From the NCBI GenBank assembly GCA_003427395.1, contig BFEA01000046.1:719499-783195 (forward strand): a DNA stretch of 63,697 bases, written 5' to 3'. This document shows, piece after piece, positions 1 to 63,697 of the stretch. The position numbers and the translations under genes were made by a program. Position 1 is the first letter of the stretch. Every line of letters starts with the position of its first letter. The notes under the pieces are model-generated. The model did not search any database. It saw only the letters and a list, made by a program, of their open reading frames with translations, and was not told the DNA's origin. This DNA is from Chara braunii. Lineage: Eukaryota; Plantae; Charophyceae.

Positions 1-66
<66 letters not shown>
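1..66. repeat. (TC)n microsatellite
   Basis: Pure TC dinucleotide run. Confidence 0.95.
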
Positions 67-70
<4 letters not shown>

Positions 71-1735
71 GGATATAATCAACCCCCCCCCAAAAGAAAC
101 AAAATCCCGAAGTGCGTTTTCGGCACCGAAATCCCGAATGCGCGTCAGGATATACCCCCTCCCCCCCAAAAAAAATGACTAACTAAAATCCCGAAATCCC
201 GAAGTGCGTTTTCGGTACCAAAATCCCGAACGCGCGTCGGGATATAATCACCTTCCCACAAAAAAAACGACAAAATCCGAAATCCCGAACGCACGTCAGG
301 ATATAATCACCCTCCGCCAAAAAAACGACTAAGTAAAATCCTGAAATCCCGAAGTGCATTTTCGGCACCGAAATCCCGAACGCACGTCGGGTTATTATCC
401 CCCCCCGCCAAAAAAAAAACTAAGTAAAATCCCGAAATCCCGAAGTGCGTTTTCGGTACCGAAATCCCGAACACACGTCGGGATATATTCACCCCCCCAA
501 AAAAAAACGACTAAGTAAAATCCCGAAATCCCGAAGTGCGTTTTCGGTACCGAAATCTCGAACGCACGTCGGGATATAATCTCCCCCCCAAAAAAAAACA
601 ACCAAGTAAAATCCCGAAATCCCGAAGTGCGTTTTCGGTACCGAAATCCCAAAGGTACGTCGGGATATAATCCCCCCCCGCCAAAAAAAAAACTAAATAA
701 AATCCCAAAATCCCGAAGTGCATTTTCGATACGGAAATCCCAAACGCATGTCAGGATATAATCCCCCCCCGCCAAAAAAACAAATTAGTAAAATCCCAAA
801 ATCCCGAAGTGCATTTTTGGTACCAAAATCCCGAACGCACGTCGGGATATAATCCGCCCCCCCAAAAAAAACGCCTAAGTAAAATCCTGAAATCCCGAAG
901 TGCGTTTCGGTACCAAAATCCCGAACGCACGTCGAGATATAATCCCCCCCCGCCAAAAAAAACAACTAAGTGAAATCCCGAAGTGCGTTTTCGGTACCGA
1001 AATCGCGAGCGCACGTCGGGATATAATCCCCCCCCAAAAAAAGGATATAATCACCCCCCCCCCAAAAAACGACTAAGTAAAATTTTGAAATCCCGAAGTG
1101 TGTTTTCGGTACCGAAATCCCGAACGCACGTCGGGATATAATCACCCCCCCCTAAAAAAACGACTAAGTAAAATCCCGAAATCCCGAACTGTGTTTTCGG
1201 TACCGAAATCCCGAACGCACATCGGGATATAATCACCCCCCCCAAAAAAACTACTACGTAAAATTCCGAAATCCCGAAGTGCGTTTTCGGTACCGAAATC
1301 CCGAACACACGTCGGGATATAAGCCCCCCCCGCCAAAAAAAATCACCAAGTAAAATCCCGAAATCCCGAAGTGCGTTTTCGATACAAAAATCCCGAACGC
1401 ACGTCGGGATATAATCACCCCCCGCCAAAAAAAAAAAACTAAGTAAGATCCCGAAATCCCGAAGTGCGTTTTCGGTACCGAAATCCCGAACGCACGTCGG
1501 GATATAATCCCCCCCCGCCAAAAAAAAAAAACTAAGTAAGATCCCGAAATCCCGAAGTGCGTTTTCGGTACCGAAATCCCGAACGCACGTCGGGATATAA
1601 TCACCCCCCCTCCAAAAAAAAAACGACTAAGTAAAANCCCAAAATCCCGAAGTGCGTTTTCGGTACCGAAATCCCGAACGCACGTCAGGATATAATCCCC
1701 CCCCGCCAAAAAAACGACTAAGTAAAACCGGAAGT
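67..1735. repeat. Tandem array of ~91-bp units (~18 copies)
   Basis: Unit approx. TAAGTAAAATCCCGAAATCCCGAAGTGCGTTTTCGGTACCGAAATCCCGAACGCACGTCGGGATATAATC(C)n(A)n; equivalent positions at 421, 512 and 603. Confidence 0.95.
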
Positions 1736-1899
1736 GCAATTCTGAGATATTCGTGATTGCCCATAACTTGTAATTCTCTCAAAAATGGCACTTTGTTGCT
1801 CTCAAAATACGAACTCATAAATGAACATTTCCTCTTCGCCAAACGTTTTTAGCGATTTCGCCAACCCTTCGTAAATAAGCTTCGCTATCCAATTCGGCG

Positions 1900-2484
1900 T
1901 ATTTTCCGGGGTCCATTGGTCACGAGTGGCTGCTCCGTACCATAATCGCGTCTACTTCACTCGAGAGTCGAGACCGAGCTGCCTCGGAATAGCCGCAGTC
2001 TAGCACTCTGAGTACTAGCTGGCGGGCTACCACACATCCCCTCCGCCACTTACCTCTCACCCCCATTGCCAATACACGGCACGACAGAATCTCACATACA
2101 CTCATTACCAGAAACTCGTCTCCCCTTTTTCTTTTATAGGATCGCCTCCTGCCGCGACCCCTCCATTATAATCGACGAATTCAAACTCCAAGATTAATAA
2201 AATAAAATTAATTCGGATGGTTCATAAAAAAAAAGAGGGACTGAACTCAGACGATCAAGGCCCAAGCAGAGCTCAGCGCGCTACTGCCAACTACCAGTTT
2301 TCGTGAAGTGACGTAAAGCGGCTACAGGTCCGACCCATGAGTCCGATAACGGGATACCGAGGGGCACCCTCCTTTCTTCTAAACACGCCATCGGGCTAAC
2401 CTTAGCGGGTACCCGTGTCCGATGGCAAGGAGGGGGCTTATGACCTTCCGAGGGAGGTGATAAGCCTCCTACCAATGCGGCCGC
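1900..2484 (-). repeat. 3' LTR of G1, continuation after the solo-LTR insertion (truncated)
   Basis: 2170-2484 is nearly identical to 31141-31454; TATAAAAG on minus strand at 2131-2138. Left limit is uncertain. Confidence 0.8.
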
Positions 2485-3383
2485 TGTCGGAGGGCGTGGT
2501 GTTCCGGCCCTCCTCTGTGTACCAAGTCCCTGCATGGTACCGGTCTCTTGCTCTGGTATTGCAGCTAGTAGTGATCTCCATGGTCCTTAGAGTCCAGGTT
2601 GTACCCTACTGTGGACCGGTCCTGTCGGTGCATGCCCTTAGCAAAAGGGTGCGCCACAGGGCTTTCCATTGGTCCACGCAGGCTCGGCGCCCTGTTGTAC
2701 AGAAGAGCACAATCGGCCTGTGACCGTGGTAGCCGCCGGGTTCGGCCTAGGATGCGGAGGTGAGAAGACTGGCTCAGTTTTTTCAACTGCGCGCCAAGCA
2801 CCCCTGTACAGATTTATGGGTTAGGTGCATGAAAACAGGTTACTGTCGGAAGGGAAAGACTGAGCAGAGGGGTAGAAGGAGAATAAGAAAATAAAAACAA
2901 AAGAAAAGAAGGCAAAACGCCTGATCAGCACGAGGATCAAGACCGTTGCTTTAATCTGGAATAATCTGGCGACGGTTGCTTGCTGCGTCAACTGGGTTTT
3001 CTCTTTTCCTTTTACTATTGTTTTTGTTATTACAATTATTACTACTGATTTACCAGCTTTCAGGCGGGGATTTCCCTTTTCTTGAGTCCCGTCACTTTGT
3101 AGGGAGGCCAACGGTTCGGGCTTCGAGTTCGGGCGGTGGTATTGTGGCCTAGATAGGCCCAACCCTTCGTATATCACCTATATCGGGTCTGCGCATCTAA
3201 GCTCCACACAGTAGAACCCCTGTAGCTATATTAGATGGCAGATACAGTGGGGTCTGGAAAGGTGGGTGAAAAGGGATGAGGGCGAAAGTTGGGTTTTAGA
3301 TTCGTGCGAGGACTTGTACCGCTGTTCAGGCGGAGCTGCGGCGTGGAGGAAAATTTGAATCACCACTCTTTTCTTTTCTGTTA

Positions 3384-3384
<1 letters not shown>

Positions 3385-3449
<65 letters not shown>
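3385..3449. repeat. (TAT)n microsatellite in solo LTR
   Basis: Trinucleotide run. Confidence 0.9.
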
Positions 3450-3451
<2 letters not shown>

Positions 3452-3991
3452 TTACCGGCTTTTGGACGTGGCTTTCCCTTTCATCATCGGTCACTTCGCG
3501 GGAAAGCCAACGGTTCAAATGTCTGGCTGTGGTCCACGGCCTAAGTTGGTCGGCCCTAGGCGTCCCGTCTTTGGACGGGCTCAGATTGAGTGTCGAGCGT
3601 TAAAGCCCCAACAGAAGGGCGACCCACGGCCGCTTCGGTAGGAGGCTTATCACCCCTTTGTAGAGGGTCATAAGCCCCCTCCTTGCCATCGGACACGGGT
3701 ACCCGATGGGAGTAGTCAGAAGCTATATTTTAAAGGGGAAAATGCGATCGTCGGTTTCCCGTTATGGGACCACAGTGTCGAACCTGTTGCCATATCGCTA
3801 GGATCTGGGACTGTCAAGAGCGAGGCTGGTTCATGATCGACGGATTGGGTTTTAGGCATGTGTGTTTATTCTCAAAAAATTATTCGGTTTTAATTTATTG
3901 CTTTATTTTAAAAACTTTAAAATTCTTGAAATCCGGTAAGGTTGGAAAAGGACTAATCTGAGTCCTTCGTTTAGAACGCAGGGGTCAGGTC

Positions 3992-3999
3992 TATAAAAG
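3992..3999 (+). promoter_or_regulatory. Putative LTR TATA box
   Basis: CTATAAAAGGAAAAAGG; the same motif occurs at the equivalent position in the G1 3' LTR (CTATAAAAGAAAAAGG, minus strand 2131-2138). Confidence 0.6.
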
Positions 4000-4080
4000 G
4001 AAAAAGGAGTTGAGATATCACCCGCGGCCAGTAGCCTGGTGGTACACAGGCTTTACTACGAACCCTGGTAGAAGAGTAGC

Positions 4081-4620
4081 ATGCTATTGGAAGTTGGCGG
4101 TTTGTGTTGCGCTGTCTACCAGACGAGGGCTGGCTATTCCAAGTGGCTATGGCGTTGCGCGGCTATAGGCCTGGTTACTGGTATCACCAGGCCCGTTGGA
4201 AGCCCGTGTCCGGGGAAGGGCCCTGGATCACCGTTATACTCAACTACGACGGTGGAGAGGAAGTGCTACTGAAGATCAACGTGGAGGGAGCAAAAGAGGT
4301 GGAGATGCGGACCGATGGAAAGCTGCAAGACGCGATTACAAAGGCAAGAGACCGAGCGGAGAGACGCTGTAGGAGGGACGGCATGACGGCGAGACTACGA
4401 ATAACGGTGACTTACCAAGAGACAGAAACTTCCATGGACACAACGGACCTGGAACAGGTCTACTAGGACAGAGACTCGGGAGGGGAAAGTGAGATGAGTG
4501 ACGCAGATCGGGAGACGGACCTCAGGTCCTGGAACAGACCAGGCGAGATCCAGAGGCATCACCGAGCCACGAGGCCGGTGGAGGAGGGACCCGAGGCAAG
4601 CTCGCGACAACCGACACCCA
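4081..4620 (+). pseudogene. LTR-encoded ORF family Z, copy 1 (disrupted)
   Basis: KINVEGAKEVEMR...AITKARDRAERRCRRDGMT.RLRITVTY; homologous to 6500-6961 and 30711-31142. Boundaries approximate. Confidence 0.7.
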
Positions 4621-6499
4621 GGGGTCGAGGGACGGGTGAGAAGCAGGGCAAGGGGAAAAGACAGGCCTGAGAAAAAGACGGAGAGAGTCTGGTGAACGGG
4701 ACTGAACCCGAAACGGGAAAAAAAAGTGCAGTAGCACAGGCACACGTGCGACAGGTGGTGTGGCCTGGAGAGCGAGAAGGCGGTCGGCGAGAGGGGGGAC
4801 TGTGTAGACGGATGGTGGTGATGTGTGAGTCGCTTGAACTGGGAGGACGTGCGCTAATGAGTGACAGTTATGCAGAGAATGTGTAGGCGGGCACGAGAAG
4901 GGGGTGCCAGGGGTCAATAACGAGAGGAGAGGTAAGTGCAGTTACTGAGAGACACACGCTATACGTGGCAAGGCTCTGGAGAGCGGGGAGAGAAGTAAAC
5001 GTATGCAGGCGAGACGCTGAGAGGGACGCAAGAACCTGAGAATTTGTTGTTGACATCAAGCGCCATCGTGTCTGTGTGACACTCTAGCCTACTGAGTGAC
5101 TATGAGTGACTATAAGCGCCATCAGACGCTAAGTGTGAGCTACACGCATGTGCACCTCTCTAGCAATAATGCCATTGCGGGCGGTCAGTGACAAATGCTC
5201 TCTGATGAGACGTGACACGGTCAAGAGTTAGTTGGAAGGAAGACTTGACGCCTGTTGGAGGGGGGGACGCGTTGTACGACCTGCGCACGATGTGGTGATG
5301 ACAACGAGAGCGACAGGGGAGTCAATCGGGGAGAAAGCCTTGGTCTTACGGGGAATACAAGCCAGGCAAGCATAGTTAACTTCAATCGTCACCTACTCGA
5401 TGTGTGTTCGCCTGCTAAGCGCTATGCGCTACTTCCAACTCGTCAAATACGGTGGTGAGTGAACTCGCAGCAGTGAGCGAGACCGAAGAGTGACACATAA
5501 TCAGCACGGGTTTTGCAATGTGGGAAAGTGGATTGAGACTTGATAGCTGAAGTTAACCTTCGCTACCTTCACTCTGGGTTGCAGTTGACGTCACCTGCTC
5601 CGGAGTGGGATAAGCTGTTTTGTCTATGGTTCTTTACTCTGCGTTAACTTCACGCCGTAGTTTAGTCACAATCCCCCTCTCTTTGGTGAGGCCTGTGTGG
5701 GCGAGATATCGAGTTGTTCCTAGCAGTGGTTGCAGATGAGTTGGGTGATCACTAGTTGTATTAAGAGTCACCCTTACTTAAAGGAATTGGGAATAAGCTG
5801 GTATGCCCAAGCACTATACGGGTCTGAAACGCTCAGTATGGAGGCCTGACAAGTAAGTTCGAGCCTCTTCCATGAGTTAATTTTATAATGCAAGTAAGCG
5901 GTTATTCCCCCGATCGTTGTTTGATGAAGCTGGTAACTGTGAAGATTGTTGTAAAAAATTTGTGGTTCTAATTTTTTTCTTCAGCCGTCTTGGAAATTGG
6001 TTGCTGAAGTTGAATGATGTCATAGGGGGAGAAAAAGAGTAACCGAGGGAGTCGTACGATTTAACTGTGAAACCAACTCTGCTCAATTGTGATCCCTCGA
6101 ACTCTGTTTCTCTTTCCGCTCAATTGATTGATGGGAAAGAGGCGATCAGTGATTCGAGAGATAGCCTACCTGTTAGTTAAGTACTTACTCGACGGGGATT
6201 AATCTATGAGCTCATCTATGTTAAGCTTGCTACTGTGAAGGGTTTTAACCGGGGAAAGTCACTAAAGTTTTCTTTGTGACTTTAAGCACAGGCTGTATTT
6301 GGGATTTCTACTGCGAGAGGGAAGGAAGGGTGATGCTCCAGTTACTATAGCTTAAAGATGTTTTTTGTCCTTATTCCATCGGAGATCTTAGCAGATCTCT
6401 ATTTTGTGAACGCTGCAGCAAGACCTGTCAGTCTGGATGGCTCCTTGGTCCTTGTTGTATTTGACCCTGCGATCAAAGTGGGGGGGGGGGGAAAGAAAG

Positions 6500-6961
6500 T
6501 GATGGAGAACGCGAAGAAGGGGCCATGGTGGATGCCTGTCTGAGTTACATCAAGAGTGACAGGCAGGCTAGACTAAAGATTAATGTCTAGGGGGGAAAGG
6601 AGCAGGAGATGGGGGGGGTGTGAAGGTCCAGGGTGTGATTACGGAGGCTCGTAACCGGGCTGAGCGGAGATTCAGAAGGGATGGAGTGACGACGAGTCTA
6701 AAGGTAACGGTTACTTACCACGAAGAGGAGACCTCCACGAGCACCACGGAGAGGGAACGGCAGGAGTTGGATCGGGACTCTGATAAAGAGTATGAAGCCA
6801 GTGAGGACCTGACCCTGTCTTGGCATGGGCTGGAACAGTGGCGGAGAGAGCACCCGCCAGCTGAGTCCGTAGAGGATGGCCCGGAGGCCAGTTCGGGGTC
6901 GTCCGTGAGAGAGAGGACAAGGAACGGAGAGGCAGGACCTTCAGGCGCGCGACTCCCGTAG
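6500..6961 (+). pseudogene. LTR-encoded ORF family Z, copy 2 (disrupted)
   Basis: VITEARNRAERRFRRDGVTTSLKVTVTY...LSWHGLEQWRREHPPAESVE. Confidence 0.7.
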
Positions 6962-7005
6962 AACCCGAGTACGAGGCAGTTACATATACTCAGGCTACAC
7001 GTGGC

Positions 7006-7007
<2 letters not shown>

Positions 7008-7050
<43 letters not shown>
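7008..7050. repeat. (GA)n microsatellite
   Basis: Dinucleotide run. Confidence 0.9.
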
Positions 7051-7052
<2 letters not shown>

Positions 7053-9979
7053 CAGAGGGCAACGGTGGGGTTCAGCGTGCTAATGTCAACTTTGACTTCA
7101 GCATGCGGGAGGAAAAGGAGAGGGAACATGCGTGCATAGACGGCACCGAGGGACGCGTGTAGTGCAGGGGGTGCGCAGCAGAGTGAAAAGGAGGCAACGA
7201 AACGGGAGACCTGGCGGATGAGCGGGATATGAGCTTGCGCAGCGCTGCTAATCTCAACTGTTGCCTTCAAGTTCTCGTGTGGTGTTTATTGTCTGCTAAA
7301 CCACGGAGGGTTCTTCTCGCATCATAGCAGGAGATCGAAGTTAAAGCATGGAAAGGAGAAATCAAATTGATGCGCCTGCACCTCTCTATCTCGAGAGTCT
7401 CAGTGTGGCGTATTGTTCTGATGGAGAAGTCTCCTCTCCCTTTTGTTTGAACGTAGGCTAGAAGTGAGTATAGGTTTCAAGAGTGACACCTGAAATTGTA
7501 TGATCATTGCGTAACTATATAATTAGTACAAAGTGTGTTCCAGCCTGAAAACCTCCCTGAATGCAATCACTGTCTGAATCATTTCAAAACTGGGGTTGCT
7601 TGATTTCCCTTTTACAACTCCTGAGCAATATTTCCCTCAACGTGCCATACGGAACGAAAGAGAAGACGTTATTTGGTCCTAATCAGGGGCGTGTAGGAAC
7701 AGATTACCAGTGCTCATAGTTGATGAGTCGTCCTAAGTGAGAGTTAAGCTCACTCCTGACTAAGGGAAAAAGGAAGCGGGGAAAGTTTCTTACGTTTAGT
7801 GCTCTATTATGTGCACGCAGCTATAACTCCAAATATATTCCTACTCTACGTGCTCAGAATCATGAGTCCGATGGTGACTTGGTTGTACTCAAGATTACGA
7901 TAAGTACAAGCAGAGGCAGCAATCAACTTAATGAGTCTGAGTAAAGACAGGTCTCGTGTCAAGAGTTGTATGAATTTGAACCAGAGTCAAATCAGACTCT
8001 GAGCTCAAAGTCGGGTCAGAATCTGATTTAAGAACCATGCTTGAGCAGTGAAGGGAACCGTAGTTGTCTCAAGTTAGGAATCACTGTGCTCAGCGCTGGT
8101 GAACTATACTAAGGGTTGAGCCTCGTGAGTGAGAAGGACACTCGTACTTGCGGTACACAGTACCCAGTCTGATTTGAGAGTTGAGTACCTACAACCTATG
8201 CCGGACCAGAACCCGTTTGTAGTCTGAGTAGTTCCGAACCCAGGGTGTAATGAGCATGGTCTTGCGGGGTACCTGCACGAAGCTCGTATGACAACTATAT
8301 GCTATTCGGTATTAACCATGCAGTTTAGCTCGTCTGCGAAGGGAAAGCCAAAGTGCCAGCTGTGTGGGTCACCTCATGTCTACAAAGAAGTTGGGAGGCA
8401 GTAAAAGTGAGGCTCCCCATTAAAAGTAAACCACGATCTTGTAATAAGTTACAGGTTTTGGGGGATTGAGAACAGTTTGAATCATGCCTTCGTTTTGAGA
8501 CAAGCAGACAGCCTGACATCATGCAGTGAGGGAAGTCAAAAAAAAAAAGCATGTTACTGAGAGCCCACACCACTCTGAAAGCTGAGCTCGACAGAACTGT
8601 CCTCGACCTACCCTGCTCGTTGCCTGGTCCCTAGTGAGAGAATAGGAGACAAGAGAGAACATTGGGTTCTAGTAGTGGAGGGTAGCTCTGTGAAAGACAA
8701 GGGAGAGGGGTGAATGGGAAAAGCTTACATGAGTATTGAACCTCGCTTCCTAACACGTGTTGAAAAGAGGACGGAAGGGAAAGATCATATTGAAAGCGCG
8801 AATTATTTTTGTGTTCGCAATAATAAAATTGCACAGTCACAGTTCGCCTCTGGAGACTGCTGAACTGATCCGATCAGGGCCCAAGCACGGTAAACACCCA
8901 GGTTCCTCCTCCACTGACTACCTGTGTTTTTTTTGTCAAAGAGAGACCCACTTCGTTGTCTACAGGTCATTCTGAAAGACCAGATCAGCATCAACTCCGA
9001 CATTTGAACCATAGGTACCCGTTATCGGTCTGCGATCATTCCTACCACAAAAGGGCAGTGTAGATCAACTACCTTGTGGCACAACATCCGGAACGAGTTT
9101 TTCAAACAAGTGCTTTGATAGTCTTCGGTCAGCGTCCAGCCAACGCTTTGGCTGTATCAAATTGTAGCCAAAAAGCACTCCAAACAGCGAGCAAGCAACA
9201 GTCAGATAGTTATCAGGCATCATCCGGTTGGCACTTACACTACTTTATATCTGTGGTTTTCCACTTAGTTGAGACTCACTGCTATGAGATCTAAGTGTAA
9301 GAGAAGGGACATGAAGGATGGAAAGATCCTGGTGGTGAAGAGCACACTAATCAGGGATAAGAGAGAGGGATGAGAGGAAGAAGCATGTAAAGACACGGAA
9401 AGACACAGATTAACTCAGAGAGAATTCGCAGTCAGGACGGCGGGGGAGCGAAAATATATCGAATATGTGATTTATTTCCACGGACATGACGGGAGGCTAC
9501 ACAGTACTGGTTCAAGTTCTGAAACTGTTGAACAGGCTAGGACTAAGCTCGTGTGAGCCAGCAGTGCTCAAGGCAACCCCGGAAAAGTCACCAGTAATTA
9601 AACAATAACAGATTGCAGTCTTCTCTTGCACCAGTACGGTATGTGGCTCCACTGCTCAGTGACCCAATGTGTCCAACGACTACACAGACAACTCTTCAGA
9701 TAGCCCTTCAGACAATCAAATAGCCAATTAGTTTCCTAATCAACAGCCACAATTTTCTGACCAACAATTTTTCAATTCGTAAACAGCTACCAGACCAGTA
9801 TTCAGACCAAGCAATCAGACCAGCAAGCAACCGGAGAAGCAATCAGACCTAGCAACCAGATTAGTAAGTAATCAGAAAAACAAACAGATCAGCAATTCGG
9901 CAAGTAATCTAGCAGTTAGTTCAACATCTAAGTTAGCAAGTAAACCAGAGATAACCAGCAGGTATCAGGCATCTTTGTC

Positions 9980-10561
9980 ATGAGTACAGTGCAATCTATT
10001 CCAGTCAGTGAGACAGTGCTGACTAATCTCAACCGGATCTCGTGCAAGGAGGCTTTCCATTATCGTTATGTCAGCGCCATTGGCTTCAGACAGGGAGACT
10101 TGTCAATCTTCATTGTCCAGACCAGTTTTGCTGACGGTACTATCCATGACCTGAGGCGATACCTGAAGAAGGGCAAGGAGGCTCATGATCATTTCGATCC
10201 AATCTGGATCTCAGCCACTAAATACCTCGAGCAGAGAGAGAGGGAGCTCGATGAAAATGGCACTACGCTGATCCGCAACTTTGGGCCAAAGCTTTACACT
10301 GACTATCTCAGGCCTCCTGGTCCTTCCCCCCTTACAGATGGCACGAGTTGGTTTGATATGATCTGCTTGGCAAAGAGGTATATCTCTCCAGCAGTGATCG
10401 ACATTGAGGCACTGACTGAGCCCACCGAGTATCCTTACCTCAGACGAGAAGTCTTTTCAGTGGACGGACTGCCTACATTGTGGGAGGAGTTTTGCTCCAT
10501 GGTTAACTTCCGTGTCATGTACCTCGGATGGTCATGCTCAGAGCTTGCTGGCTTCAGATGA
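9980..10561 (+). CDS. LTR-encoded hypothetical protein, domain-X family (193 aa)
   Basis: ATG-initiated open frame near the 3' end of the solo LTR. Codon-aligned homolog at ~25300-25949 (-): MSTVQSIPVSE vs MSTVQSFPVSE, LIRNFGPKLYTD vs LIRNFGPKFYTD. Confidence 0.7.
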   Translation: MSTVQSIPVSETVLTNLNRISCKEAFHYRYVSAIGFRQGDLSIFIVQTSFADGTIHDLRRYLKKGKEAHDHFDPIWISATKYLEQRERELDENGTTLIRNFGPKLYTDYLRPPGPSPLTDGTSWFDMICLAKRYISPAVIDIEALTEPTEYPYLRREVFSVDGLPTLWEEFCSMVNFRVMYLGWSCSELAGFR

Positions 10562-11124
10562 CTCTTTGTCACGAGGCCTCAATTTCAGATTGTATGTGGG
10601 CTTGGGTCACAGCACCAGAGATTAACAATGAAAAGAGAAATTGAGAGAAACTGACCAGAGGAATGAATGAGGACTCTTGAGAGGTGTTGACCATGCTTGT
10701 TTATGTGTACTTTCTGATATTATTATAAGTTCTCATTCATCCTTCATTCATTTAATTTTGTCTTTGCTCAAGTCAGTCGGTCTTGCTTCTTGCTTTGCTC
10801 TTGCCTGATGATTGCTATCATGGATGATTCTGTCACAGTTCTCAAAATCGGATTGACATAATTGATGCATGCATATCACCCCATAATTTTATGGTTATTA
10901 TTTTTATAATTCTCTGCTGTTTCGAATCAAAATAAAAGATTCCTAAGACCGGGGACTCGCGAAGACCGCAATTGAAGGGTCTCGCTCGAAGCTGGACGCA
11001 CACAACAGAAAGGGATTTGCATTATTTTATTTATTTTATTTATTGCAATCATACAAAGAATCTTGCGTGACAGCCTATTGGCTTTCCGGTCGCCTGAAGC
11101 GGTCCGACTGAAAAAAGTGCGACA

Positions 11125-11876
11125 CCGCGGGCTGCCCCTCTTTTGGGGTTCCACCACGCGCCGCCCAGTCGAACAGGTCAGACCCCAGAATGATAAGTAA
11201 AGAGTCGGTCAGTCTAGACCACCAAGCTGCGCTCGGGGTTCGAAAATGAACCGTTAGCTACTCGCAGAACGACAAGAGGGGAAAATGAGTAAAGGAATCA
11301 GTAATAATAATAATAATAACAACAAAATAAGATAAGAAAAGAAATCATAACGCCGCCTCGGCCAGAGGTCACTAGATCGTCCCAAACAGAAGTGAGGGTC
11401 CAGATCTGTACGTAGATCTGACACTTGACTTCCTTTTTCTTTTTATCCCCATTTTCTTTTATTTTCCTTTCTTTCTTTCTTTACCCCTTTTCCATTCGAC
11501 TGTAAGAGCGGGTCAATGTACTTAACCCATAACCTGACAGAGGGGCACTCGGCGCGTAGTAGAAAAGACCACGCCGGTCTCTCTACTCTCGCGTCTCTGG
11601 GCGAGCCCGGCGGCTACCACGGCTACAGGCCGGTAGTGCTTTGCTGTACAGCAGGACGCCGAGTCTGCGTGGACCAAAGGAAAGTCCAGTGGCGCACCCC
11701 TTTTGTTGGGGAGGGCACCAACTGGACTTGTTCATAGTAGGGTACTATTCAGGTACACCAGGAGCGTCGCGTAGGCTTCGGGAGCAACCCAACGAGCCCC
11801 TGACGTTGAGCGAAAAGCAGTTACTGAGTAGGAATTTGGCACACAGAGGAGGGTCGGGACACCGCGCCCTCTTACA
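11125..11876 (-). repeat. 3' LTR of G1, first part
   Basis: Minus strand starts TGTAAGAGGGCGCGG; roughly 90% identical by eye to 31451-32204. Confidence 0.88.
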
Positions 11877-12279
11877 TAATACCAAACCCCCACCCAGCGT
11901 CCCCGCTGGGTCGAAACGCGTTCACAGTCGGTATAAAATAGCATGTACGGGCGGTACATTCATTCTTTTTCATTGCGACTCGTAGTGAAGTTTGTGTTAC
12001 AGTTTTTGCAGTAACTGACGTCCCATGTTTTCTTAGCGCTTCGCGTTTTCCTTCTTGCTGCTCGTAGCAATCCCATGCGATCCGCGCAAGTATTTTTCTC
12101 CTCCCTTCTTTTGCGGTTCGCTATTTTGATTTTCTGATCTACCCCACCACAGTAATTTTTCACTTCTCCTTAATAGCTAGTCCTCTTTTGTCCTAGCAAT
12201 ATCTTTCTTAGTCTCGATCCTTAGTACAACAACTTTCCATCTTTCTCGTTTTCTTCTCAGCCACCATCTCGTTCTCACA

Positions 12280-12642
12280 ATGCCTGAAGCACGTAGGGGA
12301 CAGGGAAGAGGGAGAGGTGGTAGAGGAGGGAAGGCGCGTGAAGAGCCGCCAGCTCGCGCACGGCGTGAATATAGTTTAGAGGAAGAGGAAGATGAGCCAA
12401 GGGGCTATGGCGCACACTCGAGGCCTTACCCCCGCCACTTACTGCCAGCGTGGTACGAAAGAACTCCATCCCCGAACAGGATGGAGTACTTTCAAAAGAA
12501 GTTCGAGGTGCGCTACGGCGCACCCAGCACTTCTTCCCCTCCATATACTCCCAGGGCCCCTACCTCTCCCACAGTAAGTAGAGCCCTAGTACCTGTTCCC
12601 CCACTTTGTCCCTTGTACTGCCCCCTTTTCTTCTCATGCTAG
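12280..12642 (+). CDS. Putative antisense ORF in the G1 3' region (RG-rich N-terminus, acidic tract)
   Basis: ATG ORF MPEARRGQGRGRGGRGG...EEEEDE..., ~400 bp from the 3' LTR start, opposite to gag-pol. Confidence 0.4.
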   Translation: MPEARRGQGRGRGGRGGKAREEPPARARREYSLEEEEDEPRGYGAHSRPYPRHLLPAWYERTPSPNRMEYFQKKFEVRYGAPSTSSPPYTPRAPTSPTVSRALVPVPPLCPLYCPLFFSC

Positions 12643-25949: not shown

Positions 25950-28900
25950 GAGTACGATAGTTGTTGCTCCTCTGACTTTCTCAGGTTTATTAAACTGCTT
26001 CTGTGACGTGGCTGTTTCGATTGTTACTCGTGCTCTGACAATTTACTGTGTCCAATTGTGACCAATCCCAAATCTGGTCCGTTTTTTCCAGTCTGTCTTT
26101 GTTTGATGTTTGCACAATTTCTCTTGGAGTCGGTGATTAGATCCTCTTACGGTTCACCAACAATAATTTTTCTTGCCTCTTCAACGGATCCTACAAATGA
26201 GAAGGTGCTGTGTAATTTTTCATTTGACCCGTGAATATAGCAAGTGTACTCAATGCGTGTCTGTTCCTTCACATGTGTCAAAGCGTGTTCCATCATGAGT
26301 TTTGTTTGATGGCAAAGGTCCTATGCTACTTTTTCTTCCCAGCCTTCGTCTCTGTCTCGGTGCAGTGAACAGGTCACTCTCAGTGTGCTCTCACTCCTTA
26401 TATCTCCACAAAGACCCATTGTACTAAAATGATATGATTGCCCTCACGTGTCAAGATACATGCTGGAACTGATATGAATGGTGATAGATTCTGATTGACA
26501 GAAATCTGCAACGCACCACCCTTCAGGCTGAGCGTCTCTAAGAAATATATTAACTGAGAGAGACCGGTCTGTCGTAGTTGTCAGAAAATGGTTAATTAAT
26601 TGAAGCTTGAATAAAATCACAAAGCGAGCGCCTCGTTTCGACTCGTCCTGTTGTTCTTAATGGTGAGTCAGGGCCATGCAGTCTGCCATTACGATCGTAG
26701 AACTGAAAGACGTACTCAATGTTTTCCCCTCCCTCTGAGTTTATTGATCGCACGTTCCCTTAGCATAGGAATTACTATGCAATGTCTCGAATAGCCTAGG
26801 CCTTCCAACTCTCATGTTTGTCCAGGTTAGTTGTACTTTTAACGTCTCTGCTTTTTTTTTTCCGTTTTCTTTATCCTCTTCAAAGTGGTGATCTTAGAGT
26901 TAAGAGGAAGAAGGCAAGATTTTACAGTCATGCAGGGTTCACCACATGCCACGCACACACAGATATTGTTGCAGACTCAGAAGTACCATGGTCATGTACA
27001 GCATAAGGTTCCACTAAACACGGTCTGTCTTATCGTTACTCAGAGGATCTCCGTCCCGACCACCTAGACAAACACCGTGGCAGGTACTCCTAGTCACTGT
27101 TAGTACGCATGCAGCCACTAAGTGCCATCTTTTACAGCTCCTGGACTCTGGCTTCTCAAACTCGAGGGTAGACTCGTAGGATTATGCCACTAAACAATTA
27201 CTGACAGCTTCCTCGACATGACAGATTCGCACTCACCCCTTTTCTTTCCCATTTTTCTCACAGGTCTCTTCCTGTCGATCCTTCGGGGTAGAATGCCGAA
27301 AACTCCGATACTCGGGCTTTTTACTGTCAATGCACTCTAGTAATCGCCAGTTCTAGATACAGTCGACAAACATGCAATAATTGGCTCATGCTGCGATTTG
27401 CATAGTGTCAGTGCCTTACCGAACTCACAGCAAGGACTGGTCCCTCACACCTGCAAAAAGCGGTACTTGGTATGGGGACTGATTCCTTAGAAATGACCAG
27501 TGGAGTCAGCGACACGACATTTACACAACGATGATCCCTCTTTCCTCAAAGCGTTAGTATTGGCATGAAAACGACCACACTAAGGATGCGTTCAAGCCGC
27601 ACCAAGCACTGTGTCACCCAGACCACAACATACTCAAACACAAAAGGGTACTTCAGTGATTCTGCAACGACCATTGTCAGGCTCCTTCACACATAGTAGT
27701 ACTATCCTAAGAGCTTTGTTTTTGGCCTTCCGCTCACGACTTGATCACTCTAAGCTCGTTCGCCCCATTCTTTATGTCATTACTGGATTCTCCTTTGGTC
27801 TTTGTTATCAGGCTAATAGATAAAGATTGGCGTTTTGACCCCACCACACGACCATGCTCAGTTCATTGAGTTAGGTCGCAGGGTTATTCTGTACTCAGTA
27901 CTGTAACCCCGAGCATGAGATTATTCTCGCTTGGGACTACGTGCGCAGAGGATGCATATGCTTTAGTCATAACCTATTAGCAGGATTCACGCTTAAAACA
28001 GGATGAGACCCTGTGCACATTTGTATGGGTTTCACCCGTGCTCGACACCCTCTTGGTATCGAACACAACTGATGTTCATATTTGGTTCATAAGAAGGTGG
28101 GGGGGTTAATGAATTCCTCAATTCATCTTCAGCACAAAGACCTGCTTGTGCAGCGCCGTATGTTTGCTTGCTGTCATGGAATATAGGAAGATTAACACAC
28201 TTGCATGTAGGCCAAGCAGAGCAAGATCATCTAATCACCATAAAAAAGGAACTTAGCAAGGAGGTAAGCCACTTTTCTGAGCACCCTCCTTTTCCCCATC
28301 AAACACATAGGGCATACAACGAACGAGCATCATCCTATTAAGCTCGCGGATCAAATTGCCAAAACAAAGCTCTTATTTATTCTATTTACAAGCGGCAACA
28401 ATACTTATTTAGTCATATCGAGGCATACCAGCGAGAAAGACTCACAGTCATGGTCAAGAAGTTCGGTTCCACCAGCCCATCAAAAGATGCTTTGCCTATT
28501 TTTCTCAGTATAATGATTAAGTAATAAAAAACAAAAAAGGAAAAGACAATACTCCGGGGAAGAGGTTCAGAACAGTACATTAATATCTCGCTCGTGAAGT
28601 CCCTTGTTACCCACCGATTATCACTCGAAGAGCTAAGTCTAGCCAATCATGTTTAACACACCTGAAAATTGGGCACTTGACCACTTTAACCCGCCAAATC
28701 AGACACGGGAATGCCTGGCCAATAGCCTCTGATGGAAACAGGACAAGAGGAGGGGGATGAAGCAGCCATTACTACTACCACAAAGGTGTCTCAAGAGAAT
28801 CAAACTCGAGTCCCAATATGTTTTCAAGGGAGAACTACGTTCTGATGCTCAACTCTCCGTTCCTTCCGAAGCTCTACTCTTACTTACGGCTCAACAAGAG

Positions 28901-30710
28901 ACTGTTACTCACGCACAAGCGAATAACACACCATCACCGATCGAAAGCACTCGGCTCAATCTCTCGAAAGGGAACCTCTGTCATTCATACTTGATACAGT
29001 CATCCACCCCCTCACCTTCGCCAACCACTATAGCAAGGGTTGCTAGAGTAGTGTCACATCTGGAAGAGGTAAAAATCATTATCACAAACTCGTACTGGAG
29101 ATGTCAACAAATTATTATTCGTACCTTAGGAGGATAGAATGTCGAGCCCCCTTTGCTACGTGTTGTGAAATGTAAATAGTATCGTCTTGTGACCAGTAAT
29201 TCACTGACACCGAATGTACAAAGAACCAACTCAATCATCGCCCAGAACCTGCATGTGGCTCCTAGCATCCAAAACTACAACTCTCTTCTTCTTTTGCCAC
29301 CCATGGAATGAGAAGTCGAATCAACCGGGTTACACACAAAACCATTGCCCTTTGGCGTAGATCGTCTGTCGCGACCAACCAAGTTGACCTCGTAGTACAG
29401 ACTCGCACGCCTCACTTGTCTCTTACACAACTTATTCTCACTAACTGGTCCACTGAAAACACTCGAGGTAGCGAGCGAACTCAGGCTCATGAAGGAGCTC
29501 CCGTAAGGAAAATCAAAGATCATTCATCGGAGGCAGATGGCATCGACCGAACTCAAGGCGTGGCTCAACTCACTCGTCTCCTCTGCCAATGACCCAGAAC
29601 TGAGCTGGCTCCCTCATGAGTACATGTGCATCCGACGGAAATCAAGTTGACGACACATGCAAGGAGGAGAGCGGGAAACGCTGATGATGTCACCCAATAC
29701 AGGCGACGCTCGTCTACATTCATGCTTGTCACACCCGCACTTATCTCTCCTTTCTTCGCCGTAGCGCGTGCTCGGGACCTCTCCTGATCGCTTGCTCTGA
29801 TGGTTAGTGACTGCAATCCTCGTACAAGCGAGGGGCTGTTCGATCTGTCTCCAAGACCTGTCTCCAAGACAGGGAAGCAGTTTGTGGTTGGCGTGAAGCA
29901 CGCAAAACAAGTCACGACCTCCACCATGCCCCGCAGGTTAACCTCTTTTCCTGGTCGACACCACTCACACTGCGCCTACAAAGTCTTTTCCCTCTCGTTC
30001 TTGATTGTCATTGTTGCAAGCGCGTCTGGTCTGTAACTACCCCATTTTCCTTAGTATTGCCCCCGCCAAGAATTAGCCTCTGGACCACTCTGTCTGGCTT
30101 GCCACACGCTGAAGTCAAGTTTGAAGTCAGCATTCCGAGCACACATACTGCGCTTGCCTCCCCCACGGTCTAGTTCTCCTTTCTTGAGTGTCGTCTGTCG
30201 TGTCCCTACTGGCCGCTGATCCTTTCAATCTGGTGAGAGCATAAAGTCCCCTAGCACAGAGCAAGGCTGTAGTTTCAAGCTGCGCACCGTTCGCAGGGTA
30301 ATGATGGCTATCCCACAGGGGCCAGGCTCGTGTTGAAAAGCCCAATGCCCACCATGGACACTCCATGCACTGCTGCGCTCCCTCGTACTCTTACCGCCAG
30401 CTAGACACCGCCCCCTCTGTCACACATGAACTACTTCGATCTCCCGTTGACCTCGGAGACTCTACTCTCTTACATGTGTCTCTCCCTTGTCTTTCATTTC
30501 AACCGTCTTTTTTTTTTTTGGTGTCGTAGTCGAGTGGTCTCACTCTCACACCTGCTATTTTTTCAAAACTGACCTCTGGGCCAACCTTTACCGACTCGGC
30601 TGACGGGCGTTCTCTACTCCACTACCCTAACTCATGCCAGGACTGGGTCTGGGCGTCACTTGCTTCGAACTCAGCCCCTGAGTCCCCCTGTTTTTCTAGT
30701 CATGCTCCGC

Positions 30711-31142
30711 CTAGCGGTGCAGGTCCTTGTGTCGCTGAGCGTTCGTTTTTAAGCCCCTCTCTACAGACTCGGCGGACGGGTGATTCCATCGCCATTGGTC
30801 CAGTCCATGCCAGGACAGAGTCGTGGCATCCAAATCGCTCTCCTCGCTTTCGGCCTCAGTGTCGCGATCTAGGTGTCGTTCTTCCCGATCCACCGTGTCC
30901 GTGGATGTCCCTTCGTCCAGGTACACGACAGTCACCCTCATCTCGTCCGTGACCCCGTCTCGTCTGCACCTCCTTTCTGCTCGATCTTTTGCCATTGTGA
31001 TCGCCATCTGTAGGCCTGGGTCCGCCCTCATCTCCTCCTCTTTTCCCCCTTCTACATTTATCCTCAGCTTCATCTCCCCCCTGCCGTAACTGTAGTCCAG
31101 CACAACTGTCACCGTAGGCCCATCTCCCGACATCCGCTCCAA
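30711..31142 (-). pseudogene. Family-Z ORF in the G1 5' LTR (5'-truncated)
   Basis: RINVEGGKEEEMR...AKDRAERRCRRDGVT...LSWHGLDQWR. Confidence 0.72.
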
Positions 31143-32204
31143 TCGACGAGTTGAAACTCCAAGATTAATAAAATAAAATTAATTCGGATGGTTCTGAAAA
31201 AAACGAGGGACTGAACTCTGACAATCAGGGCCCAAGTAGAGCTTAGCGTGCTACTGCCAACTACCAGTTCTCGTGAAAGCACGTAAAGCGGCCACAAGTC
31301 CGACCCATCAGTCCCATAATGGGATACCGAGGGGCACCCTCGTTTCTTCTAAACACGCCACCGGGCTAACCTTCACGGGTACCCGTGTCCGATGGCAAGG
31401 AGGGGGCTTATGACCTTCCGAGGGAGGTGATAAGCCTCCTACCAATGCGGCCGCGGGCTGCCCCTCTTTTGGGGTTCCACCGAGCGCCACCCAGTCGAAC
31501 AGGTCAGATCCCATGACGGTAAGTAAAAAGTCGCCCAGTCTAGACCACCAGGCTGCGCTCGGGGTTCGAAAATGAACCGTTAGTTACTCGGAGAACGACA
31601 AGAGGGGGAAATCAGTAAAGGAATCAATAATAATAATGATAATAACAACAAAATAAGAAAAGAAAAGAAATCATAACGCTGCAGCGGCCAGAGGTCACTA
31701 GATCGTCCCAAACAGAAGTGAGGGTCCAGATCTGTACGTAGATCTGACACTCGACTTCCGTTTTCTTCTTATCCCCATTTTCTTTTCTTTTTCTTTCTTT
31801 CTTTCTTTACCCCCTTTTGCGTTTGACTGTAACAACGGATCCATGTACCTAACCCATAACTTGACAGAGGGGCACTTGACACGCAGTAGAAAAGACAGCG
31901 TCGGTCCCTGTACTCTCGCGTCCCTGGGCGAGCCCGGCGGCTACCACGGCTACAGACCGGTAGTGCTTTGTTGTACAGCAGGGCGCCTAGCCTGCGTGGA
32001 CCAAAGGAAAGTCCAGTGGCGCACCCCTTTTGCTAGGGAGGGCACCAACTGGACCTGTTCATAGTAGGGTACTATTCAGGTACACCAGGAGCGTCGCGTA
32101 GGCTTCGGGAACAACCCGACGAGCCTCTGATGTTTGAGCGAAAAGCGGTTACTGAGTAGGAGCCTGACACACAGAGGAGGGTTGGGACACCGCGCCCTCC
32201 GACA

Positions 32205-32880
32205 GCGCGACGACCGAGAAGTCTCCAGTATGATGATAGTAGCACTCTAACCGCGTCCCCTTCGGCTTATCAATGTACACGTGCATGCAGTCAATTACCC
32301 CCACACATTCGGGGAACCCCTTCGCCTCAAATAAATTTAGCACCTCTTCCAAACAACGTCCTGTAGGGAATTGGAGGAGGTGGCCGTACTTGTGGAGGAT
32401 AGCATCTGCGACGTCCTCCTTGCTTCTCAATGCACTCGCAAGCCCCATACCCAAACTGTGGGCGGATTGCCGGTAGTATTCGCCCATTGCCCACCGGATG
32501 AGTGCGCAAGTAAACTTCTGCCCGGTTGGTATAGGCAACCGAAAATTGGTAGGCGAACGATGGATATGGGGCCCGATGCGCTGAAGAACTTGCAAAAACA
32601 GTGGTCGCGGTAATCTGCAGAACCGCAAGAACACCTTATCGTGCTCTACACCCACCCTTTGAAGGTCCCTTTACAAACCCCCGCTACGCTCCACCATCCA
32701 CAATCGCCTTCTTCGTTGCATGTGTCTTCCCAACTTCTGCTCCGCCAAGCAGCTCAACGCCATGTCGTGAACCACCCCCCTTGCGAGCATCGTACGCGCC
32801 CCCGACACATCTCGGAACATGAACGGGGTGATGGCGACAGCTTCAAGCACAACCATGACCGTAACGTTGCGGCTGTTCAT
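32205..32880 (-). pseudogene. Harbinger (DDE_Tnp_4/HARBI1-like) transposase, N-terminal half
   Basis: F.RFCRLPRPLF...GFPECVGVIDCMHVYI...YYHHTGDFSVVA; cut exactly at the G1 LTR end; one internal stop. Confidence 0.88.
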
Positions 32881-33551
32881 CCACTACGTCATGAGGAGAA
32901 GGATCATGAACATCATGTCTTCCCACTCGTCCTCCGAACTGCCAACATTTGATGGACACATGGCCACACTATGACTGTGATGGGAACTGCGTCAACCCTT
33001 TCACAACAACTGTCGTCGCCACTTAACAAGCGCACTATCTTCGCGGACCTGTGCTCCTCGCCAAACCCTCCTTCGTCGATGGCTATGGCTTTTCGTCATT
33101 GCTTCATACATGCACTCCCACTCTGGATGGTCCGCGTCGGGGAAAAGTGGTACCGACGGGAGGAGCGTGGGAGGGGGGGACATCCGCCGATGCTCCCAAC
33201 GGTCATTTCCGTGCACAGTCGCGCCCCACTGGCCGAGCGGACCCCGTGAGGCTGTTGTGTGCTGCACGGTACCTGTGCGGCACCCGCCACAACGGGTCGC
33301 TCACGACCACACACGGAGATGTCTTGGTGCAGGCCGATAGAAGGGTCTGGACCACAGCCCCGGGTTGACTTGCCTTTTCGGGAAATACCCCGGGGGGATT
33401 TCCTATTCGGGCTTGTCCATCCATTTCCAGTGCGGATAGTCAAGGCCAGCAGTGGGGTCCCAACGAAACGCAGCAAGTTCTTTCCAACCACGGTTGGCCG
33501 TTTTTTGTGGCCAGCATCAATTTCCAGCCGTCAGGCAGTGGGGTCCAGGCC
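32205..33551 (-). mobile_element. PIF/Harbinger transposon remnant, interrupted by G1
   Basis: Transposase fragment plus terminal CAGTGGGGTCCAGGCC (33536-33551) followed by TAA. Confidence 0.8.
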
Positions 33552-33554
33552 TAA

Positions 33555-34068
33555 GAGGTGGACCCCATTGGTCGGCAGCTGGAAAAGCAGTATGGCCACA
33601 AAAAACGACCGACTGAGTCTGGAAAGCATTTACCAGATTTCCTTGGGACCCCATCGCCGCCGTAAAAATGGGCACTGGAAACAACACCACCTCCCCGAAA
33701 AGGAAAACCAGACAGCGTCCCTCCCGAATAGGTAAGTTTGGTAAGGACTGTCCATCACAAAACGGTCCCTGAACCGTCGATTGGACCACACTCTCATCTC
33801 CCCCGATGCCATCGGAGAACATGGCCCCCCCCCTAGTTAGCTGGACGCCCTCTTTGGAAAAGGAATGCCCGAACTTGCCCTCAATTTTCCTGACCGCCGA
33901 CCGTGTGGAAACGCCCCGTCAGCATCTCGGCAACCCCTTTCCATCACCGGCCGGGTCTGGAAAACCTTTCCAAAGAGGCTTTCCACACCTCTTTCCATCA
34001 CCAGTGGGGTCTCCAAAACGATCGGGCGCCTTGTTTTTTCCAAGTCGTCGTCCGGTGGGGTCCACCTA
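33555..34068. mobile_element. Harbinger-type MITE 1
   Basis: Imperfect TIR GAGGTGGACCCCATTG / CGGTGGGGTCCACCTA, flanked by TAA at 33552-33554 and 34069-34071. Confidence 0.75.
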
Positions 34069-34150
34069 TAAGTATTCTAAGCAAAAACAGAACCTCTCAA
34101 TTCTCGACTGACGCGCTTATCCCAACCCAATCGCCAAGTCACTACTGCTA

Positions 34151-34898
34151 GGCTTGGACCCCACTGCTCGGCGGTTGGAAAAAATGGTTGGCCGCGGAAA
34201 ACGGTCAACGCCGTCTGGAAAACCATTTCCAGAAAAAGTCGAGGCCCCACCGCCACGGTCTTGCCGGCTTCTGGAAAAGGACTTCCATTCCCGAAATGGA
34301 AAAATAGGAAGGTCGCCTCCCGAAATGGAAAAATAGGAAGGTCGCCTCCCGAAATGGAAAGTGTGGCGAACCAAGTGGTCCAGCTCCGTGAACCAGCGGC
34401 AGAAGTGGACTTGTCCTTGCGGGACGCAGTGGTCGCACCGCGACCGTGTGGCACTGTCCCCTGCTGGCATACGGTGCCCTCAGTGTGAAACTAGCCGTTG
34501 AGGAGGCTCCCGGCGGCACACGGGACTGCAAGCCCCCGCGGAACGGAATGGTCCCACACCCGAACGGTGCGACGCACGACTGTTGTCCGTGGTTTGAAGA
34601 AACGGTCCACCCCATCATGCACTTGACCAGGCCGCCCGTGCCCTGGTACGGCATCTCAAGAGATGCCCCCCCCCCCCCTCAAAAAACAATGGTTTTGGAA
34701 AACTGTCGCCGGACGGTCTGACAGTTTCTTCCAGCCGCCGACCGTGTGGAAACGCTTCCGATGGTTTTCCATGACAGTCCGGGATTGGCAGTGGGGTCCC
34801 GAATTCGCATTGGCGCACCTTCCTGGCGGTCCAGTGGGGTCCACTAAACATGGAAATGGAAAATGAGTTCCACGCTGCCGGCCAGTGGGGTCCAAGCC
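34151..34898. mobile_element. Harbinger-type MITE 2
   Basis: Perfect 16-bp TIR GGCTTGGACCCCACTG; CTA duplication at 34148-34150 and 34899-34901. Confidence 0.85.
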
Positions 34899-35295
34899 CT
34901 AGTCTCACGGTCACAATACGGGCTGCGCGCCCGCGCCTGCGCGGTATGTCAGTCTGGCACAGGGGTGCACCTCATGGGGTAAATTACTGCACAGGGGTGT
35001 ACCTCATGGGGTAAATTGCCGTCGGCCCTTTATCTCCAATAAACAAGCCGGGTCGAACCTTTGACGGCCCTTTTCCGCGCAGGAAGGAGCCGGAGGCCGT
35101 CGTTGCGGTATTTCCCGCTCGAGGCGAAACTTTCATACGTCGATCCACGGCTGGTCAGCAGTTCTCTATTATCGACGGCTTGTCGAAACCTTGAAGGGCG
35201 CGGTCAGCAGTGGTCATATTCCGTTCTCTGGATCCTGCACACTCTCTCTTGCTTGTTCCATCTCAGACTCCAGCTGCGCTTCCTGTTGAATCAAC

Positions 35296-39899
<4,604 letters not shown>

Positions 39900-40719
39900 A
39901 AAGATTTGACGCTGGAGTGGTTCACATCATTGGACTTCGCTGTTGAGAACAAGCAACTCTGAATGGCGGAAGTCCAGGCTCTTTGTATTGTGGCGGCGAG
40001 TCCTTTGAAACTTGACATCTTGTCTGAAAATGGTGCGGAAGGGGTTTTGAAGAGCGTTGGGTGATGAAGAGCTCGAGTCGAAGAGGTGAGGAATGGCCAA
40101 GATCTGGAGAGGTGTGTAGTAGGGCGTGTAAGATCATTAGGACGTTTTTCGGAAATCGTCGGCGAGCTTTCTTACATCCGATGACGCGGATGTTTCCGGA
40201 ACGGCTCGTGGATTATCCCTCATGCTGGAGTCAGTTTTTATGAACGACGTTAATTTCCCGTATTCTGGATATTTTCTCTCGATATGAGCTCTCGAGTCTA
40301 CGATGACTCTTTTTGAGTATGGTGAGGTCGCGGTCGCTTTCTGCGTTTTGTGAATGGATGTATGCGTGCAGTACGTCCTATGATTGATCGGTCGAATTCG
40401 AGCACATACGTCTCCTCGAATGTGCTCTTGTCCGGTCAGTTTGGTCTATCTGTGTTGTTTGAGAATGATGCTTGCCACCGTCACAGAATCTAGTAGACTG
40501 CGTGTGCTCCTTTCATTAAATGATGTGTTTTCGAAAGAAGTTGCACTGTTGATAAGCCCATAGAAAACTCACGCATTTAAGACGTTCCCCGTGTGCAGAC
40601 AGCTATTGTAGAACACTTCCGTGGTCGTGTGTTGCGAATGCTTTTACACAGCTTCACAGGTCATGGGATTCTGAGGTAGGGAGAGGCGGTTAACGGAGTC
40701 CTTGTATGACAAAATGCAA

Positions 40720-41360
40720 GGGACATTTTAACCAAGCTTGCCACCAAGTCGTAAAGTAGAGATCATGGTTACTAACTGCAAAAAAAGAAACGAACCTCCC
40801 CCCCCCCAACATTCAGTTTCAGAATTTCAGAAATCTTAGCAGAGGAAATCCCAATGCTCCAAATGAGACTAAATTTGGTACACAATCTTGAACCAAAACG
40901 AAAACAGGCAAAAACGTAAAATTTGACCCCCAAACACTAATTTTAATTTTGGACCTGTTAGTCAGCAGCTGAAACTGTGGGTCCCCGTTAACCACGTGGA
41001 GGTGGTTAACGGAGGCCCTAATTTGCAGACTATTCGTCATGCCATTTACAACAAAATCCGAGGGTCATTTAACGGAGGCCCTAATTTTCAGACCATTTGT
41101 CATGCCATTTATAATAAAATCCAAGGGTCATTTTAACCGAACTTGCTACCACGTGTTCAACCGAACTGCAAAAACTACCCCCCCCCTATAAAACAGCGAG
41201 GCAAAAGTCCGCTTTCATTCAAATTTCGGGAACCTTCAGTTTCAGAAATCTTGAGTCATTTCAGAAATCTTAGCAGAGGAAATTCCAATGCTCCAAATGA
41301 GACCAAATTTGGTACACGGTACCCTTGGACCGAAACAAAAACAGGCAAGAAAAAAAATTG
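40720..41360. repeat. Diverged direct repeat (~430-bp period), probably a DNA-transposon remnant
   Basis: ATTTCAGAAATCTTAGCAGAGGAAAT.CCAATGCTCCAAATGAGAC.AAATTTGGTACAC at ~40824 and ~41259. Confidence 0.7.
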
Positions 41361-43149
41361 ACCTGTAAAACCTAATTGTGTGTGAAACATGGCAGGCGCA
41401 TTGACAAAGTGAAAGGTAGCCGTATCGGCAACGTCTTTGCCGATACGTCCGAGGATGAATACCTAAAACCCAGTTAAAAAAAACGAAAAGAGAAGGAAAA
41501 AAAGCGAAAAATGAAAATCCAGTTTTATGCAATCGTGGGGGGATACGAGGATGGATTGAACATTTCTATTTGATGGACCCTTGCCCGGGCTCTGCCGAGA
41601 TGATCTTGGCGACGATTGATGCCAGATACGCCCACGAAAGTTCCTAATTTGTGTATTCCCCTTCGCAGTTAAAGAGCAGTTTGGCACGTGATGTACTCTG
41701 ATCTGGACCTGAAGCTGTGTGCTTTGTCTTCTGCCGCCCAGCTGCGCGCTGGTATAGGCGAATGTAAGATCCGGCCGAACTCACAGAGCTCGGAAATTGA
41801 ATGATTTTTCCTTTGTCAAAAAAAATGGGCGTGGAAAAGGGCAGACAACACCAAGATCGGTGGCACCTCTCTGGGTGCCGCCTGTTAAGTCGTAGCTCGG
41901 TCCACGCTTACACAACTTGCTGAGTTTGGGCGTGTGCTGAGTTTGAAGGTCTTTTCGCGTTTGGTGATTGACATGGCGAGGCCCATCACCGTTGAATTTG
42001 AGTTTCGATCGTTACCTTATTTACGTTTCTTCATGCTTAGACCTTATGGCACGCGCGAGAACGGTGAGGAGGTGAGTAGGGAAGCCTCACTGGTCGCGCT
42101 CTGTCGAACATCTCTAGAAATTCAGGTCGCCGTTGCTTGATGTTGCATTACGAAAACGCAGCAGATGAACTGATTCTTTTATCCTGCACTTCGTCGAATT
42201 TCTCTGATCGAGAGAGTGGGATCTTTTTCCAGACGCAAATATGCATTAATCACCAAGCTACTGTGCATTCATCCTTCTCAGAGCTGCCGCAGACGATGTA
42301 CAAGTGCTCTCTCTTCACAGGCCTTTCTGGAGGGTACTTGAAAACAAAAATGTTGTACGGGAAGTCCAGCAGATTGTGTCGGTGATCCTCACCCGAAAGG
42401 GCTGTGAAAGTTGAGTAATTGTACGTCGTCTCCGGCATCTTTGAGGAGGATGAACGCATAGTAGTTTGGTGATTCAGCGAAATTGTGTACATGACTATAT
42501 ATCTGTGTGATGGCAGAAGATCCCACTCTCCCCATGGGCACGATTAGGTTGTGTTTGGTGTGGGTGAACTGGCTGCATATCATCAGTAAAGTCAGGAGCT
42601 GCAGTCTTTGACTTACAATGGTAGATGTGAATTCTTGTATTGTATCTGTGAATGAATTTGGCCCGAGCATATCGAATGTTTTCAAGTCCCTTTTCCCCCC
42701 TGTAAGCTCTTCTCCATGAGCAGGGTCTGCATCCTCTGTCCCCTCGTCGTCTTGCCGAGTTAGGGAAGATAAGTTTAGGGTGTACTCGAAGATTTTGTCG
42801 CTGGAATCTTGGTGCAAATTAGGTTAGATGCATACCGGAAGTAGCCGGTGGGAGTACTTCCCTAGTCAAGGGAAAATGCCTATCAACGGACCGGTAATGT
42901 TGTAAATTTTTAACGTGTATCCAAGCTTCCATTCCAGCGGTGAACTGAAAATTTGGTGCCGTTTCGGACATTCAGTAGTATCTACGGAGCGGGCTGCGTC
43001 GCTCCAAATATGACGATTAGCTGCAAAACCCTCCCCAACTGTGGCAATTGTGAGCGACGCTCTTTCCGGTGGAGCGGGCTCGACGTTCCACATGACGATT
43101 AGCTTCGGAACCTTCCACAGACCTTGAGTGACCTGCATTCCGTCTACAA

Positions 43150-43490
43150 GGTTCCCAGCCACACATAACGGCTGCACTCATTTCGGGATTATGGCCTGAG
43201 GGCTGTGCTCGCATTCTTGGAGCTGGGTGTCTCGAGCGTATGGGAAGCTGTGGGACAACCGTTTAAAGGTCGTTATTGTTGGGAGGATTATTACAGGAAA
43301 GGTGAAAACTGCATTTCGTCTACTTAACGGTTCCCAGCAACACAACTGCTGCACTCATTTCGGGATTATGCCCGGAGGTCTGTGCTGGCATTCTTGGAGA
43401 TGGGTCTCTAGAGCGTATTGGTAGCTGTGGGACAACCGTTTTATGGTTATTTTTGTTGGGAAGATGATTACAGGAAAGGTGGAAAGACTA
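43150..43490. repeat. ~180-bp tandem duplication
   Basis: GGTTCCCAGC...CTGCACTCATTTCGGGATTATG...GCTGTGGGACAACCGTTT...TTACAGGAAAGGTG occurs twice. Confidence 0.8.
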
Positions 43491-45672
43491 CAGAGAGTTC
43501 CTTTGGTGTCGCCTTTGCTGTAATCCATGGGACGTGGGTGCTTACCTGGTGAGGATGTTGGGTATCCTTACACTCTCCCCGCAACTGTCCCTTCGTTGTC
43601 CTGGCATATGTGAGTGCTGAGTAACAGTATCAGTTGCAATTGGTAGGATAGGCACAATTGGAACCATGTACAAGTAGAAAGAGGCCTTCTCTCACAATTG
43701 TCGGTTAGGCTATACTCCAGGTCATTGCGTTCTGTACCGTGGGCTAGGTTATATACCGTAGGTTAGCATTTTCCACCCTAGGGTAGGGTATACACTAGGT
43801 CATTGCATTCTATACCGTATGGTAGGGTATGCCCTAGGTCATTGCACAGAATGTAATAGTATTTTGGTGCGAAGCCTAATTGCAGCTATCGCAGGGAAGG
43901 GAATGACAGGGTATTCCCTCGGTCATTTTATGGGATGTAAGATTCTTTTGCTTCAAAACTGAACATTGCAGCAAAAGAATCTATACCCCAGGATAGGGTA
44001 GTGTATACCCTACCCTAGAGTGCACAGTACCCTATCCTGGGGTGTAGATATTGATTGCCGTTTTATCGTTACGTTAAACCACCAGTACCCCGCCCAGGCA
44101 AAAAAAAAAGTCGTCATGAACTAATGAAAGACGTTGGAAGGCTTGTTGGGGGCTCGGTGGAGCCTCGGCACAGGTGTAGGTGGTATTTCGTTTTGAAAAC
44201 GAGAACGGGCGACCGGAGAGCACAAAAGCAGACTCAATTTTTGTTGAGGTCCAGTCAAATGAAAAGAGGAAAAAAGAGGAAACAGAAGTTTTGTTGAGGT
44301 CCAGTCAAATGAAATGACTCTGCACGGCGTGGATAGCGGCTCAATTTTTGAAATGACTAGCATGGCCTTGCGCTACAGTGACATGCACAAATCGATGCAT
44401 GTCAGAGCTACAGCTTGTCGTTTGTGAATGGGAGTCCATGCGTCTGAACAAAGGAGAATAAGGAAACAAAAACTAGCATCCAGCGACCTGCAAAATGGAA
44501 ATGGATCTGCCGTTAGAACGTGGATTAGTACAGAGAAGACTAGTGTGGCCCTGGGCAGGGGTGACTGAGGGCTTATCACGGCCAAATCTTTGTTTCGTCC
44601 CCTTCTCCCCCCCCCCCCCCCCCCTCCAGCTAACCATGTCGGAATAGTTGTGCACGTTCTTGGGAAAGGTCCTCACTGACGAGAAATTTCCAGGATGTAT
44701 CTGATCGCTATCACGGCCGGATTTTTGTTTCCGTTTTCCTTCTGTTTCTTTCCTCTGCTACATGTTCTCGGAAATGACCTCTCTCAGGCATAAAAGATGG
44801 AGGGGGGGACAAACAGGAAAAAAAAGAGAACGAAAGAAGAAAGGAAGGTGAAAAAAACACGTCTAAACAAAAGTAGGGTCCCTCAACACTGAAGGACCGG
44901 TCGCCCGCTGTAGCACTCCTTTTCTCCAGCTGCTCCTGGGAAAAAGAGGTTCGGAAGGTACTGGTGGTTCACGTTCATCCCGAAGTTTGTAGTTCTCTTG
45001 GTTTCTCCTTTACCATCACAGTTCCTATGCGAGGAACAGAGAAGCCTTTGTTAGCCTCCACTGATTTAGTTTCGTGTGTGACTTTTGCGCATGGAGCCAA
45101 TCAATGGGAACACATTTTTGAGCTAAGACTGAAAGCAGAGCGAGCATTATGAGCGAAGTGCAAAGCAGAATTACGAAGCCTTAGCACATGTAATGGGAAT
45201 ATACGACACTGAAGTGTCTAGATTAAACCACCAGTACTTGGCCCATACATTGGCTGCGCGGCTTTGTGGTTAATGCGCCAGTGTTCTGGGGTCGGCCAAG
45301 AGAAGGCCTGATCGCTGCTTAAAGGCCGGGCCCTGGGTTTGTTGGGATGGCACTACAGAGAAAAGAAAAAAAGGATTAAAAAGTCGAATATAAAAAAATT
45401 GAAAAATAACGAAAACGAATGGGAAAAAAAAATAAGAGTTGTACGCCCGCACGCGCGCCATTCCATTTTCGAAATAGAGAGAGTGAGAGAAGTGGCGGTG
45501 AGTTTGCCGCGGCTCTCTGTACAGCTCGCCGCCCCTCTATCTCTCTCCCTCCATGCACAAAAGACAGTTATCATGGTGGTGTATCTTTCAATGTTCTAGT
45601 GGAAGATTCGCTCTCATTTTGCACATTTTGAGAATTCACTCTCGTTTTTGCACATTTCGAGAGTGGTGGAGC

Positions 45673-45719
<47 letters not shown>

Positions 45720-45891
45720 GCGGTTTATCTTTCATGCTCTAGTGGAAGATTCAGTCTTGTTTTGCACATTTTGAGAGTGGTGCTGCGAGAGATAGAAAGA
45801 GAGAGGCACATTTTGAGAGTGGTGGTGCGAGCGCGCGCGCAAGAGAGAGAGAGAGGGGCGGCGAGTTTGCCGCGGCCCTCCCTGCAGGTTG

Positions 45892-45936
<45 letters not shown>

Positions 45937-48900
45937 AGTGAATCTTCTGCTAGAACATGGAAAGATACGCCTACATGATTAGTCTTTTGTGTGCCTTTTT
46001 TTTTTTTTTTTTTTTTTTGAGGGAATTGCACCATTCTATTCGTGGGGAGCAGCACGTGCTGGAAACCGGATCCAGTGTCCCACATGAATTATTACACAAC
46101 TATGAGGTGCCGGCGCCATTACCCGGCTTCAGCTAAGAATCTTTTTTTGATGAAGAACTAAAAAATTGAATACTCTGGACTTCGGCTAAGAATCTTTTTT
46201 CGATGAAGAACTCAAAATTGAATACTATGCTATATCAGCCATTCCAGACTCCTAAACATAGAGCAACTCCTAGCCCTCCCTATACCGGGAAATTACTACT
46301 CAAAGACAGTACTGACCAGACCAACATCATCCATAGCTGACCTCTTCTCACCACCAAGACTATCCTCGACCCCATGATAGGGTGTCAAGGCGGTCCCCCA
46401 CAATTCGCCACTGGCGTACCTTCCTCCCTCGGCAGACCCCAGATCTCTCTACAAGTCCTCACACTTCTGCCGTTGCATGTTACAGGGTAACACCCCAGCT
46501 CCAGCCAGCGTTGCTCTGGCATCGGCAAACTGAGGTCACAGAACAGAGCAACGCTGCAAATGTCAGTCCAGATATAACCATCTCTGAAATCGAATATCCT
46601 AATAAAGAAGAAGAACGGATGCTGCTCTAGCTTTCAAAACCCCGGAATGCTAAATATACCATAATTTGTCCAAGAAGCTTCCAAAAGTCACTGTGCAGAG
46701 AGACTTCCCCCTGCCCGCCACCCCTTTTCCATGCTGCCACCGCCGAGGAAAACCACCTTGGCCCCAACCTGGAACAGTCCCCCTCCTTCCCCCCCATCCG
46801 CGAAGGCATCCAGTTCCCTCCTAGAGGATACCTTTGCCCTCCCCTTGTCCATATCTGCCCCCGCCGGGTTGCAGGCGACCAACTCTCCCGCCCTGGCCCC
46901 AGAGAAGGATAGACCACAAATCTGCCCCACCCCCGACAGGGCAGCCACCTCCCACCTTGCAGCGCCCCTGTAAAGTAAGGCTCCCCAATACCAACCCCCA
47001 CCCTTCCCCCAAAAATCCGAACCGTGACCATAGAAGCCCTATCCCGACTGAAGCACACCCGTCAGATGAATCGGCCAATTAACCTGGAGAAAAATCTCAT
47101 GAGGACAATGTATAGTTGAGTAAGATTTTGTGATGGAGATCCCAGGATGGAAACACTCAAGAGAGTGAACATGAAAAAACTTCAAAAAAGAAAAATCATG
47201 ATGAAAGTGCTGGAGAAGGAAATACTAATTGCTGACGAGAACAGTACCCTAAGACAAAGGGTTATCAGGAGAGTATTGGTGAGCGAACTGACCTGCAGAT
47301 GATGTCGGTAATGACCCCCTAGTGAGAGATTGGATTAATGATGATTTTTATAAGGATGATAGTAATGATGATGATAATGATATCGATGATACTGCCATAC
47401 ATGGTGGTAATGACGGTGATGGTACTGATGATTTGTGATTGGATAGGTGACCGAGAAAAGTAACCTAAGATTGAAGATTTTAAGGATGATACTGGCGAGG
47501 AGGCTCGCCTGCAGATGATATCACTGACATCCCACTAATGAGGATTGCAGTTAAGGGAATTTTTTTATGAGGATGATGGTGATGAGAATGATAATGATGG
47601 TGATGGTGATACTACAAATGGTGATAATGACGAGCAACACTGCGATGATGACGCTAGTAATGACAAAGTCCACACATAGATGTAATGATGATTAGAATGA
47701 CGAGCAATTACCAATACTTGGATGACAAGCACAAGTACAATCTCTTGAAAATAAGGACCTGTGCTTTGATAGTGACCTAATGGTGATGGAAAACGACCAA
47801 TCACACCCTTTCCTCAAGTGATGATACCAAATAATATCCTAATGATGACGACTAACGTCATGATGATGCTAGCAAACCTTGATGATGATGATGACGAGCA
47901 TCAACTTGATAATGAACAGCGCCCCTGATAGCGTCGTTTTGATGGCGATAACTGTACCTTGATTGTACTTGATGACAAGTCCAAGCTGTGCCCCTGAAGA
48001 CAGACAACACCCTAATGTCGAACAGTACCCCTGATAGGAAGCAGTGGGGTGATGTCGAATCGCGACCTGGTAGTGATGGTGATGGCAAGGAAGATGGCGA
48101 GCCTGAAATCACTCACACTTAACTCCACTGTGTTCCACAGACATCGACATAGCCAATGCCTCTCAGGCCAAATGCCACGTGTAGCAACGCAGTGGCAATG
48201 GAGTGAAACATGGAACTCCCATAAACTGAACGCCACCGGGAGTCAGACCATCTGCCACATCAGTTTGTGACATGGTGTGGTCAAGCGCCAGCGGTCTCCT
48301 ATGCGTGCGCTAGGCTCCAGGGCTTCAAAAAGAAAGGCCACCATCGCCGCCGCGCGCCGCCTCCATGAGTACGTAGGCCCGGGCGGGGCGCAGCGCTCCC
48401 GGTAGCGCTGCGCCCTGCCAGTCCAGTGAGCCTCCTGATTGCAGATTTCTTCTTCTCGTTACTCTCAATTTTCTTCCCCCCCCCCCCCCCAACTCTTCCT
48501 CTCCTCCGTGTATTCCTTTTGCCTCTTTGTCTTTTGTGTATGACTTGACCTTGTCTTTTGTGTATGTCAAGGTAGGAACCGTGTTTTATCTTTTTTCCAT
48601 TTTTTTTAACGAGTAGATTTAATCCCGTTTATTTGTCGTTTTTTTTTTTTTTTTTTAATTATTATTATTATTATTATTTTTATTTTATTTTTTTGAATGA
48701 AAACAACAATATTTCACGGCTTAGGAATGTCGCCAAGATTGCAACATCATGGTACCAAAAATTATAAACAAGTGTGGTAATATTACTAATATACTACCAT
48801 AATCAGGGTAACCAGCGTTCGGGACGGGCCGAACGCCTGAACTTATTGGACCCCTTAGGGATGCATTCGGCCGTTTGGGCCGAACGTGGACCCAACCAAA

Positions 48901-49249
48901 TTAAAAAAAAAAAATCAAATAAATCAAATAAATCTGAAAAAAAGATATGTTATGAAGAAAAATTAATTAAACAAGATTTGCCTGAGCATTACATCCAAAT
49001 TCCTTACCAAATTTGAAATAACAATAAAATAAGGAGAAAAAATACTAATAATAAGAATAACAAAAAAAAAAAAGAGAATTAAATTTAGTGAGTGCACGAG
49101 CAAGTTTTCGACACCGTCGTCTTTGGCGATTTTTCATGTTTTTTTGGCATAGCCAAATGCCCTGAAAATTTACAGATGTGTACTTCACATAATACAAAAC
49201 CCACTAAAAAAGTTTCAAAGAATAAGAAAATTGTTTAGATCCCGAACAA

Positions 49250-49316
49250 CGGCCTAGCTCAGTTGGTTAGGCATGAAAGTGGCATTTGGAGGTTGTGGGT
49301 TCAAGCCCCATGACCG
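49250..49316 (+). other. tRNA-like segment with Pol III A and B boxes (SINE head or tRNA pseudogene)
   Basis: TAGCTCAGTTGG ... GGTTCAAGCCC; anticodon arm degenerate. Confidence 0.55.
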
Positions 49317-49919
49317 CCTGTGGCGCACTCAGCGCGAACGAACTGGGATAGTCCTCTGGATACTCCTGATCGGTATTAGTGGAATCTATGACCAACATCG
49401 GTGTGAGTGCGAGCGCGAGTGGGTTGTGTGTGGTGTGTGGGAGAGTGTTGGCCATAGCCACTGCTGCTACTCGATGAGGGGTGGGGGACGATGAGAAAGG
49501 GAGGCGCAGCTACTGGGAGGTCTCGGTCTTTGTGTTAGCCAGACCCCCACCGGCGGCCCCCTAAACATTAGGGGCAAGGGGCAACATGAAATCTCCCCTT
49601 CAATGTCCAAGAGGAAACTATGCTTGCAGGGGTTCCCTCTAGATAGCGTTAGGAGTAGGTAGTGAAAGGCAAAAACAGAAGTTGAGAGAAGAATATAGAA
49701 GAAAAAAAAAGAAATAAAGTGAAAACAAAAAGTAAAAAGTGAAAAAAGGCGAGCATGTTTTGACACCGCCACCTTTGGTGATTTTGATTCTTATGTGGCT
49801 GAGCCAAATGACGTCAAAATTTATAGGCATGTAACTCACAAAAAAAAAAAAAATCAGAAAAAGAAATATATTTTTAGTCCCCGAAATATTTTATTATTAT
49901 TATTATTATTTTTTATTAG

Positions 49920-49968
49920 AAATTCGGACCATTTCTCCATTTATGCATGTCATCCTTGTGCAGGGGCC

Positions 49969-50000
<32 letters not shown>

Positions 50001-50018
50001 ACGGATGTCCCGAAGGAC
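49920..50018 (-). ncRNA. U6: U6 snRNA full-length copy, probably a retroposed pseudogene
   Basis: GTCCTTCGGGACATCCGTTAAAATTGGAACGATACAGAGAAGATTAGCATGGCCCCTGCACAAGGATGACATGC...; A/AAT-rich tail; no recognisable upstream promoter. Confidence 0.93.
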
Positions 50019-50280
50019 CTGAAATAATTTTTGGCGGGGGATGAACGCCTTCAGGTTCGGACCTCGAACGGGAACCCGAACGCCTGTACGTGCAGAGGTC
50101 GGCCGGGGACCTCCGTACGTACAGGCTGGTGACCCTGACCATAATAGTGTAACACACCGATTTTAGGGAAAGTCAAATATGTAATATCGCTAATGCTCGG
50201 TAGTTATAGCTCTACGTGGAATGCAAATACTTGACAATTCTTTTTGCATTTGTGTTTTCTTTGTTTCTGTCGTCTTTTTG

Positions 50281-53200
50281 TACCGAGCGATGTATTCTTG
50301 AAGAAAATTGCTTACCTCGTCCGCCGTCTTTTTCTTAATGGCCTTAGCCTCTACGAATCCAGTGAGGTCATCGGGGGCGTTGATTATATACCTAAGCCCG
50401 CCTATCCCTTTCGACATAGTCACTAAGTCCACATGGACCTTCTCACCCAGAACGGTGGGAAGCGACTAGAGGCTCCTTGTATCGAACCGTCGCCCTTTTT
50501 TGGCAAGCCTCACACGTCGAGCAGTACTTCTCGACTTCCGTGTACTGCCCGTCCCACCAATAGAGCCTACGGACTTTGTCGAAGGTACCCTTTACCCCCC
50601 TATGGCCCCCGACGACCCCGTCGTGTAACTCTTTTATGACTGCCTTCCTCTCCTCCGGATCGCACAGTACCCTCACAGGAATCGCAAACTTGGTGGGTCT
50701 CTTAAAGAGATGGCCCCCTCGTAAGCAATTACCCAATGCTTTTTGCCGGATTCTCTCGGTCCCTGCTTCCCTACTGGCTAAATACAGTCCTATATTCCGG
50801 TACTTCCTGTCGTAAAGATTGGCGAGAAAGGTCCTCGGGGCCCCCTCCTCTTCCCGGCTGCTCCCTGCCAGTTGCGCCATATTAGCGGCGACCTTCATTA
50901 CCCCTTCTTTGGCCATCGTTGCTGCCTCCTCCTTAAGCCTCCGTAGGTCTTCCTCACAAATCGGAGCCGGGACAAACCGTCCGCCACCTGTTTTTTTGCC
51001 CCCGATACCCTTTCGACCCTATAATCGTATAGCCTAATATGTATCATCCATCGGGCGATGGTCGAGTCGGTCAGCGAGAAATCCTTTTGCAGGACCGCGG
51101 CCACTGCTGTTGGGTCCACCCTCATGAGAAATTGTCGCGCGTATATGTAATGGCGGAAGGCCTTTAGGCAATGCAGTACTCCCAACACTTCCTTTTTGAA
51201 CTGGCTATAATTCCGCTCGGCGGGGTTCAAGGTCCTACTCTCGAACTGCAACGGTCTCTCCTTCCCCTCTCCATCCTTTTGAGATAAGAGGCCCCCTACC
51301 GAGTAAGGCCCTGCGTTCATAAAAACTATGAACGGACGATGCTCTTCGTCCTCGAAGAACGGAACTCCTAGGATGTGCCCACCTTCGCGAAATTCCTCCT
51401 TTAGTGCTTCCATGGCCGCGGCCTGCTCCTCCCCCCAAATCCATCCTTCCGATTTCCTAAGCAGTCGTCTAAGGGGTTCTGCTTTCTCACCGTAGGCCTT
51501 TATAAAGATTCTCTAGTAGCCCACTACCCCTAGAAACTGCCTAACTTCTGTTATGGTCAGGTCATCAATTTCTCTAATTTCCTGGGATCGGGCCTCCGCC
51601 CATCCTTATCGCAGATGAAACCCAATATCTTGATGGACGACACGCCCCAACGACTCTTAGTTCCGCTCACCGTGAGATCAGCATCGTCCAACTTCACAAG
51701 GACATCCTTGACATCGCTCATGTGAACCGCTACAAACTTTCTCACCCCGGGAAAGACCTCCGTCTCATGTCGTTCAACCGGTCCTTTTATTGGGAAGTCA
51801 TCAAGAAGGACTTTCACTTTGTCAGGTATGAACTCCTTAAGGACCGCAATCATGGCCCCTTGGAACACCGCCGCGCCGTTTGTCCACCCCATCGGTACCA
51901 CCATCATTTGGACCAACGCTAGAGGCGTATGCATAGCGGTCATGTGCCTGCCTCGGTAGTCCAAGGGGATCTCATCATAGCCGGAGAAGAGATCGCAGAT
52001 TGAGTATATCGAGCGACCCGCCGATCCTTCCGCAAGTAAGTCTGCTTCAGGTATGGACCCCACGTCCCTTACAGTGACCGCGTTTGTGCTTTGGATGTTC
52101 TGAATCCACCTTAGTTTGTTGCTACCCCCCTTCCTCAGAAAGAACCATTTGTTGGAGTAGGCGCTTTCGCAAAGTTCCGCGACGAAAGTCCTGATTTTTT
52201 CCTTGATAAAGGTCACTATCTCCTCCTTCTCCTTTTGAGCATATTTCCACTGGGGTCTATCCTTCCAAGGCACGTGTGGAATCGTGTGGATTCGGGCCGG
52301 CTTAGCGTACCTTTGGTCGATTCTCCCTCTCTCCGAGTCATCGAAGGCCTTATCGCAGCCCCTTAGGGTCATAGCCACGTACTCCTTTTTTTCCTCCGTG
52401 AGATTCCCATCCCCTATATCCATCTTGGCCAACCTATCGGCCGTAATTCTTTGCCCCTCGGTCTCCTTCCTTTTTCGGATGATATCGGCGATCTCCTCCT
52501 CCGATATCGAAGTTTCCCCCGTTCTATCCCGGCTGACCGCGGCGGGTTTTAGTTTTTCCGCCACGGTTTTGTGCTTCTTGATTCCACCGGCTAGGGGGAT
52601 TCCTCCAAAAAAGACAGTCTCACACATCCACCGAACTCCTCCTCCTCGTCCTCCTTCTCATACCCTATCCCGTTGATCACAACTTTGCTCCCGATATCCT
52701 CGACCTCTAACTGGTCCCCCGGGGGTTCCTTATCCGTGTTCCTCTCATCTTGCGCGTCCACGGTCTTTAGGACCACCCAGATTCCGTCCGGACTTTGGAT
52801 TGAGAGGGTCTGACTCCCATCAGGCAAGTCAACAGTGGTAGCGTGAACCGCACTCAGCCAAGTCCTACCGAGGATCAACTCGGAGGAACACTCTTTCACC
52901 GAAATTATTGGGACTGAGCTTTCGATGCTTGCGACCTCTATCAAGGGGCTGTGACACACCCCTCAACTGGTTGAAGTTTGTTATCTGCCACGACCATCGA
53001 CATCGATATTTCCCTATCAATTTCCAAGCCCAGTTCCCGAGCGATGGAGTCCCTACATACCGTGGACTCGGACCCATTATCTACTAGAGCCCTCATCTTC
53101 TTCCCACTTACCACCGCTTGGAGTTGGCCGCTCCCTAATACATAGAACTTCTTGACTTCCTCCCCCGTGAAGAAATTAGCCGACAGTTCCTCCATGGTAA

Positions 53201-54900
53201 TTCGGGAGGACTGCACTCCTTCCTTGGGTGGACCATCTCGTGGTACCGTGGGTCCTCCGGCGAGCGGGATTCTTACTTTCCTTGTGATGCTTAAGAGTTA
53301 TTCCCTAGCGCTTTTGCTGGCCGCTAGGTATTCCAAAAGCGTGCACTGCGTAGGTTGAATCAAGGTTCTCCTAAGGGGGGCTACTGTGTCTACCTCATCC
53401 AAGGTACATTTCATTTCGAACTTTTTAGGCCCCCTCTTCTTAGGCGATTTGGGCGAAGTGGGCTCCTCCTTTTTTTCTTTTGCAACTTTGGCATTGGCCA
53501 TTAGTTGGTCGTTGTCGCCGCTCCTTCCTCCCGCATCTTCCGTCATGCTCTCTTGGCTTTTAGACGTCTCGGCCCCAACCTGTGTTCTCACCCTTAGGCA
53601 AGGCCTCTCTTCTTTAGGCTGGGTCTCAATGAACTTGATGAGGGACACCTGGGGTTCCCTAATGGATAGCCCCCCAGTTGACTCCGTCATTTGGATATGG
53701 GACGTGTTGGAGGTGCCCCCAATTTCAGGTTTCTTCCCCAGCCTCGCCTCCTGGAGGGCTATTCTCTTGTCCACATTCACCTTCATTGAGGGGTAGAAGG
53801 AGACCGCCTCTCCCCCATCCCCCCACACAACCCACTTGTTTTCATTTAGTTTTACCACCCCCAACCTTAAGGCCTCCGTGAGGTGAGGATAGTCCCTTTT
53901 GATGTGACTTTCCTCATTGCAGTAAACACACCCGCTTCGAGCTTGCGGGTTGTTGGGGCGCGGACCCCCTTGCGTCACTGCGGCAACAGGCACAGGAGGA
54001 GCCGGCGGCGGCGGCGCAGGCGGCGGAGCCCTGACCTCAGGTCGCGCTCTAGTGACTCTTACCTGAGGCGTGTCTCCCCACCTGCCATCCCTAGCGTCCT
54101 TCCAATGAGAATTCCCCCAATCAGGGCCTCGGTTTCCTCCTATCTCTCGGTCATTTCTCGAGCCTCCTTGGTTTTCTGGCTCGCTTCTCCATCCTGCTTG
54201 CCGTTCTCCCCATCGTGGACCAGGTGGACCAGGTGGACCAGGGGGTGGCCTGTCATTCCCCCTTGGGGCATCATTTCGTGTGTTGCGCATACTATGGAGC
54301 GCCATGTCCAGAGTTTCTTTCATGTATTCTCTCACGTCCACTCCTCCCCCGGTGCAGACCGCCTCCGTGACCTTTTCGAAATTGGTCGAGTCCCTTGGGG
54401 CCTTTTCAAGAACCTCCTTCCTCTTCTGCTCTGGTAGATGTAGCATAAACATTACGCACCTATCCACCTCCGACAACATCCCTCTATCTACTAGGGCTTG
54501 GGACAAGCGCTTGAACCGGCGGGTGAAGGCCACCAAGGTCTCCCGTTCCCCCCTCGCAACACGCCGCAAATCCTCCACCGTGGGGATCAAATCATCACAC
54601 GCGAAAGTCCGCAGTAGACTACTTTTGAACGTCCTCCACCGCCCATCCGTGTGGTAGATAGCCCTTATCGCAGGGTCCAATTCTGGGTCCGAGTGCTGGA
54701 TGAAGTGATCTATCGGATTCTATCCATTCTTTTTCGGAGAATCTCTTTCGGTAAGCATAACTTTCCCATTTCTCGACGAACCCCGTCACATTACGCCCGT
54801 CGAAGAAAAGTGCCTCTAGGCCTAGGTTGACGTCATAATAGGGGATTCGTCGGTCGTCGTATCGGCGGAAATAGGGCCCCTCCATAGCCCCGTCAATCAC
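50281..54900 (-). pseudogene. G2 gag-pol, frameshifted
   Basis: Gag 53298-54900 with CVYCNEESHIKRDY; PR RALVDNGSE; RT DLFSGY...PMGWTN...LLDD; RH ERPLQFESRTL; INT HDGVVGGH...CSTCEAC; INT core stops at EYIARY. Confidence 0.94.
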
Positions 54901-55159
54901 CGGGTCGTACGGCTTGTACCAAGAGGGATCCGACTCCTCAATCCGGGGTCAGGGTCTCGGCGGCCCCCAAGACTCTTCCCCGTACCGCCCTCTCTCATTT
55001 GGCCATTCCGTCTCCCAACATGCGGGTTCCAGACCCCTAAATGCTCTCCAGGCGTCCACCCCCGGACTTCTCCCCATTGCCTCTCCGGGAGCCTATGCGG
55101 CATCCGACTCCCTCTCGGCCCATCTCCTTGGTCTGCCGCTAGCTCCCGCCGACCTCTCA

Positions 55160-55700
55160 TCTCTTAGGTCCCTTCTATTCAGACCCCCTTCTTCTTCTCT
55201 CCTAGGCGGTCGTACCCTCGCCTATCTCTCGAAAACTCTAGTGCCTCCCCCATCCTTGCGTCCACTAGATCTGCCCATCGAGTTTCTACCGGAAGGCCCC
55301 TCGAGGCTTCAGCCACCCCCTCTCTCACCGGCACTTGCAGCTCTACCTCCCTATGCACTCGCACCTTCGTGCCAGCTCTTTGTTCCACCAAAGCTTGTCT
55401 CTCACCGGAGGCAGTTTCGGGCGCCCTTTCGGCCCACCTTCATGGTCGACTACCAGCTTCCGCCGCCCTCTCAGCTCTCAGGTCCCTTTTATCCTGGTCC
55501 CCTTCTTCTTCTCCCCTGGGCGGCCGATACCCTGACCTCTCTCTCGGGAATTCTGAAGCTTCTCCTACCCTCGCTTCGGCGTCCACTAGATCCGCCCACC
55601 GGGATTCTACTGGAAGGCCCCTTGAGGCTTCGGCCGCCCCCTCTCTCACTGGCACCCGTGGCTCTACCTCCGTATGCACTTGTACTTCCGAGCTAGCTCT
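55160..55700. repeat. Diverged tandem duplication just upstream of G2 gag
   Basis: EVELQVPVREGVAEASRGLPVETRWADLVDA vs EVEPRVPVREGAAEASRGLPVESRWADLVDA. Confidence 0.8.
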
Positions 55701-55913
55701 TTGACCCTCCAAGATTTGCCTTTCCCCTGAAGCCGTCTCTGGGCTCCTCTCGGCCTTGCCTATCGACTCGGTACCCTCGGTCATTTCTTCCGTCACCCTA
55801 CTTAGCCTAGCTCCTAACTCGGGGCTCTTCTCAACGCCCTATCTTAGTGCCGTTTCCGGTGGACGAGAGAGTCCTGCCTCCACCTCACTCTCCATGCACC
55901 CTATCGTTATCCT

Positions 55914-58900
55914 CTAGTCGCTCTCCTCGCTATCGTCACCTTCTTCCGAATTGTCTTCTTCCCCTGAGTCTCCCTTCCCCTCACTTGATTCCTGGATCTC
56001 ACTATCTTCTTTCGACTCCTCGCTGGTCACAGTCCACCAAACGTCCCTTACTCGCTTTTCTTCACTGGCTGCTAAGGCTAAGTTGGCGACTTCTAGGTCA
56101 GAAATCCCCCTCACCCCCTCTTGAGAGCACCGCCTGATCAGGTCCCTATCCACCTCTCCGGGTTGTCCTCCAAACAGGGGTTTGATGAATTCCCCAATTC
56201 GTGCCCACCACTCGAAGTCACTGTCCTCTCTCGATTCCCAACACTGGGTGAACAGTTTGTGCCCCCCTTCTTCGCCTAATGGGAATTTCTCTATCACCTT
56301 TCCCCTATTTCGGACCCTCCTCATGGTTGCATCGTCGGCGTGGAGTAGTCGGTAAGCCCAGGTTGGGATCTCCCAAGTTTTCCCGTGAGCCGCCCTTGGA
56401 ACTTCCGACCTTTCTCGGTGTTCCACTCTATCAACCACGCGTCCCTCGGCGCCGCACCCTCTCAATCTCCTTAGTCGGTCTAGGGCCTTTCGGGCGATGT
56501 CTAAGGGGTCCTTCCCTTCTGCTATTTCCGTCGCGAAGAAGCGTCAGTCGTCGGGAGACAGGAAGATCTCAGCCTTCCTAGTGCGGTTTCCACCTTTGGA
56601 GACCACCGAGAACCTCACTACCGTCTCTTGCCCGTAGATCTCGAAGAACTCAGTAGACACCACTCCTTCCCCTCTAACCCTAGGGAGGGTTACTCCATAC
56701 CTCTTTCCCGATTTCCAAGCTCTTTTTGAGGTACCAACAGGGTCCTCCCTGTCGTATCTAATCATCGGGGGCCTCACCTCATGCCTTCCAACCTCGCGGC
56801 GGCCTCTACCAGCGAGTCCTCACACCTAATGCGACCGATTTCTCCTTCCTCGCTCAGCGTGTGGTGCAAGGCCCCTTCGTACTCTCCCGTCCTATCCCAA
56901 AATCGAGTCTCTACAAGGTGTATCCTAGATGCAAGCGGGATTCCTAGATACTTAGCATCCTCTTCGAACCTTCTCTCCACTTCCAGCAGCGGCTCTCTCC
57001 AAGTCCTCTGGACCCTCCCTCCACTTGCACCTCTAATGTGGACCGAAAAGCTAGCTAGTGTGGTCCAGAACCTCCTTTTCCATAAGGCCAGCCGCCGCAC
57101 CTCCAGTAGAAATTCCTTCTCGGCACGGATCACTCGATCCTCTCCCAGCTCCGGGTTAAGTTTTGCACTTCCCTCGACCGTAATTTCGTTACCGTCCTCG
57201 CATGTCTCTAATTCCCAACGAATCCTATTGGAGACGAACGAAGCTCTCATAACCTCTCCTCACCGCGCGAGAAGATCTATCGTTAACTCATCGAGGATCG
57301 CGATCGCAGTTGTCTCCAGTAGCTTGATCCTAGCCAAGGACCCAAGCTTTGCCCTCCTTTCTTCCTCCCAACATAGAGTGAGGATCAGAGAACTTCTTCT
57401 CTTACCCTCTCCAACCCCACAAGCTCGCCAAGGTCAGGCTCGCTCATCCCCCAATTTCAGTCGACGACACGCAATCGCTATCCGAATTAGATCCGAGGGG
57501 TCCAATCCCGCTAACTCCCCTTCGTAGATCTTACCCAAGTATCTCCATGATATCTTCGATTCCCTCGCGTATCGACCCCACCCTTCAAAGGCGTAACCCA
57601 GCTCCTCTAGAGTCGACCAATTGTCTCTATAAGGATCCAGGAAACACCACGTTAGTAAGGTATGGAGGTCCCATCCCGTAAACCGGAACTGGCTTAGGAT
57701 GGAAATCCTTCTTTCTACCGCCCTCTTGACTGCCTCGGAGGGGTAGATCCGTTCAAAGATGAAACGGGGAACTCCCACCGGCTCACTAGAGATGAACCGA
57801 GGTATCTCCTCCCACCCCCCGTAGGTCACTCGATATTCTTCGTCGCACCCTTCGCGAGGCCTTACCTCCTCTACTAACTCTTCTAGTCGGTCTCTCACGG
57901 CTTGCGCGTCCCAAAGAGGGTCTTGCCCAGTCCGCAAGCTGCGCGCTATCTCTACAAGGCCCTCCTTCGAAAGGAATATTCGGGCCTTTCCAACTACTAC
58001 CCTCCCCTCGCTACACACCGCTAATCGCACGAACGCCTTCCCGCGCCGGATTTCCCCTTCTTCTCGCTGGAGGGTCCTAGTTGGTTTCGCCAATCTGGCT
58101 CTAGGTAGAGTGACACGGACAACTTCTCCGATGTCTTCAATCGGTTCTACTGACGCCCATAGAGTTCTCGGGATCCCCCTTATCATCGGCCTTTGAACCC
58201 CCGACGGTTCGCCACCGGTTCTTCCCCGAAGAAGCGGGCGTACAGGACGTCCGCTACTTTAGCTCTGATCTCCTCAAAATCTCTCAACCTCCCGAATATC
58301 ATAGACAATTCTCCTCTTGGAGGAACCCCCGTGTCCACGCACCGCGTATAGAGCCAGAACAAACCTCTAGCCCGCACCCCGGATTCTCGAGCCGCTCTAA
58401 GTACCGCTACCACTTTCTCCTCCGGGTCCCTTAAGAATGAATTGGTCAAGAACTAGGGTAGGTTCGCCTGGAGGACCCCAGACGCACGAGGGACTTCCCC
58501 AGGCTCGACGAAGGACACTAGAGTCCACGACTCGAAAGTCCCTTCCTCGTAATCAGCCAGCACCAAGTTATTTGCTACCAGCCTCGCGGATTCCTGGTAT
58601 TCCGTATGGGTCACTTGCGCAGTTACTAAGTCCCTCCACACTTCGGTCCACGCTTCCTCGTTGAGGAAAACCGTAGCCTGAATTTCTAGGAAACGACCGA
58701 GATCAGGCGACCCTCCTCTCTGCACTCCTTTCCAGGTGAGCCTGCGAGCTCGAACCCATACGTACGCACCTCCCCGGATGACCTCGCCTTTCTCAACGCT
58801 CATCCAGTAGGGCGTCACTCTCTGGTCCCCTGGAACCAAGACCTTCCCATTCTCACTGGCCTCTATCGATTCTACCACCCCGTTCTCGGTGAGCACGAAC

Positions 58901-61100
58901 CTCACCATCTACCGACGCCGTTCTAAAGACCCACTGGCGATACTTTTCGGGAGAGAGAGTGAAGGGTTTCTCCATGGACCCCAATCTCCTAAAAATACCC
59001 CAAAGCTTCCTGTATGGAGGGATACCCTGATCGATGCAATGCGTGTACAGCGTCCACAGGCCTCCAAAGGTTAACCCCAAACTCCTTCCCCTCTCTAGAA
59101 GCCTCACTATCTTTCCTTCGATCTTTCCTTGGAACAGGAAAGACGGCACCCTCATGGTTAATAGATAGCACGCCCTTGGAAGCTCCCCTTCCCCCGCGAA
59201 CCTCTCCCTCTCTACAGCCACAAACATAAGTTGCTCCCGAACCCTACTTATCCATTCCCCTTGCACTTCCCTCGCCTCTCGCAACAACTTACCCAGCCCA
59301 CCCCCTTGTCCTAGGACCAGGGGTACTACGACTTTCGCCCAAGCCTCCGGGCCAACGAAGATAACTGCGGCCACCTCCAGACTCCTCTCAACCCCTCAAC
59401 TCTCAACCTCTTTGGACTCTATCCACACGAACTCCCCACTGACCGTGGGCCTTCCCCCTTCTATCCTCCCCCAATCGGGCATACCCCCGTTCCTAGGGAT
59501 TAACCTACAGGTCTCACAGCCTTCTATGAAGGATTCGACGAAGCGTCCCGGTTCCTTATCATGGAACACCATTCACTCTAAAACATTTTTTGGGACACTC
59601 CGAGGAGCCTTTGGTAACCGTAATCTCGTCCGCCCTGGTGGTCCCGAGCTGACTCCCTAATGATCCCCGCGCGAATCCTACACGCTTTGATTCCTTACGG
59701 TACAGGGTTCTCCACGCAGTAGGTGTAGTACCAATGGAGCGACCTAACAGATAGCTGCTACCCTCTCTTCCGTACTTTGGATCGCACAACCTTCTCGTAC
59801 CGCTCCTCCTTCCCGCTCACCCTCCGGAAAACGAAAGACGGGAATACGGCCTGTATGCACCCTGTGGCACGAGGGTATTCCTCGTCTCGAGCGCAAGTCA
59901 CCCTCACCTCGATTAGTGGGCAGTAGCGAAGGGGCTCCGCCTCAAAAATCTGCCTCAAAATCGGACCCGCTCGAGTTTCCCAATGATGCGCACGGTACCA
60001 ACCTAGGACCAAGTGAGTGACGTAATCTACCCAAGCCTCCCTACTCAGATAGAATGTTCCTTCCGCACGGATCACCGTTCATCCAGGCCTCTTCCCGCTC
60101 GGGGGCCCGTTCTGGTACCACCTGTCCCCTTCCCAAGTTCCTACCGCGAATCGAGTCCAAAGGAAAACCCCCTCCTCTAGTTCTAACCCTCTCTCGCGAC
60201 CGGCCAGATACCTCTCGGTGCGATGGTCTAGGGGGACGCTAAAGCACTCCCTGTCCTTGCTTAAATCTGCTCTCTCTATTCGTACCCCCTCCTCTTCAGT
60301 ACCTTCTACGATCCTAACCATCCCCTTGGACTATCTCCTCTATGATTTGAACCAGCGCTCTCCACCCGTCCGAACCGTCAAGGAAGGCTTCCGGAATAGT
60401 AGGAATAGGCCTCTCCCCTCGCAAATACGTCCGATACCCCAACGAGTAGAAGTAATTAATCTCGTAGGCCCCAAGCAGTTCCCTCTCGAGCCGCGAGTGG
60501 CCGACCGCCTCCTCCCAGCTATCTAAAAAACCTGCCTCTCTATCTGCACCTTTTTCCACGTACAAAGCTATGTCGAAGTCGCCAGTCCACTAGTAGAAAT
60601 TGTAGCACCACACGTCCATCCCGTCTTGACTACCCACACTAATCCCCGAAGGTTCAAACTCCAGAGCCCTCAGACTCATGGATTGACCGTTCTCACTACT
60701 CTCTCCACGATCCCTATTAGCACTTTCCAATCGTCCGACCCGTCGAGATAAGCGTCCGGGATTACCGGCGCCGGACGACCACCCCTGGGGTAGGTTTGGT
60801 AACCTAAGGAGAAAAAGTACTTAAACCCGTAACTCCTTAACTCCCCCCTTGAACCACGAGAGTGGCCTATCGCCTCTTCCCATCCACAAAGGAAATCCTC
60901 CCCTTGATCTAGCCCTTCCTCTACGTAGACACCCACATCAAAGTCACCCGTCCATAGTCGAAAAGTGTCTTTGATCAAAAGGAATCTGTAAGTTCCACTA
61001 CCTTTTGGCCACTCGAGAGACCACCTCTAACCCGCAAGGAGAAGATGCCTGTGAGCTCAGAAGGATCAAATGGACCAGAGAAGGAACGCTGTCTCACTCA
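55914..61100 (-). pseudogene. G2 pre-gag polycistronic accessory ORF array (about 8 cistrons: 2 domain-X, about 5 family-Y, 1 other)
   Basis: Reconstructed cistrons: ~61100-60676, 60679-60314, 60321-~59560, 59572-58853, 58908-58183, 58186-57434, 57250-56774, 56765-55914. ATGA overlaps at 60676-60679 and 58183-58186. Confidence 0.8.
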
Positions 61101-62073
61101 ACTACATTCCTGTCCTCCCCCGCCGAGAGACCCCTTCCCACTCCCGGTATAGAGACTAGCTGCGGACACAGGTTATCCCTGAGGAAAGGTGGCAACCCCC
61201 TCCCCGGAGTCGGACCGAAGTCACACACCCAGGTCCTATGTCCCCCACTGAACCGACCCCTAGTCCTAAGCTAACCTATCCGGTACCACGCCTCTACTCG
61301 GCCTACCTCAAGCGTGGAATTACCCGGGTCCCAGGTCTTGATCCACCTATCGATCGAAGATCACTAGCCTATCTACTCCCTCCCATTCTCCTTATCATGA
61401 ACTCTTCGAACTTCGTTCCCTTCTTCCTTTTCCGCCTTCGGCTGCCTCTTTTCTCTCTTGGAATCACTAGAATTCAAATCGGGGAGTCTGAAAAGGAGGG
61501 GAGGGAAAAACCGAGATTTAGGAAGAGTCTCTCAGGTTGGGCAAATATACTTTCGCACCTTGTGGTCTTCGGTTCCTTCAATATTCGTTCTCGTAGTCCC
61601 AATAGTCCCCTAGATCCGAGTCCGAGAAATCGGCAAGGCACCGGTCCACCCAAGACCCGTCCTCTAATCCCTCATCCAAGGTACCCCACGTATCTCTCAC
61701 CTCTCCTCCCTGGGGCAGTCCCCTCTCCCCCTCACTCACAACGGTGGTTGTATTTCCCTCGCTCCCTTGGCCCGGAACTCGAAGCACCACTCTCCTCACC
61801 CCCAAGCCCCGAACGGTCCCCGCTTGAGAACCCCCCTCCCAAATGGGAGGCGTCTCTCTCGTGGGTCCCGTACACAATCCCTGCGGGTCGAGAATCGAAA
61901 ATCCAAACCCTTCCCGCGGAATCCTTTCTGGTGTGGGAGCAGCCCCTCGGGCGGGCGCCCTCCACAGCCCGTGTGGGTCAAGGATGTTAGGCGACCCCCT
62001 TGGGTCCCAAATAGATAATGCCCCCGGACCCTCTCGGACCCCTCTCTCCTCTCTTCCCCTCGCTCCCACTCTC

Positions 62074-62303
62074 NNNNNNNNNNNNNNNNNNNNNNNNNNN
62101 NNNNNNNNNNNNNNNNNNNNNNNNNNNNNNNNNNNNNNNNNNNNNNNNNNNNNNNNNNNNNNNNNNNNNNNNNNNNNNNNNNNNNNNNNNNNNNNNNNNN
62201 NNNNNNNNNNNNNNNNNNNNNNNNNNNNNNNNNNNNNNNNNNNNNNNNNNNNNNNNNNNNNNNNNNNNNNNNNNNNNNNNNNNNNNNNNNNNNNNNNNNN
62301 NNN
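62074..62303. other. Assembly gap (N run)
   Basis: 230 N; the same ~35-nt sequence lies on both flanks. Confidence 0.99.
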
Positions 62304-62881
62304 CCCCTCTCTCCTCTCTTCCCCTCGCTCCCACTCTCTCTCCCCCATGAGCGGATCCCTTTACACTATTTTCCCGAACGGTTCTTCTTCCCACCCCCTC
62401 GTTGTTCTTCACCCTCATTCAGACCTCTCAAGCAAACTGTGCACCCCTCTTAATTTTTTTTTGATTTTAAGAAATAAACATGCGTAAAAAAAACAAGAAC
62501 TCACGCCAAAAAGGAAACTGACTTGTTTACCCTTCGCAGGCCGAGAGCGGGAGCCGGAGTCGCAAGCAGGCCGGAGCGGACCTGCAAAATCCAAGAAAAA
62601 TGCCCCGACACCCCAACTCCCCCGCACCCAAACAGCCCCAACAACCCTTCCCAAAAAAAAAACGCGCCAGGTAGGACCCCCACCGCTGCTGCCCAAGTGG
62701 AAAAGATACAAAAAAAAGGTGCTGCACGAACCAAAGAAAATCGCAGCCGAGTCGAAGAAAGCCGATAGGGGATGCCGAAGTCCGAAGAAGTTGAAGTCGA
62801 AACCCCCTCGCCACTGCCTGTTAGCCGATCCTCCCTTACCCCTCAGTCACTGAGCCGGCCGAGGCAGCAGGAGAAACGCCC

Positions 62882-62900
62882 ATCCCCGGCAACGACGCCA
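62882..62900 (-). promoter_or_regulatory. Primer-binding site (tRNA-Asp type) of G2
   Basis: TGGCGTCGTTGCCGGGGAT, 3 nt after ...CCGGGCA. Confidence 0.88.
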
Positions 62901-63294
62901 CTTTGCCCGGCAGGTCGGAACTCCCCACGGCTCGTCTAGCCGGTCAGGTATTCTCAGCTGTCGGTAGGACGGTCGCCCTGCCTCAAGTCAATCCGTCGCA
63001 GAGAGGGCTCGACTACCCTGACTTCCCCTGAATTACCCCTCCCTTCTTCCCGTACTATCGCCAGGGGGGGACACGCGCCCGCGGAGGTTCCCTGCGAGTT
63101 TCCGTGACACCCAAAAAAAAACCGATCTCAAGTGCCTTTCCGGAAGTCAAATCTTGAGCGTGGACCAGCTCGACCCGGACTGTAGCGGGATGCGAGCTCA
63201 AAGGACGAACGGATCGCTGTTTGGGCGAGCTCGACCCGAACTGTAGTCAAAGTTACGACGCTGGATACAAGCGAGCCTGGCCCAACCGTAACAG

Positions 63295-63697
63295 AACTAA
63301 AATACAGAAAACGAACTGCCTTTACCCAACTCTTTTTCGGGATTCAGATTAGAGGTGCCAGCAAGCCTGACACAACTGTAGCAGAAACAAAAATACAGAA
63401 AATAAACAGCCTGCTCCCAAACTCTCCTTCGAGAATCAGATTCGAGGTCCGAGCGAGCTCGGCACGACTGTGGCAGGACAGAAATACAGAAAACGAATAG
63501 CCTGTACCCAACTCTTTTTCGGGACTCAGATTCGAGGTGCCAGCAAGCCAGACACAACTGCAGCAGAAATAAAAATACAGAAAATGAACAGCCTGTTCCC
63601 GGACTCTCCTTCGAGATTCAGAATCGAGGTGCGAGCGAGCTCGGTGCAACTGTGGTAGGACAAAAATACAGAAAACGAATAGCCTGTACCCAACTCT
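63295..63697. repeat. ~91-bp tandem repeat with alternating A/B units in the presumed G2 LTR
   Basis: AAATACAGAAA at 63301, 63391, 63482, 63573 and 63664. Confidence 0.88.

Follow-up and report, generated by a model that had tools for sequence, protein, structure and literature searches.

The window, a 63,697-nt stretch of the Chara braunii genome, contains three copies of one long terminal repeat (LTR) and the interior of the element to which two of them belong. The first copy, LTR A (2485..11124, plus strand; 8,640 bp, gap-free), opens with TGTCGGAGGGCG at 2485 and closes with AAAAGTGCGACA at 11124. The first-pass annotation had assigned it TGTCG...CGACA ends and an exact CCGC target-site duplication (TSD), and the termini, an empty-site paralog and the collinearity of A with the second copy, B, and with seven other LTRs confirm both. 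The sequences flanking A (2170-2484 and 11125-11871) are collinear with 31141-32199 of B at 91-92% identity, and they overlap by exactly 4 bp on that uninterrupted copy (31451-31454), so the CCGC at 2481-2484 on the left and 11125-11128 on the right is a true TSD and no chance repeat. Both ends of A are homologous to both ends of B, and searches within A revealed neither internal terminal repeats nor a primer-binding site (PBS); A is a solo LTR, a single unit with a TSD and without an internal region, PBS or polypurine tract. Two other solo LTRs, L007 (7,480 bp) and L011 (7,657 bp), are bounded by the perfect 4-bp TSDs GCGC and GCGT, respectively, and the duplicated target was CG-rich in all five cases seen in this family. 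A is located inside the third LTR copy, C, which is the 3′ LTR of the B-owning element G1; this position was absent from the first-pass annotation.

LTR B (24806..32204, minus strand; 7,399 bp) is the 5′ LTR of G1. It had been described as independently bounded by the same termini, and the reverse-complement ends read directly at 24806 and 32204, together with its collinearity, bear this out. Sequence and profile searches located within B, on the minus strand, an intact short form of a gene designated Z (31133-30711), a short conserved island (28324-28215), gene Y in pieces (26759-26595 and 26443-26150) and gene X in three pieces (26042-25402). B contains no TATA box; an alignment with the seven other LTRs indicates that the segment from the TATA to the Z start was lost in B and kept in C. 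A 'CCGACA' candidate in B was rejected, as it represents the reverse of the Z start region. An 18-nt PBS, TGGCACCGTTGCCGGGGA, is situated 4 nt beyond the end of B (24784..24801, minus strand, read 24801-24784); the site and the spacing claimed earlier are present in the sequence, but the tRNA is a putative tRNA-Asp, assigned by comparison with the 3′ end of plant tRNA-Asp(GUC), to which the site corresponds with one mismatch.

LTR C is divided by A. Its proximal part, the first 752 bp of the G1 3′ LTR (11125..11876, minus strand), is 91% identical to B 31451-32199, and its start has mutated to TGTAAGAGGGCG, compared with TGTCGGAGGGCG in B; TG..CA ends were found in all other LTRs examined. The distal part, left of A (1975..2484, minus strand), has its own TATA box (2139-2123), and its likeness to other LTRs stops near 1975. 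The loss of the TATA segment from B and the truncation of C after about 1.27 kb leave the two LTRs of G1 comparable over 1.06 kb only, with an identity of 91-92%. Directly upstream of the 3′ LTR is a G-rich, putatively functional polypurine region, GGGTGGGGGTTTGG (11877..11897, minus strand). The 40-nt stretch before the LTR of L008 matches the polypurine region before C in 38 of 40 nt; L008 is a 3′ LTR, preceded by this G1-like region and by internal Gypsy sequence.

The internal region of G1 (11877..24805, minus strand; 12,929 bp) is decayed and contains many stops. Pfam searches matched Retrotrans_gag, Asp_protease, RT_RNaseH, Integrase_H2C2 and rve, which succeed one another along the minus strand between 21.7 and 16.8 kb and correspond to gag (21474-21767), protease (19833-20555), RNase H (18124-18459) and integrase (16777-17547). 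The core of the reverse transcriptase (RT) gave no Pfam match in this decayed copy; an RT-like stretch (18602-19018, minus strand) was read by eye and is recognisable also in gene models of related copies. The domain order gag, protease, RT (the latter by eye), RNase H and integrase places G1 in Ty3/Gypsy (Metaviridae). Immediately beyond the PBS, both G1 and G2 carry a row of X paralogs; in G1, these leader ORFs, recognised by sequence similarity, occupy 24377-24108 and, with one frameshift, 23601-23074 (span 23074..24377, minus strand). The size of 26-28 kb estimated earlier for an intact element holds arithmetically, with 7.4 + 12.9 + 7.4 kb for G1. The arrangement suggests that G1, oriented along the minus strand, is old and represents a full element of about 27.7 kb, with B as its 5′ LTR, and that its 3′ LTR C was struck by a younger relative, which would then have collapsed to the solo LTR A.

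Nine full-length LTRs of Chara braunii were compared (A, B, L001, L006, L007, L008, L009, L010 and L011). The seven beyond the window have lengths of about 7.1-9.6 kb and the same module order, and none of them is a short-LTR copy; several of these loci include assembly gaps, and the 9.6 kb of L008 includes 2.76 kb of N. All DNA originates from one genome project, so errors in repeat assembly are not independently checkable. The order directly observed in all nine LTRs is a 5′ block, Z, a unique middle, Y, X and a 3′ block. The 5′ block is conserved, non-coding and 1-1.5 kb long, and a search for coding signal in its conserved 1.4 kb found no three-base periodicity. The LTR 3′ end is conserved over 570 bp; in A, this non-coding end (10562..11124, plus strand), also covered by an eight-copy alignment, shows 25% divergence between A and B versus 47% at the third codon positions of X. 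No RNA families or tRNAs were found in the LTRs. A and B align in ordered patches only, with 54-71% identity (1-566, 909-1307, 1697-2172 containing Z, 6823-7133 containing Y and 7455-8640 containing X and the 3′ end, in A numbering), and about 4 kb in the middle of each is mutually unalignable. This agrees with the first-pass description of two collinear LTRs with much unalignable interior and three shared ORF families, all of which are real.

In A, the first copy of gene Z (4149..4667, plus strand; about 172 codons) has an in-frame stop at 4464-4466 and is 91% identical to the annotated Chara protein P0019. Gene Y (9269..9553, plus strand) is broken in A; a profile search detected Y in all LTRs, with one or two copies per LTR, and in L007 and L008 its reading frame stays open for about 100 codons. 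The shared EY..Y.HG motif noticed earlier does occur at equivalent positions, but it is not a remnant, since it belongs to a full third gene family that is intact elsewhere. Gene X (9980..10561, plus strand; 193 codons) is intact in A. Divergence at the three codon positions is 0.275/0.19/0.47 for X (A versus B) and 0.30/0.28/0.56 for Z; dN/dS is 0.09-0.14 for X (0.09 versus L001) and 0.13-0.20 for Z, and Y has pN 0.21-0.5 versus pS 0.67-1.0. These values, well away from a dN/dS near 1, indicate that Z, Y and X evolve under purifying selection at the protein level, and, with gene positions fixed across copies, they uphold the proposal that the LTR carries a gene cassette. In the Chara braunii annotation, at least 35 gene models belong to the Z family, and 12 of these have a length of 155 residues.

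Pfam contains no families matching Z, Y or X. A word-indexed search with X found no match, and an exhaustive HMMER search with X revealed two chimeric Chara models, three metagenome ORFs and nothing else. The predicted folds of X and Z are compact alpha/beta domains, with a pLDDT of 85-93 for the N-terminal 130 residues of X. Fold searches (PDB Foldseek, VIA wide, BFVD and Atlas) found nothing above background, the best Z-score in VIA wide being 5.0 for X and 5.7 for gene Z, and all language-model look-alikes scored below 0.9. The profile-profile comparison of gene Z with X was not significant (probability 0.4%, E 0.14), so their common ancestry is unsupported. As the three proteins are small and conserved and lack enzyme motifs, their most likely role is in the cycle of the element itself or in resisting silencing by the host.

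The middle of the LTR, a rapidly evolving spacer of 2.5-4.7 kb, is different in every copy apart from one 85-nt island, and the middles are unalignable even where Z and X are 82-90% identical between copies. This counts against the reading of the whole units as LTRs and favours another, in which the true LTR is short and has been enlarged to a unit of 7-9 kb by other repeats inserted between Z and X. Two later additions to A point the same way. One is a SINE-like nested insertion of 375 bp (8182..8556, plus strand) with a TGAGAG duplication and, close to the 3′ end, an A-run; in several variants among the contigs, 8164 is joined to 8557, with the undisrupted site between. The other is a stretch of 1,025 bp (6436..7460, plus strand) that contains an (AG)n run and, as ORF 6584-6958, an incomplete further copy of Z; the stretch is missing from some genomic copies, as DNA contig joints 6435->7461 and 6366->7461 indicate; its depth exceeds that of neighbouring bins. 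These two additions make up merely about 1.4 kb of A, however, and searches of the middles found no other termini or duplications. TE protein domains and long ORFs are likewise missing from the middles, which match nothing else in about 330 kb of sampled sequence. DNA depth in the final 1.1 kb or so of A, including 10562..11124, exceeds the depth in the LTR middle by a factor of 100-1,000, as swollen short LTRs would have it, but over A's middle the depth is low and fairly even (about 25-350, versus 5-11 for contigs exactly matching the locus), and no mosaic of high-copy families is apparent. Furthermore, all nine LTRs have a middle of similar size in the same place, flanked by Z on one side and Y and X on the other, both within TSD-bounded units. 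The island (6105..6221, plus strand) gave nhmmer matches in eight of the eight LTRs tested, with order and strand unchanged, at a distance of 3.6-4.8 kb from the LTR start; its RNAalifold signal for structured RNA is negligible and its predicted structure weak. The explanation by swollen short LTRs is largely refuted, and we regard it as very improbable.

A TATA box, CTATAAAAGGAAAAAGG (3991..4007, plus strand), precedes the start codon of Z in A by 158 nt. It is conserved among copies, with a canonical TATAAA at the equivalent place in C, L006, L007, L008, L009 and L010, and variants in L001 and L005 (GTTACAAAA and GTTATAAAA, respectively). Across copies, the distance from the TATA to Z is 150-260 nt, and the box lies 1.1-1.9 kb into the LTR, matching the earlier report of a TATA about 1.5 kb inside, its promoter role aside. 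Three oligo-dT RNA-seq runs yielded 391, 13 and 0 reads on 5225-11224 of the window; the reads fall on both strands and roughly follow DNA copy number, so DNA carry-over is possible, and no start or end pile-ups, joints or splices were seen in this interval. With so few reads, neither end of the transcript could be located, and their scarcity does not indicate that the element is silent. Reads also span the LTR/PBS junction (the loose end at 11124).

As a tentative preference, to which we give slightly less than an even chance, the conserved TATA may be the LTR promoter, with genomic RNA starting just upstream of Z and carrying Z, Y, X and the X-like leader ORFs, then gag. The serial X paralogs after the PBS in G1 and G2 and the reads over the LTR/PBS junction were counted for a start upstream of X. 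R+U5 would then be 5.5-7 kb, with an equally long first reverse-transcription DNA strand, and a lineage transcribed from the conserved TATA would push the limits currently accepted for the opening steps of reverse transcription. Alternatively, the TATA might serve a separate Z messenger only, with the genomic RNA beginning within the conserved final 600 bp. In that case, U3 would contain Z, Y and X, at the 3′ end of the RNA, like sag in the MMTV LTR. We consider this main alternative nearly as likely as the preferred model. It appears unlikely that the TATA is the element's only promoter, giving a polycistronic, virus-like leader with Z, Y, X and X-like ORFs before gag; several kilobases of strong-stop DNA would be needed before the first strand transfer, and the LTR would be a working gene cassette beyond its role as a control region.

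The solo units allow a further interpretation, in which A, L007 and L011 are whole non-autonomous gene cassettes with LTR-like ends, moved by a Gypsy integrase, and B is merely similar. They do have TG..CA ends, 4-bp TSDs, a TATA and genes of their own, and no complete element with two such giant LTRs was found among the fetched loci. Nevertheless, these three units contain no terminal direct repeats of their own, PBS or polypurine tract, while the equivalent unit adjoins a PBS in B and a polypurine region with internal Gypsy sequence in C and L008; LTR-LTR recombination accounts simply for the solo copies, and we know of no route by which reverse transcription could copy such a lone unit. We consider the cassette interpretation very improbable. 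It is also highly unlikely that Z, Y and X derive from genes taken up from the host or represent relics in decay, with their constraint an artefact of few related copies, since, despite the lack of a known family or fold and the existence of broken copies (X in B, Z1 and Y in A), the constraint appears in many independent pairs with synonymous divergence saturating, the homologs found are confined to Chara braunii proteins or short metagenome contigs, the copies located on DNA are all at fixed positions in an LTR or leader, and long open frames are present in 35 annotated Z models.

The original observation of giant LTRs is thus confirmed, and its earlier reading is largely supported. With high probability, the repeats of this family are genuine LTRs and belong to a Ty3/Gypsy lineage specific to Chara braunii, where the normal LTR is modular and about 7-9 kb long. 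In such an element, the conserved 570-bp LTR end would abut the tRNA-Asp primer site, and integration would yield the 4-bp duplication.

The usual teaching describes LTRs as control regions that do not code for protein and range from a few hundred bp to about 5 kb, and the length caps customary for LTR finders are well below 7-9 kb. Such tools would overlook or wrongly split a whole lineage with LTRs of 7-9 kb that is abundant in an algal genome of 2 Gb; this concern is supported by the Chara annotation, where at least 35 'hypothetical proteins' are LTR gene Z and where LTR genes are merged with reverse-transcriptase fragments in gene models of 38 and 58 kb. Three selected orphan families in an LTR also raise the questions of how they are expressed from a repeat that doubles as promoter and terminator and which accessory functions a giant retrotransposon needs.

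Full-text literature searches found no description of these Chara LTRs. By architecture, the family resembles Ogre/Tat, Ty3/Gypsy elements of very large size whose LTRs are exceptionally long and which have ORFs beyond gag-pol and hypervariable non-coding stretches. The extra ORF of Ogre, whose pol has an intron, is in the internal region, upstream of gag, whereas the extra genes Z, Y and X are inside the Chara LTR; the X-like leader ORFs upstream of gag in G1 have no known relation to Ogre ORF1. The Chara LTRs measure 7-9 kb compared with about 5 kb in Ogre, and their host is a charophyte alga. The barley LARD elements, with LTRs of about 4.4 kb, also combine multi-kilobase LTRs with many solo copies, but the interior and LTRs of LARD are non-coding, while the Chara LTRs are coding and G1 has gag-pol.

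Pea Ogre LTRs are quoted as 'more than 5 kb' in a 2012 paper (PMC3485330, citing Neumann et al. 2003), and the Chara LTRs of 7 to 9 kb exceed this upper limit. According to the same paper, rice Retrosat2 has an LTR of over 3.2 kb and an orphan ORF0 of unknown function that is absent from other organisms (PMC3485330); this Gypsy element resembles the Chara family in its long LTR and its orphan ORF, and the LTR length given is less than half that of Chara. A conserved gene in an LTR is known from MMTV, where sag is a superantigen gene within the LTR (PMC2191198), and from HIV/SIV, where nef overlaps the 3′ LTR; as in these viruses, an LTR-borne gene is present in two copies per provirus. No sequence or fold similarity of the Chara LTR genes to sag or nef was found. 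MMTV and HIV/SIV are vertebrate retroviruses with one such gene in an LTR of 0.6-1.3 kb, whereas the Chara family is a retrotransposon with three unrelated gene families in an LTR of 7-9 kb.

The 8,640-bp solo LTR A (2485–11124, plus strand) starts with TGTCGGAGGGCG at 2485, ends with AAAAGTGCGACA at 11124 and has CCGC on either side; the termini of the 7,399-bp LTR B (24806–32204, minus strand), at 24806 and 32204, are the reverse complement of those of A. A self-comparison of the window indicated that positions 2170–2484 and 11125–11871 jointly match 31141–32199 of B on the same strand (91–92% identity), the two pieces overlapping by 4 bp on B; A therefore sits, as an insertion, within a third stretch of LTR-type sequence, C (1975–2484 and 11125–11876, minus strand). 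With the uninterrupted copy in B as the empty site, the 4-bp duplication at A is proven, so the LTR bounds and exact CCGC duplication proposed in the first-pass annotation are borne out by both the termini and this site. As a solo LTR, A comes from a related family and is the younger insertion; it interrupts C after 750 bp and is oriented opposite to it.

Beyond the end of B on the minus strand come GAAA and then TGGCACCGTTGCCGGGGA, the primer-binding site (PBS) 4 nt from B, which we take to be complementary, except for one mismatch, to the 3′ end of plant tRNA-Asp(GUC). The interval between B and C comprises 12,929 bp, where Pfam searches revealed, in order on the minus strand, gag, aspartic protease, RNase H and integrase domains with many stops; the reverse transcriptase core had no Pfam match and is recognisable by eye only. 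C begins at 11876 (TGTAAGAGGGCG), directly after a G-rich tract. Since a PBS follows B, Gypsy domains lie between B and C, and the G-rich tract precedes C, this region is an old minus-strand Ty3/Gypsy element (G1), with B as its 5′ LTR and C as its 3′ LTR. A weak small-subunit rRNA-like patch on the opposite strand between the integrase and the 3′ LTR (15947–16067, plus strand) scores 23–24 bits versus a gathering score of 50, and is probably a chance match or a decayed fragment. The second minus-strand element of the window, G2 (60317–62900), has a primer site of the same kind, TGGCGTCGTTGCCGGGGA at 62900–62883, and its LTR is unlike A or B over the final 800 bp.

The LTRs contain three small gene families, Z, Y and X. 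When X was searched exhaustively at the protein level, the matches were two Chara braunii gene models (GBG80537.1 and GBG69355.1) and three short metagenome ORFs; searching with Z gave 35 'hypothetical proteins' of Chara braunii. Nine stretches around the matched loci, all taken from the single assembly GCA_003427395.1 and with gaps in several loci, contain three fragments (two in L002, one in L005) and seven more measurable LTRs of the A/B kind, so the giant-LTR family postulated from the window extends to seven further LTRs of at least 6.9 kb to 9.6 kb in the same genome. These are located in L001 (8784 to about 15850, at least 6.9 kb, cut at the 3′ end), L006 (about 357–8443, about 8.1 kb, 5′ start unmatched), L007 (8273–15752, 7,480 bp, target duplication GCGC), L008 (7836–17443, 9.6 kb including 2.76 kb of N, preceded by a polypurine region and internal sequence as in G1), L009 (about 8669–16349, about 7.7 kb, both ends within assembly gaps), L010 (8409–15543, 7,135 bp, flanks GCGG/ACGG) and L011 (8379–16035, 7,657 bp, target duplication GCGT). 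Among the fetched loci, all from this one assembly and several of them gapped, none held an element with both giant LTRs complete. Every target site seen is a CG-rich 4-mer, namely CCGC (window 2481–2484), GCGC (window 32205–32208; L007 8269–8272), GCGT (L011 8375–8378) and GCGG/ACGG (L010 8405–8408), which hints at an integration preference. In the public annotation of Chara braunii, at least 35 'hypothetical protein' models (P0006–P0040) are LTR gene Z, and the chimeric models GBG80537.1 and GBG69355.1 (L001 10001–48321 and L002 10001–68272) splice Z and X to reverse-transcriptase fragments over 38 and 58 kb.

Collinear LTRs with much unalignable sequence between their ends had been described at first sight, and a sensitive comparison of A and B agreed, revealing ordered patches only (the first about 570 bp; 909–1307; Z, of which A has two copies; a patch ahead of X; the final 1.19 kb, 71% identity) and about 4 kb in each LTR that is unalignable. 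When 250-bp bins of eight LTRs (L011 left out) were scored by the number of other LTRs matching each, in all eight the first 1.75–2.25 kb and the last 1.5–2 kb matched nearly all others, and the intervening 2.5–4.7 kb matched no other LTR. Mapping of genome-project DNA contigs on A 5225–11224 indicated two parts missing from other copies, 8165–8556 and 6436–7460. The former includes a 375-bp SINE-like insertion (8182–8556), marked by a TGAGAG duplication and by a run of A close to its 3′ end, the undisrupted site of which is present in several other genomic copies; the latter contains a partial second Z copy. Together they make up about 1.4 kb, so the LTR of A's family is nearer 7.2 kb. The remaining middle of A has a summed depth of about 25–350, versus 5–11 for locus-identical contigs, and thus exists in several copies and was not assembled from high-copy repeats; it had no match in roughly 330 kb of other DNA sampled. 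The last 1.1 kb of A, comprising X and the 3′ end, reaches a depth of 4,800–84,000, which makes this module common to very many LTRs in the genome.

An 85-nt island recurs on the same strand in all eight LTRs compared, 3.6–4.8 kb into each (window 6105–6221, plus strand, and 28215–28324, minus strand; L001 12435–12540; L006 5044–5128; L007 12206–12286; L008 12594–12679; L009 13442–13521; L010 12416–12516). It contains a purine run (GGGRAAARRGG), then GCTTACCT...AAGT, and RNA folding gave nothing convincing; one possible role is as a second plus-strand primer site, another as a processing signal. The two later parts of A would fit a middle built as a run of independent nested insertions, but only this about 1.4 kb of A resolves in such a way by contig mapping, and the island in eight of eight LTRs and the constant module order make that origin very unlikely.

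The three ORF families noticed earlier at equivalent positions were recovered as Z, Y (the former 'remnant') and X, all on the sense strand of the LTR. Z encodes 155–173 residues with the motif RAERRCRRDG, and is intact in B, L001, L006–L008 and L010, with one stop in A. Y (about 100 residues, IEYV.YF.G..G.LHS...VE.AR) occurs in one or two copies per LTR, with an open frame in L007 and L008 and a broken one in both A and B; X is intact in A (193 residues), extends further as an open frame in L001 and L007, and is in three pieces in B. Divergence between A and B by codon position is 0.275/0.19/0.47 for X and 0.30/0.28/0.56 for Z, and the Nei–Gojobori dN/dS, 0.09–0.14 for X and 0.13–0.20 for Z, is not near 1; synonymous divergence in Y is at saturation (pS 0.67–1.0), with pN at 0.21–0.5. 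Paralogs of X are located between the PBS and gag of G1 (24377–24108 and 23601–23074) and in the leader of G2 (61026–60679 and 60589–60317). AlphaFold modelling predicted compact alpha/beta structures for X (residues 1–130, pLDDT 85–93) and Z (pLDDT about 80); structure searches with these models found no match above background, Pfam searches found none for the LTR-encoded proteins, and a profile comparison of Z with X was not significant. The conserved 5′ 1.4 kb of the LTR lacks three-base periodicity, and a non-coding reading fits it best. Complete X-like proteins of 131 and 139 residues are encoded on two short contigs from a single ENA metagenome assembly (ERZ27272674; L003 95–584 and L004 22–441), which points to X-like genes in another charophyte-like genome of that sample; past one of these genes, another ORF begins 1 nt after the stop.

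A canonical TATAAA motif (CTATAAAAG or a near variant) is located 150–260 nt before the start of Z in A and L006–L010; C has the motif as well, and L001 and L005 contain a variant at the equivalent place. Aligned with the other LTRs, B has no TATA and its AT-rich motif joins Z directly, so the TATA and the beginning of Z have been deleted from B. C retains the TATA plus about another 165 nt, followed by unrelated sequence and a 91-bp satellite up to the window start. Because of this loss in B and the end of C, the two match over only 1.06 kb, and the LTR pair of G1 is poorly documented. The satellite array (68–1737; 91–93-bp units, about 16–18 of them, 78–89% identity), with a (TC)n run at 1–67, adjoins the position at which the similarity of C to other LTRs ends, perhaps through insertion into C or through rearrangement.

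Three oligo-dT RNA-seq runs yielded 391, 13 and 0 reads on A 5225–11224, falling on either strand and chiefly within the final, high-copy 1.1 kb; some span the LTR end into PBS-like sequence, and DNA carry-over may account for reads in these runs. These reads form no end pile-ups or splice joints and are too sparse to place a start or poly(A) site. If the TATA is the LTR promoter, then Z, Y, X, the PBS and the X-like leader ORFs before gag would lie on one RNA, with an R+U5 of 5.5–7 kb; the conserved TATA and the position of X in series with the leader paralogs favour this arrangement, to which we would give nearly an even chance. Alternatively, the TATA may serve Z alone and the genomic RNA may start in the conserved last 600 bp, which would place Z, Y and X within U3; the unusual conservation and abundance of the last segment and the ordinary strong-stop length that it would imply argue for this arrangement, a serious possibility that we rate somewhat below even.

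HIV nef is a gene located inside an LTR. MMTV sag is another (PMC2191198), and the Chara LTRs likewise carry genes within them. The full-text literature searched contained no retrotransposon with a gene inside its LTR and nothing on Chara, though the Chara genome paper or Repbase may mention such elements. A 2012 paper gives LTR lengths of 80 bp to 'more than 5 kb', with Ogre at the upper end and those above 3 kb uncommon (PMC3485330); the Chara LTRs are well above this quoted range. The lineage is canonical Ty3/Gypsy in its ends, priming and pol, but has LTRs of this length and a conserved three-family gene cassette within them.

Follow-up and report, generated by a model that had tools for sequence, protein, structure and literature searches.

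A 63,697-nucleotide stretch of the Chara braunii genome (contig BFEA01000046.1; hereafter the window) contains two LTR retrotransposons, G1 and G2, both on the minus strand, a solo LTR, T, nested in G1, and, within these, eight copies of a module of about 130 amino acids that we call X. The elements themselves are laid out as follows:

2485–11124, plus strand: solo LTR T, 8.6 kb long and from a related subfamily, delimited by three-way alignment with an uninterrupted copy and by colinearity
11125–11876, minus strand: start of the G1 3′ LTR, which resumes at 2484–2170 beyond T; 91–92% identical to the start of the 5′ LTR (32199–31141)
16349–22559, minus strand: G1 coding body, decayed, with pre-gag ORF, gag, protease, reverse transcriptase (RT), RNase H and integrase; Pfam aspartyl protease match
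24784–24801, minus strand: G1 primer-binding site (PBS), TGGCACCGTTGCCGGGGA, 4 nt past the LTR end
24806–32204, minus strand: G1 5′ LTR, about 7.4 kb, starting TGTCGGAGG and ending GTGCGACA at 24806; colinear with T and with the L003, L004 and L005 copies
50193–54719, minus strand: G2 coding body with gag, protease region, RT, RNase H and integrase; Pfam RVT_1 at 3.3e-11, Retrotrans_gag weak
62883–62900, minus strand: G2 PBS, TGGCGTCGTTGCCGGGGA, with 2 mismatches to the G1 site (chance expectation 0.04 per window)

The order gag, protease, RT, RNase H and integrase is found, with both elements truncated or decayed at the integrase (near 50190 in G2, whose gag is a 473-aa open piece) and with RNase H and integrase pieces assigned by mutual similarity and order. 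Together with TG...CA LTRs, a target-site duplication and a PBS starting TGG, these gag-pol domains identify the X-bearing elements as Ty3/Gypsy. The G1 body down to 20004 (pre-gag ORF, gag and part of the protease) forms a single 74% nucleotide alignment with L003, a full-length relative, and its RT and RNase H pieces match the L003 element at the protein level. G1 and G2 are 43–60% identical in their RT, RNase H and integrase pieces and share one type of PBS, presumably tRNA-Asp-like. L003 keeps the G1 site; no such site follows three LTR copies that are solo or terminal. An exact search and three-mismatch searches with a putative ancestral form, TGGCGCCGTTGCCGGGGA, returned no PBS in three Chara loci; alignment reveals a diverged PBS in L003 that the mismatch searches had missed.

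The LTRs are unusually large. T was inserted in the G1 3′ LTR, where it is flanked by a 4-bp target-site duplication (CCGC) and bounded by the termini TGTCG...CGACA, and its LTR 3′ end recurs in five copies. A complete LTR of only 1.2 kb (9941–11124 and 25989–24806) was considered and rejected, because the target-site duplication and colinearity define a unit of 7.4–8.6 kb. The G1 5′ LTR holds two ORFs, one designated E-ORF (31178–30714) and one encoding X, the latter in the last 1.2 kb of the giant LTR; both LTR copies of X belong to the G1 family. E-ORF was also compared with X as a distant copy, and its hhalign match (P 0.045, in a plausible register) was too weak to accept.

The eight copies of X comprise two in LTRs, four tandem units (U1–U4) in the G1 pre-gag leader and two tandem units (Ua, Ub) in the G2 leader:

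9980–10561, plus strand: intact LTR-borne X ORF, 193 aa, inside the nested T; found as an ORF with its translation, HMM 172.9 bits
25402–25949, minus strand: broken LTR-borne X ORF with two frame changes, within the G1 5′ LTR
24108–24443, minus strand: G1 unit U1, truncated at its C-terminus and interrupted by one in-frame stop; HMM 2.7e-34, BLASTP against the LTR ORF E 4e-9
23565–23980, minus strand: G1 unit U2, in four pieces (HMM 1.7e-16, 7.3e-8, 1.1e-12 and 2e-5), with stop TGA at 23562–23564
23074–23565, minus strand: G1 unit U3, with one internal stop; HMM 2.4e-28 and 7e-27
22664–23089, minus strand: G1 unit U4, which has diverged most and contains three internal stops; HMM 1.2e-15, 2.2e-9 and 3e-5
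60679–61097, minus strand: G2 unit Ua, whose core is an open 116-aa piece (61026–60679); LTR+G1-only HMM 2.5e-6
60317–60721, minus strand: G2 unit Ub, the tandem twin of Ua, whose core is an open 91-aa piece (60589–60317); LTR+G1-only HMM 1.4e-4

In the intact LTR ORF, X spans approximately residues 1–135 and is followed by a conserved C-terminal tail of about 55 aa. The broken LTR copy, 72% identical in nucleotides to 9941–11124, is spread over three frames (25949–25803, 25803–25732 and 25722–25402) that match the HMM at 7.6e-12, 1.7e-8 and 1.2e-18. Ua and Ub are 57% identical (BLASTP E 2e-37), and the position of the G2 PBS places them inside the element and before gag. Every leader copy in the window carries stops or frame changes in or around the unit, and the unit boundaries are thus read from decayed copies; broken copies were read through with an X residue at each break, and sequences were neither mended nor joined nor merged into a consensus. 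Intact X ORFs are present outside the window. L003, which is G1-like, has four X units in the same order as G1, and in a third Gypsy family elsewhere in the C. braunii genome X lies directly upstream of gag. An HMM search of six-frame pieces found no copy in the window beyond the eight, including the 5.6-kb interval that separates the G2 units from gag and holds other internal repeats.

A preliminary description of this DNA had reported at least seven copies of an unassigned domain in the LTRs and pre-gag leaders of two very different Gypsy families. The location is borne out by the two LTR and six leader copies, and every peptide it quoted was found at or near the place it gave. The copies it named are real, but the count falls one short, a G1 unit having been missed, and the positions it gave for three G1 units (~23060, 23565 and 24118) mark true units by their ends. 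There are indeed two families in the window; the shared PBS type and the 43–60% identity in pol do not fit the words very different.

The pattern from which the likeness was first read is loose and was aligned by hand, and all leader copies in the window contain stops, as would be expected if the resemblance were due to chance or to a repeated non-coding leader serving as an RNA or DNA signal without a protein. Profile comparisons contradict this. An HMM built on the LTR and G1 copies only recovered Ua at 2.5e-6 (24.4 bits) and Ub at 1.4e-4 (18.7 bits) in a search space of 2044 six-frame pieces in which the best non-member scored E 0.73, and the top scores against 20 shuffled databases were 9.6 and 7.9 bits. 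Reciprocally, an HMM built on the G2 copies only found U1 at 4.7e-4. Profile–profile alignment with hhalign gave E 1.9e-17 for the LTR against the leader group, 2.1e-9 for the leader group against G2 and 5.6e-4 for the LTR group against G2, with all three pairs aligned in one register. No nucleotide similarity was found between G1 and G2 X units, and their base composition differs (GC 0.36–0.44 in the AT-richer G1 copies, 0.51–0.53 in G2), so the likeness is one of protein. X is homologous across G1, G2 and the third Gypsy family.

Selection gives the same answer. In protein-guided local alignments, which carry some downward bias and in which dS is saturated for distant pairs, dN/dS was 0.09 between the LTR ORF and its L004 copy (193 codons) and 0.22 for the G1 leader units pooled against their L003 orthologues (429 codons), while pN/pS was 0.24–0.32 in six other LTR-ORF pairs and 0.33 between the G2 twins. 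The gag genes of the G1 and L003 elements gave 0.25–0.28. X was thus protein-coding, and purifying selection acted on it with roughly the strength seen for gag; from that selection alone we infer its expression as a protein. Given the significant HMM and hhalign scores with their shuffle controls, dN/dS values of 0.09–0.3, the intact ORFs elsewhere, a confidently predicted structure (see below) and the missing nucleotide similarity between G1 and G2 units, we rule out a chance or non-coding origin, the probability of which we consider negligible.

Relatives of X outside these elements are not detectable. HMMER, run exhaustively against 1.84 billion proteins, returned seven cluster representatives and no land-plant relative. 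Three of the seven are named C. braunii gene models of transposon-derived or TE-chimeric character; the remainder come from ENA assemblies, and two of these were traced to short contigs in a single metagenome assembly. Homology search with the LTR ORF as query found no protein, and with the X family alignment just one extra metagenome sequence. Pfam gave no match for 14 X-bearing sequences (six pieces searched at E≤0.05, eight at E≤10), and the X profile had no match among PDB sequences at E≤10. A stray match of 0.023 to a helix-turn-helix model, the lone Pfam exception, fell in a linker.

The predicted fold of X is confident. The AlphaFold model of one X sequence, P0004 (pLDDT 81.7, pTM 0.75), runs helix, three strands, helix, strand, helix (alpha-beta3-alpha-beta-alpha), and the model of the LTR ORF (block-mean pLDDT 70–94 over residues 1–110) repeats this core order with a short additional N-terminal strand and the fourth strand split in two; both runs used mixed alignments of all groups and offer no independent evidence that the G2 copies fold alike. 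The protein has a near-neutral pI and no hydrophobic segment, and the positions kept throughout are one D, Y, W, A and G, prolines and a conserved PxPPxP loop. Foldseek searches of the PDB (with two models) and of viral structures gave no match at E≤0.001, the best being 0.03 and 0.0028, respectively, with TM-scores of 0.2–0.39.

The weak top matches nevertheless raise the idea that X is a pseudo-enzyme or divergent enzyme with a degenerate PD-(D/E)XK nuclease-like or GNAT-like fold, since they include PD-(D/E)XK-like viral proteins (E 0.014–0.09) and GNAT acetyltransferases (E 0.04–0.6), and the order helix, three strands, helix, strand matches that of the PD-(D/E)XK core. Both versions were dropped and appear very unlikely: no Foldseek match was significant, rmsd often exceeded 10 Å, the conserved residues form neither a D...(D/E)xK pattern nor an acetyl-CoA motif, and Pfam is silent even at E 10. 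X accordingly keeps the unassigned status of the preliminary description, with no Pfam, PDB-sequence or significant structural neighbour. The claim of protein-level similarity between AT-rich G1 and GC-rich G2 copies likewise stands, and the proposal of an old, selected and repeatedly duplicated accessory factor is supported by the significant profile–profile scores, by dN/dS values well below 1 and by the database searches.

How the leader units are expressed is suggested by their ends. Across three families and independent contigs, 12 of 13 leader-type units stop at most about 15 residues from where the domain ends, usually within four; Ua stops 1 aa past this point and Ub exactly at it. At the U2/U3 junction the ATG of U3 (23563–23565) overlaps the stop of U2 as ATGA, and L003 has the same ATGA. 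The reading frame that runs on after U4 ends in TAG (about 22562–22564), and a 2-nt spacer separates this stop from the ATG (at 22559) that opens a conserved pre-gag ORF (22383–22559); the L003 orthologue of this junction is an overlapping TAATG. Stop-to-ATG spacers in two other copies are 8 nt and 1 nt. The U3/U4 junction is not tight, consisting of an overlap of about 40 nt, and one metagenome contig has no ATG in the 42 nt following the unit stop. Units that stop just after the domain, with the next ATG overlapping or close by, suggest separate, coupled cistrons.

Alternatively, a single long Gag or pre-Gag polyprotein could have the X units as its N-terminal domains, the stops between them being due to decay or else circumvented through programmed readthrough or frameshifting. 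In favour of this, three families have the units in the sense direction immediately before gag, long gene models of the Chara annotation run such pieces together, and all copies in the window are decayed. We nonetheless judge a polyprotein unlikely, because the stops of 12 of 13 units fall at a homologous place 0–15 residues past the domain, neighbouring units lie in different frames, and an ATG overlapping or near the stop is kept at several junctions between copies that are 74% identical. Moreover, the LTR copy begins with a conserved initiator Met, and this copy lies some 1.1 kb before the PBS. Downstream of its stop (10561) are a conserved TATA-like box (10715–10727) and AATAAA (10931–10936), short motifs on which the tentative assignment of U3, R and U5 is based.

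X falls within an already known class, the additional ORFs upstream of gag. Such aORFs upstream of gag-pol have been recorded (PMC7264820), and sense coding between PBS and gag, which in that class is shared by most copies of a family, is found in G1, G2, L003 and the third family. Ogre elements have LTRs of 1.9–6.5 kb, an internal region of 11–13 kb and one or two extra ORFs (PMC6431247), and in Retrosat2, with LTRs above 3.2 kb, the Ka of ORF0 is three times that of ORF1 (PMC3485330). The Chara elements resemble Ogre and the ORF0 of rice Retrosat2/RIRE3/RIRE8 in having extra sense coding capacity between the 5′ LTR and gag, in their very large size and unusually long LTRs, and in the much faster evolution of the extra ORFs than of pol. 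In contrast to those systems, X is a small module in two to four tandem, separately terminated cistrons plus an LTR copy rather than one long ORF, the LTRs of 7.4 and 8.6 kb lie above the range quoted for Ogre, and the host is a charophyte alga. As far as HMMER sees, X is not of the same family as the Ogre and Retrosat2 ORFs, since it has no land-plant relative. A literature search returned nothing on accessory ORFs of Chara transposons.

In bdelloid rotifers, additional ORFs are reportedly shared between diverse LTR retrotransposon families (PMC5408684). The situation is alike in that a single accessory module is spread over several distinct families of retroelements within one host lineage, and unlike in host, in the proteins concerned and in the probable origin of the sharing, for which common descent rather than capture is the simplest reading here. 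With one PBS type and pol 43–60% identical between G1 and G2, X would most simply have been inherited from a common Gypsy ancestor rather than acquired twice.

Retroviruses also encode accessory genes in their LTRs, such as sag in the U3 of MMTV and nef overlapping U3 in HIV. The LTR copy of X is similarly an ORF inside the LTR, upstream of a putative TATA box, and would lie at the 3′ end of a transcript; it differs in having no homology to either gene, in a U3 placement based on motifs, in the lack of env and in its algal host. Caulimoviruses translate closely spaced or overlapping ORFs from a polycistronic pregenomic RNA by reinitiation. The parallel is a reverse-transcribing element of the streptophyte lineage with a row of short ORFs before the capsid gene, stop and start overlapping or a few nucleotides apart; such spacing occurs at U2/U3, at U4/pre-gag and in two other copies, and is missing at U3/U4. 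Unlike those of caulimoviruses, the Chara cistrons are paralogous to each other. A row of cistrons so tightly spaced would imply non-canonical translation on a eukaryotic mRNA.

On balance we favour, as probable, the interpretation that X is an accessory protein of Ty3/Gypsy elements, restricted to one lineage, soluble, of the alpha/beta type and about 130 aa long, and that it is encoded as short separate cistrons rather than within Gag. Two to four tandem copies lie between the tRNA-Asp-like PBS and gag and, by analogy with caulimoviruses, may be translated successively from the genomic RNA by termination–reinitiation or leaky scanning. A further copy, with its tail of about 55 aa and its own conserved ATG (MSTVQ...) near the end of the giant LTR, would by its motifs lie in U3 and form a 3′-proximal accessory ORF of the transcript. 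The protein may act through protein–protein contacts that help the element's own replication or persistence, as its near-neutral charge, the lack of catalytic-looking invariant residues and the PxPPxP loop suggest; this helper function is the weakest part of the explanation.

As a special case of an accessory protein, X might be a silencing suppressor or another host counter-defence factor, which the preliminary description put forward as one hypothesis. It is conserved within transposable elements only, has been repeatedly duplicated and evolves fast (G1 and G2 copies are about 20% identical, compared with 43–60% in pol), a pattern that may be general for proteins at a host–parasite interface. 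The pairwise values, however, indicate purifying selection only, and neither Pfam, PDB sequences nor Foldseek searches of PDB and viral structures show similarity to known suppressors; we consider this role doubtful. A bolder scenario, in which a new fold is the product of an accessory gene that a polycistronic leader of caulimovirus type and the U3 of the longest LTRs yet described both express, and serves anti-silencing or intercellular spread in a multicellular alga, is a long shot. If true, the Chara elements would supply a missing link in the path by which multi-gene, virus-like genomes arose among the reverse-transcribing elements of the plant lineage.

Extra genes of LTR retrotransposons are raw material for the accessory functions of retroviruses and pararetroviruses, and to our knowledge almost none has a known role. 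X is an unusually tractable case, being a small module with a confident predicted fold, under gag-like purifying selection and found in three or more Gypsy families of a single genome, and LTRs of 7–9 kb with two conserved ORFs stretch the known architecture of LTR elements. A more practical use concerns annotation: gene models spanning 38–95 kb in the published C. braunii annotation join X pieces to unrelated reverse transcriptases (we used the spliced models as parts only), and an X profile would help to mask such chimeric models.

Reading of the minus strand in three frames resolved the leaders of the two decayed Ty3/Gypsy families into tandem units of ~130–150 aa each, four in G1 (U1–U4) and two in G2 (Ua, Ub). 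All peptides quoted for the X module in the preliminary description were found in the window. Together with two copies in long terminal repeats (LTRs), the six leader units bring the total to eight, so the earlier count of at least seven stands, with four units in the G1 leader rather than three. The LTR copies are:

9980-10561, plus strand: intact LTR ORF, one of the eight X copies
25949-25402, minus strand: broken LTR ORF copy, one of the eight X copies

In the pattern shared by the units, an N-terminal helix (LxxLNxI) is followed by three strands (PYExV.Y / VYVLTYYF / YDVRIYV); after these come a long helix (CW..A....E..LE..GK), strand four, a loop reading PxPPxP, and a final helix starting (D/N)G..W. 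Pairwise BLASTP connects the LTR ORF to G1 unit 1 (E 4e-9) and the G2 twins to each other (E 2e-37), and found no link of G1 or LTR copies to G2. A profile HMM trained on just the six copies from the LTRs and the G1 leader (X at every break) and searched against 2044 six-frame pieces matched both G2 cores (E 2.5e-6 and 1.4e-4; best non-member 0.73), and the reciprocal G2-only HMM matched G1 unit 1 (E 4.7e-4); top scores in twenty shuffled databases never rose above 9.6 or 7.9 bits. With alignments enlarged by outside sequences, hhalign paired the LTR type with the leader type (E 1.9e-17, 127 columns), the leader type with G2 (E 2.1e-9, 86 columns), and the LTR type with G2 (E 5.6e-4), all three in one register. 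Thus the proposal of a single domain in the LTRs and both leaders is upheld, every profile–profile comparison being significant. As also proposed, the similarity lies at protein level: G1 and G2 units have no nucleotide similarity and differ in GC content.

Substitution patterns indicate that X is, at least historically, a protein. The intact LTR ORF has a dN/dS of 0.09 against its copy in L004, a Chara braunii locus outside the window (193 codons); pN/pS is 0.24–0.32 in six further LTR-ORF pairs and 0.33 in the G2 twins. Leader units of the window G1 element and their orthologues in L003, a locus holding a full-length G1 relative, have a pooled dN/dS of 0.22 (429 codons), in a range matching gag of the same two elements (0.25–0.28); their protease has a pN/pS of 0.12. 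These ratios, well below 1, together with the profile homology, support the earlier inference of an old, selected and duplicated accessory factor. Intact single-unit ORFs of 121–173 aa occur at one Chara locus and among metagenome-assembly proteins, two of which were traced to short contigs.

AlphaFold2 modeled a 131-aa unit from a 19-row alignment with a pLDDT of 81.7 and a pTM of 0.75 (helix 3–16; strands 22–32, 35–44, and 49–57; helix 64–86; strand 90–100; helix 119–129). Residues 1–110 of the LTR ORF model show a matching core order with a short additional N-terminal strand and a split fourth strand, and confidence is low from about residue 110 to the C-terminus; both alignments mix groups, and the G2 fold is not independently covered.

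We placed these copies within their elements by delimiting the LTRs. The segment 2485-11124 starts with TGTCG, ends with CGACA, and has a 4-bp duplication (CCGC) on both sides, the same site being uninterrupted at 31451-31454. Over its whole length it aligns colinearly with the opposite-strand segment 32204-24806, and copies at three Chara loci are likewise colinear. A "1.2-kb LTR" was rejected as a complete LTR because the CCGC duplication and this colinearity show that it covers just the terminal part of a far longer repeat. The 3′ end ...AGAAAAAGTGCGACA is common to five copies: in the two full-length elements (G/A)AAA and then a primer-binding site come next, and the three solo or terminal copies continue into unrelated sequence. 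Downstream of the G1 integrase, the initial ~1.07 kb of the LTR unit recurs (11876-11125, resuming at 2484-2170) at 91–92% identity to the 5′ copy. Therefore, the G1 LTRs are ~7.4 kb and the internal region ~12.9 kb, and the element would be ~28 kb long. The 8.6-kb segment is a solo LTR that belongs to a related subfamily and sits within the G1 3′ LTR:

24806-32204, minus strand: G1 5′ LTR, 7.4 kb
2485-11124, plus strand: nested solo LTR, 8.6 kb, with CCGC duplication
11125-11876 with 2170-2484, minus strand: G1 3′ LTR, interrupted by the solo LTR
22559-16349, minus strand: G1 coding body, AT-rich (pre-gag, gag, protease, RT, RNase H, and integrase pieces)
gag 54719-53301, RT 52657-51560, integrase broken off near 50190, minus strand: G2 coding body, GC-rich
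62883-62900, minus strand: G2 primer-binding site

The G2 X units lie 1.8 kb after the primer-binding site and 5.6 kb before gag, and are therefore in the internal pre-gag region. A 230-N assembly gap (62074-62303) separates the primer-binding site from these units in the G2 leader and could hide a further X unit. The G1 and G2 primer-binding sites differ from each other at two positions, each presumably being one mismatch from the complement of the plant tRNA-Asp 3′ end. With pol pieces 43–60% identical, G1 and G2 are distinct families but not remote ones, and their earlier description as "very different" does not hold. G1-like elements at 72–74% identity occur in three Chara scaffolds. With the three named Chara braunii relatives of X, they place the window in that species or a near relative rather than in human DNA or an animal or crop virus. 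At another outside locus (L005), two LTR-end copies (last ~1.1 kb; 7044-8167 and 10001-10998), each with an X ORF, lie in direct orientation 3 kb apart, both ending at the canonical LTR 3′ end.

Among leader-type units from the window, Chara loci, and metagenome-assembly proteins, 12 of 13 reach a stop no more than ~15 residues past the domain end (4 or fewer in most), including both G2 units and a third family; longer tails occur in LTR-type copies and in G1 unit U4. At the U2/U3 junction the TGA stop overlaps the next ATG (ATGA), an arrangement kept in the L003 element (74% identity), and U4 and the pre-gag ORF are separated by 2 nt in the window and overlap as TAATG in L003. Two other copies have 8-nt and 1-nt spacers, and U3/U4 instead overlap by ~40 nt. 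Because of the domain-end stops and tight junctions, we infer that each unit would be a cistron of its own, the whole series preceding gag and being coupled in translation. In the LTR, the X ORF is ~1.1 kb from the 3′ end, and a conserved TATA-like box and AATAAA lie 155 bp and 370 bp downstream of its stop; on these motifs our guess is that this ORF would sit in U3, at the 3′ end of the transcript.

The X domain family appears to be undescribed. Named relatives are limited to three Chara braunii proteins, and an exhaustive profile search of 1.84 billion representatives recovered only seven clusters, with no match among land-plant proteins. In agreement with the novelty first claimed, Pfam returned no family even at E 10, the X profile had no match to PDB sequences, and Foldseek against the PDB and a viral library gave no match at E ≤ 0.001 (best 0.03 and 0.0028, TM ~0.3). 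The weak top Foldseek matches are spread over GNAT acetyltransferases, PD-(D/E)XK-like proteins, and EEP nucleases, whose motifs are not formed by the conserved residues of X. The units are near-neutral in charge and not hydrophobic, and thus give no pointer to a nucleic-acid chaperone or a membrane protein. Our best guess, a reading of moderate to low confidence, is that X serves the element as an accessory factor that binds proteins.

Among known systems, X comes closest to the additional ORFs that giant plant Gypsy elements carry upstream of gag, which it resembles in position and evolutionary behavior; given the lack of a land-plant match, X is not demonstrably of the same family. LTRs longer than 3.2 kb and a rapidly evolving ORF0 occur in rice Retrosat2, RIRE3, and RIRE8 (PMC3485330), and aORFs upstream of gag have been noted (PMC7264820). 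However, X is a small module that forms tandem cistrons and has one more copy inside the LTR, and its LTRs (7.4 and 8.6 kb) exceed the 1.9–6.5 kb quoted for Ogre (PMC6431247). Unexplained extra ORFs are common in this category, but X is a clean, testable new accessory module of transposable elements, unusual in its gene arrangement and found with LTRs of record length. Caulimoviruses have a polycistronic RNA, which the proposed row of leader cistrons resembles.

Other conserved ORFs accompany X. A second one ("E-ORF") lies ~1–1.5 kb from the LTR 5′ end and is present in duplicate within the solo LTR. Comparison with the L004 copy shows purifying selection on this ORF (dN/dS 0.14); it has no Pfam match, and a very distant relationship to X is possible (hhalign P 0.045). 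The G1 family also conserves a short "pre-gag" ORF after its X units, with copies 60% identical. In the third family, a segment resembling it by eye precedes the X units, pointing to a possible difference in module order between families.

30714-31178 (minus), 4080-4463 (plus), and 6584-6958 (plus) in the window; L004 9974-10522; L003 43113-43666: E-ORF copies
22383-22559 (minus) in the window; L003 49710-49964 (plus); L003 2249-2446 (minus): pre-gag ORF and similar segment

The 5.6-kb interval from the G2 X units to gag (54700-60300, minus strand) contains many minus-strand open stretches without a Pfam match, internal protein-level repeats (58856-59395 and 58186-58452 share 43% over 51 aa), and a 320-bp tandem duplication (55110-55755); these stretches may be further undescribed pre-gag modules. 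Three Chara gene models, GBG64722.1 (L003 10001-105401, 95 kb), GBG80537.1 (L004 10001-48321, 38 kb; E-ORF spliced to the X ORF), and GBG69355.1 (L005 10001-68272, 58 kb), join X or E-ORF pieces to RT pieces of other elements and look like annotation chimeras of transposon fragments.

The window is transposon-rich eukaryotic DNA with the two decayed minus-strand Ty3/Gypsy elements, satellite arrays, and a full-length U6 snRNA gene (49918-50018, minus strand, 98.9 bits) ~170 bp past the G2 integrase break. Arrays of ~91-bp units occupy the left end (102-1727, 15.7 copies), truncating the G1 3′ LTR, and the right end (63270-63697, 4.7 copies), upstream of the G2 primer-binding site and probably inside the G2 LTR. 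In the 4.4 kb separating the G1 integrase from the G1 3′ LTR, an open 107-aa stretch (15237-15557, plus strand) matches Proton_antipo_M (NADH dehydrogenase/antiporter membrane subunit family; E 2.7e-13) and looks like an organelle-derived nad2 or ndhB fragment.

Follow-up and report, generated by a model that had tools for sequence, protein, structure and literature searches.

A eukaryotic message generally yields a single protein, rarely two or three, and the locus described here raises the question of how eight or nine small reading frames lying ahead of gag could be expressed from one mobile element. The window (the whole stretch analysed, 63,697 nt of Chara braunii contig BFEA01000046.1) holds on its minus strand, on which all features below lie, a Ty3/Gypsy element whose reverse transcriptase (RT) has relatives of up to 85% identity in Chara braunii; of the 12 matches listed in the RT search, 11 are from Chara and the remaining one is fungal (32%). 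The Pfam domains follow in the order gag, then protease (PR), RT, RNase H and integrase. The gag-protease region (52591..55895; Asp_protease_2 E 4.5e-6, Retrotrans_gag E 0.004, the latter below its own cut-off) is decayed here and collinear with the gene models P0024 and P0017, and the RT-RNase H-integrase region (50250..52627; RVT_1 E 3e-11, RT_RNaseH E 2e-24, Integrase_H2C2 E 6e-20) is likewise decayed. Integrase ends near 50270, and it is because of this 3' truncation that the window contains no second LTR. The candidate 5' LTR (62904..63109, about 205 nt with TG...CA ends), recognised from its sequence, is followed 3 nt past its end by a PBS-like 18-mer (62883..62900), which we take to be of the tRNA-Asp type, and then by a long AUG-poor leader (61030..62882), which includes 230 N of assembly gap and a putative intron from a donor near 62504 to an acceptor at 61488.

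Leader and gag are separated by an array of 5.1 kb, made up of nine tracks (A1, A2, Y1-3, Z1, G, B and Z2) and ending 18 nt short of gag. The initial annotation had counted about eight packed sense cistrons between the PBS and gag; the tight packing and the order stand, the count was probably too low, G making nine, and the PBS-like site (62900-62883) precedes the array by about 1.85 kb. Our verdict is a new architecture within a known element class, and the evidence supports an array that is real, conserved, multi-cistron and part of the element. We found no published description of it, which the Chara genome paper or its supplements may nevertheless mention.

The array opens with A1 (60676..61026), 116 open codons with no start codon found in the studied copy, and with its paralog A2 (60314..60679), 121 codons with one in-frame stop at 60590. 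Near 60965-61005, in A1, contigs of other copies omit 34-40 nt that the studied copy has. The next three tracks are Y1 (59559..60321), with two in-frame stops, Y2 (58853..59572), 239 codons with one stop at 59396, and Y3 (58183..58908), 241 codons with one stop at 58453. Both Y1 stops (~60079-60081 and ~59758-59759) read differently in 91-100% of the depth of other copies, and its true stop would require the tail to shift frame near 59700, a change that does not figure in the indel table. Z1 (57434..58186; 250 codons) and B (56774..57250; 158 codons, without a paralog) are intact, and Z2 (55914..56765; 283 codons, one stop at 56544, an acidic tail) is the last cistron, the gag ATG following 18 nt further on in the same frame. 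A gap of about 180 nt had been described at 57250-57434; it is probably filled by a ninth small ORF, G (57260..57447, about 62 codons). This putative ORF has its ATG at 57447, in a 14-nt overlap with the Z1 stop, and a frame that closes at a TGA at 57260, 9 nt before B; its two halves lie in different frames near 57387, where the length differs by one base in other copies (84/261 and 47/201 of depth).

The junctions described in the initial annotation are exact in the sequence: ATGA at 60676-60679 and 58183-58186, where A2 and Z1 start, overlaps of 8 nt (60314-60321), 14 nt (59559-59572) and 56 nt (58853-58908), and an 8-nt gap (56774/56765). So are the stops said to split one frame each (60079, 58453 and 56544), to which we add further in-frame stops at 60590, 59758 and 59396. 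The 14-nt Y1/Y2 overlap, present as such, depends as a junction on the inferred frame change in the Y1 tail. Junctions between tracks are overlaps of 4-56 nt or gaps of 8-9 nt, and all nine, gag included, lie within 56 nt, AUGA occurring at two. A crude, post hoc estimate puts the chance of 8/8 array junctions this tight at 1e-5.6 to 1e-10.3.

Most tracks have a paralog within the array. The paralogy noticed earlier within family Y agrees with blastp among ten tracks, which pairs Y2 with Y3 (32%, E 1e-20), Y1 with Y3 (28%, E 4e-9), Z1 with Z2 (29%, E 6e-11) and A1 with A2 (56%, E 4e-35); the Y and Z proteins group into a single family of five (HH probability 95%), whose alignment is very diverse. 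No track had a Pfam match, no array protein one in PHROGs, and the Y/Z profile none among PDB sequences. In the ESM Atlas Z1 reached at best 0.86, which is lead level only, with no functional match for it or for B, and no near-length homolog of Z1 was present among 1661 candidates. Viral contigs gave no match to Z1, RT or A2, and prokaryote genomes none to Z2. Y3 searched against 1.84 billion representatives returned three matches: two are copies of the family, and the third, an FG-GAP repeat protein, we take as spurious. Structure models are of low confidence (pLDDT 36 for Z1 from a single sequence, 54 for Y3 from 13 sequences), and searches with that of Y3 in PDB Foldseek, VIA-wide and BFVD brought nothing significant, the best VIA-wide score being a Z of 5.7 on generic helices; its beta-beta-beta-alpha core seems to us to resemble PC4/PUR/Whirly proteins, which were not among the fold-search matches of this pLDDT 54 model. 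Hydropathy over 19 residues peaks at 0.4-1.0 in seven tracks and at 1.77 in Y2. An env-like accessory gene, expected to follow pol and to have a transmembrane segment, was rejected on these values and on the array's place before gag. Most likely the array encodes soluble accessory factors multiplied by tandem duplication, and we would guess at a role such as handling element RNA or countering host silencing.

Other copies bear on whether these frames are genes and whether they belong to the element. Y2, Y3 and A1/A2 are under purifying selection: against L001, a copy 76% identical, dN/dS is 0.17 for Y2 and 0.11 for Y3, with 1.3-2.2 in wrong-frame controls, and over 88 codons A1 and A2 differ 27/26/53 times by codon position (pS 0.77, pN 0.28). 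B recurs at 72% identity in P0024 and in P0025. As for the stops, the comparison across copies that the initial annotation had proposed shows most internal ones to be decay private to the studied copy, frame offsets and several starts being common to copies: the position is open in 2/2 gene models and in L001 for Y2 and in 6/6 copies for Z2, and is a sense codon in L001 for Y3. Among the 66 best-supported copy differences none hits an initiator or terminal stop, which carries little weight as less than one would be expected by chance.

That the junctions are decay frameshifts of one former polyprotein might be suggested by the stops and frame changes that the studied copy carries in both the array and gag-pol, and this reading is now largely refuted, with next to no probability left. 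L001 keeps the Y2/Y3 frame offset and the stop that ends Y2; the start methionine is kept in P0024 for Y2, in P0025 for B and in 3/3 covering copies for Z2; Z1 and Z2 each have VTLPR at residue 25, so that the paralog starts are in register; and no indel is tabulated at six overlap junctions or at B/Z2, in tables that undercount indels. The two outcomes named beforehand as fatal, a fused polyprotein and unconserved overlaps, thus did not come true, offsets being shared and the internal stops examined mostly private. We hold very improbable an origin of the array as a separate element or captured viral block, brought next to gag-pol by nested insertion. Such an origin would suit array proteins unlike anything in retroelements, a segment (61010-61350) that contigs cover some 4-5 times as deeply as the array, and the 3/11 Z2-bearing gene models with no gag/pol of the element's family behind Z2. 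However, the DNA contig depth over the array is similar to that over the gag start, divergent contigs span the end of Z2 and the start of gag, and the other 8/11 Z2 models, on scaffolds of different length, continue from Z2 into the element's own gag/PR/RT family; the order in P0024 is Y2, B, Z2, gag, PR. LTR-like and PBS-like sites moreover lie upstream of the array, and no terminal repeats surround it.

A property of the array absent from the initial annotation is its loss of AUGs, which affects all frames and the sense strand only. Its sense strand has 36 ATGs against 56.2 +/- 5.3 in dinucleotide shuffles (0/300 as low), and neither the antisense strand nor gag-pol is depleted. Internal methionines make up 9/1594 codons (0.56%) in the array versus 33/1393 (2.37%) in gag-pol (Fisher p 3e-5), and 5/2864 versus 190/7984 residues in gene models of other copies, which are related and mostly cover Z2. 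Out-of-frame ATGs number 19 in the array, against 39.9 +/- 5.2 by codon shuffling (0/1000) and 29.3 +/- 4.4 by synonymous resampling (11/1000); gag-pol has 42 with 41.1 expected. Six of the 66 best-supported differences remove an ATG unique to the studied copy and none adds one. The depletion extends through Z2, the last ORF ahead of gag, with ATG density at 1-9 per 800 nt and rising to 14-17 per 800 nt at the gag capsid region. The nine initiators themselves are in one strong, five moderate and three weak contexts. The internal ATGs at 59255 and 58803 are kept in L001.

By analogy, this AUG desert is the signature of leaky scanning of the badnavirus type. Our main reading, to which we give a probability of about 60%, is that the locus is a decayed copy of a Chara Ty3/Gypsy element whose family shares an array of eight or nine small genes kept by purifying selection, which are likely translated serially by scanning past weak starts and likely also by stop/start restarting. 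A capped, LTR-driven RNA, perhaps without the leader intron, would be scanned through the array, each of the nine initiators capturing part of the ribosomes; AUG avoidance inside Z2 would benefit gag, the sole ORF behind it, and restarting at the stop/start overlaps would probably add to scanning. Against scanning, few ribosomes would reach gag, a product needed in large amounts, after nine AUGs in a row over 5 kb. Leftover ATGs (28 non-initiator ones in the array of the studied copy, seven in strong context, and the two internal ones kept in L001), the loss of the Y3 ATG in L001, the sole further copy seen at that place, and A1 without a start also speak against it, as does a viral precedent described for two ORFs over about 900 nt. 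A bolder version, which we advance tentatively and think doubtful, is a ten-cistron operon-like RNA, scanned and restarted through nine genes, about 5 kb in all, before gag is reached, with one of the Y/Z, A or B proteins serving as its own reinitiation activator; if true, it would be a scanned polycistron far longer than the described two- and three-ORF cases and bring a new protein family with it.

The initial annotation supposed that gag can be reached only through coupled translation or splicing, a reasonable supposition. Two other routes to gag compete with scanning. The more plausible, still rather unlikely, is that gag and some internal cistrons come from spliced or internally initiated sub-genomic RNAs in the style of complex retroviruses, scanning being limited to short runs of ORFs; the high demand for gag would fit this. 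Splice signals in the leader are good (acceptors at 61488, with pyrimidines at 15/15 positions, and 62582; donor at 62504), and P0004, a gene model from a different scaffold, has ahead of Z2 and RT a piece that matches 62582-62511 (E 7e-4). The automated models P0004, P0024 and P0025 also join to a common acceptor near 56150 inside Z2, after which the first AUG is that of gag. But these models are predictions, the 15 best acceptor sites include no pyrimidine-rich one just before gag or near 56150, and splicing leaves the AUG loss throughout Z2 and the array unaccounted for. Three RNA runs, of which 6-13% was sampled, gave 4, 0 and 100 reads on the element, and no read was 99% alike to the studied copy; the 100 split 53/47 by mate in both orientations, which makes strand and DNA carry-over ambiguous, and contain no splice joint over 60290-61400, a weak test. 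Improbable in our estimation is a mechanism resting mainly on termination-reinitiation after long ORFs, through an element-encoded activator like the TAV of CaMV or a non-TURBS RNA signal. All nine junctions lie within 56 nt and two are AUGA, tight ORF packing also marks reinitiating caulimovirids as described in PMC5902531, and pneumoviruses are reported to reinitiate as far as 29 nt before a stop without TURBS (PMC3542737). Yet pure reinitiation would require no AUG depletion within ORFs, and the array proteins showed no similarity to known activators in Pfam, sequence and fold searches. The AUGA overlap is shared with calicivirus and influenza B termination-reinitiation as set out in PMC3542737; unlike there, TURBS motif 1 is missing at all nine junctions, UGGGA occurring 40-90 nt upstream of the stop at 0/9 and being absent up to 100 nt upstream of all nine stops, though the array holds 2.9 per kb. 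Because AUGA is found at only 2/9 junctions, UGGGA is absent over those 100 nt and AUG depletion is strong, the evidence points more to AUG-avoidance scanning of the badnavirus type than to termination-reinitiation of the calicivirus type.

For AUG-avoidance scanning, the pregenomic RNA of Badnavirus/Tungrovirus is, by analogy, the closest working model. ORFs I and II of RTBV and badnaviruses are described as free of internal AUGs and passed by scanning (PMC5902531), and the likeness to that account extends to small fused or briefly overlapping ORFs ahead of the capsid/RT ORF and to suboptimal starts, 8/9 initiators here being moderate or weak behind AUG-depleted upstream ORFs. The differences from the same account are that the Chara element is an integrase-bearing LTR element, with about 5 kb and nine ORFs instead of about 0.9 kb and two, and that the one segment tested (61010-61400) has no special, stable leader fold (z 0.01). 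There is also none after a putative slippery site (z -0.46). Membership of Caulimoviridae was rejected, an integrase domain being present and no movement-protein family matching. Green-algal nuclear leaky-scanning polycistrons (PMC11291117; PMC7896298) share, as reported, the green-lineage nucleus and the ATG depletion ahead of the downstream ORF, described for bicistrons ahead of ORF2 (PMC11291117); those are mostly two or three cellular chlorophyte genes, whereas here a charophyte mobile element would carry up to ten cistrons before pol.

Among plant elements, Ogre is described with a 550-codon 5' extra ORF (PMC1142308), or with one or two extra ORFs (PMC6431247), and Retrosat2, RIRE3 and RIRE8 with an ORF0 before gag (PMC3485330). 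The array resembles these, as so described, in being sense-strand extra coding of unassigned function between LTR/PBS and gag under purifying selection, and departs from them in its eight to nine small ORFs against one or two, its tandem paralogy, stop/start packing and AUG depletion, as well as in the short LTR candidate and the lack of a plant mobile domain or aRH match. Assignment to Ogre was rejected, a single large eORF, often with PF10536, being unmatched by many small ORFs with no Pfam match. The same holds for the Tat clade (Ogre, Retand), for which an additional archaeal-type RNase H is described (PMC6317226): no second RNase H family was found in the window pieces or in P0018, P0024 and P0015 (E up to 1). 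For comparison with Athila the 3' end is missing, and no land-plant protein is among the 12 RT matches listed.

With eight to nine AUG-purged genes before gag, the element offers nine natural junctions at which to probe the limits of scanning and reinitiation in a plant-lineage cell, possible parts for multi-gene expression, and three or four protein families without known relatives. The main plant LTR survey, as its methods are described, counted extra ORFs only at at least 250 codons (PMC6317226), and Chara gene models falsely fuse the array ORFs by splicing; because of that minimum and these fusions, surveys can miss such arrays.

The stretch ahead of gag in the minus-strand Ty3/Gypsy element (55914-61026) holds nine small ORF tracks, named A1, A2, Y1, Y2, Y3, Z1, G, B and Z2 from 5' to 3'. 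We consider it highly probable (about 0.9) that this accessory gene array is real, conserved and under selection, and it bears a signature of scanning. The junctions, internal stops and paralog motifs named in the initial annotation are all present. Its "about 8 cistrons" captured a tight array that is real but consists of nine tracks, the ninth (G) likely occupying what had been described as a ~180-nt gap (57250-57434). Successive ORFs overlap by 4, 8, 14, 56, 4 and 14 nt and are then separated by 9 and 8 nt, and the gag ATG (55895) lies 18 nt beyond the array end. In this copy A1 has no ATG, and other copies of the family differ over 34-40 nt of its 5' part; the frame of G is interrupted near 57387, a point at which some other copies are one base longer or shorter; and the tail of Y1 requires a frame change near 59700 that is absent from the indel table.

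Between gag and the leader, contigs from two DNA runs (~4900 each) leave none of the 30 bins uncovered, and their summed depth across the array is ~450-2000, against 8-15 for single contigs, a depth that does not equal copy number. The leader segment 61010-61350 has a contig depth ~4-5 times that of the array and the highest number of RNA reads; it may be common to related or non-autonomous families. Searching longer proteins with Z2 gave 11 matches among 2738 candidates, all of them Chara gene models, which, being automated, serve solely for linkage and the presence of Met. In eight of the 11, Z2 is joined to the gag, protease or RT of this family, and model P0024 has the order Y2, B, Z2, gag, protease, as in the window; in the other three Z2 is terminal and has no such link. 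We give very little credence to the array being a nested capture. Comparison among copies had been proposed as a check on whether internal stops vanish and junctions persist. The stops of Y1, Y2, Y3 and Z2 are indeed mostly open elsewhere: 91-100% of contig depth reads otherwise at the Y1 stops 60081 and 59759, the internal stop positions of Z2 and Y2 are open in 6/6 and 2/2 models, and both in-frame stops of Y2 and Y3 are sense codons in L001, a 1261-nt copy (76% identical) bearing stops of its own. The A2 stop 60590 falls outside the 40 of 176 difference rows shown. Persistence of the junctions held in part: L001 aligns over Y2/Y3 with one 3-nt indel and retains the stop that ends Y2, and covering models retain the start Met of Z2 (3/3), Y2 (1/1) and B (1/1), but L001 lacks the Y3 ATG. 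The contig indel tables, which undercount indels, list none at overlap junctions; that the junctions arose by decay of a polyprotein is extremely improbable.

Direct selection estimates cover Y2, Y3 and A1/A2. Compared with L001, Y2 has a dN/dS of 0.17 over 189 codons and Y3 one of 0.11 over 206, with wrong-frame controls at 1.3-2.2, and A1 versus A2 gives pS 0.77 and pN 0.28 over 88 codons. A profile of the Y proteins matches one of the Z proteins with 95% probability (E 4e-8), against ≤0.2% for reversed or unrelated controls, so Y1-3 and Z1-2, five of the nine genes, constitute one family, sharing the motifs IFL, E-x-P-R and L-x-T-x-C. The array proteins had no family, sequence or fold match (Pfam for all tracks; fold for a low-confidence Y3 model), and Y2 alone among the tracks has a borderline hydrophobic stretch.

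The sense strand of the array contains 36 ATGs versus 56.2 +/- 5.3 expected (0/300 shuffles that low), and the same test found no deficit in its antisense strand or in gag-pol. Met is also rarer inside the array ORFs, at 9 of 1594 codons, than in gag-pol, where it takes 33 of 1393 (p 3e-5). Out-of-frame ATGs number 19, against 39.9 expected from codon shuffling (0/1000 as low) and 29.3 from synonymous resampling (11/1000 as low), with 42 versus 41.1 expected in gag-pol. In other copies, which are related, mostly Z2 and non-independent, Met accounts for 5 of 2864 array residues versus 190 of 7984 in gag-pol. Across 66 difference rows, six ATGs are private to this copy and none to others (antisense, two and none); since CpG decay creates ATGs, this copy likely overstates the family count. 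The contexts of the nine starts are strong in one case, moderate in five and weak in three. The most depleted sense-strand trinucleotide (55914-61030, minus) is CAG (45 versus 68.5 expected), barely rarer than in gag-pol (8.8 versus 10.8 per kb); selection against 3' splice sites may lie behind this depletion.

On how gag is reached, we lean towards ribosomes scanning a single LTR-driven RNA past the array starts, a route we infer and which restarting at tight stop/start junctions would likely assist. Scanning is favoured because AUG loss inside Z2 can benefit only gag, the ORF behind, and because AUG-free upstream ORFs have precedents. In RTBV and badnaviruses the capsid/RT ORF is reached by leaky scanning past AUG-free ORFs that have suboptimal starts and are fused to or briefly overlap their neighbours, much like the array (PMC5902531), and green-algal bicistrons with an AUG-free upstream ORF, also read by leaky scanning, resemble it in AUG depletion ahead of the downstream ORF (PMC11291117). 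Against scanning, nine starts in succession would starve gag, and 28 non-initiator ATGs persist in this copy's array, two of them retained in L001.

Splicing or internal starts could produce gag instead, an unlikely though not negligible route: three gene models have in common an acceptor near 56150, and in an RNA spliced there the gag AUG would come first, but the site is purine-rich. RNA reads over 54500-62060 numbered 4 and 0 in two runs; a third gave 100 over 60290-61400, all from other copies and in both orientations, with no splice joints listed among them. Translation dominated by reinitiation is less likely still. The AUGA junctions that had suggested virus-like termination-reinitiation are in the sequence, but the TURBS motif UGGGA occurs at 0/9 junctions: the 100 nt preceding each of the nine starts and nine stops are free of it.

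Domain order (protease, RT, RNase H and integrase zinc finger, 53.3-50.4 kb, minus; Pfam) fits Ty3/Gypsy, with a gag match below cut-off. By Pfam the element has no second RNase H family and no single large 5' eORF, as sought for Tat/Ogre; it bears an integrase and has no movement protein match, which sets it apart from caulimovirids; and its array precedes gag rather than following pol as env-like genes would. The claim that plant Gypsy elements have at most one 5' extra ORF was right that few are known, but up to two are known (PMC1142308, PMC3485330 and, for two, PMC6431247), versus nine tracks here. The available part of review PMC7264820 describes no such array, and the survey PMC6317226 tallied only ORFs of at least 250 codons. 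No published description was found in literature coverage that excludes the Chara genome paper and its supplements, and within that coverage the array is an unreported form of a known element class.

The element's 5' end is likely marked by a TG...CA stretch (candidate 5' LTR, 63109-62904, minus) and, downstream, a PBS-like 18-mer (62900-62883, minus), presumably of tRNA-Asp type. The gag N-terminal region (55103-55755, minus) contains an internal repeat of ~320 nt (76-79% identity). The gag-protease frame stops at TAG 52591 (minus), as in models P0024 and P0025, and RT sits in a different frame; an ATG in the RT frame (52627) and, near 52613, a T-rich heptamer resembling a slippery site overlap the gag-protease end (52591-52627, minus). 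No stable fold was found downstream of the heptamer. RT may be reached by -1 frameshifting, by reinitiation or through an Ogre-like intron. Of the 12 proteins listed in an RT search, 11 are gene models of Chara braunii, at 59-85% identity, which makes this alga or a near relative the likely host. The twelfth, the nearest non-Chara match, is fungal (Grifola frondosa, 32%), and no land-plant protein is among them; the RT lineage may lie outside current plant Gypsy clades. This copy ends near 50270, where the integrase is interrupted. About 250 nt further on the same strand lies a full-length U6 snRNA match (49918-50018, minus; Rfam 98.9 bits) with an A-rich tail behind it, which may have arisen by retroposition of U6 or belong to a SINE derived from it. 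Two different tandem arrays, each with a unit of ~91 nt, occupy the window ends (63270-63697 and 55-1715), and another repeat has three copies (2170-2935, 11125-11876 and 31141-32204) and related inverted ones.
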